Source of the DNA: a virus
Lineage: Duplodnaviria; Caudoviricetes
Direction: 5' to 3' (one strand)
Virus record (IMG/VR): IMGVR_UViG_3300010340_000989
Location: 64,001 to 128,000 of that record
Length of the DNA: 64,000 bases
The translations under genes were made by a program, and so were the position numbers. The notes beneath the pieces were generated by a model, which saw only the letters and a program-made list of their open reading frames with translations, did no database searches and was not told the DNA's origin. Positions 1-64,000 of the stretch are shown here, one piece after another (positions within the stretch are counted from its first letter, which is position 1; every line of letters begins with the position of its first letter).

Positions 1-45
1 TTTTGATTCTAAAATAATTTGATTGAATGATTTAATATATTTCAT
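1..45 (-). CDS. 5' end of a gene running off the window (MKYIKSFNQIILESK...), carrying the N-terminal leader motif
   Basis: Hand translation from ATG at 45; TAATATATA motif upstream at 65-73. Confidence 0.7.
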   Translation of the reverse strand, partial: MKYIKSFNQIILESK

Positions 46-83
46 ATAAATTTGATTTTTATTATATATATTAACCTAATTAT

Positions 84-242
84 TTAATAATGTGAAATAT
101 TTGTTTCTTTAGAAACCACCCAAGATATTTCAGAATTTGTTATCTTAGCTGAGATAAATTCTGAAACATTTGATTCATCCTTTGAACAAGAATTAAATAA
201 GCACATCATTAGTGCCATCATCATAATTTTAATTGTTTTCAT
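84..242 (-). CDS. small putative lipoprotein (52 aa), below the ORF-track cutoff
   Basis: Hand translation MKTIKIMMMALMMCLFNSC-SKDES...; signal peptide with lipobox-like FNSC. Confidence 0.5.
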   Translation of the reverse strand: MKTIKIMMMALMMCLFNSCSKDESNVSEFISAKITNSEISWVVSKETNISHY

Positions 243-256
243 AATTTATTTTTTAA

Positions 257-496
257 TTACCAAACAATATAACCACCAAAATCACCATATAGACAAAGGT
301 TATTTTTAAGTGTATCAAATTCTGTCTTTTTTAGAAAAACTACTTTTACATTATCAGAACAATTATTCTCCAAATTTACACTAAAATTAACAGAGTCTCT
401 TGTTAAGACACTACCACAATTACAAGGTTCTTGTTCTTTATTACAAGATGATAAAATCAAAGCAATAAAGAACATAAAAAGATATTTTTTTTTCAT
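257..496 (-). CDS. small Cys-rich lipoprotein
   Basis: MKKK, hydrophobic stretch and LSSC lipobox; four further Cys. Confidence 0.7.
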   Translation of the reverse strand: MKKKYLFMFFIALILSSCNKEQEPCNCGSVLTRDSVNFSVNLENNCSDNVKVVFLKKTEFDTLKNNLCLYGDFGGYIVW

Positions 497-518
497 TTTT
501 AGTTTTAAAAGTTAAATA

Positions 519-566
519 CAAATGTAGATAATAAATATGAAAATACCAAATTTATTATCTACATTT
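519..566 (-). promoter_or_regulatory. Bacteroidota-type promoter (TTTG-N20-TACATTTG) overlapped by a 17-bp perfect inverted repeat
   Basis: caaatgta 519-526 and caaa 547-550 on +; arms aaatgtagataataaat 520-536 and atttattatctacattt 550-566. Confidence 0.6.
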
Positions 567-598
567 ATTATTAACCCTATCCAGAATTAAATATCTTC

Positions 599-1027
599 TT
601 AGAAATTAAATATCAATTCTTCTCCTGTTATAAAATAGAAAAGATTTTGAAGATGATCTACGGTATCTATCTTAGTTGAGTAAATATCACCACCGAAGAA
701 AAATGATGTTATTTCTTCTAAATCAAAATATCCATCAGACCATTCTTTACGCCAAATATTATTACCCTCCTTGGTGACATCAACAATTTTAAATCCAAAT
801 TTAATCAACCACTCATGTTCAAGCGGTATTGAGAAGTAATTATCCTTAAAAAACCATTCAAATGATTCACTAGTTTCAACTTCTACTTGTTCAAAATCTA
901 CTCCTAATGAGGAAATTGATATAACCTTACCAATTGTCCAAGTTTCCCTATTTTTAGGGTTTCCACTACTTGCTATTAGATTTCCAATTCTGATCTTATC
1001 AGAAGTAAGTTTTTTTAATGTCTCCAT
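599..1027 (-). CDS. hypothetical protein of a common Bacteroidota-phage type (RIGNL...IPL..EWL.KFGF...HLQNLFY..TGEEL)
   Basis: ORF track; motif pattern recalled. Confidence 0.6.
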   Translation of the reverse strand: METLKKLTSDKIRIGNLIASSGNPKNRETWTIGKVISISSLGVDFEQVEVETSESFEWFFKDNYFSIPLEHEWLIKFGFKIVDVTKEGNNIWRKEWSDGYFDLEEITSFFFGGDIYSTKIDTVDHLQNLFYFITGEELIFNF

Positions 1028-1030
1028 AAA

Positions 1031-1387
1031 TTAAAAAAATGATATGATAATTGTTGCAACAATTGTTGAAACAATTGGAATAATTAAATACCAAAAATAT
1101 TTTACTAACCATTTTCTCATAAATTTAAATACTTTATTTTCCAATTTATAACCACCTTTAGATATAAATTCACGGCCACTATGTTCTATCATGCCAGAAT
1201 ATTTATTATGATTAGTTCTTTTTATATACCCATCACTTACTAAAATATCGAAGTAGTATTTTGATTCGTTTATACTATTAATATCTGTTACATTTTTCCC
1301 ATATAAAGCTATATTTGATGCAACTTGCCCTCCCTTTTTAAAGCATTTTAACATAATATTTAGATTTTCACAATCTTTTTCACTCAT
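1031..1387 (-). CDS. hypothetical protein with C-terminal TM helix
   Basis: Hydrophobic C-terminus YLIIPIVSTIVATIIISFF. Confidence 0.6.
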   Translation of the reverse strand: MSEKDCENLNIMLKCFKKGGQVASNIALYGKNVTDINSINESKYYFDILVSDGYIKRTNHNKYSGMIEHSGREFISKGGYKLENKVFKFMRKWLVKYFWYLIIPIVSTIVATIIISFF

Positions 1388-1493
1388 AATTTAATTATTT
1401 ATTTTTAGTCAAATTTCTCTGATAATGTATATAATACAAATCTTTAACTTCCAAAAAAATAATAATCACTTTTATTACGAATTTTGAAAATTA

Positions 1494-2654
1494 TTAATAC
1501 AAATTTTTAAAAGAATCTGGTAGATATATATTTTCTAGAGATTTTTGAGTAAAACACAATCTACCTCCAACTTTGAACCCTATTTCATTCCAATCTATAT
1601 TATTTAAATATTCGGTTGCCTTTTTTATATCCATATCAAATTTAGGAAATATTGCTAAAACAGACCCATCATAATATTTACAATCATTTATAAAAAAAGG
1701 AGTTTTATCTCTTGTTTTACAATTTACATAAATCCTTTCAGAATTACTCTCATATAACCCTCGACCCCACTGCCACCAGTTATTCTCATTAAAACTTTTA
1801 ATTCTCCTATTAATTAGTTTATCTTTAAAAATTAAAAGATCTTTATGATTTATGTTATAAAACATCTTTTTCAATTTACCCGTTTTATTTGTAAATGAAC
1901 AAACAAATGATTGATTACCATTATCACTTGTAAATATCTCATCCATACCACTCACAGCACCCACTTTTACAAAGAATAAATCGCTAAATTTTATCAAATT
2001 TTCAGTATTGTAAAAGCTAATTTGACCATCATTTATTCTAAAATCTTTAACACCATCATTTGTTTTAGTTTTTCTAGAGAAGTTATCCTTTTCAAACCTC
2101 CAAATAACAACGGTTGGACTATATCCTTTAAATACAATACTATCACCATATTCATACCAATCGGTTATTGTCCCATTCTCATATAAAAAATTGTTTAATT
2201 TTATAGACGATGTAGCTTTTATAAATTCCCTTGGTGTTATAAGGATCATTTCACCATTTTTATCTAAGTGTTCTATACACTTTCTTATGAAATGAATATA
2301 TAAATTTGTTCTATTATCATAAGAGTTTAAATATGACTTAGATTGTATTTTAGACAATGTATCTTTACTTATATTCTTAAAAGAGACATAAGGTGGATTG
2401 CCGATAATTGTTTTATATTTTATTTCTTCATCATAATCGAAAAAATCCATTATTATAAAATCTAGTTGATTATTATCCGGATCTATCTCAATAGATGTTA
2501 TATTTCTATTTGAATTATTTTTAATAAACTTTGTAAAAGCACCATCACCAGCAGAAGGTTCTAAAATATCTTCATTTTTATCTGATAACTCAAGCATTAA
2601 TTTAACTATATTTTCAGGAGTATAAACTTGTCCTAAATTTTTTATCTTATCCAT
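1494..2654 (-). CDS. N6-adenine DNA methyltransferase (gamma group, TaqI/Eco57I-like)
   Basis: GQVYTP, ILEPSAGDGAF (motif I) and IIGNPPY (motif IV); C-terminal target recognition region. Confidence 0.9.
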   Translation of the reverse strand: MDKIKNLGQVYTPENIVKLMLELSDKNEDILEPSAGDGAFTKFIKNNSNRNITSIEIDPDNNQLDFIIMDFFDYDEEIKYKTIIGNPPYVSFKNISKDTLSKIQSKSYLNSYDNRTNLYIHFIRKCIEHLDKNGEMILITPREFIKATSSIKLNNFLYENGTITDWYEYGDSIVFKGYSPTVVIWRFEKDNFSRKTKTNDGVKDFRINDGQISFYNTENLIKFSDLFFVKVGAVSGMDEIFTSDNGNQSFVCSFTNKTGKLKKMFYNINHKDLLIFKDKLINRRIKSFNENNWWQWGRGLYESNSERIYVNCKTRDKTPFFINDCKYYDGSVLAIFPKFDMDIKKATEYLNNIDWNEIGFKVGGRLCFTQKSLENIYLPDSFKNLY

Positions 2655-2878
2655 ATATAATATGTTTTTTATTATATATTAAAAATGTAAACTTAGTTTA
2701 CAATTTAGGAAATATACCAACCGATATTTGCCGCTTTTTAAAGAACTTTTATACATCTTTAATAGTTTGATAGTTGATAATTTATTTAATTCCTTATCAA
2801 TTTCAATTCCAGATAAATCTACTTTTTTATTTTCAGTTAGTAAAATACCACTTACATATCTATATTCAATACCATTAG

Positions 2879-3433
2879 ATAACTTCATTAGAATATTGTC
2901 CAAAAAATGTTGGTGGTAATTTTAATTGTTATAACAATAAATTAACTTCATTAGAAGGTTGTCCCATAAATGTTGGAGGAGATTTTGCTTGTGATCATAA
3001 TAAAATAACATCATTGGAAGGTTGTCCCATAAATGTTGGTGGTGATTTTGATTGTAGTGGAAATCAATTAACTTCATTAGAATATTGTCCAAAAAATGTT
3101 GGCGGTAATTTCAATTGTTATGACAATCAATTAACATCATTAGATGGGTGTCCTCAAGCTATCAAAGGAGATTTTGATTGTGATAATAATCAAATAACAG
3201 ATTTTAAAGGAATATCCGAATTCTTTGAAGGGAGTTTTAGTTGCTATGATAACCCGATATTCGAAATCTATGAATTATTTAATGAATCAGTGAGTTGTAT
3301 TCAATGGATTAATGAATTCGATGTAATTCAAGATGGTAATAAAGTTATTATGGATCGATTGGAAGAAGTATTTCACCAATTAGGTATGGAAATACCAGAA
3401 GAAATAGAATTTGAGAATTATGAAATCATTTAA
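2879..3433 (+). pseudogene. 5'-truncated 21-aa LRR-like repeat protein (LTSLEGCPxxVGGxFxCxxNx, about 6 copies)
   Basis: Repeats continue in frame upstream of the TTG at 3014 to an in-frame TAG at 2876-2878; no ATG; 63-bp repeat units. Confidence 0.7.
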
Positions 3434-3630
3434 TCACAATAATTAGCACAATCCTCTTTATCAAGATAGACTTTTTTACCTTGCTTTAAATAATAACATT
3501 CTCCAGATCGTTCTAACTTTAAATCTCCCTTTGTATAAAGTCTACAATCTGTTTCTCTTTTACTACAACTAACAAATAGTAGTAAAAATATTGTAAGTAT
3601 AAATTTATTCATTTTACCAAATTTTATCAT
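3430..3630 (-). CDS. small Cys-rich lipoprotein
   Basis: LLLFVSC lipobox; probable start MNKFIL. Confidence 0.65.
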   Translation of the reverse strand: MIKFGKMNKFILTIFLLLFVSCSKRETDCRLYTKGDLKLERSGECYYLKQGKKVYLDKEDCANYCD

Positions 3631-4315
3631 TTCTTAATCTTAATTCTTTAAAAATATCTTGACCAGTTTTAACCCATTGGTTCCAATTCATTCTGAGTTC
3701 AGCCTGATTAAATCCCAAAGCGCTTCCATTATTCCTTGTTACAAAAGACATAATACTTTCAGCACCTATTGAATGATGGTTATATTCGTTTTCACCACAC
3801 CCACAAGCCGTTGAACGACCATTATTGAACTCCCAAACCAATGGAATTAGTCCACAATCTTTGCAAGGCAACCACCATTGAGGATCTCCAACTTTAACAT
3901 AAGCGGGAATAGCTTTATATTTCTTACGATACTCAATCCATATATTCTTATATTCAATCTCTTCTTTCTTTTTCTCTAAGTTTTTAAGATAAGTTATGTC
4001 CGTAGCAATAAACAAGAGCATTGGATTATTGAATAATTCTTTATCTGGAATAGAATTTATAAATTCATCTCTAGTTAATTCTATAATTCTCCGATTTGGT
4101 TTATTTTTTATATGATGTAAAGCAGATCCTTTATCTTTCCAAAACTTGGCACAATAAATATACTCAGTTGATCTAGTTGGATTATGATAAACCAAATTTA
4201 CAGGATCACCAAATAACTCTGATAGTTTATTATCACGAGCAACTGATTTATCTTCTATTACTACACAATAAAAGGTATCTCTTTTACCAAGATAGATATC
4301 TATACTATTCATCAT
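3614..4315 (-). CDS. hypothetical protein with C-terminal Zn-ribbon-like region and an internal RDNKLSELF motif
   Basis: PCKDCG...ACGCG. Confidence 0.6.
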   Translation of the reverse strand: MMNSIDIYLGKRDTFYCVVIEDKSVARDNKLSELFGDPVNLVYHNPTRSTEYIYCAKFWKDKGSALHHIKNKPNRRIIELTRDEFINSIPDKELFNNPMLLFIATDITYLKNLEKKKEEIEYKNIWIEYRKKYKAIPAYVKVGDPQWWLPCKDCGLIPLVWEFNNGRSTACGCGENEYNHHSIGAESIMSFVTRNNGSALGFNQAELRMNWNQWVKTGQDIFKELRLRNDKIW

Positions 4316-4515
4316 TCTTCTAGTTTTTGAATTAAAGGTATATCTGATCCAATTGGTATTAGAACTCTATAAGTAACACCATCGATAGAATATTCTTCTC
4401 TCATAACGTGTAACGAATTACCAACACTTGTAGGTTCATATTTTGAAAAATCAATTTGACAATCAATAACATCTACCCAATTTTTGGTAAATTGTTCAAG
4501 CCATTTATTGTTCAT
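4312..4515 (-). CDS. hypothetical protein
   Basis: ORF coupled to its neighbours. Confidence 0.55.
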   Translation of the reverse strand: MNNKWLEQFTKNWVDVIDCQIDFSKYEPTSVGNSLHVMREEYSIDGVTYRVLIPIGSDIPLIQKLEE

Positions 4516-4517
4516 AA

Positions 4518-4787
4518 CTATTTAACTATCTTTTCTATTTTAAGATTTCTCAACTCTCTCTTATAAAAATCTGAAACATTGATAACACTTGGATCTGGAA
4601 TCTTCTTGGTTAGAATTCTAACAAGAATATCATCTGATAACCCAGTTATATCAAGACTAAACTTAGTTCGTTTAGATTTTTTAATGTGCAGAGTTGTTTC
4701 ATTCAGGTTATAGAACTTAATCTCTCCCGAATTTACCTTATTGTCTAATAAGGATTTAACTTTTGCTTTTATAAATATATTTTTCAT
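4518..4787 (-). CDS. hypothetical protein with C-terminal RxxK tag
   Basis: Ends RNLKIEKIVK; TATATTTG element at 4795-4802. Confidence 0.65.
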   Translation of the reverse strand: MKNIFIKAKVKSLLDNKVNSGEIKFYNLNETTLHIKKSKRTKFSLDITGLSDDILVRILTKKIPDPSVINVSDFYKRELRNLKIEKIVK

Positions 4788-4863
4788 CGAATTACAAATA
4801 TAAGGATTTTTTATTCCAAAAAAAAATATGATATGGAACTAACTTGATTACAATATATAATAT

Positions 4864-5748
4864 ATGAATAATTATTACATATATGTCTATTTAGACTCTA
4901 GAAAATCTGGTAAATTCATTTATCATGATATAGAATTTGATTTTGAACCATTCTATGTTGGAAAAGGAATAAATGATAGAATCAATAAAAGTATGTTTGA
5001 CTCTTTAAATAAATTAAAGTCAAATAAAGTCAATAAAATATTATCCGAGGGGTTTGAGATTATCTCAGTTAAAATATTTGAAAATTTATCAGAAATTGAG
5101 GCTTTTGATTTAGAGATAAGTATTATTAATAAAATAGGTAAATTTATATCAGGAAAAGGACCATTGACTAATATAAGTGACGGTGGATCGGGTGGAGACA
5201 ATATTAGCAATCATCCAAATTATGAGGTAATAATAGAAAAGATGTGTAATTCACAATCTGGAGAAAAAAATGGATTTTTTGGAAAAAAACATAGCATAGA
5301 AACTATAAAAAATCTTAGCAACTTAGGCAAAGAAAGAACTGGATTTAAAAATCCATTCTATGGAAAGAAACACTCAGATGAATCTAAGTCTTTGATTGCT
5401 GAAAAAAATAGGATTAATAATATTGGTGAGAGAAATCCTTTTTTTGGAAAGCAACATAAAGAAGAGACAAAAGATAAAATTAGAGAGCATAGAATTGGTA
5501 AAAAACTAAGCGATGATACTAGATTAAAAATAAGTGAATCTCTAAAAAAGTTAGATAAGTCTGGTCAAAAAAATCCAATGGCTACATTATATCAGATATT
5601 AAGTCCTAATAATGATATTATTGAAATAATTGGAATCATATCAATGAGAGATTTTTGCAAAGGAAAATTCAATTCAAACATCCTATTAAAAACTGGAAAC
5701 CACAATGGATATTCTTTAATAAAAAAAGTCAGGATTAACGAATCCTGA
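4864..5748 (+). mobile_element. free-standing GIY-YIG-like homing endonuclease with NUMOD3 repeats
   Basis: YIYVY...FYVGKG..R, LTNISDGG; three N(P/G)F(F/Y)GK(K/Q)H repeats. Confidence 0.85.
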
Positions 5749-5753
5749 CTTTT
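5724..5753. terminator. bidirectional hairpin between convergent genes
   Basis: aaaagtcaggatt-aacg-aatcctgactttt. Confidence 0.7.
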
Positions 5754-5771
5754 AAGTAGTTTTAAGTAACT

Positions 5772-6662
5772 TTAAATTAAGTTCTTAATTTTCATTGCTC
5801 TCAGGAGTCTTGTCATTCCTAAGCCGAAGCCCCATCTTTCAATGAAATTAAGTGCAAAGAAGTCTTCCAATTCTGCCTCAACTCTTTCTTCACCAAACTT
5901 ATCAAAAAGAATATCAGCATATTCTCCATTACTAATAGTGTGAAAGTTATTTCTCATTCTAACCACATCAGAATCTCTTTCAGCTGCTCCGATTGTTTCT
6001 TGTCCACAGATGATAAAATCACACTTAGCATATATATTCTCACCATGTTTGTTTTGACCAATTGATCTCATATTCCAAAATGGACTTGTTCGTTGTGGGA
6101 AGTGTGTTATAGCAACTACATCACCATATTCTTTCCACATCATTTCTTCGTGCTCGGACTCTAAAATAGAAACACCATATTTCTCACAAAGCTCATCATA
6201 AGTAAAAAACTTAATGTCTTTAATATCTTTAACAAATCCTAAATGAACACATAAGCTGGAAAGTGTGTGTAGTAGATTTTTATAATCTCCGGTATGTTCT
6301 GCCTCAAACATTGGGAATATTTTATTATGACGACCTTCAATTGGATTTGGTTCATCTCTATAAGATGTAGTCAAACAAAAAACTCCTTCAAGTTCTGGTT
6401 CCTTCATTAAATCGTGTTCTAAAAACATTTGATTTGTCTGTATCATCGGCCAATCTGTTCCGGAAAAATTATATTTTGTAATTGTTTTTGGATCCTCACA
6501 AGCTGCTAAAATTGAAACTCTAGGTTGAGGAAAAGTTTCCTTAAAATTTCTAGACAAAAAAAATCCTCTTAACTTTTGTGTCATTCTGTCAAAGTCAAGA
6601 GGTTTAATCATTGGTTGATTGTAGGGTCTGATGTGTGTCTTTTCTTTCTTTTCTGTAATCAT
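5772..6662 (-). CDS. class IIb aminoacyl-tRNA synthetase catalytic-domain-only protein (AsnRS/AspRS-like)
   Basis: Motif 2 YRDE...RH..FPMFE; ETIGAAER; motif 3 GFGLGMTRL; no N-terminal OB fold. Confidence 0.8.
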   Translation of the reverse strand: MITEKKEKTHIRPYNQPMIKPLDFDRMTQKLRGFFLSRNFKETFPQPRVSILAACEDPKTITKYNFSGTDWPMIQTNQMFLEHDLMKEPELEGVFCLTTSYRDEPNPIEGRHNKIFPMFEAEHTGDYKNLLHTLSSLCVHLGFVKDIKDIKFFTYDELCEKYGVSILESEHEEMMWKEYGDVVAITHFPQRTSPFWNMRSIGQNKHGENIYAKCDFIICGQETIGAAERDSDVVRMRNNFHTISNGEYADILFDKFGEERVEAELEDFFALNFIERWGFGLGMTRLLRAMKIKNLI

Positions 6663-6707
6663 AATAGTTGTTTATCTTTTTATATATAAACAAAAATAAA
6701 AGTTTTA

Positions 6708-7547
6708 ATGTTTTTGAAAAAATTTGAAAATTTTGATAACAATTTTTGTGTATATATTTTTTTAAACCCATCTAAACCAGGTGAGTATAAATATGACGAA
6801 TATAAATTTGATTTTGAACCAATATACGTTGGAAAAGGTAGGAGTAATAGGCCAAAAAATCATATTTATAAATTTAAAAATGGTAGAACATATTTTTATA
6901 AAAAATTGATCAATTTGGTTGGCTCTGGATATGATCCTTTATGGATAATTATTAGAAATAATTTAACCGAAAAAGAGGCATTCGATGAAGAAATTAGATT
7001 AATTAAATTAATAGGTAGAAAAAATACAGGAGGTAGTTTATCAAATCTAACAGATGGTGGTGAAGGTCAAACAGGATATAAACATAGAGAAGAGAGTAAA
7101 TTAAAAACATCAAATAGTCTAAAATCCAATACTGAGTGGGTTAATAAAATGAAATCAAAAGAACATAGAGATAAACTAAGCAAATCTTTAATGGGACATG
7201 AGGGATATGGAAAAGGAATCGCGAGAAGTCAAGATGTGAAAGATAAAATAAGACTAAGTGTATCTGGTGATAAGAATCACTTTTTTGGAAAAACACACAC
7301 CGATGAATTAAAAAATAAACTTTCAATAAAAAATACCGGAAAAAATAATCCTAATTCTAAATTATATAGAATAGAACATAATGGTGAGATATTAACATTT
7401 GAAGGTAGATTGGAACTAAAAGAATATTTAAATAAATTTAATATTGATAATAATTTAAAGGGCCCTAATAGGGTTAGCTTTGATAATTTAATCAATCGTG
7501 GATACTCAAAAGATTTTAAACTATTATCTATTGATAAATTAAATTAA
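6708..7547 (+). mobile_element. free-standing GIY-YIG-like/NUMOD3 homing endonuclease, paralog of 4864..5748
   Basis: FDFEPIYVGKG..RP, LSNLTDGGEG, NHFFGKTH. Confidence 0.85.
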
Positions 7548-7560
7548 TAAAATTTTTAAC

Positions 7561-7782
7561 TTAAAAATGACCATTATATTCAATATATTCCTCCTCTGAA
7601 ATCTCACAAGTATTTATGATAACGAAGTTATAATAACTCCTACTCCCATTTTCTTCTACTTCTGAAACTTGTTTAATAAATTTCATTGGACTGCCCTTAA
7701 TAACCTGATTCCATAGTGATGGATGTTCATGTATAGAAGACCTTCTTGACTTTGCTTGATAAGTGATAAAATAATATTTCAT
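7561..7782 (-). CDS. hypothetical protein
   Basis: ORF in operon. Confidence 0.55.
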   Translation of the reverse strand: MKYYFITYQAKSRRSSIHEHPSLWNQVIKGSPMKFIKQVSEVEENGSRSYYNFVIINTCEISEEEYIEYNGHF

Positions 7783-8108
7783 TTTAATAATAAATTAATT
7801 TTCAAATTTCTAATTATTTGTTTATAAAAGTTGTGAGATTTATCAGTTGAAAAAAAGGTCTTTGCATTTCCAGGTACCCAAAGAGGATCTGATGATATTT
7901 TATATTTATCATTAAGATAATGTGTGAATGATACCATATCACCCATTTTATGGGTTTCAAGAACTTCTAACATTTCTTTATAATGTGGTAACTTATCAAA
8001 ACCACCAACCACATTAATTAAATGTGATTCATCTATAACTAGAAAGTTATAAACTGATTGTGAACATTCTAAAATTTCTAAGTCAGTTGCTGAGGTTGAT
8101 ATTGTCAT
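7779..8108 (-). CDS. hypothetical protein with C-terminal RxxK tag
   Basis: Ends RNLKINLLLK. Confidence 0.65.
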   Translation of the reverse strand: MTISTSATDLEILECSQSVYNFLVIDESHLINVVGGFDKLPHYKEMLEVLETHKMGDMVSFTHYLNDKYKISSDPLWVPGNAKTFFSTDKSHNFYKQIIRNLKINLLLK

Positions 8109-8440
8109 TATCGTATTAAATAAACAAATCCACTCTTCGATTTGATAAATTTATCAGTTGTGAATTTATATTGAACTTTATAAACGAAACTCTTAGTAGA
8201 ATAGTAATAATCATAACCACCTAACCATTTATCACAAATATTATTAGTAGTAAATACCATTTTACCATCACTACTAAATATTCTTAATTCATAATATGAA
8301 AGTGTATCTGTTTCAGAACAGAAAGCACCAAAATGATCATTCACTCCATCATTATTTGGAGTGAATGAATTCGGAATAAAAATTTCCTGAGAATATGATA
8401 AGGTTGATAGTAATAAGAAGAATATCAATAAGTATCTCAT
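8108..8440 (-). CDS. signal peptide plus stand-alone T9SS type-B (gliding-motility-associated) C-terminal domain
   Basis: IPNSFTPNNDGVNDHF...LRIF..DGKMVF...W.G...YKV...GFVYLIR. Confidence 0.85.
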   Translation of the reverse strand: MRYLLIFFLLLSTLSYSQEIFIPNSFTPNNDGVNDHFGAFCSETDTLSYYELRIFSSDGKMVFTTNNICDKWLGGYDYYYSTKSFVYKVQYKFTTDKFIKSKSGFVYLIR

Positions 8441-9012
8441 TTTCCTTCTTCCATTTTACTAATTTTATCTCTTAATTCAGCAGCAACCTCATACTCTTCA
8501 TTTGAAATTGCGTCTTCCATCATTCTACGAAGATCATCAACTGACATAAGATTTTCTTTCTTTTTAGTCTTTTTCTTTGGTTTATCAGGAACCACATTTC
8601 CAGTATCATCTGTTTGTATACCACAAGATGCAAGTACATCTTCTGTTACATATAATGGACAATCAAATGTTAGTGCCAAGGCTAAAGCATCACCAACGGT
8701 GGTTTCAATTTCCAAATCATCTACTCCGTTATTTGTCGATATACGTGAATAAAAAACGCCTTCTAATACTTGATAAATACAAGCTTCTTGACAATCAATT
8801 CTATAACCATCAGCAAGTATTTTAAATACATCATGGGTTAATGGTCGAGGCATTTTCAATGATTCAATTTTTATTGCTATTGTTTGAGCATCTTGAGCCT
8901 TGATAACGATTGGCAATTTTCTATGTCCGTTTACTTCTGATAAAACAACAACATAAGCATTAGGTTGACTTTGTGAATATGAAAGTCCTATTATTTTTAC
9001 TTCTCTTTTCAT
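8437..9012 (-). CDS. bifunctional nuclease family (DUF151) protein with C-terminal UVR domain
   Basis: RKLPIVI...A..IA, PRPLTHD, DALALA..FDCP, A...EEYE.AAELRDKI. Confidence 0.9.
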   Translation of the reverse strand: MKREVKIIGLSYSQSQPNAYVVVLSEVNGHRKLPIVIKAQDAQTIAIKIESLKMPRPLTHDVFKILADGYRIDCQEACIYQVLEGVFYSRISTNNGVDDLEIETTVGDALALALTFDCPLYVTEDVLASCGIQTDDTGNVVPDKPKKKTKKKENLMSVDDLRRMMEDAISNEEYEVAAELRDKISKMEEGK

Positions 9013-9287
9013 TTTAATATTGAGTTAATTTGGAAAAACCGTTGATATGAAATATCACAAGCTAAATTTTCACGTATCAAATATAATAATTCTATATTAG
9101 AAACCAATCTTTTTTTATAATAATATTTTCTTTTTTTAGAAAAATCTACAATTATAAATTCATATTCATTATATTTTTTGTTTTTTTTAAGTTTAGAATC
9201 ATGAGATATTTCTTTTATAGCAAAAAACATATTCCTTTCCTGTGAAAGGAATATGTGTTTTATTCCATTAATATCATCATTATTCAA
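9009..9287 (-). CDS. hypothetical protein with a degenerate C-terminal tag
   Basis: Ends RFFQINSILK. Confidence 0.55.
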   Translation of the reverse strand: MNNDDINGIKHIFLSQERNMFFAIKEISHDSKLKKNKKYNEYEFIIVDFSKKRKYYYKKRLVSNIELLYLIRENLACDISYQRFFQINSILK

Positions 9288-9363
9288 TATATTAAATATT
9301 ATACTATAATTGTATGAATAATCAATCCCATTTTTTTTAATAAAATTAGATTAATTTCAAACA

Positions 9364-10017
9364 TCAATCTTGTAGCAATAGATCAGCTGCTGATGTCGCA
9401 GAAAAAGCACATGGTTTTGACCATACTCTATAATTCATACCCTTCAACCAAGGAACAAAAGCTCTATAAGCTAAGTTAGATTTGTTTTTAGATACACCTC
9501 TCTCATTGATAGTTCCTTCACTAGGGTTAAAATCTACGTGTATATCAACAAGTTTATAAACATTATTTTTTTCAAAATCTGTAAGAGATAAGTTTTTAAC
9601 AAATGCATCTTCTTGATGTGCTTGTAAATGATCATACTGTCCATCTGATTTAAGTAAATGAAATTTATATTTTTTCCTTTCAATTTCAGTTAAATCTTTT
9701 CTCTCATATGATCCATTAAGTTCGGTATTTAAAAATTCAGCAATATCATGACAGAACTGTGCTTCTCTTTGAAGTCGTTCAAAATTATCACGGATTTTAT
9801 CCATACTCTCTCTAAAAAAAACAACGTGCGCACCATTTCGTATATCTGTATTATAAAGCATTATAGTACAAGCATAGATTGTTCTCTTCCTTTTTTGAAT
9901 AGAATCACACCCAACACTGATTGTTGTTGATGGATCATTTTTTACATATTCTTTTAAATACTCTACGATGTCAGCGATGTATTCACCACCGAAACGTTTA
10001 AATCTATTTCTAAACAT
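9364..10017 (-). CDS. RNase H-like YkuK/DUF458 family protein
   Basis: VGCDS, RL..E, IHVDFN, KP.AF.A..AAD. Confidence 0.8.
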   Translation of the reverse strand: MFRNRFKRFGGEYIADIVEYLKEYVKNDPSTTISVGCDSIQKRKRTIYACTIMLYNTDIRNGAHVVFFRESMDKIRDNFERLQREAQFCHDIAEFLNTELNGSYERKDLTEIERKKYKFHLLKSDGQYDHLQAHQEDAFVKNLSLTDFEKNNVYKLVDIHVDFNPSEGTINERGVSKNKSNLAYRAFVPWLKGMNYRVWSKPCAFSATSAADLLLQD

Positions 10018-10018
10018 T

Positions 10019-10225
10019 TTATAATATATTTATTTTTAATATTGATTTCTTGACTAAATCGGGTGGTATAATAATAAATCCACCATCCTCAGTTGTCATT
10101 TCAAATCCTGACTCATGAAAATTTTTTGACATATCAACAATATTATTATATTGAATATCTGTTACTGATAAAATTTCACCAGAAAAAACACCATACTCAT
10201 TTATTATTTGTATTTGTATCTTCAT
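10019..10225 (-). CDS. hypothetical protein
   Basis: ORF in operon. Confidence 0.55.
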   Translation of the reverse strand: MKIQIQIINEYGVFSGEILSVTDIQYNNIVDMSKNFHESGFEMTTEDGGFIIIPPDLVKKSILKINIL

Positions 10226-10237
10226 AGTTTATCTATG

Positions 10238-10270
10238 AAAAAAAAGAGCCTTTGTTTTACAAAGGCTCTT
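10238..10270 (-). terminator. intrinsic terminator after the AAA ATPase gene
   Basis: aagagcctttgt-ttt-acaaaggctctt with an A-tract on + (U-tract on -). Confidence 0.75.
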
Positions 10271-10297
10271 ACTTTTTAAATATTCAAAACATTCCGA

Positions 10298-11413
10298 TTA
10301 TTTCTTAGTCGGCTTGTTGATATCCTTGATTACTCGTAGAACATCTTCAAATCCTAACAAGAAAGATTTAATCTTTGGTTTAGAAATATCAAGATTATTA
10401 TCAAGTATAAATAACAAGTAAGCTGTTAATTCATCCTGACCAACTCTTTTAAGGAATTTAGTCACGTTATTAAGTTGTTTATCACTAAACTTACCAAGAT
10501 CCATCTCTTTAAGAGATTGAATAAGTTCGGAATTCTTATCACGATTATATTTATTCAAATCAGCCTCTACACGATCATAATCATTGATTACATCATTGAT
10601 ATTGACATTCAACATATCTTCACAATACTGAAGGAATTTCATCGCTGAGTTTCCAACATATCCTGCTGCTACTTCTTTAAGAATTGGAAGGAACTCACGA
10701 GGACCAGATTCCATACCGAAGTTAGAAACAATGAAGTCACTCAAGAACGTCCAAGAACGTGGAGTAGCGTAAGCCTGTACTCCTTCAGCAGTTTTATACA
10801 AATTCTCTGGGTGAGCTTGTAAATAAGATACAACCATTCGGTGAACGTTATCTTTAGCGAATCCATCAACCCACTCTTGGAAAGATAATGTGTGTTTTAC
10901 GTGAATCAAACGGTTATTCAACGCTGAGTCAAACTCTTCTACGTCTGTACCATCTTCATCACCAAGGTTACCAGAAGACATCATCAATACAGTATCATTG
11001 AACTTAAAGTTAACACCAATCTGACGTTCAAGTAGAATTTGAAGAGCCGCGTTACGAACAGATTGAGAAGCTCGGTTCAACTCTTCAAAGTGGATAATTG
11101 TAGGTTGTTTATTCGCCTCAAGTGCCCAACGAGGTACAACGAAGTCAAGACATTTAACACCATCAACATCTGACACATTAGGGTATAATCCTACATCGGT
11201 TTCATCAACCATCGATAAACGAATATCCATATATCGGAAATTCATTTTCTTTGCGATAGAACGAGCAATCGCAGATTTAGCTACACCAGGTTTAGCTGTG
11301 ATGTAGAGTACACCAGACTTACCCCACATCATACGAAGATAAGACTGTTCACGTTTTGTTAGACTTGGAATCAGATCCAAGAATGATTGGGGCATCATTT
11401 TACTATTATCCAT
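10298..11413 (-). CDS. MoxR-like AAA+ ATPase (AAA_5)
   Basis: Variant Walker A AKPGVAKS, Walker B IIHFEELNRA, SGN, ALNNR, TPRSW. Confidence 0.85.
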   Translation of the reverse strand: MDNSKMMPQSFLDLIPSLTKREQSYLRMMWGKSGVLYITAKPGVAKSAIARSIAKKMNFRYMDIRLSMVDETDVGLYPNVSDVDGVKCLDFVVPRWALEANKQPTIIHFEELNRASQSVRNAALQILLERQIGVNFKFNDTVLMMSSGNLGDEDGTDVEEFDSALNNRLIHVKHTLSFQEWVDGFAKDNVHRMVVSYLQAHPENLYKTAEGVQAYATPRSWTFLSDFIVSNFGMESGPREFLPILKEVAAGYVGNSAMKFLQYCEDMLNVNINDVINDYDRVEADLNKYNRDKNSELIQSLKEMDLGKFSDKQLNNVTKFLKRVGQDELTAYLLFILDNNLDISKPKIKSFLLGFEDVLRVIKDINKPTKK

Positions 11414-11439
11414 ATTTTTTGTTTTCTTGTTTATTTATA

Positions 11440-11469
11440 CAAATATAAAAATTATTTTCTAATTACAAA
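11440..11469 (-). promoter_or_regulatory. Bacteroidota sigma70-type promoter TTTG-N18-TATATTTG
   Basis: caaatata 11440-11447; caaa 11466-11469. Confidence 0.75.
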
Positions 11470-11483
11470 TTATTTTGAATTTA

Positions 11484-11517
11484 TAATCTCACTTCATTGA
11501 ATTATGAAGTGAGATTA
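11484..11517 (-). terminator. 14-bp-stem hairpin after 11523..12143
   Basis: taatctcacttcat-tgaatt-atgaagtgagatta. Confidence 0.65.
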
Positions 11518-11522
11518 ATTTT

Positions 11523-12143
11523 TTATCCTTTAACTACTTCTACGTTTTTAAGTGAAATAACTGGTTTTACTTCTTCCATAACTTTCTCAACTGAGCCATA
11601 ATTTTTCATTACATCAATTGTACCTTTTGCTACTGAGAAAGCAGTCACAGCTTTGATAATTTTACCTTTATCTTCATCAGAAATATCTTCACAGTTTTCA
11701 ATCAAAGTTGAAAGAACTTCACCATATTTCTCAATCATTTCATTATCGAAAGCGAAAGTTGTTTTTTCTTCAACAATTTCATCACCATACTCTTCACGAA
11801 GAGCTTCTGCTTTTTCAGGAGAAAGTGAAATATATTTATCAGAAGGAACAAACATAACTTGTGCAGTATCCTCACCAACAACAGTTTCTAACATCACAGA
11901 ACCTGGATTTTTACCAGTTTTTTGATACAGTTCTGACCATTTCTCTTTACCAAGATCTTTAATTTCATCAGAAATCATATCAGCTTTAGCTTTATCAGAC
12001 TTCATACGATCTTGAAGAATTTCAAGATTTTGAACTTTTTTGAAAAAAGAATCATTTTCAATTTTGATACGAACTTTAGTATCTTTCTTATCAGTTGTTT
12101 TAGTAACTGCTTTTGATTTTGCCTTTGAAAAAAGATTAGCCAT
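11523..12143 (-). CDS. hypothetical protein, probably early and highly expressed
   Basis: Two upstream TATATTTG elements; own terminator. Confidence 0.75.
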   Translation of the reverse strand: MANLFSKAKSKAVTKTTDKKDTKVRIKIENDSFFKKVQNLEILQDRMKSDKAKADMISDEIKDLGKEKWSELYQKTGKNPGSVMLETVVGEDTAQVMFVPSDKYISLSPEKAEALREEYGDEIVEEKTTFAFDNEMIEKYGEVLSTLIENCEDISDEDKGKIIKAVTAFSVAKGTIDVMKNYGSVEKVMEEVKPVISLKNVEVVKG

Positions 12144-12178
12144 ATTTTTTTGAGTTTCGTTGTTGTTTGTTTGTTTTA

Positions 12179-12271
12179 CAAATATACGAAATTTTTCTAA
12201 ACCACCAAAATTTATTTTATTTTTTGATGAGTTTTATTGATTTCGTTTCTTTCTTTAGTTTTACAAATATA
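12179..12271 (-). promoter_or_regulatory. tandem Bacteroidota-type promoters
   Basis: caaatata 12179-12186 with caaa at 12206-12209 (N19), and caaatata 12264-12271. Confidence 0.7.
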
Positions 12272-12282
12272 AGGAAAAAATC

Positions 12283-12603
12283 TTAATAATCATCATCATA
12301 ATCATTACCTCTATAACGACGACCTGTATAATCATCACTATCGTCTATATCATCTATATCATCATCTATATCATCATCATCAAGATTATCTATATAAGGA
12401 TATACTTCTAATTTATCAAAAAAATGACATAAATCCTCAATTTCATCATCTGTTAAATCAATATCTTTAATTTTAAAAAGATATTGATCTTCTGAATTAT
12501 ACTCAATTTTTCCTTCTTCCAATAGAAAATCAAGTTTTTCAAATAGTTTTGTCTCATTCGAGCACTCGTCAAATGAATAACGTGTAAAAAGTTTTGAACT
12601 CAT
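12283..12603 (-). CDS. hypothetical protein with acidic tail
   Basis: Asp-rich C-terminus. Confidence 0.65.
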   Translation of the reverse strand: MSSKLFTRYSFDECSNETKLFEKLDFLLEEGKIEYNSEDQYLFKIKDIDLTDDEIEDLCHFFDKLEVYPYIDNLDDDDIDDDIDDIDDSDDYTGRRYRGNDYDDDY

Positions 12604-12616
12604 ATATTTAATTAAA

Positions 12617-13360
12617 TTATTTTAGTATTTTGTAAATTTCTGTAAGAGGCAATCTAGGTAAGTCAGTAGATTTTTTATACTTAGTAAGAATATAAAATTT
12701 ATTTTCCGATTCTAAATATCCAACATCCATTATTATATCACCACACAATACTTTTAAAAGATCATCTGAAATAGAAATAGGGATAATATCTAAATCTTTA
12801 GGTTCTTCAAAGTTTGAAATTTCTCTAACAAAATTGAAATTCTCTTTCTTATAAAATTCTTGCTTTAAAAGTTGTAAAAACTTTGATTTAATTTGCATAA
12901 CTTCATTTTTTCTAACCCCGAAAACATCTTTCCATTTAAATCCCAATGTGATGTGCATATCATGTTCTGATAATTTATACCTATCCCTTATAGCTTGTAA
13001 TTTATCTGATTTACCTACAACAAAATATGTAGTATTCTCATTTTTAGATGCTGTCCCCAATCCTAACAATTGTAAATCATCAATAGCATAACTAAATATT
13101 GATTGCAACGAATTAATAAAATTACTAATTCCCATTTCTTTTGAGAGTTTATTATAATCCATAACATTAATGACAGTCATGTGATAACCACCATCATTAT
13201 GATCTCTCTTTTGTTGATTATCAGTATAGATTTTATAATCCTCTTCTGATAAGACTTCTTTTAATTTGTTTAAGAATGGTTCAACGGTATTATGATCAAA
13301 TTTAATCCCTAAATAATTATTACCAATTGCATCCTTTAAATATGTTAAGTAAAATATCAT
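12617..13360 (-). CDS. 2H phosphoesterase (putative 2',3'-cyclic phosphodiesterase)
   Basis: Two HxT motifs: YHMTVI and HITLGF. Confidence 0.8.
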   Translation of the reverse strand: MIFYLTYLKDAIGNNYLGIKFDHNTVEPFLNKLKEVLSEEDYKIYTDNQQKRDHNDGGYHMTVINVMDYNKLSKEMGISNFINSLQSIFSYAIDDLQLLGLGTASKNENTTYFVVGKSDKLQAIRDRYKLSEHDMHITLGFKWKDVFGVRKNEVMQIKSKFLQLLKQEFYKKENFNFVREISNFEEPKDLDIIPISISDDLLKVLCGDIIMDVGYLESENKFYILTKYKKSTDLPRLPLTEIYKILK

Positions 13361-13389
13361 TAATTTTATATTTTTGATTATATATAAAA

Positions 13390-13965
13390 TTATTTTAATA
13401 AAGTTACTGATCCATATTTAATAAAATAACTAGAATTTATTTTACATATTATTTTATAAACATATAAATCATCTTGAACCATTCTTCCCTTATAAGTTCC
13501 ATCCCATCCATAATCCGGATCATTTGATATAAATATACGTTCTCCCCATTTATTAAATATTTCTAATACAAAATCTTTAGAATCTACTTTTCCAAGTATT
13601 TTAAATGTATCATTTATATTATCACCATTAGGAGTAAAAGCAGAAGGTATCCAAATTAATTCACAAGGTTTAGATTCAATTATTACTTTTCTAACATCTC
13701 CTTGACATCCATATTGATTAAACTCAACAACACTTAATACAAAATTCATATTTGTATCTGGGAATAAAACTGTCACTTTATTATTATCCTGGGATAATAT
13801 TGTACCATTATTCAAATCCCACTTATAAGTAGAACCATCATTAAAATCGACATAGAATTTTTGTATCCTATCAACAGAATCACAGTTATTATAACTGATT
13901 GTTTGTGATTTAAGATTAAAATTAAATGAAAAAAGAAGGAATAGGGTCACTATCAATTTCATCAC
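13390..13965 (-). CDS. secreted PKD/Ig-like protein with T9SS type-B CTD
   Basis: Signal peptide; GSTYKW; IPSAFTPNGDNINDTF...IFNKWGE...GWDGTYKG...YVYKI...GSVTLLK. Confidence 0.85.
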   Translation of the reverse strand: MMKLIVTLFLLFSFNFNLKSQTISYNNCDSVDRIQKFYVDFNDGSTYKWDLNNGTILSQDNNKVTVLFPDTNMNFVLSVVEFNQYGCQGDVRKVIIESKPCELIWIPSAFTPNGDNINDTFKILGKVDSKDFVLEIFNKWGERIFISNDPDYGWDGTYKGRMVQDDLYVYKIICKINSSYFIKYGSVTLLK

Positions 13966-14013
13966 TTTACCTAATATTTTATGTATATATTACTAGGTAA
14001 ATCAATAAAAATA

Positions 14014-14616
14014 CTATTGCTTGTAAATTGGTGAAGTAATTGGGGTTGGGTTTACAATTATATTATAAGTTGCCACACCAGAACATCCATTTGGATCATT
14101 ATAAGTATATGTTACTGTTTGAGAACCAACTGATGGATTAAAAGTATTACCTACTACACCAACACCTGAAAATATACCACCTGAAGGATTACCAACTAAA
14201 TTTACTATTGGATCACCAGCACAAAATGGACCAATTGCATTTATTGTCACATTTGGACCAGAAACAACATCTATTAAACAATTGACTGGTAACCCAACAC
14301 AACCTTGAGCATTTGTCTCTGTAACTTGTAAAGTATATGAACCCACAACAGAACCCCAATTGATTATTACCAATGCTGATCCTTGACCTGATGCAATTGT
14401 TCCACCACCAGATAGTGTCCAGTTATATGTTGATCCTGGAGTATTGATTACAAAGTAATCTTGATTTTGAGAGTTTATACATACAACATCTGGACAAACT
14501 TGTGTTTGTGAAAACACAGTAGAAGATATTAAAACGAATAATAATAATAAAAGTTTTTTCATAAAAAAGAGGTTTAATTTTCCAATTATATATTGAAAAA
14601 TCAAACCTCCTTCCAA
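14014..14616 (-). CDS. secreted PKD/Ig-like repeat protein (probable start MKKLLLL)
   Basis: Signal peptide; GSTYNW, GGIFSG.GV.GNTFNP, VTYTY.D.NGC. Confidence 0.75.
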   Translation of the reverse strand: MEGGLIFQYIIGKLNLFFMKKLLLLLFVLISSTVFSQTQVCPDVVCINSQNQDYFVINTPGSTYNWTLSGGGTIASGQGSALVIINWGSVVGSYTLQVTETNAQGCVGLPVNCLIDVVSGPNVTINAIGPFCAGDPIVNLVGNPSGGIFSGVGVVGNTFNPSVGSQTVTYTYNDPNGCSGVATYNIIVNPTPITSPIYKQ

Positions 14617-14623
14617 AATTAAA

Positions 14624-14872
14624 TTATTTTTCTGTCATTTCTATAAGTTCTAAAATTCTATCCTTATCTAATTCACACTGTTTAGCAGTTTTTATAATAA
14701 TTTCTTTACCACTTTCTGTTGATAAAAGTTTTTCAAAATTATCTTTATCTGAAATTAATTTAGATAAAGTCCAAAAAGCACCTAATTTATTTCTAAGCTT
14801 ATCCTGTACAGACTCTGTGGAAAAGTCATTATCGTGTTCGTTTTCTATCGATTCTGTAAATTTCTTAATCAT
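14624..14872 (-). CDS. hypothetical protein with N-terminal leader
   Basis: MIKKFTES. Confidence 0.6.
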   Translation of the reverse strand: MIKKFTESIENEHDNDFSTESVQDKLRNKLGAFWTLSKLISDKDNFEKLLSTESGKEIIIKTAKQCELDKDRILELIEMTEK

Positions 14873-16062
14873 AACATTTGTTTAAATTTTTCTATTTCCA
14901 ATCTCTTGATTTCATCACCTAAAGCTTTATTTTTTTTAAAACCTTTAGATATCAAATCTTCGGAAGATACACTAGGAATATAGTCAATAAATCTAATAAA
15001 AATCTTATCATGAACTCCACAAGTATCCAACCAATCAATAATTTGATCAACTTCACAATGACATCTTACTTTTTTCTTATATAAATCAAGAGCATTCTCT
15101 GGTGTTAATTTTAACAAATCTAATAGAAATACAACTTTAGGAGCAGTATCATACTTATCCGCAATTTTATATGATTGTACCATTTTAGTCTTAAGATTTT
15201 TAGTATCTTCAAACTTAAATAAGTTAGCAATATATGATGTTAATTTATGAGCCTCTTCAATATTAGTATTGATTTTAGAACCTGGAAATACTTGTTCCCA
15301 CATATCAAATTCATTAAAAAATTCAAGATATTGTTTGTAGGATTTAGCTTGTTTAAAAGCTTTCAACATTTCTTCCCATATTCTTTCTTGAGAAACATCA
15401 TCTTTCGGACCAATTCCTTTAAGTCGATTATCTTTTTTAATAGCATCAGCTGTTTTATCTTCAATTTTACCACCTGTTCTAGCAGCAAATCTAAAAACTC
15501 TTAAAATTCTAAGTCTATCTTCAATAAATCTTTGACTAGCGTCACCAACAGCTCTAATTATACCATTTTTGATATCATCAACACCACCTACTAAATCAAT
15601 AATTTGTTTCTTTTTAATATCATAGAACAAAGCATTAATAGTTAAGTCTCTTCTATTACAATCATCTTCTATTGTAACATTATCTCCCATTTCCACTTTC
15701 TGATCATCACCTTTTGTATCTCTTCCACCTGAGATATCCTTTCTATATGACGCAATCTCATATCCAGTTGGTTCATCTTTGGTAAAAACCCTCAATACTC
15801 CAAAGTTTTTACCTTGTTCATCAGATACATTAAACCCCTTCAATATCTCTTTAGATTCGTTTGGTAAGGCATTTGTCACTAAATCATAATCTTTAGGAGA
15901 AATTCCTTTCACAAAATCTCTAACAGCACCACCTACTAAGAAAATATCTTTACCAGCCTTTATATAAGCATTAGATATTTCTATAATATCATTTGGTAAA
16001 GGAATATCAGTAGATATTCTATTTTTAAGGCTTTCACAGAAGAGTTTGTATCTAGTTATCAT
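14869..16062 (-). CDS. cca: class II tRNA nucleotidyltransferase (CCA-adding/poly(A) polymerase family)
   Basis: VGGAVRD...DYD, RRDLTINAL, RFIEDRLRILR..RFAAR, SQERIWEE; ATG start at 16062 gives MITRYKLFCES. Confidence 0.9.
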   Translation of the reverse strand: MITRYKLFCESLKNRISTDIPLPNDIIEISNAYIKAGKDIFLVGGAVRDFVKGISPKDYDLVTNALPNESKEILKGFNVSDEQGKNFGVLRVFTKDEPTGYEIASYRKDISGGRDTKGDDQKVEMGDNVTIEDDCNRRDLTINALFYDIKKKQIIDLVGGVDDIKNGIIRAVGDASQRFIEDRLRILRVFRFAARTGGKIEDKTADAIKKDNRLKGIGPKDDVSQERIWEEMLKAFKQAKSYKQYLEFFNEFDMWEQVFPGSKINTNIEEAHKLTSYIANLFKFEDTKNLKTKMVQSYKIADKYDTAPKVVFLLDLLKLTPENALDLYKKKVRCHCEVDQIIDWLDTCGVHDKIFIRFIDYIPSVSSEDLISKGFKKNKALGDEIKRLEIEKFKQML

Positions 16063-16081
16063 AATGTAAATATACAAAAAA

Positions 16082-16867
16082 TTAACGAATCAATATATGA
16101 GATGCTGGAATTTTTCTCAAATCAGTAACTATACGATCCTGACTAATTCCGTAATCACTGTATATTTCTAATCCTTGAATAATTTCTTTTTCAACTAACT
16201 CATATAGATTTGAATTATCAGTTGAAGACTTATTCAAATCTGAATTCTCATCAAAAATATCCATAAATATTTTCTTCAATTGCTGTCTAGTTTTCATACC
16301 TGAAATTTGAACCTCGGCTACCGAATCATCATAACTATCTAGTTGGATTTTTGAGAAACTGGTTTTACCATTGACCACGGTATAATCGACGCTAAACCAA
16401 AATCCCCAGAAAAATCCGTTATAAAAATCTAAATCTTCAAAATTATCTGAAATATTTTTGATATCATCTTCACTAGTCGGGATCAACCCAACAGAGAATC
16501 GTATTGAAATTGTCCTATTATCTTGTTCTTCATCATGCCAGAATTCCTGCAAATCTGTAAATTCTGGACATATTTCTAAGTAAAACTCAACATTTCCACC
16601 TCTATATGAGTCTTCAGAACCAGGTGAATAGAGATCAAATCTAAATGTTCCAAATTTAGAATATTTATCTACTTTTCTTTTCCATTTATCCATCGATTCT
16701 CTCATTTCCATATCACCAGCATGAGATTTTAATTTATCAGCTCTTTCGGCAGCATTAATACTTCTAGCTAATCTTGGATCATCTTTTACTATTTTTTGTA
16801 GTTTTCTAGAGGCTCTCATATATGTTGAAGAGTTGAGTTCTTCGTTAAATCTTTTTAAATGTTTCAT
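16082..16867 (-). CDS. hypothetical protein with N-terminal leader (putative internal virion protein)
   Basis: MKHLKRFNEEL; N-terminus similar to 16883..17680. Confidence 0.75.
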   Translation of the reverse strand: MKHLKRFNEELNSSTYMRASRKLQKIVKDDPRLARSINAAERADKLKSHAGDMEMRESMDKWKRKVDKYSKFGTFRFDLYSPGSEDSYRGGNVEFYLEICPEFTDLQEFWHDEEQDNRTISIRFSVGLIPTSEDDIKNISDNFEDLDFYNGFFWGFWFSVDYTVVNGKTSFSKIQLDSYDDSVAEVQISGMKTRQQLKKIFMDIFDENSDLNKSSTDNSNLYELVEKEIIQGLEIYSDYGISQDRIVTDLRKIPASHILIR

Positions 16868-16882
16868 TTTAAATAATTTTTT

Positions 16883-17680
16883 TTAGTGGGAAATCCTTTT
16901 GAAGGCTTCTTTAGGATCTTCATTATATAATTTATTAGTATTAATATTTTTAAATTCATCTAATATCATCTCTACATCTGATATTTCAATTGTAGATATT
17001 ATATTAGGAAGAATTTCAAACATAGCTTCTGAATTAGTCATATATTTATCATCGTCTTCATTTTTATATCCAGTATAAACTTTTATTTCATTAGTTAATA
17101 CTTTTCTAAGAATATTTCTAAAATTATTAGCAGATTTTCTATCACTAAACATAGTGCCAAGCTCACCATAAGTAAAAATCGTTATCGGAGAAACTCTATC
17201 TATATTACCATTCTCATTTAGATTAAAATGTGTATGTAATTCCATTGGCCAAAACTTATAAGAACTAAGTTCGCATTCATCTTTAAATAAATCTATATAT
17301 TCTGGTTTAATTTTAGATAACTCTGATTCATTTATTTCAAACGAAATAGTAATAGATACTGGTAAAATATTAGTACTTTTATGATATTCAATATCATCTT
17401 TTAACAAATCCAGATTAAGTTCAATCTTGTTAAGTTTAGCTTTTATTGGAGTATCAGAAATAATGCCACTTGTTATTCCTTTTCTTGATGTTGCTGTTGC
17501 TGGGTAAGAAGTCATCCATTTAATCCAAATATTGAATTCACCAACATCACCAAGCTTACCTTTCTTAGCCCAGTCAATTAGTTTTTGTCCCCTTTCAAGA
17601 TGTCCTACCTTTTTAAGATTATCACCAGCATTTATATAAGTTTCTATATTAAGTTCTTCAAATTTTTTTAAGTGCCTCAT
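16883..17680 (-). CDS. hypothetical protein with N-terminal leader
   Basis: MRHLKKFEELN..TY..A...L. Confidence 0.75.
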   Translation of the reverse strand: MRHLKKFEELNIETYINAGDNLKKVGHLERGQKLIDWAKKGKLGDVGEFNIWIKWMTSYPATATSRKGITSGIISDTPIKAKLNKIELNLDLLKDDIEYHKSTNILPVSITISFEINESELSKIKPEYIDLFKDECELSSYKFWPMELHTHFNLNENGNIDRVSPITIFTYGELGTMFSDRKSANNFRNILRKVLTNEIKVYTGYKNEDDDKYMTNSEAMFEILPNIISTIEISDVEMILDEFKNINTNKLYNEDPKEAFKRISH

Positions 17681-17696
17681 TGTTTATAAAATTGAA

Positions 17697-17714
17697 TTTT
17701 AATATATATTAAAA
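17697..17714. promoter_or_regulatory. 18-bp perfect palindrome carrying TAATATATA on both strands; candidate bidirectional late promoter
   Basis: ttttaatatatattaaaa between divergent leader-bearing operons. Confidence 0.55.
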
Positions 17715-17953
17715 TGAGATACTTGAAATTTTTTGAAGCATTTAAATATAAAAACTTTACTCTACAAGACATAATAGATTGTATTCAAAGTAAAGGATTT
17801 ATTTATGCAACTATTATTAATAATTTACCTGATAATGATCCAGATATGGCAATTAACCCAATGAGTGTAGATGATGACGGTTTAATTACGGTTGAAATTG
17901 ATGGAAAAGAATATGAAGTTGAATTAAAAAATGTTGAAAAAATAGAATTTTAA
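17714..17953 (+). CDS. hypothetical protein with N-terminal leader
   Basis: MRYLKFFEA. Confidence 0.7.
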   Translation: MRYLKFFEAFKYKNFTLQDIIDCIQSKGFIYATIINNLPDNDPDMAINPMSVDDDGLITVEIDGKEYEVELKNVEKIEF

Positions 17954-18429
17954 TGATTAAAAGTTGGGAATTGTTTTTAGAATCAAATAACAGGGATCAA
18001 GAAATACTTGATAATATTAGGGATATTCTTATATCTCTTAAAGTAGATCATTCTATTAGAGTTTTAATAAGAAGCTATGTAGAAGAGTTTGGTAAAGTTA
18101 TGGTTTCTTTTATAATAGAAGGAAAAATTGGAATAGAAGAAGTTCAAACTATATTACACTTGGATAGTTATTTAAAAAGCGAAGAGTTTGATCCTAAGGC
18201 AAAATCTAATAAGATAAATGAATTAGATGTTGTTGTTCAAAGAAAAAGTGGGAAACTTGATCAGTATTCTATTAGCAAATTGCTAACAATGCTAAACGGT
18301 GTAAATAAAGATGTTATTGACTTGACTAGAATTGAGTTTCAATACTATCTACCAGATTATCTTAGATATTATAATGATAAAAACGGAAATATTTTTAAAA
18401 TTGGAGATTTGATTATTTATTTACATTGA
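17953..18429 (+). CDS. paralog-family protein with N-terminal leader
   Basis: MIKSWELFLES-NNRDQEILDNIRDIL; near-duplicate of 18470. Confidence 0.75.
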   Translation: MIKSWELFLESNNRDQEILDNIRDILISLKVDHSIRVLIRSYVEEFGKVMVSFIIEGKIGIEEVQTILHLDSYLKSEEFDPKAKSNKINELDVVVQRKSGKLDQYSISKLLTMLNGVNKDVIDLTRIEFQYYLPDYLRYYNDKNGNIFKIGDLIIYLH

Positions 18430-18469
18430 GAACTATATTAAAAAATAGCAAGCAAACAATAACTGAATT

Positions 18470-18994
18470 ATGATTAAGGACTGGAAATTATTTTTAGAAT
18501 CAAATAACAGAGATCAAGAAATACTTGATAATATTAGGGATATTTTGTTGTCCTTAAATGATAGTTGTGACCTTATAAGAGTCTATATACCATCTTTTAT
18601 AGAAGAATTTGGCAGAGTTAAGGTTCATTTTATAATAGAAGGTAAAATAGGAATAGAAGAAATTCAAGTAATAAAACATTTAAATTCATATTTAGAAAGT
18701 GAAGAATTTAAATGTTCAATACCTAGAAGAGGAACAGATAATAGATTTAACCAGGCAGACTGGTTTAAAGAATTGAATGTTATTGTTCAAAGAAGAGAAG
18801 GTGGTGTATATAAATATTCTCTTAATGAAATAATAAGATTATTAAATATGGAAAATTCCATATTTAATAAAAAACCAGTATATAATTTAGTAAGAATTGA
18901 TTTTGCGTACTATGTACCAGATTATCTTAATGATGGAAATATTTTCCAAATTGGACAAGGAAAAGATTTAATAAGAAATAATATATATGGTTAA
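18470..18994 (+). CDS. paralog-family protein with N-terminal leader
   Basis: MIKDWKLFLES-NNRDQEILDNIRDIL. Confidence 0.75.
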   Translation: MIKDWKLFLESNNRDQEILDNIRDILLSLNDSCDLIRVYIPSFIEEFGRVKVHFIIEGKIGIEEIQVIKHLNSYLESEEFKCSIPRRGTDNRFNQADWFKELNVIVQRREGGVYKYSLNEIIRLLNMENSIFNKKPVYNLVRIDFAYYVPDYLNDGNIFQIGQGKDLIRNNIYG

Positions 18995-19475
18995 GAACTG
19001 GAAGTTATTTTTAGAAGCATTCGATCCATTCGAAGGAGATCCATTTAGAGAAGAAATTCTAAATAATGTTAATGATATATTATCTGGATTAAAAGATAAT
19101 GGATTTTATATTGATATCGTCTATGGATTTTCTTTCACTATAAATAATAAACTCTTAATTAACATAAAAGGTAAGGAATTTCCGTTTAGACCGGATGGTA
19201 TTGAATCATTATTTATATCATCAGATGATTTTCAATCAATAATACACTTAAACAACTATTTAATAAGTGAGGAGTTTGAACCTATTTCAAATAATATACT
19301 TAAAGAATTAGATATTAAATTTAACACATTTAAATCGGACAATCTAAACTCTGAAATGAAGAGAATGTCTTATCCAATTAGTAGATTGGAATATTCTTTA
19401 AAGAAAAATGGTATGAAAATTAATTTCATATATTTTGAATACATCCTACCAAAATTTGCTAAATTATTCAGATAA
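18987..19475 (+). CDS. paralog-family protein with N-terminal leader
   Basis: MVKNWKLFLEA; EILNNVNDIL; HLNNYLISEEF. Confidence 0.75.
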   Translation: MVKNWKLFLEAFDPFEGDPFREEILNNVNDILSGLKDNGFYIDIVYGFSFTINNKLLINIKGKEFPFRPDGIESLFISSDDFQSIIHLNNYLISEEFEPISNNILKELDIKFNTFKSDNLNSEMKRMSYPISRLEYSLKKNGMKINFIYFEYILPKFAKLFR

Positions 19476-19491
19476 AAATATATTCAATTAA

Positions 19492-20244
19492 ATGATAGAT
19501 AGATTTAAAAACTTTCTAAAAAGAAAAAATAAAAATGAATTCGACTCTAAATCCACAAAGGATATTATAAACGATATAGTAACACCCTTAGAGGATATTA
19601 ATGGTGTTACTATTAACATATCACAAGGTAATGTGATTCAAAGTGATTCAAAATTATTTTTAGTTAAATATAATTTTCACTTAACAAGTGATGTAGATTT
19701 GGAAGAATTTAAAAATGAAATATTAAATTGTAAATCACATATTGAATCAGAGGATCTAGTTATGTATTTATCAATTTCAACAAGGAAAAATGGGAAAAAT
19801 ATCAGTTATGCTGGAAGAATAAATATTTATACAAATGATAGTTTCAAAAATTACAGACTTCAATCATATAATTTTCAAAATATTATTAATTTCCTAAATT
19901 TCTTGAAAATAAGTAATGATATATTTAGTAATATTAAAAATAAATACTCTATCGAAAACCATATAAGTGGTCTCGATGATATGATATATGTTCAAATAAC
20001 TAAAGGAATTAGAGACGGTGTGGAAATTCCATATAATTTTATAGAAATTAAAGATAATGTGCTAACTTTTTTAGATATGATAAAAAAACATAATTTAATA
20101 TTTAGATTAGCTTTCGTATCCGAAAATAACACAGGTGGGTTTTCTTCTGAAGAACCATCATATGATGATATAAAGAATGGATTATATGATAAAAGACAAG
20201 TAAGTATATTAACAATATACGAACAAACCATTTTAACCTCATAG
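19492..20244 (+). CDS. hypothetical protein, distant member of the DIL.DL.D family
   Basis: DIINDIVTPLED; SHIESEDL. Confidence 0.65.
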   Translation: MIDRFKNFLKRKNKNEFDSKSTKDIINDIVTPLEDINGVTINISQGNVIQSDSKLFLVKYNFHLTSDVDLEEFKNEILNCKSHIESEDLVMYLSISTRKNGKNISYAGRINIYTNDSFKNYRLQSYNFQNIINFLNFLKISNDIFSNIKNKYSIENHISGLDDMIYVQITKGIRDGVEIPYNFIEIKDNVLTFLDMIKKHNLIFRLAFVSENNTGGFSSEEPSYDDIKNGLYDKRQVSILTIYEQTILTS

Positions 20245-20250
20245 AAAATA

Positions 20251-20281
20251 AAAAACCCCAGTTAAAGTAACTGGGGTTTTT
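20251..20281. terminator. bidirectional intrinsic terminator
   Basis: aaaaaccccagtta-aag-taactggggttttt. Confidence 0.85.
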
Positions 20282-20282
20282 C

Positions 20283-20351
20283 TTAGTGTGTATTTTCTAT
20301 ACAAATTTGTTTTATCTTATTATTAGTTCTACCAAGAACCCGACCTTTCAT
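20283..20351 (-). pseudogene. duplicated 3' end of the VWA gene (mini-ORF MKGRVLGRTNNKIKQICIENTH)
   Basis: Matches the C-terminus of 22014..23591 (KGRVL[IISVGTKVPI]GRTNNKVKQICIENTH) with a 10-codon deletion. Confidence 0.85.
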
Positions 20352-20355
20352 TTTA

Positions 20356-20994
20356 TTACCATCCATCATTGGATATTTTTTTATACATTGATTTTATAAA
20401 TTCGTCTATAAGTGAAGTAGTTATTATATCTACATCTTTATAAACGTTTAATATAAATTTATTTTTCCATACATCCGACTTGTAAAATGTTTCTAAATTA
20501 TCATTAGACTTTATTGATCTAGAACGAATTTCACAATAAAAATCAGATATATCAATTTTACACTTACCATTTTTAATATAAATTTTTAAAGTGTGTCTGA
20601 TTATAGCATTTGTTTCATAATATCCATCTAAGTCATATACCCCTTTAACAATTATTAATCCATTTTCTTTATCATCCAATTGAATTACATCATTAGATGA
20701 TTTGTAGTTTTCTGTGATAAATATTTTTGATCTTAAATATATTTCTTCTGATTTAACTGAATCAAGATTCAATATTTTTTGATATAATATTTTTTTATTG
20801 GAAATGGGAAATTTTACAACTTCCCTATTAATTGTTGTTAGTGAATCATATTTAAAAAATGTGCTATAAAAATGATTGTTTTCTTTCTCTATATAATTTC
20901 CGGTTTTCGGTTTCAACCACTCTTTAAATTTACTCTCTTGTGAATAAGATAAAAATGGTAATAATAAAATAAGAATGAATAATAGTTTTTTCAT
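20356..20994 (-). CDS. secreted DUF4468-like protein
   Basis: Signal peptide; YKSSNDVIQLDDKENGLIIVKG...LKIYIKNGKCK. Confidence 0.75.
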   Translation of the reverse strand: MKKLLFILILLLPFLSYSQESKFKEWLKPKTGNYIEKENNHFYSTFFKYDSLTTINREVVKFPISNKKILYQKILNLDSVKSEEIYLRSKIFITENYKSSNDVIQLDDKENGLIIVKGVYDLDGYYETNAIIRHTLKIYIKNGKCKIDISDFYCEIRSRSIKSNDNLETFYKSDVWKNKFILNVYKDVDIITTSLIDEFIKSMYKKISNDGW

Positions 20995-21025
20995 AAAAGG
21001 AAGGACAGATTTTAATATATAGAAT

Positions 21026-21163
21026 ATGAGAAGGTGTAAATATAGGAATTGTTTAAATGAAATACAAGGAAGAGCAAATAAAAAGTTTTGTAAAATTCAA
21101 TGTAAAAGAAATGAATTGAAATATAAGCAAAGAGATAAAAATAAATTAAAGGATGATTTGTGA
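21026..21163 (+). CDS. 45-aa Zn-finger-like peptide overlapping the start of the endonuclease gene
   Basis: Hand translation MRRCKYRNCLNEIQGRANKKFCKIQCKR...; TAATATATA at 21013-21021. Confidence 0.55.
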   Translation: MRRCKYRNCLNEIQGRANKKFCKIQCKRNELKYKQRDKNKLKDDL

Positions 21164-21980
21164 AATTTGTTTATTTGAAGTTAGAGACAGGAAACATTTA
21201 TCAATTCATATTTTACATTCACATCAAAATATGACATCAAAAACCTATTATGATGAATTTTTAAAAGTTAATGATGAGGATATATGTATAAATTGTGATA
21301 ATGTTGTTAAATTTGAAAATTTAAATTTGGGATATTTAAATAAGAAAAAAGAAAAGAAATTTTGTTCAGTATCTTGTGCTAAATTGTCACCTATGGTTAG
21401 TCAAAAACAAAAAGATACTTGTCTAAAAAAATATGGAAATAGTAATTTTAGAAATCCTGAAAAGAACAAAGAAACATGCTTATCTAGATATGGTGTAGAA
21501 AACGTTCTATGTAAAGGAACTATTTTCTCAGAAAAAAGGGATAATGTGATCCAAGAAAAGTATGGTGTGGTAAACATTTTCCAGGTTAAAGAAATTAGAG
21601 ATAGAATTAGAGAAAAAAGAAATAAAACTGGCGATTGGATAGATTACGAGAATGATAGATATTCAACTTATAAAGAATTCTATAGAATATCTTGGAATTA
21701 TTATAAGTCAGTAAAATTAAAATTTTTGGAAATGTGGAATGGATATGACTTTTATGATGGTGAATATATAAAAAATAATTTATTACTCGATTCAAACGAT
21801 GGTGATTATCCTTCTATAGATCATAAAATATCAATAAGAAAATGCTTTGATTTAAATAAATCCCCTATAGAAGCTTCTAATTTTGATAATCTTTGTGTTA
21901 CTAAAAGAAGATTAAATTCTTCTAAAAAGAATATTGATATTTTAATATTTCAAGATAAAATAAAAAACTCGTCCAATTAG
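21153..21980 (+). mobile_element. free-standing HNH-like homing endonuclease
   Basis: N-terminal CxxC/C2H2; TCL.(K/R)YG repeats; SIDHKIS...NL.VT.R.LNSSK. Confidence 0.75.
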
Positions 21981-21991
21981 ACGAGTTTTTT
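21962..21991. terminator. bidirectional terminator
   Basis: aaaaaactcgtc-caatta-gacgagtttttt. Confidence 0.75.
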
Positions 21992-22013
21992 ATTTCTGAA
22001 CTTTTTCGAACTA

Positions 22014-23591
22014 TTAATGTGTATTTTCTATACAGATTTGCTTTACTTTATTATTAGTCCTGCCGATTGGTACTTTTGTACCAACTGATATAATCAAAAC
22101 CCTTCCTTTGACTTTAGAAAAATCAAGATGATCGCAATAACCATCCGTGAGCAAAACCGTATTGAAATCATTATAATGATCAACTACATAATCAACAGAT
22201 GGTTGTAATACGGTACCTCCAAGACCATGAATTTTCATAGTTTCAAGTTTTTTCTTACTCTTGAAATTCTCAACCCATTTTACTTCGGTATCACCTTGAA
22301 TGAAGTTAATTTCAATATCATTACGATAAACATAAGAAAGAACTCTTTCAAATGTACCTTGACCACCCATTGATCCTGATGTATCAAGAATTACGTTTAC
22401 TTTACTCTTAATCTTACGATTACCTTTCAATCCTGGAATTTGACGACGATTTGGTTTAACAATTGTTTTATGTTTGATGTGTCCAAAAATCATATTAGAA
22501 ACAGAACGTTTGATTTCTTTCAAATAATCTTTACGTTGTTTACGAAGTTTGTTAAGAGTTGTCTCAACATTTCCAGCTGAAAGACCACGAGATGCAAGTC
22601 GATCCATTACGTCACGAACCATAGCCTCACGCATTTCTTCGGGTACATCATCTCCAATGTGTTTATCAAGGTATTCGCCAGTACCATTCTCCAAATCTTG
22701 GAAGATTTGATCAGTACTCCAAGTATCCATAGGATCTCCTTTACCAGCTGGATTTTTACCATAAGGCCCATATGATGGTTTACCAGACGCATCTTTACCA
22801 CCTTCATTACCAGTTCCACCACAGTCTGGACAAGACTCACCTTGGCCACCCCCACCATTACCGTTCTGACCTTGTCCCTGACCTTGACCTGGTTGTTGAC
22901 CTTGTCCCTGACCTTGACCTGGTTGTTGACCTTGACCTTGTCCCTGACCTTGAACTGGTTGTTGACCTTGACCTTGTCCCTGACCTTGACCTGGTTGTTG
23001 ACCTTGACCTGGTTGTTGACCTTGACCCGATTTATTATCTTTTTTACCAGTACCATTACAAGTTTGGCATTGTGAGTTCTTACATTTGCCTTCTTTTTGT
23101 TTCTTTTGAAACTTATCTTTCTCTTCTTTCAACCACTCATATAACTCCTCAAAGATAAGTTTGCCTGGATAATCTTTTGGAATGAATAAAGCCATGTTTT
23201 TACCATCTTTATTCTTAGGGATTTCTACGAAAGAATGTGAAATATCTTCCCAAATAACATGATTAATAATCATATCTTGAGCAATATTAGACAATTTATG
23301 TTCGTACTGACCAGTAATAGTTCTACGTGGGTGATTAAACAAAAGGTGAAAATCCTCATGTAGAGTAATGAAGTTTACTTCTTTTTGAGACATATCCTCA
23401 AGGAACTTTGGAGAGTAGAAGAAATTCATACCCTTTGAGGTTACATTTACCGCACAAGTTCCAATAGAGTCTTGCTCATGAAAACTAATGTGTAAGTTGA
23501 ATTCTCCATAATATGGAAGATTAACCTTTGTATCAATCAACATTGTCTGAATTGAATTCAGTAATTTCTCATGTATATTCTTTACTATCAT
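22014..23591 (-). CDS. HExxH metallopeptidase-like plus VWA domain protein (DUF2201-type MoxR partner)
   Basis: LHEDFHLL..H..R, N.AQD..IN; MIDAS DTSGSM, GGT, LTDG. Confidence 0.85.
   Translation of the reverse strand: MIVKNIHEKLLNSIQTMLIDTKVNLPYYGEFNLHISFHEQDSIGTCAVNVTSKGMNFFYSPKFLEDMSQKEVNFITLHEDFHLLFNHPRRTITGQYEHKLSNIAQDMIINHVIWEDISHSFVEIPKNKDGKNMALFIPKDYPGKLIFEELYEWLKEEKDKFQKKQKEGKCKNSQCQTCNGTGKKDNKSGQGQQPGQGQQPGQGQGQGQGQQPVQGQGQGQGQQPGQGQGQGQQPGQGQGQGQNGNGGGGQGESCPDCGGTGNEGGKDASGKPSYGPYGKNPAGKGDPMDTWSTDQIFQDLENGTGEYLDKHIGDDVPEEMREAMVRDVMDRLASRGLSAGNVETTLNKLRKQRKDYLKEIKRSVSNMIFGHIKHKTIVKPNRRQIPGLKGNRKIKSKVNVILDTSGSMGGQGTFERVLSYVYRNDIEINFIQGDTEVKWVENFKSKKKLETMKIHGLGGTVLQPSVDYVVDHYNDFNTVLLTDGYCDHLDFSKVKGRVLIISVGTKVPIGRTNNKVKQICIENTH
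22867..23026 (-). repeat. in-frame Gly/Gln tandem repeat (GQGQQP)n between CxxCxGxG motifs
   Basis: ttgacc / ctggttg units. Confidence 0.9.
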
Positions 23592-23609
23592 TTTCTTTTA
23601 TTATTTTTA

Positions 23610-23640
23610 CAAATATAGTTATAACTTACTAATAAACAAA
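23610..23640 (-). promoter_or_regulatory. Bacteroidota-type promoter TTTG-N19-TATATTTG
   Basis: caaatata 23610-23617; caaa 23637-23640. Confidence 0.75.
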
Positions 23641-23641
23641 A

Positions 23642-24115
23642 TTAATTATTCATTTCATCCAAAATGGATTGTAAATGTGTAGCAACCTTTATCGTTTTCA
23701 ACGATTGTTTAGTCTTCATTCTCTTATGAATCTCTTTATTAAAACGAGTAACTATTGTTTTAGTAAACTCATTTGGAAAAGGAATTTCTACAAATCCTGA
23801 TAATTCTTTATTATCATTTTTATACTCTACTAAAGAAATAGAATAAGTCTCGGTATTTGATGATTTACTTGGTCGAAGTATAATCAAATATTTTGAATTT
23901 TCAATATGAAAAACTTGATCTATATTACTTATTCTAAGTTCCGTAGTAGGTTCATTTATCATCCTCATACATATATCAAAAAGTGGTTTTTGAATCTCAT
24001 TCATAGTCACCTTTATATCCATAGTTTTAGCTGCTGTTTTAAACAATTTTCTAATTCTAACAGCTAGTCTACAGAATTTATACATAAACCATCTTTTAAC
24101 TGTTTTCTTTGTCAT
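23642..24115 (-). CDS. hypothetical protein
   Basis: ORF track. Confidence 0.65.
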   Translation of the reverse strand: MTKKTVKRWFMYKFCRLAVRIRKLFKTAAKTMDIKVTMNEIQKPLFDICMRMINEPTTELRISNIDQVFHIENSKYLIILRPSKSSNTETYSISLVEYKNDNKELSGFVEIPFPNEFTKTIVTRFNKEIHKRMKTKQSLKTIKVATHLQSILDEMNN

Positions 24116-24120
24116 AAAAA

Positions 24121-25842
24121 TTATTTAATAATGTCTGTTGGTTCATTAAAGGTAATGAAATCCTTAAACTTTGTATCATTTTCAATATTCTCAATATGTT
24201 GTTTTGCAACATCTTTAATTCCGATTTCTTCAGCCATTTTTAAAATATCCTGTTTCATATCTGTCACATCTTGTGTCTTTTCTTCTTCTTTACTCTCATA
24301 AGAGTTAGATCCACTAACTCTATCAAATTCTGGATTTTGTTCAAATCCCATACGAATCATCTTATCAACTAATTGATGCCAAGTCATATCACCACGATAC
24401 TCGAACTCAGTAGGTGAAATCATAGTTACTTTACCCAGTAAATCAATTTTATTAATTTTTTGATAAACTTCTCGGTCAACTGATTTAGATTCATCAACTT
24501 GACCTTGTTTTTGAATCTTAATTGTATAATACCCTTTAGTCAACATTTGAATAACCACTGGTGTATTAAGTTTCAAAATAGGTGCAATTTTTTCAACAAC
24601 TGCAACCAAATTTTCATCTGGATCAATACCAGTTTTATTTTCTGTTGATACAAAGAAATCATAACCAATTGGTAATTCTTTTGGTTGTAATGAAATAAGA
24701 CGGCTATTTAGAACTTTCAAATCATCAGAAGATGATACGATTCTAGATTCAGCTTGTTTAACATCCATTTTCAACTTAGAGATTTCTTTCTCGGTCTTTT
24801 CAATACGGTTTTTTAGTTCTTCGACTTTTTCAGCATTCATTTTTTCAAATGACTCACGCATATATCGTTGAGACGCAGTTTCTTTTATTTCAGGAATTGA
24901 TTCTATAATTTCTTCATCAGATTCACCCTCAAATTCTCTTTTTAATTCTTCATCTGTTTCTGAACTAAAAAGAGCATTAAGGATAGACATTCCTGATTCA
25001 GAAACATCTGTTTGTTTCTGATTTTCTTTATCAAATAGTGAAAATAACATATCAATTGGTTTTTTGTGTTCTACTTCAAGGTAACAAGGCTTAGCATCTT
25101 CATCTTGAAAATTAAGACCAGCCACAACAAACTTTTGTGTATATCCAGTTACATCACGATCATCAATATCATCGATGAAACGTTGAATCATTTCTGGGGT
25201 TGAAAAGGTAGTATCCATTTCTTCAAAATTGATAGTTCCTTCATCACAAATAGTGATTTTAAAAATAGATCCTTCTAACATACCGGATAATTGTTCTCCT
25301 TTAATAAAGGCAACATTATTCAATAGTCGAATTCTCCCTTGAAGACCAGTAACAAAATTTAAAAATTTTCGTTTTGGTTTGTATTTACCAATAACCACTT
25401 CCTTATCCACCTCAGTTTGTTCATCAGTTTTATTCTTTTCATCAAGAATAACATAACCATCACCATCTAATTCAAGTGCATTAGATACTTTATCAATATT
25501 TTCTAAATTATTTTTAGAACTTAGAATTTCATCAATAGTTATCTTTGTTAATATATCAGTTTTAACTTCATCAGAAACCGCCCAACAATCTTCTCCTGTA
25601 ATTGGATCTTCAAAAATATCATTTTTCTCAGCAAATTCTTTTGCTTTTTCAAGCCATTTTGTAGTATTAAACTGATCAAAAAATTCTTGATCCTGAGGTT
25701 TAACATAGACATTCATGTTTCCGTCTTGTATATCTACTTGAAACATCAGTCCTTCAAGTAATCGTTCAGCGACTGAATATCCATCAAATTGTGCAGTTTT
25801 TATAGTCTTACCTGACTCTGTTTCGAAGTGTTTAAATTTCAT
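24121..25842 (-). CDS. acidic coiled-coil hypothetical protein
   Basis: 573 aa; central heptad region; promoter TTTG-N19-TATATTTG at 25861-25891. Confidence 0.75.
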   Translation of the reverse strand: MKFKHFETESGKTIKTAQFDGYSVAERLLEGLMFQVDIQDGNMNVYVKPQDQEFFDQFNTTKWLEKAKEFAEKNDIFEDPITGEDCWAVSDEVKTDILTKITIDEILSSKNNLENIDKVSNALELDGDGYVILDEKNKTDEQTEVDKEVVIGKYKPKRKFLNFVTGLQGRIRLLNNVAFIKGEQLSGMLEGSIFKITICDEGTINFEEMDTTFSTPEMIQRFIDDIDDRDVTGYTQKFVVAGLNFQDEDAKPCYLEVEHKKPIDMLFSLFDKENQKQTDVSESGMSILNALFSSETDEELKREFEGESDEEIIESIPEIKETASQRYMRESFEKMNAEKVEELKNRIEKTEKEISKLKMDVKQAESRIVSSSDDLKVLNSRLISLQPKELPIGYDFFVSTENKTGIDPDENLVAVVEKIAPILKLNTPVVIQMLTKGYYTIKIQKQGQVDESKSVDREVYQKINKIDLLGKVTMISPTEFEYRGDMTWHQLVDKMIRMGFEQNPEFDRVSGSNSYESKEEEKTQDVTDMKQDILKMAEEIGIKDVAKQHIENIENDTKFKDFITFNEPTDIIK

Positions 25843-25879
25843 ATTAGAATTTTAGAAGTACAAATATAGGTATAAAATC

Positions 25880-26251
25880 TTACTTATCAAAAATTTTGTT
25901 TAGTTTTAAATCTCTGACTTCATCTTTAGTATAAAGTTTTGGCAAAGATTCGCCATTATCGGTAACTCGATTATTATTGAGTCTTTCTTTAAAAAAATTC
26001 AAATCAGTATCTTCATTTGGCAAAGAACCATTATGTATTTTTAAAATATTTTTAATTTCATAAATGAATGGAGAAAAATTTTGACATACTGTTAAATCTT
26101 CTTCATCATGATTATCAATACAAGTCTCTAACAAAAAATATAACTCACTTTTTGAAAGTTCTTTCATTTTTTCTCTTTGATCAGAAACATTAAAGTTTTT
26201 ATAAATCTCAACAAACAATTGAGATACTATTAATTCATTTTTTTCGTACAT
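25880..26251 (-). CDS. hypothetical protein with C-terminal RxxK tag
   Basis: Ends RDLKLNKIFDK. Confidence 0.7.
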   Translation of the reverse strand: MYEKNELIVSQLFVEIYKNFNVSDQREKMKELSKSELYFLLETCIDNHDEEDLTVCQNFSPFIYEIKNILKIHNGSLPNEDTDLNFFKERLNNNRVTDNGESLPKLYTKDEVRDLKLNKIFDK

Positions 26252-26740
26252 TTATATTCCTAGTTTTGTTAATTGATATTCTCGATATTCTTGTTTCCCA
26301 ACAGATCCTAGCTCATAAGCTCTTCTGAAAAAAACTTCAAATAAATGTTCATGCCCCATTTCTTTTGCAGCCATTGCCCTATTTATACTCTTAAATTCAT
26401 CTGTAATACGATTGGCTTGTGTTTGAGCTAACATAATTTGCTTATCCTGATCGTTGGATTTAGAAATTATATCTTCAATTCGTTTGAAGTTTTTTTGAAT
26501 TTCACTTTTTGATTGTCCGTTGTATTTCATAGTTTTTGTTAAAAATACTTTTAAAAATAAATCAAAGCTTTTTTGTCCTCTTTCATTCTTATGACCAGAT
26601 TTATTAGTATGTTGTGATTTGATCCAAAACCAATTAAGCATTTCAAATTCATGTTTTATTTCATCTCTATTTTTCAAAAATATTTGATATTTTTTTATCT
26701 CGATATTCTTGTATAGATAATTTTTTTGAAATGTTGTCAA
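26252..26740 (-). CDS. hypothetical protein with C-terminal tag; true start probably downstream (MKYNG)
   Basis: Ends REYQLTKLGI; annotated 5' end overlaps the upstream gene. Confidence 0.6.
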   Translation of the reverse strand: MTTFQKNYLYKNIEIKKYQIFLKNRDEIKHEFEMLNWFWIKSQHTNKSGHKNERGQKSFDLFLKVFLTKTMKYNGQSKSEIQKNFKRIEDIISKSNDQDKQIMLAQTQANRITDEFKSINRAMAAKEMGHEHLFEVFFRRAYELGSVGKQEYREYQLTKLGI

Positions 26741-27062
26741 TTTTATCTATAGATTTTTGATCTGATGGTTTTAAAGAATTAAAATAAAAATTACACAAAT
26801 ATTCTCTAATACTCATCATAGGATCTATAAAATTATGTTCATAAATAGTCAAATTTAAATCCTTTGAACTTAGAGTTATCCAACCTTTACTTAAAGTCCA
26901 ACCCGTATCTATTTCTAATTTCCAAGTAACATAAAACTCAAATTTAACATCATCAATCACAATAGACATACAAACGTTATTGACCGGCTTCCAAATTACT
27001 CGACCATTTATAGTTTGTTCTGATAGATTTTCTATCATTATTTGTAGTGAATCTTTAATCAT
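26667..27062 (-). CDS. hypothetical protein with C-terminal RxxK tag
   Basis: Ends RDKKISNIFEK. Confidence 0.7.
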   Translation of the reverse strand: MIKDSLQIMIENLSEQTINGRVIWKPVNNVCMSIVIDDVKFEFYVTWKLEIDTGWTLSKGWITLSSKDLNLTIYEHNFIDPMMSIREYLCNFYFNSLKPSDQKSIDKIDNISKKLSIQEYRDKKISNIFEK

Positions 27063-27122
27063 TATTTATATTTATAACTTCATGAAACATCATGATAACC
27101 TTAAAACATAAATATATAACAT

Positions 27123-27875
27123 ATGAAGATATTTACCAAGAAATTTTTTAACTATTTAAAAAGTAAAGATTCTAAAGGATCTAAAATATTGTTTTTAACA
27201 ACATCAAATCGTTGGTCAGGTGAAAAAGAACTACCAAAATCATCGGAATTAGCTATTGAAATAAGAAATAAATTAAAAAACTGCGAGGTTATAGATATTT
27301 CAAAATTAAAGATATTTCCTTGTGAGGGAAATGTTTCTAAAAATGGTGGAAATAATTGTGGTATAAAAGACGCTATGTTAAAAGATGATAAGAAAAATCC
27401 ACATAAAATTGTCAGATGTTGGGCTTCTGTTAATAACCCAACAGATGAAATGTACATTGTTGCTAACAAAATATATGAATCAGATATCATAGTATTTTTT
27501 GGATCTATTAGATGGGGTAAAATGAATGCAGTTTATACTCAACTTATTGAAAGATTAACTTGGTTAGAAAATAGACACGCTTCATTAGGTGAATCTAATT
27601 TATTGAAAGATAAAGAAGTTGGAATCGTAGCAATGGGTCATAATTGGAACGGTCAAGATGCTGTTGAACTTGAAAAAGAAGTTTTAAAATATTTTGGATT
27701 CCAAACACCAAAAGAACTATCATTTAATAGACAATGGACGACTGATCCTACTGATGAAAGTCTAAAAGGATATAAACAAGACTATAAAGACTTCTTAAAA
27801 GAAAAGACTCTCTTAGATAGTCTAAAAGAGTCGTATAGAGATTTCTCGGATTGGATTAATAATAAATTTAGTTAA
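27123..27875 (+). CDS. flavodoxin-fold NAD(P)H-dependent FMN reductase / iron-sulfur flavoprotein-like
   Basis: TSNR...S..LA, PCEG...C...RCWAS, SDIIVFFGSIRWG, LIERL. Confidence 0.75.
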   Translation: MKIFTKKFFNYLKSKDSKGSKILFLTTSNRWSGEKELPKSSELAIEIRNKLKNCEVIDISKLKIFPCEGNVSKNGGNNCGIKDAMLKDDKKNPHKIVRCWASVNNPTDEMYIVANKIYESDIIVFFGSIRWGKMNAVYTQLIERLTWLENRHASLGESNLLKDKEVGIVAMGHNWNGQDAVELEKEVLKYFGFQTPKELSFNRQWTTDPTDESLKGYKQDYKDFLKEKTLLDSLKESYRDFSDWINNKFS

Positions 27876-28083
27876 ATGCCATAAGTATCTTTTTACCAAG
27901 AACAATATCAACTATTTTAGTATCTTCAATATCCATCTTACGATAGTTTTTTAAAATATTAACATAATCAGATTTATCTTCATTAGATTGAAGAATGTTT
28001 GATAAAGAATCACACATAGAAGTCAATGTATTATCATACTTAGTTAATACATTCCAAAGTATATTTCTTTCTGTGTTTGTCAT
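27868..28083 (-). CDS. hypothetical protein
   Basis: Promoter TTTG-N20-TATATTTG at 28088-28119. Confidence 0.6.
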   Translation of the reverse strand: MTNTERNILWNVLTKYDNTLTSMCDSLSNILQSNEDKSDYVNILKNYRKMDIEDTKIVDIVLGKKILMAFN

Positions 28084-28109
28084 ATGACAAATATACGGAG
28101 AAAGAACAA

Positions 28110-28439
28110 CTAAACCAAAATTTTATCTATCTTGTTTTCTCTATAATTACTGATAATTTTAGTAATTAATTCATCTTTATCTTTATAAGAAACACCAGTC
28201 AATTCAGATATAACAGCAACAAACATAAGAGATACGTCACTCTCACAGTCAATCTTTTTCCACTCACCATTAAGTCTGAAAAATACCTCTCCATCATTAG
28301 TTATTTCTAATAACTTTTCATTACTTGGTGAATTTATAGTAAGAGTATTTGGTGATTGAATATATGATAATGTGTTATTGTTTGTAAAATTTGATATATC
28401 AATTGAATTAGATTGTGTCATATATGTTATATGACACAA
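28110..28439 (-). CDS. hypothetical protein with C-terminal RxxK tag
   Basis: Ends RENKIDKILV. Confidence 0.7.
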   Translation of the reverse strand: MCHITYMTQSNSIDISNFTNNNTLSYIQSPNTLTINSPSNEKLLEITNDGEVFFRLNGEWKKIDCESDVSLMFVAVISELTGVSYKDKDELITKIISNYRENKIDKILV

Positions 28440-28467
28440 TCATAACTAAGTTATAGTATCGATAAGA

Positions 28468-28668
28468 CTATTTGATAATATCATTCATTTCAATTACTCC
28501 ATAGTAATCTCTGTTATCATTTTGTGAAAAATTCTTCCCTGATGCTAGATATTTATCGATTGCTTCTTCACTATTATTAGCTAATACTAATTTAGAGTAG
28601 TAAACACTATATGATTCACGATCACCTCCATCATCACCTATCCAAAAACATAAATAAAACTTTTCCAT
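28468..28668 (-). CDS. hypothetical protein
   Basis: ORF in operon. Confidence 0.55.
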   Translation of the reverse strand: MEKFYLCFWIGDDGGDRESYSVYYSKLVLANNSEEAIDKYLASGKNFSQNDNRDYYGVIEMNDIIK

Positions 28669-29027
28669 TATTTGATGTAGTTTTTATATTTTTGATTATA
28701 ACTAACTGGTATTGACTCACATCTTTCAAGTCTCTCTTTTAATAGAAGCATTTTAAAGGACTTAGAACTATTAAACAGAGATTTTTTCTCAATCTTATAT
28801 AAATCAATTATTCTATTCTCAACAAAATAAACATAATAAGCACTATATCTTTGTCGAGAATCTGCTACTTTCTCAATAGACTCTAGATTTAGATCGATAT
28901 CTGGGATTCGATTCTTGAAATTTCTAGCAATATTATAAAAATGTTGACGAGTCTCGTCATATCCATTTGAGATTAACATTTTTGAAATGTTATTATCAAT
29001 GTGATTTTTAATTGTCTCCGCTTTCAT
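28668..29027 (-). CDS. hypothetical protein
   Basis: ORF in operon. Confidence 0.6.
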   Translation of the reverse strand: MKAETIKNHIDNNISKMLISNGYDETRQHFYNIARNFKNRIPDIDLNLESIEKVADSRQRYSAYYVYFVENRIIDLYKIEKKSLFNSSKSFKMLLLKERLERCESIPVSYNQKYKNYIK

Positions 29028-29430
29028 TTTCTAATATTTTACTAATTAAATAGTCTCTCGACCAACTTTTATCATCAAAGATAAATCCACTATACAATCC
29101 TGAAATTAAATAACCATCAATTGTAAGAAGACCACCTCTTCTTTGCAAAGATATGAATTTTTTCTTAATTTTCCAATTTTGAGACAATATTTGAAGGAAT
29201 CGATCCTTAAAAGGTATTAGATAATAAGTAGGTAACTCATTAGAATGTCTACGCTCATCTGGATCGATTCTATATCTAACCTTTATTCTTAAAGTATCAA
29301 TTATTCTAATTGAACCCTCATGAGCAGCAAATATAGGAACTTTATAGTCTATTTGTATTTTATAATCAGATAGTTTTCTGATTCTAAACCGACCATCCTC
29401 GTTTTTCAATTCTTCTATAATTGGGTTCAT
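29008..29430 (-). CDS. hypothetical protein with near-C-terminal tag
   Basis: RDYLISKILE. Confidence 0.6.
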   Translation of the reverse strand: MNPIIEELKNEDGRFRIRKLSDYKIQIDYKVPIFAAHEGSIRIIDTLRIKVRYRIDPDERRHSNELPTYYLIPFKDRFLQILSQNWKIKKKFISLQRRGGLLTIDGYLISGLYSGFIFDDKSWSRDYLISKILENESGDN

Positions 29431-29938
29431 CTTTTATTTTCTGTAAGTATGAGATTAGTTTAAGTAATTCAGTATCATCTGAATCATCTGTAAATTCCTT
29501 TATTAAAATTAAGTTACCATAGTTATTAACAGCGGTTTCTTTTTTATCATCAATTATTAAAATATTATTTAAATCATATCCACTCTTCTTCAATTTATTA
29601 AGATTTTTTATGCCATAGTAATCCGAGTAATCGTAACTAAGTTTGATAGTACATTTATCTTTTGTATAAAAGAACTTTAATGATGATTCTAATATTCCGA
29701 TGTTTTTTATAATTTCTTTTGCGTAATCTTCTCCTGCTGCAGTCCAGATTGCAACATCAAAATTTTCATAAGCAAAATCTAAAAACTGATCAAGATAAGG
29801 ACGTTTTTTAGTATAATATAAAGATTTTCCATTTCCTTTAAACTTAAAATCATAATCATACTTATCTGCATATTCATCTGGAACATTTTCAGTATGGATT
29901 AGAGTTTCATCAATATCAAGAATTAAAAGAGGTTTCAT
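29384..29938 (-). CDS. HAD phosphatase, FCP1/NIF family
   Basis: LILDIDETLIH, KRPYL..FL, IWTA, IIDD, D.ELL.L. Confidence 0.9.
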   Translation of the reverse strand: MKPLLILDIDETLIHTENVPDEYADKYDYDFKFKGNGKSLYYTKKRPYLDQFLDFAYENFDVAIWTAAGEDYAKEIIKNIGILESSLKFFYTKDKCTIKLSYDYSDYYGIKNLNKLKKSGYDLNNILIIDDKKETAVNNYGNLILIKEFTDDSDDTELLKLISYLQKIKDEPNYRRIEKRGWSV

Positions 29939-29941
29939 TTA

Positions 29942-30532
29942 TTATATATTTTTTAAATACTTTTTATTCACAAAATAGAGTAAAAACCCAGTTAATGCAC
30001 CACCTACGTGTGCCCAATGTCCTACACCATCTGATGTTGAAAACATACCAAGTAATACTTCTATGACAATCAATGCACCAACCATATATTTTGCTTTGAT
30101 TCCAATTGGGATAAAGAATAAATATAGTTTTTCATTTGGATGAATGATTGAGAATAATACAAGCAATCCAAATAAAGCACCAGATGCGCCAACCATAGGT
30201 ATATTTACACTATTTGTTAATGACATATGTAATAGTGCAGAACCTATTCCACATAGTAAGTAAAATGGTACAAACTTCTTCTCACCAAGAAATTTCTCAA
30301 CGAATGGACCTATACTTAGTAGAGCTAACATATTAAATATAATATGAATAAATCCAGCATGTAAAAATTGATGTGTGATAAGTTGCCAAGGATAAAAGTT
30401 ATCACCTTTATATGACCATTGTGCAAAATATTCAAATACACTGAAATTTATACAAGCTAATATTAGCGTGAGTGAAAAAGCCAGTACATTGATCCAAAAG
30501 ATTTTTTTAATTAGAGGTGTTCCTTCAAACAT
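29942..30532 (-). CDS. rhomboid intramembrane serine protease
   Basis: WQL.T..FLH...HI.FNM, GASG, AHVGG. Confidence 0.92.
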   Translation of the reverse strand: MFEGTPLIKKIFWINVLAFSLTLILACINFSVFEYFAQWSYKGDNFYPWQLITHQFLHAGFIHIIFNMLALLSIGPFVEKFLGEKKFVPFYLLCGIGSALLHMSLTNSVNIPMVGASGALFGLLVLFSIIHPNEKLYLFFIPIGIKAKYMVGALIVIEVLLGMFSTSDGVGHWAHVGGALTGFLLYFVNKKYLKNI

Positions 30533-30568
30533 ATTTTTTTATTTAGAACACAAATATACAAATAAAAT

Positions 30569-30928
30569 CTAAGATAACAAGTTTTTTATTTTCACATCAC
30601 GTTGAATATTCTTTATTATATTCAGTTTTTCCATATGATCTTCATATATTTGTGATGATGGATCCATCAAAGTCCTTGATGTCCATCTTTTTAACTTTTC
30701 AGTTAAATAAATTAATTCAATTTCAGTAATTTCTTTAGAATTATATTTCAACCAATCTTTTTGTATATAATCTGGCATTTTCTCAATATCATTGAATTTA
30801 TCTAAAGAATCTGTTAATATCATATATCTATCATCATTCTTAATTATAAGATGCACTATCTTAACTAGTGATTGATCATCATAGTATTCAAGATGAGTCA
30901 CATATTCACCAAATGGTAGGTCTTTCAT
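30569..30928 (-). CDS. hypothetical protein with C-terminal RxxK tag
   Basis: Ends RDVKIKNLLS. Confidence 0.7.
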   Translation of the reverse strand: MKDLPFGEYVTHLEYYDDQSLVKIVHLIIKNDDRYMILTDSLDKFNDIEKMPDYIQKDWLKYNSKEITEIELIYLTEKLKRWTSRTLMDPSSQIYEDHMEKLNIIKNIQRDVKIKNLLS

Positions 30929-32265
30929 TTGAATTTCTTTTTAAGTTCAGATAAATCATCAATATACATATCTTTTGGTTCTATAAGTTTAAGTTTTTCA
31001 ATTTCTTCTTTCTTAGAAGCAAAATCTTCTTTCAACTTATCAAACATTTCTTTAGTTAAAGAATAGATTGCCATTCTTAAAAGATAATCATAAGATCCAT
31101 CTATCATTTCAATAGCTAGTGATTCTATTTGAGATATAATCTCTTCTTTAGATTTGTTATTAACAATAATCTTACCATCTAAAATAGCTTTGATAAATTT
31201 ACCACGGTTTCCTAAAATTTTAAGCTCATATTGTAACTTATTAAGTTGATGATCTTTTCTAATTTGATAATATGATAATCTAAAATCAACAAAGTATTTT
31301 ATGATATCATCAACACTTTCGAATATTTTTAATTTTCCAGTTTCATCAAGTGTATTGAAATTCTCAGTCTCTGATTCTACTAATTTCAGTAAGTTAAATA
31401 GTTTATCATCTGAAAGTGTATCTAAACCAGCTCTTGTAAATTTAATTGTGTAATCGACATTATCTTTACAATTATCTTCATAAGATACAATATCTTTATT
31501 TTCCACTAATTTATCAAGTATTTCTTCATATTTTTCATATGTCATTGAAGGTGGTAGTTCTGTTATTTTAACAGTAGAGGAATTAGCTCTTTCAAATTTA
31601 CCTCTTATATACCATTTCTTACTATTTTCAGTATCTTGTGTATAAGTACCTGTAAATCCAATTAGAGATGGTTTAACAGTAGTAATTTTTTTACCATTTA
31701 AGTATTTAACACAAACATCTATAATTTCTTTAACATCTCTATTTAATATATTAGAAGCAAATCCAACTGCAATACCAGAACCACCATTTATTAAAACCGT
31801 TGGAATAATAGGTAAAAAGAATTTGGGTTCAATTTTTTCACCTTCTTCTTCTTTATATTCAAGTAATTCAAAATCTTTATACATAAGTCTAAAATTAGGA
31901 CTTAATTTAGTACCAATATATCTTGGAGCACCAGCTTGTGGAGATCTTAAAGATCCGAATTGACCATCTTCTTCTAAGAGTGGAGCATTGTTTTTAAATT
32001 TCTGTGCTAAATTAATAATAGCGTTTGATAAAGACATATCACCATGATGATAAAAAGCATCAGAAGCAACTTTACCAGATAATTGAAAAACTTTTAAATT
32101 TTTCTCAGTTCCTGTTTTCCAAACAAGATTGGATATATGAATAATTTTCCTTTGAGTAGGCTTAAAACCATCTATGACCGATGGTATAGCTCTTCCTTCA
32201 ATAGAATAAAGTGCAAACTCTTTGTATTCATTAGATAAGAATTCTGTTATTGATTTTTCAATCAT
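30925..32265 (-). CDS. DNA topoisomerase II, GyrA/ParC-like subunit (T4 gp52-like)
   Basis: RAIP...DGFKP.QRK, YHHGD, GQFGS, APRYI catalytic Tyr; no CTD pinwheel. Confidence 0.93.
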   Translation of the reverse strand: MIEKSITEFLSNEYKEFALYSIEGRAIPSVIDGFKPTQRKIIHISNLVWKTGTEKNLKVFQLSGKVASDAFYHHGDMSLSNAIINLAQKFKNNAPLLEEDGQFGSLRSPQAGAPRYIGTKLSPNFRLMYKDFELLEYKEEEGEKIEPKFFLPIIPTVLINGGSGIAVGFASNILNRDVKEIIDVCVKYLNGKKITTVKPSLIGFTGTYTQDTENSKKWYIRGKFERANSSTVKITELPPSMTYEKYEEILDKLVENKDIVSYEDNCKDNVDYTIKFTRAGLDTLSDDKLFNLLKLVESETENFNTLDETGKLKIFESVDDIIKYFVDFRLSYYQIRKDHQLNKLQYELKILGNRGKFIKAILDGKIIVNNKSKEEIISQIESLAIEMIDGSYDYLLRMAIYSLTKEMFDKLKEDFASKKEEIEKLKLIEPKDMYIDDLSELKKKFK

Positions 32266-32356
32266 TATATTTTTTTAGTTTTTTATTCAGTATATATAAT
32301 CGTAAATTTTGATTTGTTTAAAACAAGGTTTAAAAACATACATATATATAACTATC

Positions 32357-34192
32357 ATGAGTATAGAAAAGAAATTTAGAAAATTAGACGATGTTTCACA
32401 CGTTTTGCTTAGACCTGGTATGTATATTGGTTCTATCAAACCACACACAGCAAAGAAATATCTGTTTGATGAAGGAAAGATGATTCAAAAAGAGATAACC
32501 TATAATCCAGGTTTTCTCAAAATATTTGATGAAATTATTACCAATTCTGTTGACGAACACAAAAGAGAAGGTTCAAAGCTTAATATAATTAAGGTGACAT
32601 TAACTGATAATATCATATCAGTTTGGGATAATGGAGGAATACCAGTTGTAAAACACGAAGAACACGGTGAGTGGATCCCAGAGATGATATTCTCAAATCT
32701 TAAAGCAGGATCTAATTTCAATGATGATGAGAGTAGAACCGGAGCAGGTACTAATGGTGTTGGTTCAACACTAACTAATATTTACTCAAATGAGTTCTCA
32801 ATATCAACTTGTGATGGTAAAAATCTATTCACACAAACTTTCAAGAACAATATGAGAGAAAAGGGTGATATTAAGATAAAAAAATCAACAAAAAACTTTA
32901 CAGAAATTTATTACACACCAGATTATGAAAAATTTGGATTAAATGGATTAGATGAATCACACTCTAAAATGATTCAAAAAAGAGTTATTGATATTGCTGG
33001 ATGTAATCCAGGTATTAAAGTTTATTTTAATAATGATTTAATAACTTTGAAATCATTTGAAGATTATGTCAAGTTTTATAAACCAACATACTTTTATGAA
33101 ACAAATAAAGATAAATCTTGGTCAATAGCTATTGCACCAACATCTGAAGGATTTCAACAAATATCATTTGTTAATTCAACTGATACTTATGATGGTGGAT
33201 CTCACGTTGATTACATATTAAATCAAATAATTTCTGAGATGAGAGAATTCTTTCAGAAGAAACATAAAGTAGATGTTAAACCATCTGAGTTTAAGAATCA
33301 CATTTCGATCTTTATTAATTCAACGGTTGTTAATCCTAGTTTTTCATCACAAACAAAAGAAAAGCTAATCACCGAGGTTAAAGACTTTGGATATACATAT
33401 CAAGTACCAGAAAAACTAATTAAATCAATTTTAAAATCTGAAATAGTTGATTCTATATTAGATTGGGTTCAACAAAAGAAAAATGCAGATGATAATAAAT
33501 TAGCTCGTGAATTAAATAAAAATCTATCAAAAATTAAAGTTGAAAAGTTAATTGATGCTAAAAATAAAGATAGATGGAAATGCTCAATGGGTATATTCGA
33601 AGGTGATTCAGCTATATCTGCATTTAGAAAGTATAGAGAACCTCAGTTTATGGGAGCCTTCGCACTTAAAGGTAAATTTACAAATGTATCAGAACTAACA
33701 AATCAAAAGTTGGTTCAAAATAACGAAGTTGTTAATTTAATGGCAGCTTTAGGTTTAAAGTTAGGGCAAAAGCCTGATTTAAGAGATTTAAGATATGGTA
33801 AAATACTTTTTTATGTTGATGCTGATGTCGATGGTAATTCAATTGCTGGACTTCTTTTAAACTTCTTTAATAAGTATTGGCCTGATTTATTTGACCGAAA
33901 TATGGTCTATAAAGTTGAAACTCCTATCGTTGTAACAATAAACAAGAAATCAAAGAAAAAGTTATTATTCTATACACAAACAGAATATAATGATTGGTCA
34001 TTAAAAGAAGATTTAAAACTTTGGGAGATTAAATATAAAAAAGGTCTTGCGGCACTTGTTGATGATGAATATCAAGAAATTATAAATAATCCAAAATTAA
34101 CAAAGATTACTAAGGATGAGTTATCAGATGAGTATTTAGATATCTGGTTTGGTAAAAACTCAGAACTTAGAAAAAATCAAATATTGAACTAA
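32357..34192 (+). CDS. DNA topoisomerase II, ATPase/TOPRIM subunit (T4 gp39+60-like)
   Basis: HVLLRPGMYIGS, EIITNSVD, GTNGVG, EGDSA, DADVDG, YKKGL; ATG at 32357. Confidence 0.93.
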   Translation: MSIEKKFRKLDDVSHVLLRPGMYIGSIKPHTAKKYLFDEGKMIQKEITYNPGFLKIFDEIITNSVDEHKREGSKLNIIKVTLTDNIISVWDNGGIPVVKHEEHGEWIPEMIFSNLKAGSNFNDDESRTGAGTNGVGSTLTNIYSNEFSISTCDGKNLFTQTFKNNMREKGDIKIKKSTKNFTEIYYTPDYEKFGLNGLDESHSKMIQKRVIDIAGCNPGIKVYFNNDLITLKSFEDYVKFYKPTYFYETNKDKSWSIAIAPTSEGFQQISFVNSTDTYDGGSHVDYILNQIISEMREFFQKKHKVDVKPSEFKNHISIFINSTVVNPSFSSQTKEKLITEVKDFGYTYQVPEKLIKSILKSEIVDSILDWVQQKKNADDNKLARELNKNLSKIKVEKLIDAKNKDRWKCSMGIFEGDSAISAFRKYREPQFMGAFALKGKFTNVSELTNQKLVQNNEVVNLMAALGLKLGQKPDLRDLRYGKILFYVDADVDGNSIAGLLLNFFNKYWPDLFDRNMVYKVETPIVVTINKKSKKKLLFYTQTEYNDWSLKEDLKLWEIKYKKGLAALVDDEYQEIINNPKLTKITKDELSDEYLDIWFGKNSELRKNQILN

Positions 34193-34629
34193 TGGCACTT
34201 CCGAATTTTGCAAAAATTAAAGAACCGATTTATTCAAACCTTTTTGAATTCATATTAATTACAGAGAATTTTCATATGAAAGAATTAACTTATGAACTAT
34301 CATATGTTAATACTATTGATGAAAATAAAATTCATATTAGTTTTCTAATTGACACAACAAATTTTAAACATTTAAATTTTGATAATTTTCTAAAAGATAT
34401 AAAATATGTCATACACGTCTCACATTCTAAGAATGGTGAGACTATTGCTCAATTTTTGATAGGTGTTAAGTTCATAAAATCTGAAATAAATTTTTCACAT
34501 AACGATTCTAAAATATTAGAAGTAAAGTTAGAATTAGATAATTTATCTTGTGAGGAAATCGACGTTCCAGTTTGTGAGTCTTATATAAAGTCTATACAAA
34601 GAGATTATAAATTGAAAGGTTTAATATAA
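34192..34629 (+). CDS. hypothetical protein (N-terminus reminiscent of tail-tube proteins) with C-terminal RxxK tag
   Basis: MALPNF...EPIYSNLFE; ends RDYKLKGLI. Confidence 0.55.
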   Translation: MALPNFAKIKEPIYSNLFEFILITENFHMKELTYELSYVNTIDENKIHISFLIDTTNFKHLNFDNFLKDIKYVIHVSHSKNGETIAQFLIGVKFIKSEINFSHNDSKILEVKLELDNLSCEEIDVPVCESYIKSIQRDYKLKGLI

Positions 34630-34648
34630 TTTATTATATTTGTGAGTT

Positions 34649-34984
34649 ATGAGAACTCGCTCGTGGAGAAGATATAAGTTAGAGATTATTGTTAGGAGAA
34701 GACTTAAAAAGTTTAGCTCTGGGTCCAGAAACTGGTCTTATTGGACACCTAATGGTGATAAAATTAAATCTCCTATTTGGTCTGATGAAATTGGATCACA
34801 AGATTCTTTTTTTTATAAAACCGGAGTAACAAGAAGATGTGATAGTAGATATGAAATTAAATACTCACCTAATCGTAAATATTCATATTATAGAGATAAA
34901 AAAAAGCGTGGAGACTCCTTAGGAACTCGTGAATCGGATAAAATACAATTCTTAAAAATACTTAAAGAAAATGGACTTAAATAA
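34649..34984 (+). CDS. basic hypothetical protein
   Basis: TTG-N20-TATATTTG at 34612-34642. Confidence 0.65.
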   Translation: MRTRSWRRYKLEIIVRRRLKKFSSGSRNWSYWTPNGDKIKSPIWSDEIGSQDSFFYKTGVTRRCDSRYEIKYSPNRKYSYYRDKKKRGDSLGTRESDKIQFLKILKENGLK

Positions 34985-35501
34985 CATCATACCAAATAAT
35001 GGTGAATGGAGAGTCTCTAAAAATAGAGGTTTTAAGAAAAATATTGCTTGGATTCCAGTATTTGATATAATTGATGATAATTTAATACATATTTTTCTTG
35101 ATGTTAGAATATCTAAAGACATTCTAAAATTAGTTAAGAACTTACAAAAAACAGATATAGAATTTTATTTTATATCACCTTTATTTTCAGATCCAGGATT
35201 TAAAGGAGATTTCAACGAGGAGAATATTAATAACTATCTTAGAGGATATTCTAAATCTCAATTTTATGATGGATTTGAGAAAATAGAATTCGATTTTATT
35301 GGAAATTTGATTGAATATTGTAAAAAAGAAAATTGTATTGAATTAGTAAAAGATATATACCTAATAATTAATAAAGATGTTCAAATGAAAGTTTATAATT
35401 ACTACACTAATGAAAAACTTTTTAAACATAAACGTGAAGATATAAGAGAAACATTTAATCAATTATATAGAGATATACAATTACAACAAATATTAAGATA
35501 A
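34971..35501 (+). CDS. hypothetical protein with C-terminal tag
   Basis: Ends RDIQLQQILR. Confidence 0.7.
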   Translation: MDLNNIIPNNGEWRVSKNRGFKKNIAWIPVFDIIDDNLIHIFLDVRISKDILKLVKNLQKTDIEFYFISPLFSDPGFKGDFNEENINNYLRGYSKSQFYDGFEKIEFDFIGNLIEYCKKENCIELVKDIYLIINKDVQMKVYNYYTNEKLFKHKREDIRETFNQLYRDIQLQQILR

Positions 35502-35749
35502 TGAATCATAAGCAAAGAGAAATATTAGAAGAACAAGATTATTGGGTCTGGGATTTTGACTATGAAAATGAGAGTAATTTTGATTATCACATGGATTATT
35601 ATATATCATACGATAGATTAGAAAATGGATTGGTCGACTGGTCAGAAGAAATACCACAATCAGTTAAAAGACAACATAAAATCGATCAAATACTAAATGA
35701 AGATTTAGAAGATACTGATAATAATTTAGGAAAATTCTGGCCTAAATAA
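35501..35749 (+). CDS. acidic hypothetical protein with near-C-terminal tag
   Basis: RQHKIDQIL. Confidence 0.65.
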   Translation: MNHKQREILEEQDYWVWDFDYENESNFDYHMDYYISYDRLENGLVDWSEEIPQSVKRQHKIDQILNEDLEDTDNNLGKFWPK

Positions 35750-37310
35750 CTCTTAAATATCTCGGAGTATCAAATTTATCAGTTTGAATTGATAAAGCGT
35801 ATCTCATAATTTTTGTAATAGTATTATTAGCAATGTCTGGATCTTGACTATAAATTTGTGACATTGCTACTACAATTTGTAAAGATTGTATTTTAGAAAT
35901 TAGTTTATTTTTATTACCACCAATATTAGTAGATCTAGGTGATGATGTATTTAATAATAAAGTATCTGGTGTTATTTCATCAATCTTTACTTTTAAATCT
36001 GAAGCAATAGTTTCCAATTCAGAAGATTCTAAAGTTGATAATTGAGTAGTAGTTTGTATTTCTTGGAAAGTTAATTGACTTCTAACAGAATCAATTATTC
36101 TTTTCATCGCAGCAAATGAAATTTTACCATGTCTTGAAGAAGAACCTTCAACTTCACCATCAATATCTTGTTTCTTTGAAGTATCAGATGAATCTAAATT
36201 CAAAATTCTAGATTTATGATCCACATCCTTATTATTTCTATATTTCCAAGTAGAAAAAGTAGATATTTTTGATCCAATTCCTTTTAAAGGGTTATTATTT
36301 GTCATTAAAGTTGATATTTCAAACTCAGGTAATTCCTTATCAGCCTCACGATTTGTTATTATTTTAAAGTCTGCACTTTTATCAATCTTTTTCAATGATA
36401 TAGGTAATAATTTCCTTGAATCAAAGTATCTATCCATAACCGAATTTAATTCTACTATATTAGTAGTAGATTTAATATCTTTAATTATATCATCTTTACT
36501 GATAAACGATACCATATAGACATCAGCAGGACACCATTTTGTTATGTTAATATCTTTAAATCGACCAGCTACTGATAATTTCTTATATTGATTAGCTAAA
36601 GTTACATAAATAGAATCAACATCTTTATTACCAACGTGATATATGGTATATAATTCATTATGATCTAAATAATTATATCTTTTAGACCATAACTTATTTG
36701 GTATTCTATAAAAAGTAGACAACCAATTTTCATCTTGAAGAAAGTCTTCTAAAAGTTCTTCATCTATTCTTATTTCGGAATTCAATTTTAATAATGTTCC
36801 ATTTTCAGATATTTCTTTATACTTTCTGAAAAAGTTAAATATATTATTTCGATTTATTAATTTATCAGGATAAGCTTGTTTTATAGCTAAAAATAAACAT
36901 TGTATAGATTCAAATTGTCTTGTCAATCTACCAGAACCCTTAGACCCAAATTCTTTAGTTTTTTTAAACTGATTTAGTTGATATTCTTCTTCTTCTTCAT
37001 CCATGAAAACTTTTATAAATCTTCCTTTTCCCTTACCTTTTTTAAAATAAGATTGAGCTTTATCAATATCATAATTACCTTCTGTATCAGTTATGTTATC
37101 AATTGCGTCTTCTGGTTCAACCCAAACACCATCATCTTTCATTTTGTCAATCGTGACATTCTTATCCTTTATAGTAGTTATTGGCTCATGATTTTTTAAT
37201 TTTTTAATTAAAACATTCCCTCTAAATTGACCATCTTTGGTTTTACCAAGCTCAGCAAGAGTCAGTTCGGCTTCTTCAAAAAACTTATCAAATTTTATTA
37301 TCTTAGGCAT
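35742..37310 (-). CDS. putative PD-(D/E)xK-type nuclease-like protein with N-terminal leader
   Basis: FESIQC, KWCPADVY...PISLKK; starts MPKIIKFDKFFEE. Confidence 0.55.
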   Translation of the reverse strand: MPKIIKFDKFFEEAELTLAELGKTKDGQFRGNVLIKKLKNHEPITTIKDKNVTIDKMKDDGVWVEPEDAIDNITDTEGNYDIDKAQSYFKKGKGKGRFIKVFMDEEEEEYQLNQFKKTKEFGSKGSGRLTRQFESIQCLFLAIKQAYPDKLINRNNIFNFFRKYKEISENGTLLKLNSEIRIDEELLEDFLQDENWLSTFYRIPNKLWSKRYNYLDHNELYTIYHVGNKDVDSIYVTLANQYKKLSVAGRFKDINITKWCPADVYMVSFISKDDIIKDIKSTTNIVELNSVMDRYFDSRKLLPISLKKIDKSADFKIITNREADKELPEFEISTLMTNNNPLKGIGSKISTFSTWKYRNNKDVDHKSRILNLDSSDTSKKQDIDGEVEGSSSRHGKISFAAMKRIIDSVRSQLTFQEIQTTTQLSTLESSELETIASDLKVKIDEITPDTLLLNTSSPRSTNIGGNKNKLISKIQSLQIVVAMSQIYSQDPDIANNTITKIMRYALSIQTDKFDTPRYLRVI

Positions 37311-37390
37311 AATCTATATATTAAAGTCTATATCTACAAATAAAAACTAAATTTAATTTGAAGACTATAACAATAAAATAAAAATATCTA

Positions 37391-38359
37391 ATGGTATTAA
37401 ATTGCATAATTGACGGAAATTATATACTTTCAAGATTAGTATTCACACTACATAAAAATAATCTATTATATGGTGCGCTTACACAATCATTAGAAAATAC
37501 TATAACAAACTACAAAAAACTATATCCATTTTCAAATGTCTATTTGGTTTCGGATTCAAAAGAAAAATCTTGGAGAAAATCTTTAAATTCTAATTACAAA
37601 GCTAATCGTAAGAAAGATTCAGATATTGACTGGGCTTTTGTTTATAAAGCTTATGATGAATTTAAACAGAATTTAAAAGGAACAAAATTACTTGAATCAC
37701 CTACTATTGAAGGTGATGATTGGATATCATTTTTAGTTCAAAAAACTAATGATATGAATCAATCTAATTTTATTGTCTCAAATGATCATGATATTAAACA
37801 ACTTATAAAATTCAATCTCGATTCTGAGTGGATTAATTTTATGAGTAATGAAATGTATAATCAAGAAAAGATTTTTCTACCAAAAAATTATCAAATTTTT
37901 TTAAATAAAATTAGCCAAAAAAATAATAATGACATTTTTGATCTAAATGATAATAGTGAGTTTTTATCATTAATGAATCGATTTGTAAATAGATATCAAC
38001 TATCTGAGATTTCTAATTTAGAATCATTATTGATTAAAATTATTTCTGGAGATACTAGTGATAATATACAATCTGTATATCAGACAAATAAATCTGGTAA
38101 AGTTAGAGGAATAGGACCGAAAGGTGCTTATTCTATCTATGAATCATATATTTCAGAATTTGGAGACCCATCTTTACAGGATCCAGACCTTTTTGAAAAT
38201 ATTGCTGATTTAATTTGTGAAAAGAAAAAGATTTCTAAAACAAACATTGAAAATATAGTGGGTAGAATTCAAGATAATATGAAATTAATTGATTTAAGAA
38301 TTGACAACTTTCCGGATGAAATTGTCAATACCATGATAAAAGTTTATAATAATATTTGA
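37391..38359 (+). CDS. 5'-3' exonuclease / T4 RNase H-like flap endonuclease
   Basis: IDGN, SWRK...YKANR, EGDD, SNDHD..QL, GDTSDNI, GIG.K, N..LIDL. Confidence 0.88.
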   Translation: MVLNCIIDGNYILSRLVFTLHKNNLLYGALTQSLENTITNYKKLYPFSNVYLVSDSKEKSWRKSLNSNYKANRKKDSDIDWAFVYKAYDEFKQNLKGTKLLESPTIEGDDWISFLVQKTNDMNQSNFIVSNDHDIKQLIKFNLDSEWINFMSNEMYNQEKIFLPKNYQIFLNKISQKNNNDIFDLNDNSEFLSLMNRFVNRYQLSEISNLESLLIKIISGDTSDNIQSVYQTNKSGKVRGIGPKGAYSIYESYISEFGDPSLQDPDLFENIADLICEKKKISKTNIENIVGRIQDNMKLIDLRIDNFPDEIVNTMIKVYNNI

Positions 38360-38360
38360 T

Positions 38361-38750
38361 ATGGCTGAACTCATAGATGTTGCGAATGCTATGTTTAGAA
38401 ACAAGAAAAATTGGAAAAATATAACCGATTTAGATAAAGAAAAGTACTTTTTTATCTTTAATCGATATTTTTCCAAAAAATATCCAACAAAGTCACAAAT
38501 ATTGAATAATAAGAATATAGATAAAAGTAGTGCCTTAGATTTATGGTATTATTTTATGTTGGATAAAGGATATCCTGATTGGTTTTGGTCTAAGAGTCCA
38601 AAATTTGAAAAATCCGATATATCAGATATCGATTTTAAATTACTTTTTCTTAAACTAGGACTTAATAAAGAACAAGATTTAATATATTTATTAGAGAAAT
38701 ATCCAGATATTATTCAAGAAGAATTGAAATTTTATAAAACAAAAAAATAA
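38361..38750 (+). CDS. hypothetical protein, possibly clamp-loader small subunit (gp62-like)
   Basis: F..NRYFS...W pattern and replication-gene context; weak. Confidence 0.35.
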   Translation: MAELIDVANAMFRNKKNWKNITDLDKEKYFFIFNRYFSKKYPTKSQILNNKNIDKSSALDLWYYFMLDKGYPDWFWSKSPKFEKSDISDIDFKLLFLKLGLNKEQDLIYLLEKYPDIIQEELKFYKTKK

Positions 38751-38753
38751 ATT

Positions 38754-39293
38754 ATGGCAGAATCAAAGCAATGGTACGCAATTAGAACACAAAATAATAG
38801 AGAAAAAAGTGTTTTAGAAAAACTTAATCTTGAATTATCAAGATCAGGATTGACAGATATAATGGGAAGACATATTATTCCAACCGAAAAAGTCTATAGT
38901 GTTAAAAATGGGAAAAGAATTGCTAAAGAAAAAATTCTTTATCCAGGATATATTTTTATTGAAATTTCACATATAGGTGAAATTAATAATTTTTTAAAAG
39001 GAATTAATGGATCAGCAGGGTTTGTAAGAACTAAAAGTGGTGATATAAATCCTCTTAAAGAATTTGAAGTAAAAAGAATGTTAAAGGATCAGGAAAGTAA
39101 TGATAATATTATTACTTATGGTAATTTGTTTTCAGTTGGTGAAGAAATTAAAGTCATTGATGGAGCTTTTACCACATTCAAAGGTAGTGTAAAAAGTATT
39201 GACGAGGATAAGAAAAAAATTAAAGTTGAAGTCTTAATTTTTAGTAGACCAACAATGGTTGAATTAGATTTTCTTCAAGTAGAAAGGGTATAA
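38754..39293 (+). CDS. nusG: transcription termination/antitermination factor NusG
   Basis: WYAIRT...E, LYPGYIFIE, GFV, PL..EV; KOW GEEIKVIDGAF..F.G, V.IFSRPT.VELDF.QVE. Confidence 0.92.
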   Translation: MAESKQWYAIRTQNNREKSVLEKLNLELSRSGLTDIMGRHIIPTEKVYSVKNGKRIAKEKILYPGYIFIEISHIGEINNFLKGINGSAGFVRTKSGDINPLKEFEVKRMLKDQESNDNIITYGNLFSVGEEIKVIDGAFTTFKGSVKSIDEDKKKIKVEVLIFSRPTMVELDFLQVERV

Positions 39294-39295
39294 AT

Positions 39296-40051
39296 ATGGG
39301 AAGTTTTGGAAATGTAATTCCAAAAGAAAGAAAAATATATGGAAACTGGCAAGTAAAATCACCAGAAGGAATTCTTATGTTTCGTTGTGGTGAAAAAAAA
39401 GCTATGTGGTATGTTAAGCGTGATTTAGGTGAGATAGTTCAAGATAATCCAAAAATTGTTCAACTAAAATTTCAACCTAATGGTCTCGGGAATCACCAAA
39501 AAAAGTATGGTTTAACAGAAATGTTAAACAAATGTGTTGTCTGTGGTACAGATGAATACTTAACCAGACATCACGTTGTTCCATATTGCTATCGAAAATT
39601 CTTTCCAGAATCAATAAAGTCTCATAATTTTCACGATGTTCTTTCACTTTGTATTGATTGTCATGAAAATTATGAAAAAAAAGCAACTGATTTTAAAATA
39701 AAATTATCTGAAATTTATAATGCACCAATTAATGGAGACTTATTTGATAATAAAGACTTAATAAAAGTTAGAAAGTTAGCTAGTTGCTTAGTTAATAATA
39801 TACATCAAATGCCTAAGTATAGAATCACTGAAGTTAAAAATGAAATTAAAACATATTTTGGTTTAAAAAGACTTCATATAAAAAGACTTGAGAATTTAAT
39901 GAACATAGAGTTTAAGATTATAAATAGAACACACGGTGAATTAGTTGTTAATAAAATTGATAATATCGATAGTTTTATGAAATCTTGGAGAAAACATTTC
40001 ATAGAAAATAATGAATGTAAATATTTACCAAAAAACTGGTCAGTAGAATGA
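39296..40051 (+). CDS. HNH-like protein resembling the C-terminal domain of eukaryotic EXD2
   Basis: KKAMWY, L.F.P.G, N.CVVCG, HHVVP..YRK.FP...KSHN.HDVL.LC..CH, HG..VV, WRKHF...KYLP..WSV. Confidence 0.8.
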   Translation: MGSFGNVIPKERKIYGNWQVKSPEGILMFRCGEKKAMWYVKRDLGEIVQDNPKIVQLKFQPNGLGNHQKKYGLTEMLNKCVVCGTDEYLTRHHVVPYCYRKFFPESIKSHNFHDVLSLCIDCHENYEKKATDFKIKLSEIYNAPINGDLFDNKDLIKVRKLASCLVNNIHQMPKYRITEVKNEIKTYFGLKRLHIKRLENLMNIEFKIINRTHGELVVNKIDNIDSFMKSWRKHFIENNECKYLPKNWSVE

Positions 40052-40662
40052 GAATGAGAGAAACGGATAAAAAAATTTTAGATAAAATAACTAAAGCATC
40101 TAATATAATTGCTTTAAAATCTAGAGGATCCGGTGCTAGTTGGATTATCGCTTCTGCAAAATTGACAGCAAAATTTGATGAAGTATTTAATAATAGTAAA
40201 ATCAGAGAAGAACGAGATAAAAAAATAAACGACTTATTAAGTATGAGTGATAAACAATTAAGATATGATATTACATATTTAGAAATGGCTAAAACTTGGT
40301 CAAACTTATCACACTGTGATAGAAAAAAAGTAGGAGCTTTAATAGTTAAAAACGGGATGATTATTTCTGATGGGTATAATGGTACACCATCTGGATATGA
40401 TAATTGTTGCGAAAATGACAATTGGGAAACACATTGGTATACTATACACGCCGAATCAAATGCGATTTTAAAATGTGCTAGATGGGGTCATTCTTGTGAA
40501 GGTGCTACTTTGTATTTAACTCACTCACCTTGTAAGGATTGTTCAAAATCCATATTGCAATCTGGAATAAAAAGGGTTGTATATGCTGAAAATTATAAAG
40601 ACCTTGAGGGTGTAGAATTTTTAATAAATTCTGGAGTTCAAGTAGAAAAAATAACAATTTAA
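40048..40662 (+). CDS. dCMP deaminase (core from ATG 40243) with a 65-aa N-terminal extension
   Basis: S.C.RKKVGALIVK, GYNGTPSG, HAESNAI, SPCKDC. Confidence 0.9.
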   Translation: MRMRETDKKILDKITKASNIIALKSRGSGASWIIASAKLTAKFDEVFNNSKIREERDKKINDLLSMSDKQLRYDITYLEMAKTWSNLSHCDRKKVGALIVKNGMIISDGYNGTPSGYDNCCENDNWETHWYTIHAESNAILKCARWGHSCEGATLYLTHSPCKDCSKSILQSGIKRVVYAENYKDLEGVEFLINSGVQVEKITI

Positions 40663-40663
40663 A

Positions 40664-41143
40664 ATGAAATTTGATGTCAGTTTATTTTCACAATTAGAGA
40701 AAAAAGAATTTCAGGCACATTTTAATAGTGAACTTGATATTTCATCAATGAAGCTATTCTATGATAACTGCATCAGAATGGGTGGGGATAGTAATAGTAA
40801 TATTCAGATAGCAACTATACATCCAGATATTTGGTTCGGAGATCATTTTGAGCTTTTAAATAGTAAAATAAAAATGGTTGTTGAATCACCAGTTTTTCAA
40901 TTAGTTAGAATTGAGGGTGGTCAATTAGTTTGTCAAAACTATTCATCAGATCAAATTACTTTTTCAACAGATCAAGATTTAATTAATTTTTTTGAACATA
41001 TGTCTGAATTTGGTTCTTTAGCAGTTTTTAGTCTTGTTAAATACTTAGATGTTAGAACTCTACAATCTTATTGGAACTTAAGATATAAAGATATATCTAC
41101 AAAAGAAGAGATAAGAGATAAAAAGATTAGTTCTATTATTTAA
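40664..41143 (+). CDS. hypothetical protein with C-terminal RxxK tag
   Basis: Ends RDKKISSII. Confidence 0.7.
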   Translation: MKFDVSLFSQLEKKEFQAHFNSELDISSMKLFYDNCIRMGGDSNSNIQIATIHPDIWFGDHFELLNSKIKMVVESPVFQLVRIEGGQLVCQNYSSDQITFSTDQDLINFFEHMSEFGSLAVFSLVKYLDVRTLQSYWNLRYKDISTKEEIRDKKISSII

Positions 41144-41251
41144 TATATAAATCAATTAAAATCTAATCAAGTGTTTTTGATTTGTGAGTGAGAGGTTAGG
41201 TTTCAAAACTTAAAAAAATTATGGACTCTGAGAGTTGTTATAAAAGCGAAA

Positions 41252-41515
41252 ATGAAGGAGATAAACAGAAAGAAGCTGGCGACACTATTCCTACTTTTAG
41301 GAATGTTTTTTTCACCTCTAGGCTTCGACGCAGTTCAGTATATTCTAATAAAATTGACCGGTTCCTTATTTGGTGCGAATTTGGCGTTATATTGCCTTGC
41401 GGCATTTTGCTTTGGACTCTACTTTATATTTTCGGGATATAATCCCATTTCAGAAGTTCGAAATATAGTTTTGAGTATTTATAATGATAAAATAAAACAT
41501 TATTTCAAGAGGTAG
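41252..41515 (+). CDS. small membrane protein (2 TM)
   Basis: Two hydrophobic segments. Confidence 0.6.
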   Translation: MKEINRKKLATLFLLLGMFFSPLGFDAVQYILIKLTGSLFGANLALYCLAAFCFGLYFIFSGYNPISEVRNIVLSIYNDKIKHYFKR

Positions 41516-42299
41516 TTTCACATCTTAAATCTAAGATTTTAATATACAACTCATTATTTTCATCAATTTTATCAGATTTTATTATATTATCTTTTGACCA
41601 CATAGGTCTTAGATTGGAATAGTGACTTAACATTATTATTTCTTTTTCATTTTTTGCAAAAGATATTGGGATTATATGATCAACATGCCACAATTCTCTT
41701 TTTTCCCAACTCATTCCGTCTAAAAATTGAGATTCTATATATGTTCTTAATTCAGAAGCGCTGCATCCAACTATTTCATACCATTGACTATTAGTGCTGA
41801 ATTTTTTCATTATCCTTTTTGATTTAAGTATTCTTCTTATACCACCACTTATTCTATTTTTTATTAAATATAAAGGATCGTTTTTAAGAACATCCTTTTT
41901 ATATCTTTTAGCTCTTTGATTTATTTTTTCTCTGTTATTTTTTGAGTATTCACTATTTCTCTTTTTAATTTCTTCTTTATTTAATTCATATCTGATTTTA
42001 GATTTTTGTGACTCAGATTCTTTTTTCTCTGAATATCTTTTTTTCAAATATTCTTTCTGACAAATAAAACATATTCTTTTACTTTTAACAAAGTCCTCGA
42101 CTAACTTTTCGTTATTACAAACCCTACACACCTTAGTGGTTTTAGGTTCTAATTTATATGGATTATCTTTATTACCTTTCCTATATTCCCTCAAATATAA
42201 AATTCTACATCTTTTACAATCATTTCGATAATTTCCTTCTTTTCTAATTGAAAATTCAGACAATTTTTTTTCTATTTTACATATATTACAAGTTTTCAT
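41505..42299 (-). mobile_element. free-standing HNH-like endonuclease with CxxC repeats
   Basis: K.C..C...K...F twice; GMSWE...WHVDHIIP...HYSNLRPMW..DN..KS. Confidence 0.8.
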
Positions 42300-42370
42300 A
42301 TTTTATATATTAAATCCATTTGGGTTCGTTATAAAAATGTTTTTCAATTAAGAATCTTAATATATAAGAA

Positions 42371-42940
42371 ATGAAAGTAATTAAATTTATTGATTTTATA
42401 AACGAGAATTTACACGACACACCAGAGGAATATATTAAAATTGCTCTAAGTAAATTAAAAAAGAAAATTGAATCTTTTTTTGAGGTTGCTAAACCAGAAG
42501 GTGAAGAAGAGGAAAAGTTTATAACTATGAGTGATGCCTTGAAAAAAGGAAAAGAAGAAGAAAAGAAAAAATCTGAAATATCTTTTGCAGAGTTAGGTTT
42601 AAAGTTAGAAAGCTCAGAATTAAGTAAATATTCATCTTTAAATGATAGTATTAAATTTATAATGTCTGATGAAGATTTTAGATATGATTTAACAATTATA
42701 ATTCCATTAGATGAGGCAAAAGTAACAGACACTGATAAAGATTTTACAGACACTGATATTAAAAAATGTTATATTAAATTTAAAAAATATGACATGAAAA
42801 ATAATGTTGAATTAATTGGTCAAATTAATAAAAATGTGGAAATAAGTTCAATAGATGAAAATCTTTTAATTGATCTTAAAATTCAATTAGATGATGAATA
42901 TGGTGATGGTGATGAAAAATTAGAAATAGAAACTGAATAG
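42371..42940 (+). CDS. acidic hypothetical protein with N-terminal leader
   Basis: MKVIKFIDFINE; TAATATATA at 42358-42366. Confidence 0.75.
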   Translation: MKVIKFIDFINENLHDTPEEYIKIALSKLKKKIESFFEVAKPEGEEEEKFITMSDALKKGKEEEKKKSEISFAELGLKLESSELSKYSSLNDSIKFIMSDEDFRYDLTIIIPLDEAKVTDTDKDFTDTDIKKCYIKFKKYDMKNNVELIGQINKNVEISSIDENLLIDLKIQLDDEYGDGDEKLEIETE

Positions 42941-42968
42941 GAAACATATTCACTCTAATAAATAGAGT

Positions 42969-43466
42969 ATGTATAATATTGTAACTAAACCATCAATAAT
43001 CAACGAGATTAAAAAGTCAAAATATTATAGACAAAGTCTCGGACTAGTAACAACCATAGAACATAATGGTCAAAGACGATATAACGAGAAAGATAAATTC
43101 AGCTTTTTCTATAACACAACATATAAAACAAATATTCAAATGCAGGGTAATCTTGGAGACATTGTTGTCTATTTAGATTACTATATTCAGGAAGAAGTTT
43201 TGGCATTATATTATAATCAAGAAGAATTTGTATTTAATTTTGACCCTAATATGATCAAAGAAAAAGGTATAGAATTCTATCTAGGACACCTTTTAAAAAC
43301 TGTCGAAACTCAATATGAGGAAAGAATTAAAGCAGCTGAAGAAAAGAAGATTGAAGTGAAAAAAGAAGGAAATGCTGATATTTTAAAAGAAAATCCAGGG
43401 ATGGTATCTTATGAAGATCTTAAAGCGTATTTAGCTGAGAAAGCTAAAAATAGATATACTAGTTGA
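42969..43466 (+). CDS. hypothetical protein
   Basis: ORF track. Confidence 0.7.
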   Translation: MYNIVTKPSIINEIKKSKYYRQSLGLVTTIEHNGQRRYNEKDKFSFFYNTTYKTNIQMQGNLGDIVVYLDYYIQEEVLALYYNQEEFVFNFDPNMIKEKGIEFYLGHLLKTVETQYEERIKAAEEKKIEVKKEGNADILKENPGMVSYEDLKAYLAEKAKNRYTS

Positions 43467-43704
43467 GAAAATTTCTCACAAGAAAATAATATATTTCTTT
43501 TTTAGTCTCATCATCAAAATCATCAAAATCAAATTGATAATCTAAATCATCAACAATTTTGTGAAGATAGATCTTATCTTTATCTTTTCTCCATTCAATT
43601 GTATTGAATAATAAACCATTAACCAGTTGAATATCTATAACAACTTCGAATAAATCTATCGCAAGCCACTTAACTATTGGTATAATACTGATTTTATAAT
43701 TCAT
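43459..43704 (-). CDS. hypothetical protein
   Basis: TAATATATA at 43709-43717 (-). Confidence 0.6.
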   Translation of the reverse strand: MNYKISIIPIVKWLAIDLFEVVIDIQLVNGLLFNTIEWRKDKDKIYLHKIVDDLDYQFDFDDFDDETKKEIYYFLVRNFLN

Positions 43705-43783
43705 ATATTATATATTAATGATAGGACTTAAATAAGATCACAATGCTTATTTATTTTAAAATTTATTTATAATATATAAAATA

Positions 43784-44425
43784 ATGAAAAAGATAACAGA
43801 AGAATTATTAAAAGACGCATTTATTGATTTGATTGATAATGGATGGCTTTTAAGGCTTAATAAAACCATTTATGTTGTTCATAAAGATGGGAATGGTGAA
43901 TCCGGAAATACAATCTCACAAGCTTTGAAAAGTTTTACAAATACTAATAAAGCGGAAGAAGCAAAATGTAATAAATTAATTACAATATCTATCAATAAAC
44001 CTAATAATGATATTTTAAATTTTAGAGAATATAAAGAATTTCAACAAGATTTTTTAGGATCGTTATCTAGCTTCTGTGATGAAATTGAAGTTGATGAAGA
44101 TAAAGTCACTGTCGAAAATGGATTTGGAAGCGAACAAACAATTACAATTATTCAAGATGAATTTAATATTAAAAATATTGTAAAATTTACTAATATTTGT
44201 AGAATATTTAATATTAAATTTAATGGTAAAATTTCTATCGGATTATATGATGATGGTATTAAATTAAATATGCCTAGTGATGTAAAAGGAATAGCAACAA
44301 ACGGATGGTATCAGTTTAAAAGAGAAGCATTGGAAATGATTAGTAAAGATTTTGATATAATTGAAAAAGATTTTTCCTTATATTTGCATCCAAAATTTGA
44401 ATTCATAGAAAATGAAAATATTTAA
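43784..44425 (+). CDS. hypothetical protein, DIL.DL.D family-like
   Basis: LLKDAFIDLIDNGW; TAATATATA at 43770-43778. Confidence 0.7.
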   Translation: MKKITEELLKDAFIDLIDNGWLLRLNKTIYVVHKDGNGESGNTISQALKSFTNTNKAEEAKCNKLITISINKPNNDILNFREYKEFQQDFLGSLSSFCDEIEVDEDKVTVENGFGSEQTITIIQDEFNIKNIVKFTNICRIFNIKFNGKISIGLYDDGIKLNMPSDVKGIATNGWYQFKREALEMISKDFDIIEKDFSLYLHPKFEFIENENI

Positions 44426-45674
44426 CTACTTACAATTTATCACAGAATCTAACGATTTATCAACACATTATCTTCCATCTTATGAAGATTGTTTGGAAAT
44501 GTGCACAAAAGAAGAATCTGCTTTCTATGAGTCAAAATTTACTATTGATGGTTATAACATCTCAGTATTTAACTATCGTCTCGCTCAATATAAAGACTTT
44601 GTAACACCTTTAGAAAATAGACCAGAAGTCAAAGCATACGAAATGAGAGGATTGACATTTGTATTTAATGAAGATGGTTCATTATTTAAGAGATTTTTAT
44701 TGCTTGAAAAGTTTTTCAACATTAATCAAGTTCCAGAATCCATGTATTCTATTGTCAAGGATTACAAAATTAAATTTGTCAATAATAAAGAAGATGGCTC
44801 TATTGCTTCTTATATAAAATTACCCAATGGTAAAATATTAGGTAAATCCAAAATGGGATTTGATAACGAACAAGCCAATGGTATAAATAGAATTTATAGA
44901 ACTAGAAAAGATATAAAAATATTTGTTGATTGGTGTTTGGATAATGATATTACATCTATTTTTGAGTATGTATCACCAGCAAATCGTATTGTTCTAAGAT
45001 ATTTAGAAGAAGATCTTATTCTTTTAAGAATGAGAGATAATAGAACTGGTAAACACCTAAACATCAAAGACTATTTAGATAAAATTGATACTATCAGAAT
45101 CGCACCATTTGAAGATGATAACAAAGATTTAGACTCTTTGGTGGAAGTTATTGCTAAAGAAGTTGATAAAGAAGGCGTTATTGTTCAAACAGAAGATAAA
45201 TATGGTAGAGACTTTTTCTTTAAAATTAAAACTCCTTGGTACTGTGAACGTCACGGTCTATTGACTAATGATATTTATAGAGAACATATCATAATTGGTT
45301 ATATCTTAGATGATAAAATTGATGATATTCTTGGACAAATACCAGAAGATGAAAAAGAAGCACACTTGAGAATAAATAAAATTATTCAAATTGTTAAAAA
45401 AGTAATTGATGAAAAAGTTGCTGATATTAAAAAATCATATCAAGTTTATCTAGATATGGGTTCTAATAATAAAGAATATTCTTTGAAGTATTATAGAAAA
45501 GAGCCAAACTTTTCTTATGTAATGGGTGTTGCTAAAGGTATGGATATTTACGAATTGGCTAAAGATTGGCTAAGAGATAATACTAAAAGATTAATGTTAG
45601 CTAGAGATTTTTTAAAGAAAAAAGATCCAAGTCTTTTCTTCCAAGAACCAAATGAGGAAAATTTAGATTCATAA
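44412..45674 (+). CDS. RNA ligase, T4 Rnl1 family
   Basis: FNY, EMRGLTF, EKFFN, motif I KEDGS, FEYVSP.NRIV..Y, EGVIV, KIKT.WY..RH. Confidence 0.9.
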   Translation: MKIFNYLQFITESNDLSTHYLPSYEDCLEMCTKEESAFYESKFTIDGYNISVFNYRLAQYKDFVTPLENRPEVKAYEMRGLTFVFNEDGSLFKRFLLLEKFFNINQVPESMYSIVKDYKIKFVNNKEDGSIASYIKLPNGKILGKSKMGFDNEQANGINRIYRTRKDIKIFVDWCLDNDITSIFEYVSPANRIVLRYLEEDLILLRMRDNRTGKHLNIKDYLDKIDTIRIAPFEDDNKDLDSLVEVIAKEVDKEGVIVQTEDKYGRDFFFKIKTPWYCERHGLLTNDIYREHIIIGYILDDKIDDILGQIPEDEKEAHLRINKIIQIVKKVIDEKVADIKKSYQVYLDMGSNNKEYSLKYYRKEPNFSYVMGVAKGMDIYELAKDWLRDNTKRLMLARDFLKKKDPSLFFQEPNEENLDS

Positions 45675-45817
45675 AAACTTTTTATTTTTTATTAATACAA
45701 TACTAATAAACCACATAAATGACAACTTGTCATTTAATATGTCAAATAATATATAGAAAACTATTTTAATATTTTGGCATACAATTTGTAAATATAATTT
45801 TAAAAATAATATAATAT

Positions 45818-47683
45818 ATGAGCAAAAACGTAATAATTGGGATTGATCTAGGTACAACTAACTCAGCAGTTGCTGTTATAGAAAACGGAGAACCCATTGT
45901 AATCACAAATTCAGAAGGTAAAAGAACAACACCTTCAATCGTTGGATTCACAGAAAATGATAGAAAAGTAGGTGATCCTGCTAAAAGACAAGCAGTTATA
46001 AATCCAACAAAAACAATCTATTCTATCAAAAGATTTATCGGTAAAGACTTTAGTAAGTGCTCTGATGAAATTACAAGAGTTCCTTACAAAGTTGTGAATA
46101 ATGGATCAAATGTTCCATCAGTTCAGATAGATGATAGAAAATATACACCACAAGAAATTTCAGCAATGATTCTTCAAAAAATGAAAAAAACGGCTGAAGA
46201 TTATCTTGGATATGAAGTAAAACGAGCTGTTATTACAGTACCAGCTTATTTTGGAGATGCTGAGAGAACCGCAACAATAGAAGCCGGTAAAATTGCCGGA
46301 CTTGAAGTTGAACGTATTATTAATGAACCAACAGCAGCAGCTTTGGCATATGGACTTGATAAAAAAAATAAAGATGCTAAAATTTTAGTATTTGACTGTG
46401 GTGGTGGTACACATGATGTATCAGTTCTTGAGATTGGAGATGGGGTTTTTGAAGTTAAATCTACTGATGGTGATGTTCATTTAGGTGGTGATGATTTTGA
46501 TAATGCAATTATCACTTGGATGGTTAATGAGTTTAAATCAGAAAATTCTATGGATTTATCCAAAGATCCTATGGCTCTTCAAAGATTAAAAGAAGCTGCT
46601 GAAAAAGCTAAAATTGAATTGAGTTCAACAAGTGAGAGTGAGATTAATCTTCCTTATATAATTGCAAAAGATGGAATGCCATTACACTTTGTTAAAAAAT
46701 TGACTCGTTCTAAATTTGATCAATTAACATCATCTCTTGTCGATAGAGCTATTGCCTGTGCTAAAACTGCATTAAAAAATGCTGGAATTAAAGCATCAGA
46801 TATTGATGAAATCATTTTAGTAGGTGGATCTACAAGAATTCCATCAATTCAAGAAGCAATTGAAAAGAATTTTAATAAAAAACCAAATAAATCAGTAAAT
46901 CCGGATGAAGTTGTAGCTATAGGTGCAGCTATTCAAGGAGCTGTTTTAAATGGTAGTATTACAGACGTTTTACTTCTTGATGTTACCCCACTTTCATTAG
47001 GTATTGAAACAATGGGTGGTGTATTCACAAAATTGATTGAAGCAAATACAACAATTCCAACAAGAAAATCAGAAACATTCTCAACTGCATCAGATAACCA
47101 ACCATCGGTTGAAATTCACGTTCTTCAAGGTGAAAGACCAATGGCTCGTGATAACAGATCACTTGGTAGATTCCATTTAGATGGTATTATGTCAGCACCA
47201 CGAGGAATTCCAAAAATTGAATGTACTATTGATATTGATGCTAATGGAATACTTTCAGTAACCGCTAAGGATCAAGCAACAGGGAAAGAAAATAAAATAC
47301 GAATTGAAGGAGGATCACAACTTTCTAAAGAAGAAATTGAAAGAATGAAAGCTGAAGCTGAAGCAAATGCTGAGTCTGATAAACTTGAAAAAGAAAAAGT
47401 AGATAAATTGAATCAAGCAGATAATATGATTTTTCAAACAGAAAAACAAATTAAAGAGTTTGATGAGAAATTAACTGAGGCTGATAAAACAGACCTAAAT
47501 AATATTCTTAATGAATTAAGAACCGCTCATAAAGATCAAGAAATTGATAAAATTGATTCTGAAATGAATAAATTAAATGAAACTTGGTCACGAATTAGTA
47601 CAAATTTATATTCACAAACTAATTCAGAAGAAGCTGGTGATGGTGCCCCGGCTGAAGATATTAACTTTGAAGAGGTTAAGTAA
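45818..47683 (+). CDS. dnaK: Hsp70 chaperone DnaK
   Basis: [43 protein letters not shown]. Confidence 0.98.
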
Positions 47684-47684
47684 T

Positions 47685-47719
47685 AAAAAAACCCCACTCA
47701 AATTGAGTGGGGTTTTTTT
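47685..47719. terminator. bidirectional intrinsic terminator
   Basis: aaaaaaaccccactcaa-a-ttgagtggggttttttt. Confidence 0.88.
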
Positions 47720-47721
47720 AT

Positions 47722-48972
47722 TTATTCATCGTAAGGATCAATCTCATCATACCCTCCACCAGTACTCTGAAGTTCATAATTGGCTTTAATTGCACTACCT
47801 TTATTGGATAATTCACCAGTTTCAGAATTTAAATACATTAATGAATCTAAATATGGAAATTCATCTTCCCATTTTTGTAAATCAACTATAATAGTTTGAT
47901 TATTTTTTGTATCCGATCCGTTTTCAATTGTAAAATCTGATCCATAATTTTTAGATTTTCTATACCACCATCCATTTTTTTCTGCAAATTTTCGGAATAA
48001 ATCAATATCATTATCTTTAGTTGTATAAATTCTATCCATAAAATAATAATCATCTCTTGTTTTCCAAAGTAATGCTCTTCCAACTATTTTATTTGATGTG
48101 TATTTACCGTTTAAAATCTCACCATTTTCATCATATAATATAACTAATTGACAAACATCTGGATTAGCAGAATATATGTATAAATAACTACCAGGAACTT
48201 CCGACATACAAGAATTTGCTAAAGTGCCATTGTCCTGATCATAATAATTATCTAAATTATACCAATAAGTTATATCATCACCTTTAACAATATTAAATCT
48301 ATTAAAAGAATCATTTATAATATCAATTGTAGATTTATATTGATTTACAAATTTCTCAATATCAGAATCATTAGCATTAATTTTAGTTGCCCTAATAAGA
48401 GCTCTAATTATTCTTCCTATTTTTATTTTATTCCTATTAGTAGTCCAAACTTTTTGAAAAGAAGAATCATACTCTTCAAGAGCTTCCTTATTAATAATAG
48501 TTCTTTTTCCTTTATCTTCTTCTTCCCCATGGATCGATAGAGTACATTCGAATAAACAGTATATCTTACCACTTGAACCTACTGTTGTCCCAAGTATTTT
48601 ACCAACTGTTCCAAATTCGGGTTGATAGACATCCTGAGTTCTTGTATGATTTAAATTATCATATATTCTTTGATTTCTTTCAGATCCTGTTAAATATCTT
48701 CCACTATCAATAACTTTATATAATTCTTCTTTGTCACCTATCAACTCTTTAGCTTTTCTATCAGGTATAAAACTAACAGTATCATTTTCATCAGTTGTAT
48801 CAATATAATTATATTGAGTATCAATATCTACATCTTGTAAAGACATAATTTGGTTAGAAAGAGGGGATTTTATAGAACTCAATGCACTATAAAATCTTTT
48901 AGAAAATCCAATTTTAGATTCAAATAGTTTTTCTAATTTTTTTTCTAATAAAAAATCAAAATAATTAAACAT
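47722..48972 (-). CDS. phage hypothetical protein with N-terminal leader
   Basis: MFNYFDFLLE; GTLANSCM, GRALLW, MDRIYT, FPYLDS. Confidence 0.75.
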   Translation of the reverse strand: MFNYFDFLLEKKLEKLFESKIGFSKRFYSALSSIKSPLSNQIMSLQDVDIDTQYNYIDTTDENDTVSFIPDRKAKELIGDKEELYKVIDSGRYLTGSERNQRIYDNLNHTRTQDVYQPEFGTVGKILGTTVGSSGKIYCLFECTLSIHGEEEDKGKRTIINKEALEEYDSSFQKVWTTNRNKIKIGRIIRALIRATKINANDSDIEKFVNQYKSTIDIINDSFNRFNIVKGDDITYWYNLDNYYDQDNGTLANSCMSEVPGSYLYIYSANPDVCQLVILYDENGEILNGKYTSNKIVGRALLWKTRDDYYFMDRIYTTKDNDIDLFRKFAEKNGWWYRKSKNYGSDFTIENGSDTKNNQTIIVDLQKWEDEFPYLDSLMYLNSETGELSNKGSAIKANYELQSTGGGYDEIDPYDE

Positions 48973-49020
48973 ATTGATAAATAATATTTATTCTTATATA
49001 TAAAATATAAGAATTAACAT

Positions 49021-49236
49021 TCAATCTTTATTTTTTTTTATCTTATAATCTCCCTTAGATTTTAAACCACTTCCATCAAGAAAATTATCTAATGATGTTA
49101 TTTTTTTATTTATCCAGATTCCTTTAGATCTGTAATAAATTTTAACCATCACATGTCCTAATTCAGTTATATAAATTTTTTCAAGGACACCGACACCATT
49201 TGGTGTTTCAATTTCAGTTTGGATAAGATCTTTCAA
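49021..49236 (-). CDS. hypothetical protein
   Basis: ORF track, TTG start. Confidence 0.55.
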   Translation of the reverse strand: MKDLIQTEIETPNGVGVLEKIYITELGHVMVKIYYRSKGIWINKKITSLDNFLDGSGLKSKGDYKIKKNKD

Positions 49237-49343
49237 TTCATTTAAAATTTAGTTTTTCGTATTAAAAAATATGTTTATATATAACTTTCGATTTTCAACT
49301 TTTTCATATTTTTAAGTTATAACTAATAAATTATAATTTTTTA

Positions 49344-49829
49344 ATGAGAATAACTGTAACACCAGAAGATTTAGTGCGTAGATGCCTTTGGGATCACTAT
49401 GTATATTACATAGTCGGATCGGATAAAGAGGCTGAGAAGATTTTAAAAGAAAATAAAGAGTTTGAAGTAACCGAAAAAGAAGCTCTTGTAATTGGATTAC
49501 TCAAAGTAATTGAGACAGATAATTTGATACACAAATATAATACCTATATAGTTGATTTCTTATCTAATAAATCAATAAATAATAATTCACAAGTTCTTAT
49601 TAGAAAAAAGGCTTTGGAAATATGTGTTGATAAATTTCTGGATAAATTTCCAGACTATTGGATCCCCAATGCTGTTTATAAAAATTCTTTATCAGAACTT
49701 GTTGATTATATTGAAGAATTTAAAATAAAAATTGAAAAATTAGAGATACATAAAGTATCTGATCAATTTGGAACCTATGAATTTGTAGTATCAAACAATG
49801 TTAAAAAACAACTATCATTTAATTACTAA
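49344..49829 (+). CDS. hypothetical protein
   Basis: First gene of the grpE operon. Confidence 0.7.
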   Translation: MRITVTPEDLVRRCLWDHYVYYIVGSDKEAEKILKENKEFEVTEKEALVIGLLKVIETDNLIHKYNTYIVDFLSNKSINNNSQVLIRKKALEICVDKFLDKFPDYWIPNAVYKNSLSELVDYIEEFKIKIEKLEIHKVSDQFGTYEFVVSNNVKKQLSFNY

Positions 49830-49831
49830 TT

Positions 49832-50329
49832 ATGAATACAAAAAGATTTAATAACCCAACAGACTTTGAAAAAGTAAAAGAAGAACATCCTATGTCAGCT
49901 AAAAACTCATCGATTCAAACAACTGTCGAAACTTTAATTGAAAACAATATTGATTATAAAGATCAGTATTTAAGACTATATGCTGATTTTGAAAATTATA
50001 AAAAAAGAAATCAAAAAGAAAAAGAAGAACTTGTTTTAAATACTAAAACTAAAATGTTGAATTCTATTCTAGATTTAGATAATGATTTACATATTGCTAA
50101 AAAATCAATCGGTGATTCAGAAGGAATAAACATTATTCTAAATAAAGTTCATAGTTTTTTAAAATCTCACGGTATTGAAGAGGTTCAAACAGAATCATAT
50201 GATTCTGATTTACATGAAGTTATTTCTGTTTTGGAAACAGGTGAAGAAAAAATAATAGATGTTATATCAAAAGGTTACTCTATAAATGGAAAACCATTTA
50301 GATATCCTAAAATAATTCTATCTAAGTAA
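49832..50329 (+). CDS. grpE: nucleotide exchange factor GrpE
   Basis: YLRLYADFENYKKR, D..LHE.I, KGY..NGK..R. Confidence 0.92.
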   Translation: MNTKRFNNPTDFEKVKEEHPMSAKNSSIQTTVETLIENNIDYKDQYLRLYADFENYKKRNQKEKEELVLNTKTKMLNSILDLDNDLHIAKKSIGDSEGINIILNKVHSFLKSHGIEEVQTESYDSDLHEVISVLETGEEKIIDVISKGYSINGKPFRYPKIILSK

Positions 50330-50871
50330 TGAATTATAAAGATGCTAAATCTCTTAAAGAACTTGATGATAATAATCTTTATGATATACTATGTAAAGGC
50401 ATAAATCATCCAGATGATGTATCACATTTAAAAGATTTATTTAAAGATACAACCTGTTTACACTATCATCTTTTTGATGACCCAGTATTCACTGAAAAAA
50501 AGAATAAAAGTGATGATAATCCAGATGGGAATAATCTTTTAGAATATATTCTTCCAACTTTGAGAAGACTATATTCTAAATTTTTTATAGTTCCGCCAAG
50601 TATCTTTACAAGTTCAAAAGAGAATAGAAGACTTGAACTATATCAACTTCAATTCAATTTAGTTGAGTTCTTAACTATCTTATCTGAAAAGTATAAAAAT
50701 AATCATAATAAATTAGATGATTTTAAAAATTTAGATACTGATGCTGAGATGCTTACGTTAATAGTTGAAGATTATATCGCATCTAAGGTTAGTTATATTG
50801 CATCAACAAATACATTTGATATTCCTACGGAGATAAGAGATATAAAATTGTCAAGACATCTTAATATTTGA
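50329..50871 (+). CDS. hypothetical protein with C-terminal RxxK tag
   Basis: Ends RDIKLSRHLNI. Confidence 0.7.
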   Translation: MNYKDAKSLKELDDNNLYDILCKGINHPDDVSHLKDLFKDTTCLHYHLFDDPVFTEKKNKSDDNPDGNNLLEYILPTLRRLYSKFFIVPPSIFTSSKENRRLELYQLQFNLVEFLTILSEKYKNNHNKLDDFKNLDTDAEMLTLIVEDYIASKVSYIASTNTFDIPTEIRDIKLSRHLNI

Positions 50872-50920
50872 TGTGGTATGATATTTGTTATAAATAAAAA
50901 TAAAAAGAATTTAAAATAAT

Positions 50921-51955
50921 ATGAGTAAAGATTATTATCAAATACTTGAGGTTGATAGAAATTCATCAGCCGATGAAATTAAAAAGTCATATAGAAAAAT
51001 GGCTATGAAATATCATCCAGATAAAAATCCAGATAACCCACAAGCTGAGGAGAAATTTAAAGAATGTGCTGAAGCATTTGATGTTCTTTCAGATCCACAG
51101 AAAAAACAACAATATGATCAATTCGGAACTGTTGGTGGTAATCAATTTAATGGTGGATTTAATATGGATGATATTTTTTCTAGATTTGGTGATTTTTTTG
51201 GAGGATTTGGAGGAAACCAAAGACAAGTCCGTAGAGGATCAGATTTAAGATTAAAAGTTAATGTCACCTTAAATGATATTATATATGGGGTTGATAAAAA
51301 AATAAAATATATTCGTCAAGTCAAATGTAATACTTGTGATGGATTTGGTGGAAAAGACTTGACAAATTGTGGAATTTGTCAAGGAACCGGACAAAGAAGA
51401 GTTGTTCAACAAACACCATTTGGGACTATTCAACAAGTTGTAAGTTGTAATTCTTGTGGTGGGCAAGGACAAATAACAAAAACAACTTGTAATAATTGCA
51501 AAGGACATGGAACAACACCATATGAAGAAACAATAGATATTAGTATACCAAAAGGTGCTGTAAATGGTGTTAATCTTAATATGTCACAACATGGAAATTG
51601 GATTAAAAATGGGCAACCAGGAGATTTGATTATTCTTATCGAAGAGATGCCGGATTTAAATTTTAAAAGAGAAAGTAATAATTTAGTTTATGAACAATCT
51701 ATTTCTATTATTGATGCAATTTTAGGAAAAGAAATACAACTAACTACACCACACGGTGATATTAAATTTATCGTAACACCAGGAACATCACATGGTAAAA
51801 CACTAAGAATACAAGGAAAAGGAGTTCCAGATTTAAATCAAAATGGAAGGACAGGAGATTTATTTATAAAAATGAATATTAGAATTCCTCAAAATGTTAC
51901 TAATGAAGAAAAAAAATTACTAAATACATTAAAAGAGTCTCCAAACTTTTTTTAA
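50921..51955 (+). CDS. dnaJ: chaperone DnaJ
   Basis: J domain with HPD, G/F region, four CxxCxGxG. Confidence 0.97.
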
Positions 51956-51980
51956 ACAAAAAAATAGTATATTTGTAATT

Positions 51981-52328
51981 ATGGAAAAGTTAAAAGTTGT
52001 AAAAGTTGATTCATACTCTATTGTTTTTGATAATGATGTCGTTTTAACATCAGAACATGATAAGGATTGTTGTGAAGAACACTATTTATCAATGTCTGAC
52101 TTAACAATGTCTGACTTTGAAGGTTTAGAATTTGATTTAACAAATGATAATTTTTTCAAAAGAATTGAGGGATATGGTATAGAATTGGTCCCAATTACTG
52201 GATACTCAGTAAAAATTCCAGGATATGCTTCAAATAATGGATATTATTCCTCTTACTTATCATTAGTTGTAATGAGTCCATCATTACCTGATAAAGTGTA
52301 TGATATTACAGAGTGTCAGGATTATTAA
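51981..52328 (+). CDS. phage hypothetical protein (DCCE...NNGYYS type)
   Basis: TATATTTG at 51968-51975. Confidence 0.7.
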   Translation: MEKLKVVKVDSYSIVFDNDVVLTSEHDKDCCEEHYLSMSDLTMSDFEGLEFDLTNDNFFKRIEGYGIELVPITGYSVKIPGYASNNGYYSSYLSLVVMSPSLPDKVYDITECQDY

Positions 52329-52334
52329 TTAACT

Positions 52335-52568
52335 ATGAAATATAAAATTGGGAAAATCATTAAACCAAAAAAATTAGATTGGTTAACAGATGATAAAATT
52401 GAAGAATACTTAAAATCAATGGGGTGGGAAAATCTTCCCAATTCTGTGATAAATGGTAATATTTGGACACAATATTTAAATGAATATGATTATAAAAATG
52501 TATATTTAATTGATCCTGATAATTCAAAAGAATCAATTATTAAACAAATTTTAGAACAACTTCAATAA
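52335..52568 (+). CDS. hypothetical protein
   Basis: ORF track. Confidence 0.55.
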   Translation: MKYKIGKIIKPKKLDWLTDDKIEEYLKSMGWENLPNSVINGNIWTQYLNEYDYKNVYLIDPDNSKESIIKQILEQLQ

Positions 52569-53681
52569 TCAAATAAGTTTATCTATAGCAAATTGTAAAT
52601 TAGATTTTACCCGGTCAATATAATGTCCGGGTATTTTATTTTCAGACAATAATCTTTCACAAGCAATTTTTGAATCTTCAAAATGTCCTGCCCAATAAGC
52701 AACAATAGAAAATTCATCTAAAATACCATAATCATAAATCCATTTCTCTACAAATAAAGATCCACTTGGTAATCCAATTGTTATTGCGTGTTTACCAAGA
52801 ATATAACCTTGTTGATTTAATCCATTAACTCTACAATAGTTTATAGCGGCATGTAAAGCTTCAGATCTATATGGTAGATTTTCTTGTGCCCTCATAAAAG
52901 TTTGTAAAATTTGCTCTTTAGGGTAATTTAATCCTTTCATCAAATTACCTGCGCTATATAAACTCATATAAACTTCCTCAGCCCAGAATCCTTGATCAGC
53001 TCTTTCCAGGTATTTTTCTAATGATAATTCTGGTTTCCCACCATCTCGATATGATTGTGCTAAATAAAATGTGTATCTTGATCTAAACCAATCTGTTATA
53101 TCACCCTTCAATGCTTCTTCTAATAGTTCTGCATCTTTTAAAAACTTATTATCACTTTTATTTCTAGCACTATCTTGAATTGGGAAATTATGAAACCCTT
53201 TTGCAGTATCTCTACTACCACCATCAGCCATTGATAGAAATTCATGAATAACTCCTTCATATTTAGAGTCTCTTTTATTTGATGTTAAAGTGGGTCTATT
53301 ATAAATAAATCCACCCATATTTGTAACTATATCATATATATCATCACATAAAGAATTTTTAAAATTTTCAACATTAAAATCATCTTCAAACACTAATATT
53401 TCGTCAGCATCTATCATTAATGAATAATCAATAAAATCCTTTTCTTTTAATTTTTGAAGTGCAAATGTTCTATTATAAGCAAAATTTTTCCAAGGCTCTA
53501 TAATAACCTCACCTGGGATATTATTTTTATTCAACCAATTATTAATTACTTGAGGGGTTCCATCATCTGAACCAGTATCAACAATTAAAACATAATCTAA
53601 AAGCCTTTTTAGTGATTCCATACATCTCTCGATAACATGAGCCTCATTTTTTACTATCATACAAAGTCCAATTGTCTTCAT
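52569..53681 (-). CDS. family 2 glycosyltransferase with TPR-like C-terminus
   Basis: LCMIVKNE, VDTGSDDGT, IDADE, Y.GVIHE, RYTFYLAQSYRD. Confidence 0.9.
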   Translation of the reverse strand: MKTIGLCMIVKNEAHVIERCMESLKRLLDYVLIVDTGSDDGTPQVINNWLNKNNIPGEVIIEPWKNFAYNRTFALQKLKEKDFIDYSLMIDADEILVFEDDFNVENFKNSLCDDIYDIVTNMGGFIYNRPTLTSNKRDSKYEGVIHEFLSMADGGSRDTAKGFHNFPIQDSARNKSDNKFLKDAELLEEALKGDITDWFRSRYTFYLAQSYRDGGKPELSLEKYLERADQGFWAEEVYMSLYSAGNLMKGLNYPKEQILQTFMRAQENLPYRSEALHAAINYCRVNGLNQQGYILGKHAITIGLPSGSLFVEKWIYDYGILDEFSIVAYWAGHFEDSKIACERLLSENKIPGHYIDRVKSNLQFAIDKLI

Positions 53682-53765
53682 TAAATAAATATATTTTATT
53701 ATTTATAGATTACTAATCTATATTGGTTTGTTCGATTTTATATATACTATAAAATAATATTAAAT

Positions 53766-54557
53766 ATGAATGGATATGGAGATGAATATGTGCCTGACCA
53801 AAATGGTTTAACTATTGAAGAACTGATAGATTTTATTCAAAATGAAATAACAATTGGTTGTGCATTACCAAAAACTTTACCAGATTCTGAAATTAGAAGA
53901 ATTATAGAAACAAGAGCTCTTCCATATTTTTATCGTAATTATCAATATGCTGTTCAAAAAATGTATTTCTTTATACATCAAGATGCTTTTCATACTGAAG
54001 AATTTACCAAATATAGATATGTTAATGTTCCATGTGAAATACAATCTGTCACATATTTATATGAAGTTCGAGGTGGTAGTCTTATGCAATTAGGAATAAA
54101 TACACCAAATTTATCAGTAAATCTAGGTGTTACAAATCAACCTTATTTATCATCATATGTTACTACAATTGGAGAATTGGGTGTTTATAAAACAATTCTA
54201 GATTCTATGTCAGATATGTTAAATCAATTAAATAAATATACATTAAAATATCATTTTAATCAATTACATCATAGACTTCAAATAATGACTAATGTTAAAC
54301 ATAATGTGATTATAGAAGGTTATGCGAATATTCCACCAGAATATCTTTTTAAAGATGACCTTTTTGTTAAATATGTTACCGGATGGGCTAAAGTTCAATA
54401 TGGTAATTTAACTGGAAGATATGACTGGACATTAGCCGGTGGCATAAAAATCAATTCCGCAGATATAACCGCACAGGGAAAAGAAGAAATAAAAGAAGCG
54501 GAGGAAGAGATCAAGGGACAATCGAACTCAAGTTTCTTCTACATGGTAAAACGCTAA
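53766..54557 (+). CDS. neck/head-completion protein, T4 gp13-like
   Basis: C-terminal KY....AK.Q.G.L..Y...L.GGI.IN...I..QG.EEI. Confidence 0.7.
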   Translation: MNGYGDEYVPDQNGLTIEELIDFIQNEITIGCALPKTLPDSEIRRIIETRALPYFYRNYQYAVQKMYFFIHQDAFHTEEFTKYRYVNVPCEIQSVTYLYEVRGGSLMQLGINTPNLSVNLGVTNQPYLSSYVTTIGELGVYKTILDSMSDMLNQLNKYTLKYHFNQLHHRLQIMTNVKHNVIIEGYANIPPEYLFKDDLFVKYVTGWAKVQYGNLTGRYDWTLAGGIKINSADITAQGKEEIKEAEEEIKGQSNSSFFYMVKR

Positions 54558-54616
54558 AAGTAATATATTTAGAGAGTTTATTCTTAGGGAGCGGAACTTT
54601 CTAAATATATATTTTT

Positions 54617-55738
54617 ATGAAAACTTTTATTTATGGTTTATTAGACCCAGATACTAAATTAGTAAGATATATTGGTAAATCAAATAATCCAAATAAGCGG
54701 TTATATAATCATATTTTTAATTGTAGAAAATCACCAACCCATAAAAATAACTGGATTAAATCATTACTTGATAATAATAAAAAACCTTTAATAGAAATAA
54801 TAGATGAAGTTTTAATAGAGGAATGGCAAATATGGGAGATTTTTTATATTGATAAATATAAAAAAGATGGATTTGATCTTACAAATTTATCAAATGGTGG
54901 ATCAGGTCCAACATTTCAAGAGTATTATGATAAGGCAAAAACTATTGAAAAAATGAAACTTCGTCATAAATTATTCCCAAACTATAATCGTTCTGGAAAT
55001 AATTTAAAACAACCGATTGATAAAGATTTATTATATCAGTTATACATAGTTGATAATCTTTCTATACCAAAAATATCGGAAAAATTGCAATGCTCTGAGA
55101 AGAAGGTTTTTGATAATCTAAAAGATTATAGTATAAAAAAAGATAAGAGAGTATGGAAAAAGCAATGTGCATCCAGTGATAAAAAGATTGTTTTACAATA
55201 TGATTTATCAGGAGAACTTATAAAGGAGTGGAATAGTTTGAAATCTGTAAGTAAATTTTATAAAAACACAAATATCTCAAGTTGTTGTAGAGGAGAATCA
55301 GTAACTGCATCCGGTTTTATTTGGAGATATAAAGATGAATTTATAGATATAGATTTAAATAAATTAAATTATCAAAAAAGAAAAGTATCACAATATGATT
55401 TACAAGGAAATTTTATTAGATCTTTCGATTCAATTAAAGAAGCATCATTAAATGGATTTAACGAGGGTAATATTCAAGATTGTTGTGCTGGTAGATTGAA
55501 ATCATCTAAGGGGTTTATTTGGAGATATTTAGAAGATTCTCAACCGCTTATGTATAAGAAAAAAAATGTTAAATCAGTTTTACAATTTTCAATTTCTGGT
55601 GAATTTATTAAGGAATGGGATTCTATCGCAATGGTATCTAGAGAGTTAAAAATTGGAGGGAATAGTATAGTTACTTGTTGTAAGGGTAAATATAAATCGG
55701 CGGGAGGTTTTATTTGGAAGTATAAAGATAATATATAA
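54617..55738 (+). mobile_element. free-standing GIY-YIG homing endonuclease with three NUMOD1-type repeats
   Basis: FIYGL.DP...RYIGKS.NP..R; repeats V.QYDL.G.FI..W.S...CC.G...SA.GFIW.Y. Confidence 0.88.
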
Positions 55739-55741
55739 TTA

Positions 55742-56140
55742 ATGATATATTTAAAATTATTTGAAAATTTTAGTAGGCATAAAGATTGGAAAAATCCTGA
55801 TGAAAATGATAGAATATTTGAAATTATATTTATGTCTTTTTTAGATATTTCTGATAAATATAATTTTGAAAAAGTTGATGATGTTTATAAATCGGATATT
55901 AATGGGACTATTTATCAAATAAAATACTCAACAAAACGAGAAGAATATAATTTAGAAATATTTCTAATAGATAATTTAGAAGGTGTATCTGATGATGGTA
56001 GAAATCTAAAAAAAGATCTTTTATCTGATTTTAATAAATTTATTTCACATTTAGAATCATTCGGTTTAAAATGTATTATGAATAGAGAAAGAGGTAGTTT
56101 AATAATTGATTTTTACATCTCTAAAAACTCTAATATATAA
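55742..56140 (+). CDS. hypothetical protein with N-terminal leader
   Basis: MIYLKLFENF. Confidence 0.72.
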   Translation: MIYLKLFENFSRHKDWKNPDENDRIFEIIFMSFLDISDKYNFEKVDDVYKSDINGTIYQIKYSTKREEYNLEIFLIDNLEGVSDDGRNLKKDLLSDFNKFISHLESFGLKCIMNRERGSLIIDFYISKNSNI

Positions 56141-56143
56141 CTT

Positions 56144-57022
56144 ATGAAACATATTAAACCATATAAATTATTTGAATCTTCAAATAGATTTGTTGAAGAG
56201 ATTGGTATAACATTAGATCAAGTTCAAGATATTTTCATAGATGTTAAAGATTCTGGATTAGAAGTTGATGATATTTATATAGGAAATGCTTTATCATTAG
56301 GAAATAATGAAATAGTAACAGATCATAATGATTTAGTATTTATTGACTCATATAGAAGTTTTTCAATTAGATTAAAATCTACCAATCGTCATAATTTTCA
56401 TATAGAAAATGATTTATTTGATGAATTAAAATCATCAATTGGACATATTGAGTCTGAATTTAATTTACAATTAGGTAATATTTACCTAAGAACATTTGAT
56501 GGAGTTTGGTTTAATAATGTAGATACGATGGAAAAGTATATTAATGAATTACCATTTGCTAAAAAAGTATCTTTAAAATGGATTAGTTATTTGGATTTAA
56601 CTTTTAAAATTAAAGCGAATTCAAATGAATATTTAACAGAAAAATATAAAAATCAATATTCTTTACTGAAATCAATATTAAATGATGTTAAAGATATACT
56701 TATTGATTTAACGGATGATAATGATTATTTAAGTTATAATATTGATTTTAATGAGTATTATAAAATTAAGGGAACTGAACTTGGCCAGGCGATGTATGCA
56801 GATTCAATTGATATTCATTTACTAAATGAAGAAGATATATTTTATATCTTTAATGAAGATATTCTACCTACTTTAAAAAAGTTAGAATCATTTTTGAAAC
56901 AATATGATTTAAATATTGATATTGAATTGGTAAATAAAGATATAACTTATTCATTAGATGATTTTGTTAATGAGCATGGTGATAAAAAATCTAATGAATT
57001 AATAATAATAATTATATACTAA
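56144..57022 (+). CDS. two-domain DIL.DL.D family protein with N-terminal leader
   Basis: MKHIKPYKLFES; QDIFIDVKD and KDILIDLTDD. Confidence 0.75.
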   Translation: MKHIKPYKLFESSNRFVEEIGITLDQVQDIFIDVKDSGLEVDDIYIGNALSLGNNEIVTDHNDLVFIDSYRSFSIRLKSTNRHNFHIENDLFDELKSSIGHIESEFNLQLGNIYLRTFDGVWFNNVDTMEKYINELPFAKKVSLKWISYLDLTFKIKANSNEYLTEKYKNQYSLLKSILNDVKDILIDLTDDNDYLSYNIDFNEYYKIKGTELGQAMYADSIDIHLLNEEDIFYIFNEDILPTLKKLESFLKQYDLNIDIELVNKDITYSLDDFVNEHGDKKSNELIIIIIY

Positions 57023-57036
57023 AAATAAATATAACT

Positions 57037-57387
57037 ATGAGAATAAAAAAATTTGAAAATTTTAGTCAAGAAGAGGAATATGATGGATTAAATTCATCAC
57101 AAGAAGAAGAGCTTTTTGAAATATTTAATGAGTGGGTAGATAAAAAATATCCGGATTTATCAAAAGAAGATTTGATAGAGAAATTTACACCAGGCACTGA
57201 TGAGTTTGTAGAGTTTTTATCAGAATTAGAAAATGAAACAGATTGGTTTGATTATACTCAAATTGATAAAATATATCAAGAAATATCTATATATATAAAT
57301 GATTTATATGAGGATGATACTGAATGGGATGATACTGAGTATGAAGATGGTGAAAACGATGATGATGGTGAAAACGATGAAGATTAA
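57037..57387 (+). CDS. very acidic protein with N-terminal leader
   Basis: MRIKKFENF; D/E-rich tail. Confidence 0.72.
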   Translation: MRIKKFENFSQEEEYDGLNSSQEEELFEIFNEWVDKKYPDLSKEDLIEKFTPGTDEFVEFLSELENETDWFDYTQIDKIYQEISIYINDLYEDDTEWDDTEYEDGENDDDGENDED

Positions 57388-57395
57388 TAATTATT

Positions 57396-57785
57396 ATGAA
57401 ATATTTAAAAAGATTTGAAAGTGTAATTGATGATAATATCATTTCATCTTTAAAGGATATCTTTAAAGATTTAAGTGATGATATTTTTGATGTTTATATT
57501 GAATATAAAACTTTTTTTGGTGAAAAAAAACCATTTTTAACCATATCTATTTATAAAAATTCTTCTGGTAAGGAAAATGCACCAGCAGAAGATATTTATT
57601 TATATGAAATAAAAGATTATATTAAAAGATCAATCGAATATCTAAGATCTGAGGGACTTGAACTCTCTACTGTGATTCCATATGGTAGTAGAAATTCCTT
57701 TATAGGAAGACGTGAGGAGGATGTAGAAAATTGGAATCCAGATGATATAGTAATGGCAATGAATGTATATTTTAAAGAAATATGA
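57396..57785 (+). CDS. paralog-family protein with N-terminal leader
   Basis: MKYLKRFES; LKDIFKDLSDD; EIKDYIKR.I.YL. Confidence 0.75.
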   Translation: MKYLKRFESVIDDNIISSLKDIFKDLSDDIFDVYIEYKTFFGEKKPFLTISIYKNSSGKENAPAEDIYLYEIKDYIKRSIEYLRSEGLELSTVIPYGSRNSFIGRREEDVENWNPDDIVMAMNVYFKEI

Positions 57786-58171
57786 AATATTTAAAAAGAT
57801 TTGAGAATTTAAAAGAAGATAATTCAGAAATACTATCTGATTTAAAAGATATTTTATCTGATTTAACAGATGATGATTTTGATATAGAAATTATTGATAA
57901 AGAAAAAAGAAAAAACCAGAGTGGTGATTGGGATAATATCCGTATTCGTTTTATTAAGATAAATGGTAGATACTGTACTGAATTTGAATTATCCGAAATA
58001 AAGGATTATGTTAAAAGAATCATTGTTTATATGAGAAATAATGATTTTAAACTTAAGTATATTTATGCTTTTAAACAGCAGAACATGTCCAAAGATTTTA
58101 ATCTAACAATTGATATTGATCAATGGGACTTAAATATGAAAGTTTTCGGTATTAATTTTTACTTCGATTAA
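57782..58171 (+). CDS. paralog-family protein with N-terminal leader
   Basis: MKYLKRFEN; EDNSEILSDLKDILSDL. Confidence 0.75.
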   Translation: MKYLKRFENLKEDNSEILSDLKDILSDLTDDDFDIEIIDKEKRKNQSGDWDNIRIRFIKINGRYCTEFELSEIKDYVKRIIVYMRNNDFKLKYIYAFKQQNMSKDFNLTIDIDQWDLNMKVFGINFYFD

Positions 58172-58185
58172 ATAATAAATAGTTT

Positions 58186-58593
58186 ATGAAATATTTAAAA
58201 AGATTTGAGAAGTTAGAAGATAATTCAGAAATATTATCTGATTTACAGGATATTTTATCTGATTTAAAAGATGAATATTTTGACATTTCTATTTTACCAG
58301 GAACTTGGAAGAACAATTATTGTATTATGATTGGATTTCTAAAAGATACAACAGGTGGAGTAGCTAAGGAATTTAAATTATCTGAAATAAAAGAATATAT
58401 TGATAGATTAATAGAATATCTTCAATCTAATGGATATTATATTGAAGATATTGACGCTTTTGACTTATCCAAAAGTCTTAAATTTCCGGGTGATAAAGGA
58501 TCAAACTTTGATTGTGTGGGTGCTTGGCCATGTATAAATGAGTGGGATTTAGATACTAAGGTTATTGGTATCAATTTTTATTTTAATAATTAA
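58186..58593 (+). CDS. paralog-family protein with N-terminal leader
   Basis: MKYLKRFEK; EDNSEILSDLQDILSDL; shared GINFYF end. Confidence 0.75.
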   Translation: MKYLKRFEKLEDNSEILSDLQDILSDLKDEYFDISILPGTWKNNYCIMIGFLKDTTGGVAKEFKLSEIKEYIDRLIEYLQSNGYYIEDIDAFDLSKSLKFPGDKGSNFDCVGAWPCINEWDLDTKVIGINFYFNN

Positions 58594-58603
58594 TATATAA
58601 ATT

Positions 58604-59104
58604 ATGAAACATTTAAAATCATTTAAACAGATATCAGAAGCAATTCGACCAGGATACATAAGTCAGAAGTCATTAGATAGAAACACAAAACCACCTAAAT
58701 TTATAGGAGATATTAAACAACCTGTTGAAATAAGAATTGATGTTGAAGCTGTTGGTCATGCTCTTTCTAGACAATATAGACATGGTGTGACTGATACTGA
58801 TGGTAAAATTGAAGCTGGAATATCAAAAGATGAGATATTAGATACTATTGAGGCATCAGTTGAGGAAATAACAATTGCTCTTATGCAAGATAAATTTGAT
58901 ATCTATCAAAATGAGGATGATTATCCTACTCGTGGTGTTAGAGAAGGAGAACCAAATAGATTTGTTATTCGTAAAAAAAGTAATAATTTAAATATTGTTT
59001 GTCAATTAGAACCAGGTGATAATGAATTCACATTAACTGTTATTACGGTTATGAAAAAAGAGGATTTTAAACCATATAGAGGTCAATTTGTATTGGAAGT
59101 ATGA
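58604..59104 (+). CDS. hypothetical protein with N-terminal leader; possible RelE/BrnT-like RNase fold
   Basis: MKHLKSFKQISE; HALSRQYR...I...EI...VITV. Confidence 0.55.
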   Translation: MKHLKSFKQISEAIRPGYISQKSLDRNTKPPKFIGDIKQPVEIRIDVEAVGHALSRQYRHGVTDTDGKIEAGISKDEILDTIEASVEEITIALMQDKFDIYQNEDDYPTRGVREGEPNRFVIRKKSNNLNIVCQLEPGDNEFTLTVITVMKKEDFKPYRGQFVLEV

Positions 59105-59892
59105 AGCATTTAAAAAGATATAATTCAGTAAATGAAAACTCTGTAAGATTGGCAGCTGATATTTTTTTTAGTGGAAAGGATGGTGATTGGATGTCTGGAA
59201 TAAATGAACCATTTTTAATAAAAGAATGTAGTATTATATTTCCAGATTCTACAATCATGGTCTTCAACGTTCTAAAAGAAGACTTTGACTCTGAATTTTT
59301 GAATTTAAAAATTTCACCTAAACAGGACTATACTAATATAAATTCTGTATTCTATCTATCGATTTATGGTGATAATATTCAATTTGAAAGTTTAAATGAA
59401 TATAAATTTGTCAGAAAATATCTTACAAAAGCTGACATATTAGAACACACGTTTGATGCATATATCTATTCTGACAACCATAATGGTGCATTCGAAATAA
59501 AATTAAATATTCTTTCACCGATTGATATAGGTTCAATGATAATGAGACCAGGGATAATTGGATTTCATAATAATTTAATGAAATCCAATACTAAAACATT
59601 TGTTGAAAAAAATAAAAATTGGAAATCCGATATTACAAATTTCTTTGATGATTATACAAAAATTCAAGCTCTATATAGTATGATTGAAAATAAAATAGAT
59701 TCTGAATCTATTTTTGAAATTAAACCATGTGATATTAAAATAATAGATAATTTAACAATAGATGGTGCATTATATCTTAAAAATATACTTAGTGGAATAA
59801 AAAATATTGAAATTTTAAAAGAAATTTTAAGAGATTGCAACTCAAATATTGAATCAAATAAATATTTAAAATTAATTGAAGAATTTTTATGA
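59101..59892 (+). CDS. hypothetical protein with N-terminal leader
   Basis: MKHLKRYNSVNE. Confidence 0.72.
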   Translation: MKHLKRYNSVNENSVRLAADIFFSGKDGDWMSGINEPFLIKECSIIFPDSTIMVFNVLKEDFDSEFLNLKISPKQDYTNINSVFYLSIYGDNIQFESLNEYKFVRKYLTKADILEHTFDAYIYSDNHNGAFEIKLNILSPIDIGSMIMRPGIIGFHNNLMKSNTKTFVEKNKNWKSDITNFFDDYTKIQALYSMIENKIDSESIFEIKPCDIKIIDNLTIDGALYLKNILSGIKNIEILKEILRDCNSNIESNKYLKLIEEFL

Positions 59893-60572
59893 AACACTTA
59901 AAAAGATTTAATCTAATTAAAGAGTCACATTCTCAAGAAAATGACGTGGATATTATTATTGATTCTGTGCAAGATTTTTTAGATGATGATAGAAATATAT
60001 TATTTAAATCATCAATTGATGATATGACACATCAAGACTATATTGATAAGAATTCAAACTATTTAGGGTTTAAACCAATTGTAAATACTGGAAGTTTGAT
60101 TAGAGGTCATTTTATTATGGTATTTCGAGATATAAAAGATTATTCAGATTTCTTATTAATTAATAACCAAATGCAATCAGTTTTTGGTAGATTAAAAGAT
60201 GAAGATTGGACAATGTATGATATGAAACTTAGAACTTCTCCTCCACTAAATAATCAAGGTGATGCTAGATTCATATACTTAGCTTTTTATTTTTCAAAAC
60301 CTGATCAGAAATTAGATGAAAAATTTAAATGGCCAGATGAAAAAGATTTGAAAGAAATTTTTGAAAAATATGGATTAATTAATCTATATTTTGATTATTA
60401 TAAACCTTCTCGTTCAGACGGTCCAGTTGAAGTAACAATAGAATTTGATTCTACAAGCTACGATGGTAAAGTTACTGAAAACGCTGAAGAGCTTTTTGAA
60501 TTAGTTTGTAATAGATTTGGATTTAGTAGTTATAATTATAGTTTTGGTGATTATAGAGTGACTTTGGTTTAA
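59889..60572 (+). CDS. hypothetical protein with N-terminal leader
   Basis: MKHLKRFNLIKE. Confidence 0.72.
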   Translation: MKHLKRFNLIKESHSQENDVDIIIDSVQDFLDDDRNILFKSSIDDMTHQDYIDKNSNYLGFKPIVNTGSLIRGHFIMVFRDIKDYSDFLLINNQMQSVFGRLKDEDWTMYDMKLRTSPPLNNQGDARFIYLAFYFSKPDQKLDEKFKWPDEKDLKEIFEKYGLINLYFDYYKPSRSDGPVEVTIEFDSTSYDGKVTENAEELFELVCNRFGFSSYNYSFGDYRVTLV

Positions 60573-61114
60573 ATCCATTTAACTTGATTAAAACAACTTA
60601 AATCAGTTCCACCACCATAAGATATAGAACTTTGAATACACTCTTCCAGATACTTCATTTCGTCTAAAATAGAACGATCTTTATAGTCGATTAGTAATTT
60701 AGTTCCCTCAATCCGGTTAGATTTCCCAGATTGAAACTGTGAGGCAGATCCCCAGAATTCTTTTTTATTCTTTCCATCAACATTAACAAGATGCCCAGGT
60801 GAATCTTTAAAACCTGATAACATTCCACCAACCATAACCATGGTTGCTCCTAAAACTAAACTTTTTGAAATATCACCAGGTACTCTAATACCACCATCTG
60901 CGATAATAGGTTTTTTAGCCACCCTAGAACAATCTTGAATAGTTGATGCTTGACAATTTCTTGATCCGAATCCAGTAGATGGCCAAGTTGTGCATGCTGA
61001 ATTATGAACAATTACACATTCTATATTATATGATTCATCATCTTCAACACTTAAATCAATAACTTCTCCAATATAATTTATTTTTTCAATACTTTCTATT
61101 TCAATAAATTCCAT
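60569..61114 (-). CDS. guaC: split intein C-part (38 aa, 61001..61114) fused to the C-terminal half of GMP reductase
   Basis: V.DLSVEDDESYN....VHN/S, then SACTT..TGFG, PIIADGGIR..GDI.K, GATMVM.G, QSSISY.GG. Confidence 0.92.
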   Translation of the reverse strand: MEFIEIESIEKINYIGEVIDLSVEDDESYNIECVIVHNSACTTWPSTGFGSRNCQASTIQDCSRVAKKPIIADGGIRVPGDISKSLVLGATMVMVGGMLSGFKDSPGHLVNVDGKNKKEFWGSASQFQSGKSNRIEGTKLLIDYKDRSILDEMKYLEECIQSSISYGGGTDLSCFNQVKWI

Positions 61115-62027
61115 AATTTTTTAATATTTTTTTATAATTATTATTTTTAATATCTGTTTCCCAGATACACAAAATATTATATCCATTATCAATGGAATAT
61201 TTTGATTTTAGTTCATCAAGATTAACTTTATATCTTTGAGTCTCATTTAGTTTTCTTTTTGAAGAATCATCATCTGAATAATATAATGGATTGGCATGCC
61301 AATAATCACCGTGTGTCTCTATTATTAATTTTATATCTTTTATAAAAAAATCAAATTGATATAGATTATTTAAAATAAAATTATATTTAAAGTCAATATT
61401 TATTTCCTTTAAATATTGTTCAACTTTTTTTTCTATTGATGTTTTTCTATATTTTTTTAGATGTGAATTTATTATCATATTTCGATGATGCTCTGGATGT
61501 TCTGATAACCATTTTGACTTATTTAATCTAAATTCTATAAGTTTTTTATCTGCTATAATTTTACCATATTTATCTAACCAAATATTATAAAATGATTTAC
61601 CAAACATTCCATTTTCTTGTCCTATTTTTTTTGATTTATTCTTATGTTCCTCTAAAAGTTTAAGTGACTCTTCCTCACCATATTTCTCTAACCAAACATC
61701 ATAAAATGATTTACCAAACATATAGTTTTTTTTACCTGACATTTGATTACTTCTTTTAATTTTTCTATCTTCTTTCCATTTTTTACCAAATTGATTATTT
61801 TTCTCACCAATTTGGCGACAGGATCTACATAAAAATTCTTTCTTAATTAAATATTCCTTAGCTGGAATTGAATTCCAAATTGATGATTTTTTACATGAAT
61901 TACACACAATCTCAACTTTACATTTGGACCTTTTAACTTTTAAACCATCAATAAAAAATAATCCACCACTTTCATTTATTTCTGAAATTATTTTTCCATC
62001 TACTCTAATTTCTATTAGTATTCTCAT
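61101..62027 (-). mobile_element. Vsr-like (DUF559-type) homing endonuclease lying between the split-intein halves
   Basis: N.MFGKSFY..WL.KYG repeats; TSIE, FDF, IETHGDYWH, D..K, GY....IWE. Confidence 0.85.
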
Positions 62028-62055
62028 ATTTTATATATTAAGAACACCATTCTTC

Positions 62056-62877
62056 CTATTCACACTTTATCAAAAGGTGTTTATTTTTATCCAAGTCTTT
62101 TGATTTAACCCAAAATGCAAATTCTGATAAATTTTCATCATTTACTAATTCTCTTTTTGATTTTTCAATAACATAAAATTCATGTGTTTCAGTGCAAGGT
62201 GGTAAATTATTAATTTTTAATAATTCTTGTTCTCCATAATAAATATGTTTATCTATAACTTTCTTATATCTATTTTTATGTGTTAGAACTGAATCCCCGA
62301 TTAAAATATTTTGTAAAGACTTTAATCCTTCGATTGTTTTAACTTCTGATGTCGGAATAAAACATCCCGGGCCGATCCCCACTTTAACTGCATCAGCTCC
62401 CCAAATTTCAAGTTCCATTACAGCGGTACTAGATGAAACATTTCCTGCAATTACAAAAGTGTTTGGTAGATTTTCTTTAATATATCTTATCATTTTCTCC
62501 ATTTTTACGGAATGGCCATGAGCAATATCAATTGTTATAAAATCTGGTTCTAGAAAAGTGGATTTAAATTCATCTACAATTTTATATGAATCTTCATTAA
62601 CACCAAGTGATATTGATGATACTAATCCCAGTGTTTTCATCTGGAAAGTGAAAATGACAGGATTAATTTTAAATCTATGAATTATATAGAAGTAACCATT
62701 TTCTGCTAGTTTTATAGCTACATTTTCATCGATAACACATTCCATATTAGCTGGAATAACCGGAATTTTAAATTTAAAATTTCCAAGTTTTACTGAAGTG
62801 TCGCATTCACTTCTTGAATTAACAACACACTTCCGTGGAACAAGATTTATTTGTTCAAAATCAAATTTCTGATACAT
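62056..62877 (-). CDS. guaC: N-terminal half of GMP reductase fused to split intein N-part (102 aa, 62056..62364)
   Basis: [47 protein letters not shown], then CFIPTSEV...GDSVLTH...CTETHEF; ATG at 62877. Confidence 0.92.
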
Positions 62878-62878
62878 C

Positions 62879-63193
62879 TTAGTAGAAAATATATTTTTTA
62901 TTATCATCAACGATACAATACATGGATATTGGATAAATTTTAGGATTTTCACCAGTATCATCAACTATGAATCTACATGAACCATCGATTAAATCATTAT
63001 TCATGATTTTAATAGTGGCATTATTAAGTCCTTTAACAACAGTATAAAGTATGTCATCCACTTCAGGAGTAATTTCAACATAATTATGTTGTGTTAGTAA
63101 CTTACCAAGATACCCTTCTTCAAAATAAGCCTTTTGAATAACTTTCTTTAGTTCTTTATTATTTGAGAATTCAATTTTAATTTCGCTTTTCAT
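62879..63193 (-). CDS. hypothetical protein
   Basis: ORF track. Confidence 0.6.
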
Positions 63194-63216
63194 AGTTTTT
63201 TAATAGTTAGACACAT

Positions 63217-63573
63217 TTATAATGTAAATAAGTCAGAAAGTTTTAAGTCTCTTAAAATCATCTGAGATTTAATCTCAGTCACTTCTAACGCATCTACCTC
63301 AAGTTTAATAATTTTATGGTCTCTATTATCAGATAATCCTCTTATAGAAGAAATAGAAAATTTTGCGTTATAAAAAACATTATCTATCTTATAGATAACG
63401 TCTTTGAATTTTTTACCTTTCAATCCAATAAAATGTATATTAGATGGACATTTTATTTTAATAGAATAATAATATGTAGAGTAGCTTGACCATTTATTTC
63501 TTACTTCTTTAAAATTTTTAAATTTTTCCAAAACTTCAAATTTTTCAAATCCAGAAAATTGTATCCAGTTCAT
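63217..63573 (-). CDS. hypothetical protein with C-terminal RxxK tag
   Basis: Ends RDLKLSDLFTL. Confidence 0.7.
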   Translation of the reverse strand: MNWIQFSGFEKFEVLEKFKNFKEVRNKWSSYSTYYYSIKIKCPSNIHFIGLKGKKFKDVIYKIDNVFYNAKFSISSIRGLSDNRDHKIIKLEVDALEVTEIKSQMILRDLKLSDLFTL

Positions 63574-63777
63574 AATATTTTACTTAGTTTATATTCACGA
63601 ATATATTGAGTAACAACAGTTTTAAAATCTTTATGCTTTAAAGATATCTCAATTAAAGCTGTTATGCTTCTTTAACGTTTGCTGCATATAATGGCGCAAC
63701 TCATCCAATCTATCGTTTTCAATAGCTCCAAATATTAGTGAATTTAGATGTTCTATATTTCTATGCTTTTTTATCAT
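63570..63777 (-). pseudogene. frameshifted small gene whose second frame ends in the C-terminal tag
   Basis: MIKKHRNIEHLN...MQQTLK in one frame; SITALIEISLKHKDFKTVVTQYIREYKLSKIL* in another, with its stop overlapping the next ATG. Confidence 0.6.
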
Positions 63778-63900
63778 AATCAAAGCAAAAATACAAAATA
63801 TTTCTCACAAATAAAAATATTACTATTTAATAATAAAATATATAGTATATGATGGAAATTGTATATTATACAAGGCTTTCAATAAAAATTAAGAATACCT

Positions 63901-64000
63901 ATGAAAAATATTCTAATACTAATATTATCTTTGTTTAGTCTAGCTTCATATTCACAAACCTTTTATGGGTATGAGGTATGTGATTTTAACCAAGGTTTAA
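63901..64000 (+). CDS. 5' end of a secreted protein running off the window
   Basis: MKNILILILSLFSLASYSQ... signal peptide. Confidence 0.65.
   Translation, partial: MKNILILILSLFSLASYSQTFYGYEVCDFNQGL

Follow-up and report, generated by a model that had tools for sequence, protein, structure and literature searches.

A portable N-terminal leader on many proteins of a huge Bacteroidota phage: a candidate T4-like capsid targeting sequence

Many genes in this stretch of phage DNA begin with a similar short peptide, which raises the question of whether the peptide is a real tag and, if so, what reads it. The DNA comes from a huge uncultured Bacteroidota phage, and about one quarter of the genes in the window (the whole stretch of 64,000 nucleotides analysed here) start in this way. 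The leader takes the form M-[KR]-x-[LIVY]-[KRQ]-x-[FY]-(0-5 residues)-E and is 8-13 residues long. The original prediction listed 23 such N-termini and proposed that they form a capsid-targeting system resembling that of T4, with cleavage behind the Glu. All 23 are encoded where it placed them and all have the leader (Table 1). The S, N or A that it described after the Glu is seen in 18 of the 23.

Counts and portability of the leader

We searched the record that contains the window (164,996 bp, 246 ORFs) with a strict regular expression, ^M{1,2}[KR].[LIVY][KRQ].[FY].{0,5}E. It matches 21 of the 246 ORF starts compared to none of 865 internal Met positions, which bears out the enrichment at gene starts that the original prediction had proposed to look for. 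Across the same record, 1 of 1815 other open ATGs matches, and with residues 2-31 shuffled the matches average 0.08 and never exceed 2. A looser expression finds 49 ORFs at a background of about 5 %, which points to roughly 35-38 true carriers, about 15 % of the ORFs in the record. The leader and the C-terminal tag of this phage exclude each other as predicted, since none of the 23 curated carriers is tagged and only two weak matches to the looser expression are (Fisher p = 0.007). For the two tags combined, the estimate of about 40 genes is approximately correct, with 23 leader genes and 10 C-terminal-tag genes (by regular expression) among about 100 ORFs.

Table 1. Leader-bearing genes and associated motifs in the window
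Feature	Position	Strand	Remarks
94-aa leader gene, first 15 codons	1..45	(-)	gene body left of window; 13-residue leader ends I-L-E before S
TAATATATA motif	65-73		near 94-aa leader gene at 1..45
GIY-YIG/NUMOD3 homing endonuclease with leader	6708..7547	(+)	Pfam PF22945 from residue 15, PF07460
82-aa leader ORF	14624..14872	(-)	no known family; leader retained in G001 orthologue
CCA-adding tRNA nucleotidyltransferase with leader	14869..16062	(-)	PF01743, phrog_2244; enzyme domain from about residue 38; alternative start possible (upstream TTG at 16077)
261-aa leader protein	16082..16867	(-)	founder of family A3
265-aa leader protein	16883..17680	(-)	TAATATATA at 17703-17711
79-aa leader ORF	17714..17953	(+)	TAATATATA at 17700-17708
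Three paralogous leader genes	17953-18429, 18470-18994, 18987-19475 (span 17953..19475)	(+)	W at leader position 5; leaders end F-L-E before S or A
Doubtful member, 573 aa	24121..25842	(-)	short leader-like run at start; G001 orthologue (713 aa) ends in C-terminal tag
522-aa leader protein	35742..37310	(-)	phrog_1462 (function unknown); TAATATATA at 37315-37323
189-aa leader ORF	42371..42940	(+)	TAATATATA at 42358-42366
T4-type RNA ligase 1 with leader	44412..45674	(+)	PF09511, phrog_562; 14-residue leader extension ends I-T-E before S
416-aa leader protein	47722..48972	(-)	TTATATATA at 48995-49003
Nine consecutive leader genes (array)	55742..60572	(+)	all acidic
Array genes 1-5	55742-56140, 56144-57022, 57037-57387, 57396-57785, 57782-58171	(+)
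Array genes 6-9	58186-58593, 58604-59104, 59101-59892, 59889-60572	(+)
TAATATATA motifs in or near the array	55729-55737, 56131-56139, 58591-58599

Most carriers are non-paralogous and have no similarity past the leader, and some families mix members with and without it. By alignment, the leader of RNA ligase 1 is an extension relative to the leaderless orthologue in the relative G009. The leader of the GIY-YIG endonuclease is likewise an N-terminal extension, and paralogues elsewhere in the record lack it. The CCA-adding enzyme has an orthologue with a different leader of the same pattern in the relative G001 and a leaderless one in G009. A paralogue of the 416-aa protein (record position 22833-24146) and a distant homologue of the 522-aa protein in a T4-like cyanophage are leaderless too. 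Sharing beyond the leader does occur: an N-terminal module of about 45 residues is common to the 265-aa protein, A3 and a 157-aa gene that in relatives adjoins the portal gene, just upstream. Six of the nine array genes have no homologue in G001 (74 % identical), where other leader genes occupy their place; array content turns over between close relatives with the leader retained. This resembles T-even internal proteins, which are diverse and have the targeting sequence alone in common (PMC3012670). The leader is a real, portable protein-level tag.

Synonymous codons of the leader vary at the genome-wide rate in the record. The relative G008 (37 % GC) encodes the leader Glu8 22 times by GAA and 21 times by GAG and uses four codons for Leu6, and G001 orthologues hold the pattern across amino-acid substitutions. 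In family A3 (28 sequences, down to 25 % identity) the leader is the most conserved part, with M1, F7, N8, E9, E10 and L11 invariant. An AlphaFold2 model of the 261-aa founder, for which no PDB fold match was found, has a mean pLDDT of 87.6, but residues 1-10 average 52; the A3 leader is outside the predicted fold. These comparisons indicate that the leader is selected at the protein level.

Relatives, head genes and promoter class

We searched for the leader DNA pattern in IMG/VR and in cellular genomes amounting to 596 Gb. In IMG/VR it occurs in more than 119 stretches and, among the matches listed, 87 of 94 start ORFs of at least 45 aa. For comparison, the cellular genomes yield 115 pattern stretches in all, and just 21 of 80 matches start ORFs. 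The tag is thus essentially absent from cellular genomes and specific to a phage clade. Within that clade more than 50 carriers are found in G008, and the tag is widespread among phages related to the published "Mahaphage" genomes of 635-735 kb. One published genome, LR756502.1 (642 kb), has 74 pattern matches compared to 8 for a reversed control pattern; the leader stands on about 70 of its genes, arrays of about 40 included, and the promoter motif and C-terminal tag recur there too. PTm1, a distant relative in culture, has no leader, and the searchable literature yielded no account of the leader.

If the leader addresses a capsid, the phage should encode the corresponding head genes. Neither a protease nor a scaffold nor a capsid protein was found in the record, which covers about half a genome, while in a control the same search recovered the S77 (gp21-type) protease family in a T4-like cyanophage. 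A portal, an S77-type protease-scaffold fusion and a gp23-type capsid protein do occur together in G008 and G009 (both complete), G016, L209 and LR756502.1. Of these, L209 is the nearest head-bearing relative, with 63-75 % identity in shared genes. Any link to a capsid targeting sequence (CTS) therefore rests on the relatives. The original prediction had proposed to locate a gp21-like protease and compare its sites; the protease is missing from the record but present in relatives, where the candidate sites read Y-[LI]-A-E and I-N-E before N.

Tetrads Y-[LIV]-A-E followed by [NH] recur 12-15 times in the scaffold portion of the fusion at 78 of 80 head loci; the 14-residue repeat unit ends Y-[LI]-A-E. 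S-I-N-E followed by N is present in the capsid protein at 56 of 62 loci. The 189-aa ORF of the window has a leader ending I-N-E before N, the conserved capsid-protein site of the clade. The motif [FYW][LIV]xE stands within the first 16 residues of 34 of 107 leader proteins in G008 (11 of 648 others) and of 18 of 43 in G009 (4 of 294 others). In these two genomes the match of leader ends to the L/I-x-E motif is clear. Many leader ends look like the clade's own scaffold and capsid-protein sites. The enrichment of cleavage-like motifs at N-termini is just 2-4.5 fold.

Leader genes also keep company with head genes. Leader-bearing genes immediately precede the portal gene at no fewer than 13 head loci, and they do so in LR756502.1 as well. 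Upstream of the capsid-protein gene a AATATATA-type motif is present at 62 of 78 loci; for the protease-scaffold gene the count is 71 of 74. In the record the same type of motif heads the inferred transcription unit of 18 of the 21 strict leader genes compared to 2 of 38 C-terminal-tag genes (p = 3e-11); for other genes the figure is 74 of 161. This promoter motif suggests that leader genes, unlike C-terminal-tag genes, belong to the transcription class of head genes.

The cargo is of a different kind from that of T4. The pI is below 6 in 19 of the 21 strict carriers compared to 70 of 161 other proteins (p = 4e-5), and the median for the mature parts of strict carriers is 4.6. These acidic proteins do not share the class trait of T4 internal proteins, which are small, highly basic and DNA-associated. 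Cargo of the record includes RNA ligase 1, the CCA-adding enzyme and the homing endonuclease, all normally regarded as cytoplasmic, and to our knowledge the number of carriers is far above any experimentally shown capsid cargo. Both the cytoplasmic-type enzymes and the huge carrier number count against the CTS reading.

What the leader may do

We consider it moderately probable that the leader is a greatly expanded T4-like CTS. The capsid-targeting part of the original prediction is favoured by the modular nature of the tag, by positions 4 and 7, by the closing Glu, by the head module in relatives and by the promoter class. It is weakened by the acidic cargo and by the strict L/I/V-x-E end, seen in only 9 of the 23 window leaders. 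Two residues before the Glu the 23 leaders have L/I/V (9), F (8) or K/R (6, as K/R-F-E), so that a cut after the Glu is doubtful for those with F or K/R. Injected internal proteins are likewise one of several possible fates, since the cargo is acidic.

Under the capsid-targeting reading, leader proteins would be made late, alongside the head proteins. Their first seven or so residues, with a hydrophobic residue at 4, an aromatic one at 7 and Lys/Arg flanks, would dock each protein onto the prohead scaffold core. Once the shell has closed, a T4-type prohead protease would cut behind a Glu preceded two positions earlier by a hydrophobic residue, in the same way as it would process the scaffold repeats and the capsid protein, and the payload would remain in the head. 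By analogy it may then be injected with the DNA, like T4 internal proteins and Alt, or act as filler of the core, to be degraded and expelled. We tentatively put forward a bolder hypothesis, which we think has a limited chance of being right: the tag may mimic one unit of the phage's own scaffold repeat (aromatic-[IL]-x-E), with dozens to about 100 fast-turnover cargoes co-assembled into the prohead, clipped by the scaffold protease and injected with the DNA. In that case the phage studied here would carry among its cargo a ready-made tRNA/RNA repair kit (RNA ligase 1 and the CCA-adding enzyme) that could counter anticodon-nuclease defences ahead of any phage gene expression.

Alternatively the leader may be a docking tag for some non-capsid late reader (an assembly chaperone, a timed protease or a subcellular site) and its T4 likeness convergent, both signals being simply short amphipathic N-terminal helices. 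Conservation outside the predicted fold does argue for an external partner and leaves its identity unspecified; acidic cargo with cytoplasmic-type enzymes, and the 6 of 23 leaders lacking a hydrophobic residue two before the Glu, would suit such a reader. We nevertheless judge it unlikely. The record does encode candidate readers (DnaK, DnaJ, a ClpB-like ATPase, and a radical-SAM enzyme with a partner protein), but G008 and G009, complete and rich in leaders, lack them all, while both have the T4-type head module; leader ends agree with the scaffold and capsid-protein sites, and leader genes sit within head operons. The same radical-SAM enzyme would be the candidate if the leader were a RiPP-like recognition sequence for a modifying enzyme. 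At record position 154966-157266 its gene runs convergently with four leader genes, a layout repeated in G001. The dozens of leaders in G008 and G009, where this enzyme and its Cys-tailed partner both lack homologues, and a leader without Cys or other obvious target residue make that idea extremely improbable.

Inheritance from one ancestral protein, with the leader an N-terminal helix for folding or oligomerisation and no sorting role, would account for the small paralogous families, the tandem arrays and the 45-residue module of three proteins. It is hard to reconcile with the absence of similarity past the leader in most carriers, or with a leader appended to RNA ligase 1, CCA-adding and GIY-YIG enzymes whose orthologues or paralogues are leaderless; with these three, unrelated folds behind the leader are largely seen already. 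As the AlphaFold2 model also places the leader outside the fold, we consider this origin improbable. One could also regard the peptide as incidental to a nucleic-acid or translation feature, an A-rich unstructured start on leaderless late mRNAs. A promoter-like motif ends 4-5 nt upstream of the ATG in several leader genes, whose mRNAs may thus be leaderless, and Lys (AAA) is frequent at codon 2. What is kept, even at 37 % GC, is the amino acids and not the codons, and conservation falls on hydrophobic and aromatic residues and on Glu rather than on A-rich codons. Many carriers lack a promoter of their own, being internal to operons, and AT-rich cellular genomes lack the pattern at gene starts, so we hold this explanation to be very improbable.

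Comparison with known systems

We presume that LR745206 and LR756501-LR756504 are the Mahaphage-type huge Bacteroidota phages of Al-Shayeb et al. 2020. These records are unannotated; capsid proteins from the 635-kb and 642-kb genomes share 71-72 % identity with that of L209.

Loading of many proteins is known from phiKZ-like giants, whose heads take up dozens of proteins that are processed after Glu by a T4-related protease (PMC5694885, PMC9026906). In phiKZ, 201phi2-1 and SPN3US a diverged gp21 homologue cuts the propeptides of ejection and inner-body proteins at S/A-x-E. Those phages are a separate lineage with other hosts, and their propeptides are mostly longer than 100 residues, share no common short tag and have a small residue, not a hydrophobic one, two before the Glu.

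The first difference from T4 is scale. T4 has a handful of tagged proteins, whereas 23 genes carry the leader within these 64 kb, and relatives have more than 50 per genome. The leader is often longer, reaching 13 residues in the full G008 form M-K-H-I-K-L-F-E-x-F-[LI]-N-E, and part of the set lacks L/I-x-E, the gp21 cleavage motif (PMC9026906). Protease and scaffold are fused in the clade, with 12-15 repeats of 14 residues. Its payload is acidic and contains RNA-repair-type enzymes; the internal proteins of T4, by contrast, are described as highly basic (PMC8442874).

The likeness to T4 is nonetheless broad. The T4 CTS, MKTYQEFIAE (PMC8442874), is likewise a short N-terminal peptide on unrelated proteins (IPI, IPII, IPIII and Alt), removed by gp21. 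In T4, residues 4 and 7 contribute most to targeting, as mapped in IPIII, and residues 8 and 10 to processing (PMC9026906); logos of five genomes have L/I/V/Y at leader position 4 and F/Y at 7. Both peptides start with Met-Lys, have hydrophobic or aromatic residues at 4 and 7 and close with a Glu, often after I/L/V-x, and one carrier just outside the window is identical to the T4 signal at 8 of 10 residues. The clade has a T4-type portal, an S77-type protease, a scaffold and a gp23-type capsid protein and, as in T4, its payload sets vary among relatives with the tag alone in common.

The leader and its carriers

All 23 N-terminal leaders named in the original prediction are present in the sequence, and the motif is enriched at protein starts. 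We defined a strict form as M-[KR]-x-[LIVY]-[KRQ]-x-[FY] with a Glu within the next 6 residues. Across the whole record this form is found at 21 of 246 ORF starts, compared to 0 of 865 internal Met and 1 of 1815 other open ATGs, and shuffling residues 2-31 yields a mean of 0.08 matches (maximum 2). A loose pattern matches 49 ORFs of the record against a background of about 5 %, which corresponds to roughly 35-38 carriers. As had been noticed, S, N or A usually follows the Glu (18 of 23 leaders). The leader had also been described as exclusive of the C-terminal tag carried by other genes of the phage, and indeed none of the 23 carriers has both; the two overlaps seen in all are weak matches to the loose pattern (Fisher p = 0.007). 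A 573-aa protein (window 24121-25842, minus strand) begins with a short leader-like run, and its orthologue in the relative G001 (80165-82306) has 713 aa and the C-terminal tag at an end that the window copy lacks. This makes the 573-aa protein the sole two-tag candidate. Outside the window, at G000:C1:47935-48041, we also observed a short open frame (about 35 codons) that begins with a perfect leader and directly precedes two leader genes; it may be a remnant or a mini-gene.

One explanation for the motif is chance resulting from AT-richness. We rejected it on the basis of the internal-Met, off-frame and shuffle controls, a relative with 37 % GC and a cellular-genome control. A degenerate 24-base pattern of the leader start was searched in IMG/VR and in 596 Gb of cellular genomes. 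We found at least 119 stretches in IMG/VR, where 87 of the 94 matches examined begin ORFs of at least 45 aa, nearly always at the first ATG after a stop. The cellular genomes contain 115 stretches in total, with only 21 of 80 matches being ORF starts. A shorter pattern, counted per genome against its reversed control, occurs 74 times in the 642-kb genome LR756502.1 (control 8), 3 times in the cultured Tenacibaculum phage PTm1 (control 2) and twice in a T4-like cyanophage (control 2). Between 10 and 37 kb, LR756502.1 (stretch L391, positions 8000-38000) has an array of about 40 leader genes with C-terminal-tag genes interspersed; its leaders mostly open with M-K-H-L-K-x-Y and close with N-E or [IL]-F-E, followed by S.

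Judged from the sequences, the leader is best described as a portable peptide, neither the trace of shared ancestry nor a DNA feature. All-against-all BLAST groups the carriers into only a few small families, several of which mix members with and without the leader. Proteins behind the leader include enzymes (see table). The RNA ligase 1 aligns with the leaderless orthologue of the distant relative G009 except for an N-terminal extension of exactly 14 residues, and the CCA-adding enzyme of G009 also has no leader. Synonymous variation in the leader codons of the record matches genome-wide usage. The complete 482-kb relative G008 (37 % GC) has 52 strict leaders in which the amino acids are kept and codon choice is free (Glu8 is encoded 22 times by GAA and 21 times by GAG, Leu6 by four codons), and the G001 orthologues keep the pattern despite changes at individual residues.

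The 261-aa carrier at window 16082-16867 (minus strand) has 28 homologues falling to 25 % identity, whose bodies vary whereas the leader residues M1, F7, N8, E9, E10 and L11 never do. Its AlphaFold2 model has a mean pLDDT of 87.6, with residues 1-10 at about 52 and outside the fold. A leader that is strongly conserved and yet has no structural role inside the modelled protein points to an outside partner. The carrier had no usable match in the ESM Atlas, and Foldseek of the confident model against the PDB returned no match.

Identity of the phage and its relatives

The window covers bases 64001-128000 of the 164,996-bp IMG/VR record, which is about 52 % complete (CheckV) with a GC content of about 27 %. 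A huge Bacteroidota phage is indicated by several features, namely Bacteroidota-type signal peptides, TAnnTTTG promoter boxes directly before start codons, collagen-like tail fibres, a gp32-type SSB, RNA ligase 1 and GIY-YIG endonucleases. Between the record and G001, ordinary genes have about 78 % identity (overall range about 74-90 %), and 29 proteins are common to the record and G009, among them a syntenic block that runs from SSB to late genes. When 12 kb of the window was compared with GenBank phages by megablast, a dnaK fragment was the sole match. Ribosomal protein S21 was not found in the record and four relatives, which places the phage outside the published bS21 group.

An alignment scan with the capsid protein recovered at least 522 related contigs. 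Among the best 80, L209 is closest to the record, with two shared proteins at 75 % and 63 % identity, and has a full head module. As the nearest relative with head genes, it was used for comparison of the capsid protein, which shows 71-72 % identity to those of LR745206 (635 kb) and LR756502, both unannotated 'uncultured phage' genomes, and 54 % to that of a 735-kb genome. We take these three genomes to be members of the Mahaphage group of Al-Shayeb et al. 2020.

Coordinates of leader carriers, chaperone-type genes, promoter motifs and protease-scaffold genes (L-numbers are DNA stretches or contigs)
Feature	Position	Strand or context
T4-type RNA ligase 1 behind leader	window 44412-45674	
CCA-adding enzyme behind leader	window 14869-16062	minus
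GIY-YIG/NUMOD3 endonuclease behind leader	window 6708-7547	
Leader proteins with acidic tails	window 57037-57387, 42371-42940, 47722-48972; L006:9527-9838	
DnaK	window 45818-47683	
DnaJ	window 50921-51955	
704-aa ClpA/ClpB-like AAA+ protein	L006:3615-5729	minus
TAATATATA-type motif	window 37315-37323, 42358-42366, 55729-55737, 56131-56139, 58591-58599, 17700-17711	
TAATATATA-type motif	L195-L273	upstream of capsid-protein and protease genes
TAnnTTTG boxes (examples)	window 4788-4810, 28084-28105, 34630-34648, 51956-51980	upstream of minus- and plus-strand operons
ATATGA overlaps	L001:6171-7834 and similar operons	minus
Fused protease-scaffold (G009)	L155:10797-13091	
Fused protease-scaffold (G008)	L172:8283-10385	minus
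Fused protease-scaffold	L209:7848-9935	
Fused protease-scaffold	L389:9821-11920	

Head module and promoter classes

The original prediction called for a gp21-like protease and for its cleavage sites in capsid and scaffold proteins. The protease and candidate sites were located in relatives. In the record, protease, scaffold and capsid protein were not found, and PF03420 and PF07068 gave nothing beyond one 18-bit chance-level match; the same search method recovered the protease family from a T4-like cyanophage. Three leader-rich relatives, the complete G008 and G009 as well as G016, have a cluster of gp4-like head closure, gp2-like end protector, portal, head maturation protease and gp23-type capsid protein. 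At 78 of 80 loci the protease forms one protein with a scaffold of 14-residue tandem repeats (consensus N-L-D-K-x-I-x-Y-S-E-Y-[LI]-A-E) containing 12-15 Y-[LIV]-A-E tetrads followed by N or H, with a very acidic stretch after the repeats. The capsid protein has S-I-N-E followed by N near residue 45 at 56 of 62 loci. These tetrads and this site both agree with the T4 gp21 cleavage rule, L/I-x-E (PMC9026906). In LR756502.1 and in at least 13 head loci, the gene immediately upstream of the portal gene is a leader-bearing one of 157 aa, and LR756502.1 has a second leader-bearing gene beside it. The first 45 or so residues of the 157-aa protein are common to window genes 16082-16867 and 16883-17680. 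Separately, Asp/Glu-rich tails close several leader proteins and recall the acidic stretch behind the scaffold repeats.

In the clade, a AATATATA-type motif occurs in the 60 nt upstream of the capsid-protein gene at 62 of 78 loci, and likewise ahead of the protease-scaffold gene at 71 of 74; it is also found ahead of tail fibre genes of the record and ahead of several homing endonuclease genes. It resembles the T4 late promoter TATAAATA. The conserved TAATATATA-type motif, with the same counts at capsid-protein and protease-scaffold genes, is probably the late or head-gene promoter of the whole clade. In the record the gap between its end and the ATG is often only 4-5 nt, suggesting that the mRNAs are leaderless. 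Units were inferred by allocating every gene to whichever motif comes first upstream of it within the run of genes on the same strand. Units headed by the AATATATA-type motif hold 18 of 21 strict leader genes, compared to 2 of 38 C-terminal-tag genes (p = 3e-11) and 74 of 161 other genes (p = 8e-4). Bacteroidota-type TAnnTTTG boxes, 9-15 nt before start codons, head long operons of small C-terminal-tag genes and most genes of that kind (23 of 38), so that the two tags are split by promoter class. In many C-terminal-tag genes the product ends in L-G-I, and the final codons, ATA TGA, overlap the ATG of the gene that follows (ATATGA). This tag variant is thus in part explained by a start/stop overlap, a sign of translational coupling.

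Comparison with the T4 capsid targeting sequence

The signal of T4 internal proteins is MKTYQEFIAE (PMC8442874), where residues 4 and 7 matter most for targeting and residues 8 and 10 serve processing (PMC9026906). In the leaders of five genomes, position 4 is conserved as hydrophobic and position 7 as aromatic, and the full G008 leader reads M-K-H-I-K-L-F-E-x-F-[LI]-N-E. Agreement with the T4 signal is 6 of 10 residues for three genes immediately left of the window and 8 of 10 for the gene at L005:2814-3353. In the first 16 residues, [FYW][LIV]xE occurs in 34 of 107 leader proteins compared to 11 of 648 others in G008, 18 of 43 compared to 4 of 294 in G009, and 9 of 49 compared to 5 of 197 in the record. 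Two residues before the Glu, the 23 window leaders have L/I/V in 9 cases, F in 8 and K/R in 6. By sequence, the window leaders appear to fit the canonical cut site partially, part of them being without one.

The proposal of capsid targeting and cleavage is partly supported, by the likeness to T4, the head module of relatives and the promoter class, with cleavage being doubtful for part of the leaders, and it is limited by head genes being known from relatives and not from the record. The leader could instead be read by another factor. The record encodes its own DnaK, DnaJ and ClpA/ClpB-like protein (phrog_4871, E = 9e-250), as well as a radical-SAM enzyme and its partner. Since all of these are missing from the complete relatives G008 and G009, they are improbable readers of the tag, and we rejected them. 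On balance we lean towards the leader being, in Mahaphage-type Bacteroidota phages, a variant of the T4 capsid targeting sequence that has expanded greatly. We found no published description of the leader; literature searches with leader strings, and with capsid targeting and metagenomes, gave nothing relevant.

If true, the largest known phages would give 10-15 % of their genes to capsid cargo under one short tag, which would explain part of the purpose of huge genomes and capsids. A simple sequence rule would then serve to list anti-defence candidates and candidate injected effectors across hundreds of uncultured genomes, and the leader-tagged RNA ligase and CCA-adding enzyme would amount to a counter-defence of a new, pre-packaged kind. 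With this leader and the separate C-terminal tag of early genes, the phage would sort its proteins by two codes, each bound to a transcription class. The leader would also be a natural targeting peptide to load foreign proteins into Bacteroidota phage capsids; the T4 signal already serves to load foreign proteins into capsids in E. coli.

The payload differs from that of T4. Strict carriers are acidic (median pI 4.6; pI below 6 in 19 of 21 compared to 70 of 161 other proteins) whereas T4 internal proteins are basic (PMC8442874). Instead of DNA-bound internal proteins, the carriers could therefore be DNA-mimic-like effectors, or core filler destined for expulsion. Of the nine genes arrayed at window 55742-60572, six have no homologue in G001, where other leader genes occupy that place. 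T-even internal proteins are likewise diverse, with the targeting sequence as their sole common part (PMC3012670), and the turnover of the array parallels theirs in having a variable payload behind a kept tag.

Follow-up and report, generated by a model that had tools for sequence, protein, structure and literature searches.

Occurrence and Enrichment of the Tag

Why should a virus end many otherwise dissimilar proteins with the same nine residues? This question is raised by a stretch of 64,000 nt (hereafter the window) from the genome of an uncultured huge Bacteroidetes phage, in which an initial annotation had noticed the peptide R(D/E/N)xK(I/L)xx(I/L)L on about 16 small proteins encoded on both strands. 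Each of the 16 sites was confirmed at the 3' end of its ORF, and in 14 cases the peptide is a clean C-terminal tag followed by 0-7 residues (Table 1). The number given was too low, however, as the 165-kb contig contains about 32-47 carriers, depending on the stringency of the motif. Approximately one eighth of the genes in this phage and its whole clade are tag carriers.

Applying the strict motif R-[DENQ]-x-[KQ]-[IL]-x-x-[IL]-[LIFVG], located at most 10 residues from the stop, 28 ORFs of the 165-kb contig were detected, whereas 0.035 are expected if each protein is shuffled and 0.08 if the last 20 residues are. Per position, the motif is 166-fold more frequent near the stop than at internal positions. 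Except for a single case, the tail behind the strict motif comprises 0-4 residues (27 out of 28 carriers). When only the hydrophobic skeleton was searched, Arg was found at position 1 in 46% of the C-terminal matches, whereas in internal matches no polar residue exceeds 8% at this site and Arg does not belong to the six most frequent residues.

Table 1: Copies of the tag in the window and the gene of a candidate reader. Tags are C-terminal unless stated otherwise.
Feature	Position	Strand
Tag of 89-aa ORF 4518-4787, 1 trailing residue	4524..4550	-
Variant tag (Ala at position 2), very end of 296-aa class-II aaRS-like core 5772-6662	5775..5801	-
Tag of 109-aa ORF 7779-8108	7785..7811	-
Weak tag (R, Q, I, I, L retained) of ORF 9009-9230/9287	9015..9041	-
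Tag of 123-aa ORF 25880-26251, orthologues in G002 and G007	25889..25915	-
Tag of 129-aa ORF 26252-26641, L-G-I ending variant	26258..26284	-
Tag of 131-aa ORF 26667-27062	26676..26702	-
Tag of 103-aa ORF 28110-28421	28116..28142	-
Tag of 140-aa ORF 29008-29430, Leu replaces Lys at position 4, 7 trailing residues	29032..29058	-
Tag of 119-aa ORF 30569-30928, directly downstream of topoisomerase gp52	30575..30601	-
Tag at very end of 145-aa ORF 34192-34629, downstream of topoisomerase gp39	34600..34626	+
Tag of 176-aa ORF 34971-35501	35469..35495	+
Tag of 82-aa ORF 35501-35749, followed by 17-residue acidic tail	35669..35695	+
Tag at very end of 159-aa ORF 40664-41143	41114..41140	+
Tag of 180-aa ORF 50329-50871, His at position 8, between GrpE and DnaJ	50836..50862	+
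Tag of 118-aa ORF 63217-63573	63226..63252	-
Tag in start-less frame behind 42-aa ORF (63649-63777) of another frame	63573..63599	-
Internal copy, end of 68-aa N-terminal add-on fused to dCMP deaminase, 40048-40662	40213..40239	+
Internal copy, residues 27-35, near N-terminus of 233-aa ORF 3614-4315	4211..4237	-
DUF2201 protein, candidate reader or processing enzyme	22014..23591	-

Three copies had been missed by the initial annotation, namely the variant ending of ORF 5772-6662 and the internal copies in ORFs 40048-40662 and 3614-4315. Contrary to the initial statement, recognisable core enzymes are not entirely free of such endings, given the variant ending of the aaRS-like core and the internal copy in the dCMP deaminase. 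The dCMP deaminase orthologue of relative G002 lacks the add-on of 68 residues. The peptide at 63570 belongs to a frameshifted or broken gene, as its frame lacks a start codon and it is situated behind the 42-aa ORF of another frame. ORF 25880-26251 is the first of three consecutive carriers located upstream of a 573-aa ORF and the DUF2201 gene.

Conservation across the Clade and Selection at the Protein Level

The tag is conserved across the whole phage clade, and sister clades possess variants of the same skeleton. It was observed in 37 out of 45 related IMG/VR loci and on 10-13% of the genes in two fully retrieved relatives (385 and 185 kb); using a generalised motif, 47 of 462 genes in G002 and 34 of 258 genes in G007 were detected. 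For LR756502 (642 kb), 47 DNA-pattern matches face one control match. The variant of LR756504 shows K/N at position 2, and that of LR756501 reads R-T-x-L-I-D-x-V-L. The tag is absent from LR756500, in which 4 matches in 688 genes correspond to background, and from Tenacibaculum phage PTm1. One ORF of G002 carries two tags in tandem.

Considering orthologues, the tag was kept in 18 out of 18, down to 28% identity, and in nine families the identity of the tag core amounts to 0.56-0.92 compared to 0.29-0.77 for the body. Nine orthologues of ORF 30569-30928 with 25-48% identity retain the tag, and the G002 orthologue of ORF 50329-50871 carries the canonical form. Considering 64 database clusters for ORF 34971-35501, every full-length homologue has a tag-like ending, in one case with Ile in place of Arg; two database entries that are truncated lack such an ending.

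Both within the genome and among orthologues, the codons of the tag differ: AGA, CGA, CGC, and CGT are all used for Arg, and five codons for Leu; a single orthologue family already uses four Arg codons from both codon boxes. Due to this codon variety, selection acts on the protein, as had been proposed. A nucleic-acid element translated by chance, e.g., a promoter, terminator, recombination linker or coupling signal at gene ends, would agree with the location at gene 3' ends and with the Bacteroidetes-type -7 boxes that often occur within 30 nt downstream. But the conserved residues vary freely in codon, including AGA versus CGN for Arg, the motif is always in frame with the upstream ORF, and its spacing to the stop codon is not constant. 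The codon data already rule out a nucleic-acid-level reading, the probability of which is practically negligible.

Gene Class and Relationship of the Carriers

Carriers are small, fast-evolving, and avoid a late-promoter-like motif. Their median length is about 105 aa compared to about 185 aa for other ORFs, and a homologue of any kind was found in G002 for only about 8 out of 31. An upstream motif of the TAATATATA type precedes 1 of 38 carriers and 57 of 207 other ORFs in this contig, 1 of 46 and 138 of 416 in G002, and 3 of 30 and 87 of 228 in G007, respectively. As judged from promoter-like motifs only, the carriers are presumably non-late genes. A leader resembling the capsid targeting sequence (CTS) of T4 is situated at the N-terminus of about 30 other proteins of this phage. 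Between 30 leader-bearing and 47 tag-bearing ORFs the overlap is zero (hypergeometric p = 0.001), in agreement with the earlier observation that no carrier possesses the leader.

The bodies of the carriers are indeed dissimilar, as initially described. BLAST among carriers with the tag removed yielded no similarity below E = 0.005, and in an hhalign comparison of two well-sampled carrier families only the last 20 columns, i.e., the tag helix, align (probability 2%). Pfam, PHROGs, and NCBIfam gave hardly any matches for the carriers, almost none of which has a known domain. The secondary-structure layouts of two carriers modelled with AlphaFold2 differ, and a fold search of the PDB gave a convincing match for neither model.

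These data bear on the possibility that all carriers belong to a single paralogue family, which diverged hugely from a small ancestral gene and retained only the C-terminal helix in recognisable form since it is needed for fold or function. The grouping of carriers in clusters of small genes, tag sub-variants shared by some neighbours (e.g., the L-G-I ending around positions 6171-7834 of the contig), and the quick divergence of phage accessory genes would be in line with such a descent. It is difficult to reconcile, however, with the lack of pairwise similarity after tag removal, the restriction of the profile-profile alignment to the tag helix, and carrier lengths from 49 to about 300 aa. Moreover, the carriers include the aaRS-like core and, in G007, a 585-aa orthologue of window ORF 24121-25842, and one copy is fused ahead of a dCMP deaminase. 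We regard common descent as unlikely, and even if true it leaves the retention of the helix alone unexplained.

Helical Structure and Possible Binding Modes

The proposed amphipathic helix is supported by both AlphaFold2 models, which are confident. In ORF 34971-35501 (pLDDT 92) the tag forms the end of helix 156-175 with pLDDT 82-93, and in ORF 30569-30928 the end of helix 93-118 with pLDDT 85-94. R0, D1, K3, I/L4, I/L7, and L8 share one face of the helix. In both models the tag extends a helix belonging to a helical bundle or hairpin, and therefore the free protein may bury part of it instead of exposing it freely.

A long helix ending in the tag could also serve self-association, such that terminal helices pair as a short coiled coil or bundle and give rise to homo- or hetero-oligomers or a condensate without a separate reader. 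The location of the conserved residues on one face, the tandem tags of the G002 ORF, and the helical hairpin of an often dimerising kind that harbours the tag helix in one model are compatible with this. Nine residues with three aliphatic positions represent a very short interface, though, and both the invariant Arg amid the apolar face and the switch from D/E to K/N between clades suit a complementary surface better than like-with-like packing, which makes self-association rather unlikely.

Amphipathic helices of similar size target MinD to the membrane. A MinD/FtsA-like helix by which early proteins reach the inner membrane independently of a protein reader would agree with the extreme C-terminal position and the basic residues beside the aliphatic face. 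But lipid-binding helices tolerate wide sequence variation, whereas here Arg is nearly invariant and the neighbouring acidic or amide residue is fixed per clade, with whole clades switching together. Furthermore, Asp beside the apolar face is unfavourable for acidic lipids and only three aliphatic residues are available, so that membrane targeting appears distinctly improbable.

The spacing [DE]-x-x-[IL]-x-x-[IL]-[LIF] matches that of the PIP box (Q-x-x-[ILM]-x-x-[FY]-[FY]), and archaeal PIP boxes typically occupy a C-terminal site followed by a short basic tail; several proteins of T4-like phages carry C-terminal clamp tails as well. A sliding-clamp-binding tail, either PIP-box-like or similar to those of T4 gp43, gp33, and gp55, is nevertheless very improbable. 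In two clade members, the split PolB has a T4-like tail (..V-[IV]-M-D-I-F-G-G-[LE]) instead of the tag at the end of its C-terminal half, aromatic residues are absent from the tag, and its invariant Arg has no counterpart in the PIP box. With PF02916, which is a weak model, no T4-type clamp was detected in four related records.

Comparison to Known Systems and Candidate Readers

Like the tag, the CTS of T4 (IPI-III, Alt) is a short terminal peptide that addresses unrelated phage proteins as a group. The prohead protease cleaves the N-terminal CTS of late, packaged proteins behind a Glu residue, whereas the tag is C-terminal, belongs to presumably non-late genes, differs in sequence, and never occurs together with the leader. 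The tails of T4 gp43, gp33, and gp55 and PIP boxes likewise dock unrelated proteins on a hub via a C-terminal peptide, with a similar 1-4-7-8 spacing; the tag, in contrast, is found on dozens of ORFans instead of replication or transcription factors, and the polymerase tail of the clade differs from it.

Short C-terminal peptides such as the ssrA tag, the MuA C-terminus, and the XB tail of SspB deliver many unrelated proteins to one AAA+ machine. Different from these degrons and tethers, the spacing of the tag to the free carboxylate is not fixed and the trailing residues are polar. The ClpC-like unfoldase of the phage itself has the VGF loop for ClpP docking, but among tag-rich relatives ClpC-like genes are absent from G007, and ClpP from G002 and LR756501, which weakens a Clp reading. 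The suggested role as a client tag for DnaK/J lost ground as well, since Hsp70, GrpE, and ClpC-like genes are all missing from the 185-kb contig of a relative in which 13% of the genes are tagged, and so did that of a client tag for MoxR, with a 95%-complete relative harbouring 47 tags and no MoxR-type ATPase.

Mitochondrial presequences are recognised by Tom20 and cleaved by MPP, an M16B peptidase. Both presequence and tag are amphipathic helices in which a critical Arg precedes a hydrophobic phi-x-x-phi-phi element. A presequence spans 15-60 residues of degenerate sequence at the N-terminus, whereas the tag is C-terminal, comprises nine residues and is sharply defined. In parallel to MPP, all tested genomes that bear the tag and are complete or nearly so also encode a predicted M16 peptidase that appears to be active, a co-occurrence that is not specific.

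This highly conserved M16 (MPP/pitrilysin-type) peptidase with an intact HLMEH motif was found in G001, G002, G003, G007, LR756502, LR756504, and LR756501 (two copies in the latter), and is absent from LR756500 and PTm1. Its gene is not located on this contig, for which CheckV estimates 52% completeness. Tags occur in the flanks of 28 out of 34 M16-bearing viral contigs. In the DUF2201 protein, both the zincin motif (HEDFH) and the MIDAS (DTSGS) of the VWA domain are intact; it further possesses a GQ-repeat linker and two DnaJ-type CxxCxGxG fingers. All tag-bearing genomes tested encode a close homologue, and the tag-free LR756500 a weak one. Occurrence in tag-bearing genomes but not in LR756500 and PTm1 is not specific to M16 and DUF2201: 54 families of G002 are shared with G007 and missing in LR756500, and among the further candidates tested in all records an ordinary HD phosphohydrolase fits the tag distribution as well as M16. 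The M16 active site would be reachable only if the peptide, 9-13 residues from the folded body, unwinds.

Taken together, we assign a probability of roughly one half to the reading of the nine-residue ending as a portable helical address tag, by which one common partner handles the carriers as a group, with clipping ranked first. In the models, R-[DEN]-x-K-[IL]-x-x-[IL]-[LIF] with 0-4 subsequent polar residues makes up the final two to three turns of an alpha-helix at the C-terminus; the invariant Arg, the Lys, and three aliphatic residues share one face, which the partner would recognise, and the ending is appended to dozens of mutually unrelated, small, fast-evolving, and presumably non-late accessory proteins. 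The tag, its selection as a protein feature, its helicity in the models, its spread and variants in the clade, and its gene class are established here, whereas the existence of a reader, its identity, and the fate of the carriers are inferred. Due to the systematically different skeleton variants of the sister clades, the partner is more likely encoded by the phage than by the host. Among possible handling modes, we rank first that proteolytic enzymes of the phage itself clip the carriers or remove them at a set time; the M16 peptidase and the DUF2201 VWA-zincin protein are candidates matching the tag distribution. A single co-evolving partner that reads this face would allow the phage to handle its whole set of carriers as a group after translation.

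A C-terminal peptide shared by unrelated proteins

All C-terminal peptides listed in the initial annotation were recovered by a six-frame scan, in frame with an upstream ORF and adjoining a stop codon. The peptide at 63570 is present as well, but its frame lacks a start and follows a 42-aa ORF that is read in a different frame; it represents a broken or frameshifted gene rather than an ordinary small ORF. The consensus R-[DEN]-x-K-[IL]-x-x-[IL]-[LIF] is referred to as the tag, with Arg as position 1, and ORFs ending in it as carriers.

In a greedy set of 245 ORFs covering 95% of the complete 165-kb contig, the strict motif R-[DENQ]-x-[KQ]-[IL]-x-x-[IL]-[LIFVG] occurs within 10 residues of the end in 28 proteins and elsewhere in 3, compared to 0.035 and 0.5 expected from per-protein shuffles, respectively. 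Shuffling of the last 20 residues alone yields 0.08 expected C-terminal matches. These controls rule out a K/I/L-rich background as the cause of the C-terminal enrichment. If only the hydrophobic skeleton is required (aliphatic residues at positions 5, 8, and 9), Arg occupies position 1 in 46% of the C-terminal matches; in internal skeleton matches every polar residue accounts for at most 8% here, with Arg outside the six most frequent residues. Arg is also kept in almost all partial tag matches.

A logo of 114 non-identical instances displays six informative positions; the residues preceding the tag show a weak Lys preference at -4 and are hydrophobic at -2 and -1. Position 8 is I or L and position 9 is L, I, or F, with Phe in only 7%. 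In 80% of these instances the tag is followed by 0, 1, or 2 residues; tails range from 0 to 17 residues and mostly consist of K, N, D, or S. On a helical wheel calculated by us, the conserved positions fall within an arc of approximately 160 degrees, opposite the variable ones. Since every conserved tag position shows codon variation, an explanation of the tag at the nucleic acid level is excluded. These findings are consistent with a short helical peptide that is recognized by a single partner, hereafter the reader.

Carrier proteins

As initially proposed, the carriers are mutually unrelated: an all-against-all BLAST of tag-stripped sequences gave nothing better than E = 0.005, and BLAST detected no paralogues of carriers elsewhere in the contig. 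Deep paralogy, i.e., descent of the carriers from one ancestral protein, is thus a less likely explanation of the shared ending. Profile-profile comparison of two aligned carrier families (A2, n = 19; A4, n = 10) matches the last 20 columns only. AlphaFold2 provided confident, differently organised models for carriers of 176 and 119 aa (pLDDT 92 and 87), in both of which the tag is predicted to terminate a long C-terminal helix (residues 156-175 and 93-118, respectively). A PDB fold search with the two models returned generic helical matches only (Z up to 5.5 and 7.7), none of them convincing.

Searches of the carriers against Pfam, PHROGs, and NCBIfam recognised a dCMP deaminase alone. This enzyme has one of two internal tag copies; the copy precisely terminates a 68-residue N-terminal add-on that is missing from the orthologue in G002, a related IMG/VR record. 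In relatives the identical peptide sits on an unrelated 169-aa protein, not on a small ORF preceding the deaminase gene. The statement that no core enzyme ends this way holds with one exception, a small aminoacyl-tRNA synthetase-like core that ends in a tag variant whose second residue is Ala. A rhomboid gene and a phosphatase gene are neighbors among the carriers, and one short ORF of G002 carries the tag twice (see the table).

Features of the contig and of related genomes (window, the 64,000-nt stretch; contig, the whole record)
Feature	Sequence	Position	Strand
Class-II (Asp/Asn/Lys-type) aminoacyl-tRNA synthetase catalytic core, only 296 aa, variant tag at its end	window	5772-6662	-
ORFs with N-terminal leader (examples)	window	16082-20244, 55742-60572	
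DUF2201 VWA/zincin protein	window	22014-23591	-
Rhomboid intramembrane protease and adjacent NIF/FCP1-like phosphatase, downstream of topoisomerase gp52	window	29384-30532	-
119-aa carrier	window	30569-30928	
176-aa carrier	window	34971-35501	
Start-less tagged frame; candidate explanations are frameshift, sequencing error, and decay of a carrier gene	window	63570-63783	-
gp32 homologue with acidic-aromatic tail at its end	contig	130442-131401	
ClpC-like double-ring AAA+ unfoldase without Clp N domain, with VGF ClpP-docking loop	contig	149615-151729	-
58-aa ORF ending in two tandem tag copies	G002	261624-261800	
Split PolB	G007	133896-135098	
About 15 proteins of 160-370 aa ending ..Y-E-H-L-x-N-A-D-D-F-G-[FL]-[FI]-D-N (examples)	LR756500.1	11706-17016, 197835-199531	
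Ending D-P-Y-G-E-E-x-W-[DE] on at least 5 otherwise different proteins, beside the variant tag	LR756501.1 (735-kb phage)	657825-699171	

Gene class of the carriers

Two classes of gene-start motifs were observed in upstream regions of the contig, TAnnTTTG, which we take to be the Bacteroidetes -7 box, and TAATATATA, which is read as late-like. Two upstream motifs are over-represented in the whole contig, TAATATATA(A), which precedes 41 genes, and TATATTTG, which precedes 19; they are candidates for late and host-type promoters. An N-terminal leader, M-K-[YH]-L-K-[RK]-F-[EN], resembling the T4 capsid targeting sequence, is present on 30 contig ORFs, mostly downstream of a TAATATATA motif, and on none of the carriers, in agreement with the initial annotation. 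Because the carriers are short, grouped in runs of small genes with the Bacteroidetes-type box, strongly depleted of preceding TAATATATA motifs in three genomes (p = 3e-4, 8e-7, and 2e-3), and leader-free, they probably represent early or middle accessory proteins, as judged from the motifs. A relationship of the tag to the T4 capsid targeting sequence was dismissed: the latter is N-terminal, marks late packaged proteins, and is cut after Glu, whereas the tag is C-terminal and its carriers lack both the late-like upstream motif and the leader.

Distribution, variants, and turnover

The contig (G+C 27%; completeness 52% as estimated by CheckV) encodes in the window T4-type topoisomerase II subunits, RNA ligase 1, a 5'-3' exonuclease, a NusG-like protein, Hsp70, GrpE, DnaJ, a MoxR-like ATPase, and the DUF2201 protein. 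Megablast against cultured phages matched uncultured huge phages only. The nearest named relatives are the uncultured phages LR745206 and LR756502 (634-642 kb; topoisomerase identity 74-77%), which belong to the Mahaphage group with Bacteroidetes as predicted hosts (PMC7162821).

IMG/VR loci surrounding homologues of the topoisomerase (62-92% identity) contain strict tags in 37 out of 45 cases, with 1-9 tags per 20 kb. In two related records analyzed as a whole with a generalised motif, 47 of 462 ORFs are tagged in G002 (385 kb, 95% complete) and 34 of 258 in G007 (185 kb, estimated completeness 86%). A degenerate DNA pattern gave 47 matches in LR756502 versus 1 control match, and just 2-6 matches each in the huge phages LR756504, LR756500, and LR756501 and in Tenacibaculum phage PTm1. 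At the protein level, LR756504 possesses the tag with K or N at position 2, and in LR756501 a run of adjacent genes ends in R-T-x-L-I-D-x-V-L. In the whole genome of LR756500 the tag is at background (4 of 688 ORFs; ratio of C-terminal to internal matches 1.7). Both LR756500 and LR756501 show further shared endings of their own (see the table).

Homologues in G002 exist for only about a quarter of the contig's carriers. The carrier set turns over fast, yet each genome keeps 10-13% tagged genes. In orthologue pairs the tag core is better conserved than the protein body, and full-length database homologues of the 176-aa family keep the tag down to 30% identity, one of them with Ile instead of Arg. 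Due to the clade by clade switching of position 2, the sequences argue for a reader that co-evolves with the tag and would thus be phage-encoded.

Comparison to known peptide signals

A description of the tag was not found by full-text literature search. Its spacing matches that of the clamp-binding tail or PIP box, Q-x-x-[ILM]-x-x-[FY]-[FY], but the tag has no aromatics and its invariant residue is Arg. PolB is split in two genes in the related records G003 (L052/L056) and G007, and its C-terminal half ends ..M-D-I-F-G-G-[LE] in both records, a T4-like tail differing from the tag; the clamp-tail idea was therefore dropped. PF02916, a weak model for the T4-type clamp, had no match in the contig or four relatives. 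The gp32 homologue listed in the table ends in a tail of another kind.

An ssrA-like degron recognized by ClpX would end in apolar residues whose spacing to the free carboxylate is constant, whereas the tag is followed by a variable, K/N/D/S-rich tail; this reading was rejected. In exosortase and rhombosortase signals, a transmembrane helix and a basic cluster come after the signature motif, and the protein also has an N-terminal signal peptide. No hydrophobic segment follows the tag and NCBIfam gave no match; despite the rhomboid gene among the carriers, the tag is not a membrane span. With the membrane-targeting sequences of MinD and FtsA, in which variation of the sequence is tolerated, the tag shares a predicted C-terminal amphipathic helix, but a near-invariant Arg and clade-wise switching would be atypical of these. 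Lipid binding is seen as less likely, and the same applies to self-association of the carriers.

The mitochondrial processing peptidase (MPP) belongs to the M16B peptidases and cleaves presequences that are amphipathic and contain Arg. Such presequences are N-terminal, degenerate, and cleaved, whereas the tag is C-terminal and sharply defined. By analogy, the parallel to the tag and the phage M16 peptidase is suggestive.

Candidate readers

Most tag-bearing genomes encode Hsp70, DnaJ, GrpE, and a ClpC-like unfoldase, none of which is found in LR756500, PTm1, or the G007 contig. The proposal that the tag addresses clients to the phage Hsp70/DnaJ machine is weakened by the tag-rich G007, which has neither Hsp70 nor GrpE and in which the syntenic slot is closed up. 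A client tag of the phage Clp machine is likewise less likely: the ClpC-like gene is missing from G007, which at 86% completeness is not absolute, and ClpP from G002 and LR756501. The ClpC-like unfoldase is 80% identical to its G002 orthologue. In tag-bearing close relatives, a conserved short acidic N-terminal peptide replaces the Clp N domain; of the two variant-tag clades, LR756504 has no such peptide and LR756501 a normal N domain. As a general receptor this peptide was dropped due to the missing gene in G007. Two conserved genes of unknown function (121 and 204 aa) are located directly upstream of the ClpC-like gene in five relatives. Conserved unknown proteins of 251, 573, and 165 aa were discarded as readers, all being absent from LR756501 and the latter two also from LR756504.

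A comparison of G002 and G007 after subtraction of LR756500 leaves 54 families, among them an M16 peptidase with intact HxxEH motif. With 83-86% identity among close relatives it is better conserved than the topoisomerase (73-77%, contig versus G002, LR756502, and LR745206). All 7 tag-bearing records that are complete or nearly so contain the peptidase, and neither of the 2 tag-free ones (LR756500 and PTm1) does; tags are found nearby in 28 of 34 viral contigs with an M16 gene (identity down to 43%). Since its 186-aa neighbor, an HD phosphohydrolase, has the same distribution, this pattern reflects the lineage and not a functional connection. Complex prediction with two copies of M16 (A3) and a 32-residue C-terminal segment of the 176-aa carrier (A2) gave a score of 0.03 (mark 0.32), a value that speaks neither for nor against the pairing.

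The DUF2201 protein combines the zincin motif HEDFH, two DnaJ-type CxxCxGxG zinc fingers, a G/Q repeat linker of about 80 residues, and a VWA domain with intact MIDAS (DTSGS). It is present in every tag-bearing genome tested, and LR756500 has a weak homologue. The PHROGs label of this family, 'HNH endonuclease', looks like an annotation mistake. Concerning the MoxR-VWA machine, a MoxR-type ATPase is absent from G002 and the acidic tag residue varies between clades; the MIDAS of DUF2201 is intact.

Among possible functions, we rank first that the proteolytic kit of the phage would collectively clip or clear the tagged carriers, with a probability of roughly a quarter overall; recruitment of the carriers to a hub ranks second. 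As a doubtful but broader proposal, the Mahaphage group may possess a proteome-addressing system in which a clade-specific helix tag marks a large early accessory set with rapid turnover, and a dedicated, co-evolving phage reader captures, clips, or clears this group. Candidates for such a reader would be the VWA-zincin protein or the M16 enzyme, which resembles presequence peptidases.

Implications

In the largest known phages (634-735 kb), all of them uncultured, most genes are ORFans. A tag that labels 10-13% of these genes offers a handle on this dark matter, since it defines a functional class of non-late, fast-evolving accessory proteins and predicts a common partner that could be fished with one peptide. 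Variant switching between sister clades represents a natural co-evolution experiment for finding this partner. If the reader is phage-encoded, the virus would own a proteome-scale system for protein addressing or timed removal; if the proteome-addressing proposal is true, the phages would encode a viral equivalent of the presequence systems of organelles or of degron systems.

Follow-up and report, generated by a model that had tools for sequence, protein, structure and literature searches.

An N-terminal leader shared by an RNA ligase and a CCA-family enzyme of a Mahaphage-clade huge phage, and its possible role in virion delivery

Results

RNA-end enzymes on the phage contig

The stretch of 64,000 nucleotides analysed in this study (the window) is part of a genome fragment from an uncultured Mahaphage-clade huge phage of Bacteroidota, represented by a contig of 165 kb and probably having a full genome size of ~640 kb. 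Enzymes for RNA-end maintenance encoded in the window are an Rnl1-family RNA ligase, a 2H-SAK phosphoesterase and a class II CCA-family nucleotidyltransferase; genes for a LigT-like 2H enzyme and a second RNA ligase are located elsewhere on the contig. This set is usual in jumbo phages, for which RNA-repair gene sets have already been described (PMC7824862). Four genes had been named in an earlier, sequence-only reading of the window (Rnl1, CCA-family enzyme, 2H phosphoesterase and DxDxT phosphatase), and all were confirmed in position and with intact motifs. No tRNA genes were found in the window or on the whole contig, and the contig, being an incomplete genome fragment, carries no head protease or capsid genes; a PF07068 (Gp23) match of 18 bits within a small ORF was taken as spurious.

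The Rnl1 gene (44412–45674, plus strand, 420 aa) was assigned by matches to PF09511 (RNA_lig_T4_1; E 5e-19, 69.5 bits at a curated cut-off of 28.3), phrog_562 (E 6e-56) and PDB 2c5u (E 3e-25). All motifs are intact, namely K126-EDG with the adenylylation lysine, FEYV, E254-GVI (motif IV) and K271-I-K273 (motif V), and K126, E254, K271 and K273 are invariant in both alignments. The protein is a member of the T4 RnlA-type RNA ligases, with ATP-dependent sealing of 5′-P/3′-OH RNA ends and tRNA preference as predicted properties. Residues 1–12 (MKIFNYLQFITE; nt 44412–44447, plus strand) form a leader, which is followed by a variable linker (residues 13–23) and by the catalytic core beginning near residue 24. 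Residue 6 of T4 Rnl1 (PDB 2c5u chain) aligned to this residue 24, where the phrog_562 profile match also opens. In an alignment of 43 orthologs the leader positions Y6, F9 and E12 are conserved, E12 being invariant, and the residues between them vary; the aligned homologs of LR756504, LR756501 and Moon have no leader. An AF2 model shows a helix at residues 2–13 and coil at residues 14–23, with a pLDDT below 50 in this part; as the overall confidence is only moderate (pLDDT 70), the picture of a detached helix is weak.

Directly upstream, an ORF of 213 aa with no family (43784–44425, plus strand; ATAATATATA stands 8 nt 5′ of its ATG) shares 14 nt with the start of the Rnl1 gene, and both are probably co-transcribed. 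At E 1e-8, LR745206 yielded no homolog of this ORF, which was rejected as a candidate healing enzyme after Pfam, PHROG and P-loop searches gave no match.

The class II nucleotidyltransferase of the CCA-adding/poly(A) polymerase family (14869–16062, minus strand, 397 aa) matches the PolyA_pol head domain PF01743 (E 1e-29, 103.5 bits) and phrog_2244 (E 8e-59), a PHROG named tRNA nucleotidyltransferase. The motifs GGAVRD44, D58-Y-D60, RRD137 and EDRLR181 (motif D) are all present, and the best solved structure is E. coli poly(A) polymerase with 120 bits, CCA enzymes reaching 98 bits. Its leader consists of residues 1–10 (MITRYKLFCE; nt 16062–16033, minus strand). The protein begins MITRYKLFCES when read from the ATG at 16062; an alternative TTG lies upstream at 16077, and the orthologs begin at the ATG. 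Residue 17 of the Bacillus CCA enzyme aligned to residue 35, and the phrog_2244 profile match opens at residue 38. An ORF of 82 aa (14624–14872, minus strand), which overlaps the stop of the CCA-family gene by 4 nt, begins with the weakly leader-like MIKKFTESIENE.

A genome-wide class of leader peptides

For scoring of N-termini, a leader HMM was trained on 32 other N-termini of the contig with both enzymes held out, and 3823 internal Met-started windows served as background for the contig. Rnl1 scored 11.0 bits, reached by 4 of the 3823 internal windows, and the CCA-family enzyme 7.5 bits, reached by 10. In the sister genome LR745206 (635 kb), at least 10 bits were found for 115 of 917 N-termini (12.5%) vs. 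4 of 3036 internal windows (0.1%), and in LR756504 for 55 of 909 vs. 0 of 2645. The leader begins ~15% of the phage's proteins, and ~115–137 proteins per genome are tagged. It has a length of 10–12 residues and the form basic-aromatic/hydrophobic-x-x-F-(I/L)-x-E, then S, N or A; 67% have F, I or L at P3. Glu followed by S, N, A or G within residues 7–15 occurs in 75% of leaders vs. 10% of other N-termini. Many proteins bear a short form, MK(Y/H)LKxFE, such as MKYLKRFE before S. Of 20 large leader proteins, a Pfam family could be assigned to only two, one being a 2H+RNase_T fusion and the other DHH-like; the remaining 18 have none, and no housekeeping enzyme is included.

Leaders are kept in most of the metagenomic orthologs, of which 120 each were considered for Rnl1 and the CCA-family enzyme. 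For the latter, 115 of 120 score at least 7 bits (median 17 bits; consensus MKIKRYNQFINE followed by NK), most of them bearing a stronger form than the window copy. In LR756504, a more distant relative, the nearest CCA homolog and the Rnl1 ortholog are without the leader, which is present on other proteins of that genome. The proposal of the sequence-only reading that both enzymes begin with a common leader thus held up beyond chance in the held-out model, and both N-termini are genuine members of the class. They also are additions to the catalytic folds, starting ~18 residues before the N-termini of T4 Rnl1 and the bacterial CCA enzymes, respectively. The leader is a portable add-on outside the catalytic folds and is conserved at the amino-acid level.

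Further candidates for RNA repair

The 2H-SAK phosphoesterase (12617–13360, minus strand, 247 aa; PF22547, E 3e-20, 73 bits) has two HxT motifs, HMTV60 and HITL136, lacks a leader and may act as a 2′,3′-cyclic phosphodiesterase. The gene order around the LR745206 ortholog is CCA enzyme, 319-aa leader protein, 2H-SAK, acidic protein and CoaE-family kinase. That kinase (contig positions 582–1160) was rejected as a polynucleotide kinase, as it gives a full-length CoaE match, its place next to the CCA and 2H-SAK genes in LR745206 notwithstanding. A second 2H enzyme, LigT-like and tagged, is encoded 1.8 kb beyond the window (L012:3814–4353; PF13563, 35 bits; HLTL57 and HITL136), so that three leader-tagged RNA enzymes are present: Rnl1, the CCA-family enzyme and the LigT-like 2H.

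The DxDxT phosphatase of the HAD class (29384–29938, minus strand, 184 aa) is NIF/FCP1-like (PF03031, E 5e-36, 124 bits; motif DIDET) and has no leader, no match to HAD_PNKP or to any PHROG and no kinase domain. Since its family is FCP1/NIF (protein phosphatase-like) and not the PNKP HAD family, it was rejected as a Pnkp-type polynucleotide 3′-phosphatase. Its neighbours, a membrane protein gene and topoisomerase genes, form an unrelated neighbourhood, and it probably stands outside any RNA-repair set. A separate HAD protein of 122 aa on the contig has a sub-threshold HAD_PNKP match (18 bits).

A polynucleotide kinase had been reported as not visible in the window, and in a protein search of low sensitivity T4-type Pnk was also absent from the entire contig and from four complete relatives. 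The AAA_33 family search revealed a kinase-only candidate in three relatives (161 aa, AAA_33/phrog_505, untagged), and Tpt1/KptA (PF01885) was found in none of the five records. The suggested search for pnk and tRNAs beyond the window was thus productive for sister-genome tRNAs and this kinase candidate, but not for a T4-type Pnk or a contig tRNA. The dispersed repair kit as originally conceived has only partial support: the phosphatase is of FCP1/NIF type and untagged, the 2H-SAK is untagged, and the kinase candidate is untagged and confined to sister genomes.

Upstream motif of leader genes

The motif T[AT]ATATATA is enriched 5′ of leader genes (47 of 115 vs. 107 of 802) and also precedes the protease and capsid genes. 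Ten untagged carriers include one head-decoration protein, one DnaB-like helicase and eight proteins without assigned function. The motif is shared with head genes but also stands 5′ of the helicase gene, and its use as a sign of late expression was dropped in view of this mixed list.

Discussion

Leader and head loading

Internal proteins of T4 bear a capsid-targeting sequence (CTS), are processed after Glu and act as anti-defence cargo (PMC3012670, PMC5694885). When our leader HMM was applied to 252 T4 ORFs, the top four were IPIII, gp61.1, IPII and IPI, showing that the leader corresponds in sequence to the CTS of the T4 internal proteins. The Glu sites of both enzymes fit the pattern of a hydrophobic residue, any residue and Glu before a small residue (I-T-E before S in Rnl1, F-C-E before S in the CCA-family enzyme); short leaders such as MKYLKRFE misfit this T4 rule at P3. 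Characterised members of the gp21 protease family cut after Glu. LR745206 encodes a protease of phrog_207 (E 2.6e-30) beside the major head protein gene, and T4 gp21 is assigned to the same PHROG (E 8e-73); PF03420 matches are present in all four complete relatives and are weak and sub-threshold.

Leader class, T4 CTS match and sister-genome gp21-family protease together make virion delivery the best reading, and we give an even chance to the enzymes being delivered in the virion, ready-made with the DNA. The leader would dock the enzymes in the assembling prohead, where cleavage by the head protease behind the conserved Glu (E12 in Rnl1, E10 in the CCA-family enzyme) would release it. Mature enzymes would exit with the DNA, be active before any phage gene is translated, and reseal or re-tail tRNAs that host nucleases have damaged, or else prime the CCA-less tRNAs encoded by the phage. 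None of the tagged proteins is a kinase for 5′-OH ends, so the packaged set would be incomplete for PrrC-type breaks. The wider proposal, that in Mahaphage-type huge phages more than 100 proteins are packed into the head via a T4-like peptide and injected with the DNA, including an RNA first-aid set (Rnl1, CCA enzyme, LigT/Acb1-like 2H) that protects translation before phage genes are expressed, is tentative and somewhat more doubtful than not.

Alternative explanations

That both N-termini are chance likenesses of the leader or ordinary first helices is barely conceivable: the window CCA leader is weak, but scores as high as those of the two enzymes occur in only 0.1–0.3% of internal windows, orthologs carry canonical leaders, and in the alignments the leader residues precede residue 1 of the T4 Rnl1 and bacterial CCA cores. 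The shared start might also be a nucleotide-level feature, for instance an initiation signal of near-leaderless mRNAs, as in 38 of the 66 leader genes carrying T[AT]ATATATA the motif ends 4–7 nt before the ATG. This is very improbable, as synonymous codon use in the leaders is the same as in gene bodies, so that selection acts on the peptide; moreover, the Rnl1 gene retains its leader despite overlapping the preceding gene, and the conserved Y6, F9 and E12 are separated by variable residues.

A real sorting or handling tag could have an address other than the capsid, for example as a handle of phage-encoded DnaK/DnaJ, a peptide for docking to a different assembly or compartment, or a signal for degradation or timing, with the enzymes acting only inside the infected cell. 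Tagged proteins are very numerous; we know of no characterised phage that loads as many cargo species as the ~115–137 per genome found here, which counts against head loading. In addition, a gene that we take from its translation to be a phage DnaK lies directly downstream of Rnl1 with a presumed DnaJ-like ORF nearby, and the basic-hydrophobic leader start resembles Hsp70-binding peptides. We nevertheless consider this explanation unlikely, because the leader model singles out the CTS-bearing internal proteins in T4, and the conserved Glu plus small residue meets the requirement of a gp21-family protease, a family present in the relatives.

Close to evenly balanced is a role in the phage's own translation apparatus instead of defence repair, the CCA enzyme completing CCA-less tRNAs and the ligases and 2H enzymes maintaining the pool. 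Of the 59 tRNA genes in LR745206 and the 38 in LR756504, none and one, respectively, encode CCA, and in 57 of the 59 the encoded 3′ end comprises just the discriminator base and C; the CCA enzyme accordingly has an ordinary job, and tRNA-rich jumbo phages commonly carry such enzymes (PMC7824862; PMC7162821). However, the host should already own a CCA enzyme, maturation would require no tag, and bacterial tRNA maturation has no known Rnl1 part, the characterised role of phage Rnl1 being repair of anticodon-nuclease breaks (PMC7824862). A function in the phage's own translation is compatible with packaging.

Significance and comparison with known systems

If the wider proposal is true, it would represent the first instance of virion cargo that includes RNA repair enzymes, and an injected proteome far larger than any other known. 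Defences that cleave tRNA or block translation act before the phage can make proteins, which injected finished repair enzymes would bypass, widening the counter-defence logic beyond inhibitors such as T4 IPI*. The leader gives a simple sequence rule to predict injected proteins of uncultured phages, and the natural leader set is suited to the established T4 packaging assay.

The closest system is the gp21-removed CTS of T4 IPI–III, whose cargo is anti-defence. Both share a short N-terminal peptide (MKTYQEFIAE before A in T4; here MKSYKQFINE, MKIFNYLQFITE and MITRYKLFCE, each before S) that ends in Glu plus a small residue and stands on otherwise unrelated proteins; sister genomes also encode a gp21-family protease. 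In T4, however, a handful of small proteins is tagged, whereas here there are more than 100 per genome, including recognisable enzymes of 20–75 kDa; the protease domain here heads a 700-aa protein, many leaders are of the short MK(Y/H)LKxFE form, and the system is known from sequence alone. The data point to an ancient origin of the T4 head-loading peptide, and the largest known phages appear to use it very extensively.

With the T4 heal-and-seal pair Rnl1 and Pnkp acting against PrrC, the phage shares an Rnl1-family ligase with all nucleotidyl-transfer motifs (31–32% identity to Rnl1 of T4-like phages over residues 24–314). The T4 ligase has no leader; Pnkp is absent here, sister genomes having only the 161-aa kinase-only protein, and 2H enzymes take the place of the T4 DxDxT 3′-phosphatase. 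This 2H arrangement resembles fungal Trl1 chemistry, yet Tpt1 is missing from the five records. Jumbo-phage repair sets (Iyer et al. 2021, PMC7824862) likewise consist of dispersed Rnl1/Rnl2 ligases, kinases, 2H and HAD enzymes, a CCA enzyme and many tRNAs. Packaged polyvalent proteins include 2H domains predicted as virion cargo, and Iyer et al. 2017 (PMC5512222) state that 2H domains of this type never occurred together with RNA ligases; in the searched passages of both papers, RNA ligases and CCA enzymes are not presented as capsid cargo. The tag described here is on separate single-enzyme genes and not on a fused polyprotein. T4 Alt, the virion RNA polymerases of N4 and phiKZ and the Dar proteins of P1 are other injected enzymes, made late, head-loaded and active on entry, but they have other loading signals and activities, and RNA ligases and tRNA nucleotidyltransferases are not represented among them.

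Source contig and its relatives

The source contig is a single, linear IMG/VR sequence of 164,996 bp with 27.5% G+C and a CheckV completeness of 52%; the window covers its bases 64001–128000, and unmarked coordinates below refer to the window. The nearest records are the circularised uncultured phages LR745206 (635 kb) and LR756502 (642 kb), followed at greater distance by LR756504 (636 kb) and LR756501 (735 kb). Al-Shayeb et al. 2020, whose largest genomes these four are, assigned them to the Mahaphage clade and predicted replication in Bacteroidetes (PMC7162821). Homologs in LR745206 were found for 115 of the 242 crude contig ORFs and are mostly syntenic with the region from 421 to 548 kb of that genome, so that the contig probably represents about a quarter of a genome of this type. 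It carries no head module.

A large class of N-terminal leaders

The leader, an N-terminal stretch of 10–12 residues ending in Glu and followed by S, N or A, was modelled by an HMM built from 32 N-termini of the contig, with the starts of the Rnl1 ligase and the CCA-family enzyme held out. Scores of at least 10 bits were obtained in the independent genome LR745206 at 115 of 917 N-termini versus 4 of 3036 internal Met-started windows, and in LR756504 at 55 of 909 N-termini versus none of 2645 internal windows. The held-out Rnl1 and CCA starts scored 11.0 and 7.5 bits, values reached by 0.10% and 0.26% of internal windows, respectively. Within residues 7–15, 75% of the leaders had a Glu with S, N, A or G directly after it, compared with 10% of other N-termini, and the P3 residue was usually F, I or L. 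Synonymous codons were used alike in leaders and gene bodies (TTT 81% vs 75%; GAA 78% vs 79%), which argues for a constraint on the peptide and not on the mRNA. The leaders form a real and very large class, and the tags are portable, selected and similar to the capsid-targeting sequence (CTS) of the T4 internal proteins IPI–III.

A Pfam family was absent in 18 of 20 large leader proteins of LR745206, the exceptions being a 2H-exonuclease fusion and a DHH-like protein. A 663-aa leader protein of this genome (105634–107625; L025:5634-7625) showed weak DHH phosphoesterase and winged-helix matches and is possibly another tagged enzyme acting on nucleotides or nucleic acids.

Genome-wide in LR745206, a promoter-like motif, T[AT]ATATATA, was enriched upstream of leader genes. 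It ended either about 4–7 nt before the ATG, corresponding to near-leaderless mRNAs, or about 20–31 nt before it, as for the head protease, the major head protein and large structural-type genes, and was also present upstream of a DnaB-like helicase. One instance in the window (43766–43775) lies ahead of a 213-aa ORF upstream of Rnl1.

Tagged Rnl1 ligase and CCA-family enzyme

All four enzymes named in the sequence-only reading were found as described. The Rnl1-family RNA ligase (44412–45674, plus strand) belongs to PF09511 and phrog_562, matches the T4 Rnl1 structure 2c5u (E 3e-25) and contains K126-EDG, EGVI and K271-I-K. The class II Pol-beta nucleotidyltransferase (14869–16062, minus strand) contains GGAVRD, DYD, RRD and EDRLR; among solved structures it comes closest to E. 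coli poly(A) polymerase, with CCA enzymes ranking below, therefore "CCA-family" is the safe name. The 2H-SAK phosphoesterase (12617–13360, minus strand) has both HxT motifs. For the phosphatase at 29384–29938 (minus strand), assignment to the Pnkp type was rejected: DxDxT is present, yet the protein falls into a NIF/FCP1-like family outside the Pnkp phosphatase family.

That the ligase and the CCA-family enzyme start with the leader was borne out by the HMM scores and by conservation among orthologs, and both leaders lie outside the catalytic fold. Residue 24 of Rnl1 aligns with residue 6 of T4 Rnl1 and is also the start of the PHROG profile, while residue 35 of the CCA-family enzyme aligns with residue 17 of the Bacillus CCA enzyme and the profile starts at residue 38. 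Judged from these alignments, the leaders are add-ons. In an alignment of Rnl1 proteins (A1), the three closest ones share the leader and a variable linker; those of LR756504, LR756501 and the T4-like phage Moon begin straight at the conserved IPSYEE segment. At least 55 other LR756504 proteins carry the leader, but it is absent from the Rnl1 ortholog of this genome and from its nearest CCA homolog, which at just 31% identity is perhaps no ortholog.

Among 120 metagenomic Rnl1 sequences with at least 70% identity, 101 scored at least 7 bits and most others visibly kept the motif; a few starts were truncated, shortened or leaderless (e.g. P0055, P0063, P0092 and P0106). A copy of Rnl1 identical to that of the window is encoded on a 480-kb contig (P0001). 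Of 120 CCA orthologs, 111 reached at least 10 bits with the consensus MKIKRYNQFINE followed by NK, of which the leader in the window is a weaker variant. Across 43 diverse Rnl1 orthologs E12 was invariant and Y6 and F9 were at least 90% conserved, and linker residues 13–21 had no conserved column. In an AF2 model of Rnl1 (pLDDT 70), residues 2–13 form a low-confidence helix and residues 14–23 a coil before the core.

Candidate RNA-repair enzymes and tRNA genes

A third tagged enzyme (179 aa; start MMKTYLEFIKE, then S) is encoded 1.8 kb past the window end (contig 129814–130353; L012:3814-4353). It is a LigT-type 2H phosphoesterase with HLTL and HITL and a weak Acb1 match, and its LR745206 ortholog (448257–449573; leader 19 bits) is fused to an RNase_T exonuclease. 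Cyclic-phosphate RNA ends or cyclic-oligonucleotide defence signals could be its substrate. The contig also encodes another RNA ligase, which lacks the tag (PF09414, E 1.5e-27; contig 12620–13261, L008) and is 77% identical to the product of an LR745206 gene 5 kb from the Rnl1 gene of that genome, and a small HAD protein of 122 aa (contig 14527–14895, L008) with a weak, sub-threshold HAD_PNKP match.

As the sequence-only reading had proposed, pnk and tRNA genes were sought beyond the window. A protein search of low sensitivity revealed no T4-type Pnk on the contig or in the four complete relatives, Tpt1 was likewise not found in these five records, and the contig has no tRNA genes; a kinase candidate and tRNA genes are both present in LR745206. 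This kinase-only protein of 161–162 aa (open frame 166–167 aa; AAA_33, 66–74 bits) is encoded in LR745206, LR756502 and LR756504; in LR745206 it is in addition assigned to phrog_505 "polynucleotide kinase", starts without the leader and is encoded next to tRNA genes. The proposed repair kit is looser than claimed: its enzymes are present, but the NIF-like phosphatase is probably no member, and neither 2H-SAK nor the kinase candidate carries the tag.

An ordinary task for the CCA-family enzyme has to be considered as well. LR745206 has 59 tRNA genes (L020-L051) and LR756504 has 38 (L053-L084), of which none and one, respectively, encode the full CCA; tRNA maturation by itself is thus reason enough to expect a phage CCA enzyme. 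In LR745206, 57 of the 59 genes encode only the discriminator base and a C followed by A or T (N-C-A-A in 48 of 59). This lone C74 is conserved far beyond the roughly 15% that base composition predicts, possibly as a 3′-processing signal.

Gene neighbourhood

In LR745206, a same-strand row (516201–519970; L006, L045) comprises the CCA enzyme, a 319-aa leader protein, 2H-SAK, a small acidic protein and a CoaE-family P-loop kinase, the last of which has moved to 582–1160 on the present contig. In the window, the CCA and 2H-SAK genes are separated by genes for two signal-peptide proteins (13390–13965 and 14014–14616, minus strand). The former has a C-terminal IPSAFTPNGDNINDTF segment of the kind seen in C-terminal domains for gliding/type IX secretion in Bacteroidota, which would fit the predicted host phylum. 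Directly downstream of Rnl1 lies a putative DnaK gene (45818–47683, plus strand; 83% identity to the LR745206 copy), with a DnaJ-like ORF (50921–51955, plus strand) 3 kb beyond, both identified by reading translations and synteny. The basic-hydrophobic leaders could conceivably be connected with these chaperones.

Comparison with known systems

RNA-repair sets in jumbo phages have already been described (PMC7824862). The portions of the literature searched contain no description of tagged RNA ligases or CCA enzymes, and a 2017 survey of polyvalent proteins predicted packaged 2H domains but never observed them together with RNA ligases (PMC5512222).

In T4, propeptides of 10–20 residues load proteins into the prohead, gp21 (the prohead protease) and its giant-phage homologs cleave after Glu, and the internal proteins are diverse anti-defence cargo with the CTS as sole common feature (PMC3012670, PMC5694885). 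A 707-aa LR745206 protein with its protease domain in residues 1–260, encoded next to the major head protein gene, was assigned to phrog_207 "head maturation protease" (E 2.6e-30), as was T4 gp21 (E 8e-73), and the corresponding gene gave sub-threshold PF03420 matches in all four complete relatives. By analogy with T4, capsid loading and injection is the best-supported mechanism for the tags, with an about even chance of being correct.

T4 gp61.1 (NC_000866 18966–19130, locus L095), a hypothetical protein of 54 aa starting with MKTFKEFIKED, has a leader score like those of the internal proteins and could be a head protein whose CTS has been overlooked. In the T4 record, IPII and IPIII start with MKTYQEFIAE followed by A, and IPI with MKTFKEF. 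Applied to 252 crude T4 ORFs, the leader model built from the contig ranked the starts of IPI–III among its best four T4 N-termini (IPIII 11.6 bits, gp61.1 11.4, IPII 10.7 and IPI 9.6), in line with the likeness of the leaders to the T4 CTS.
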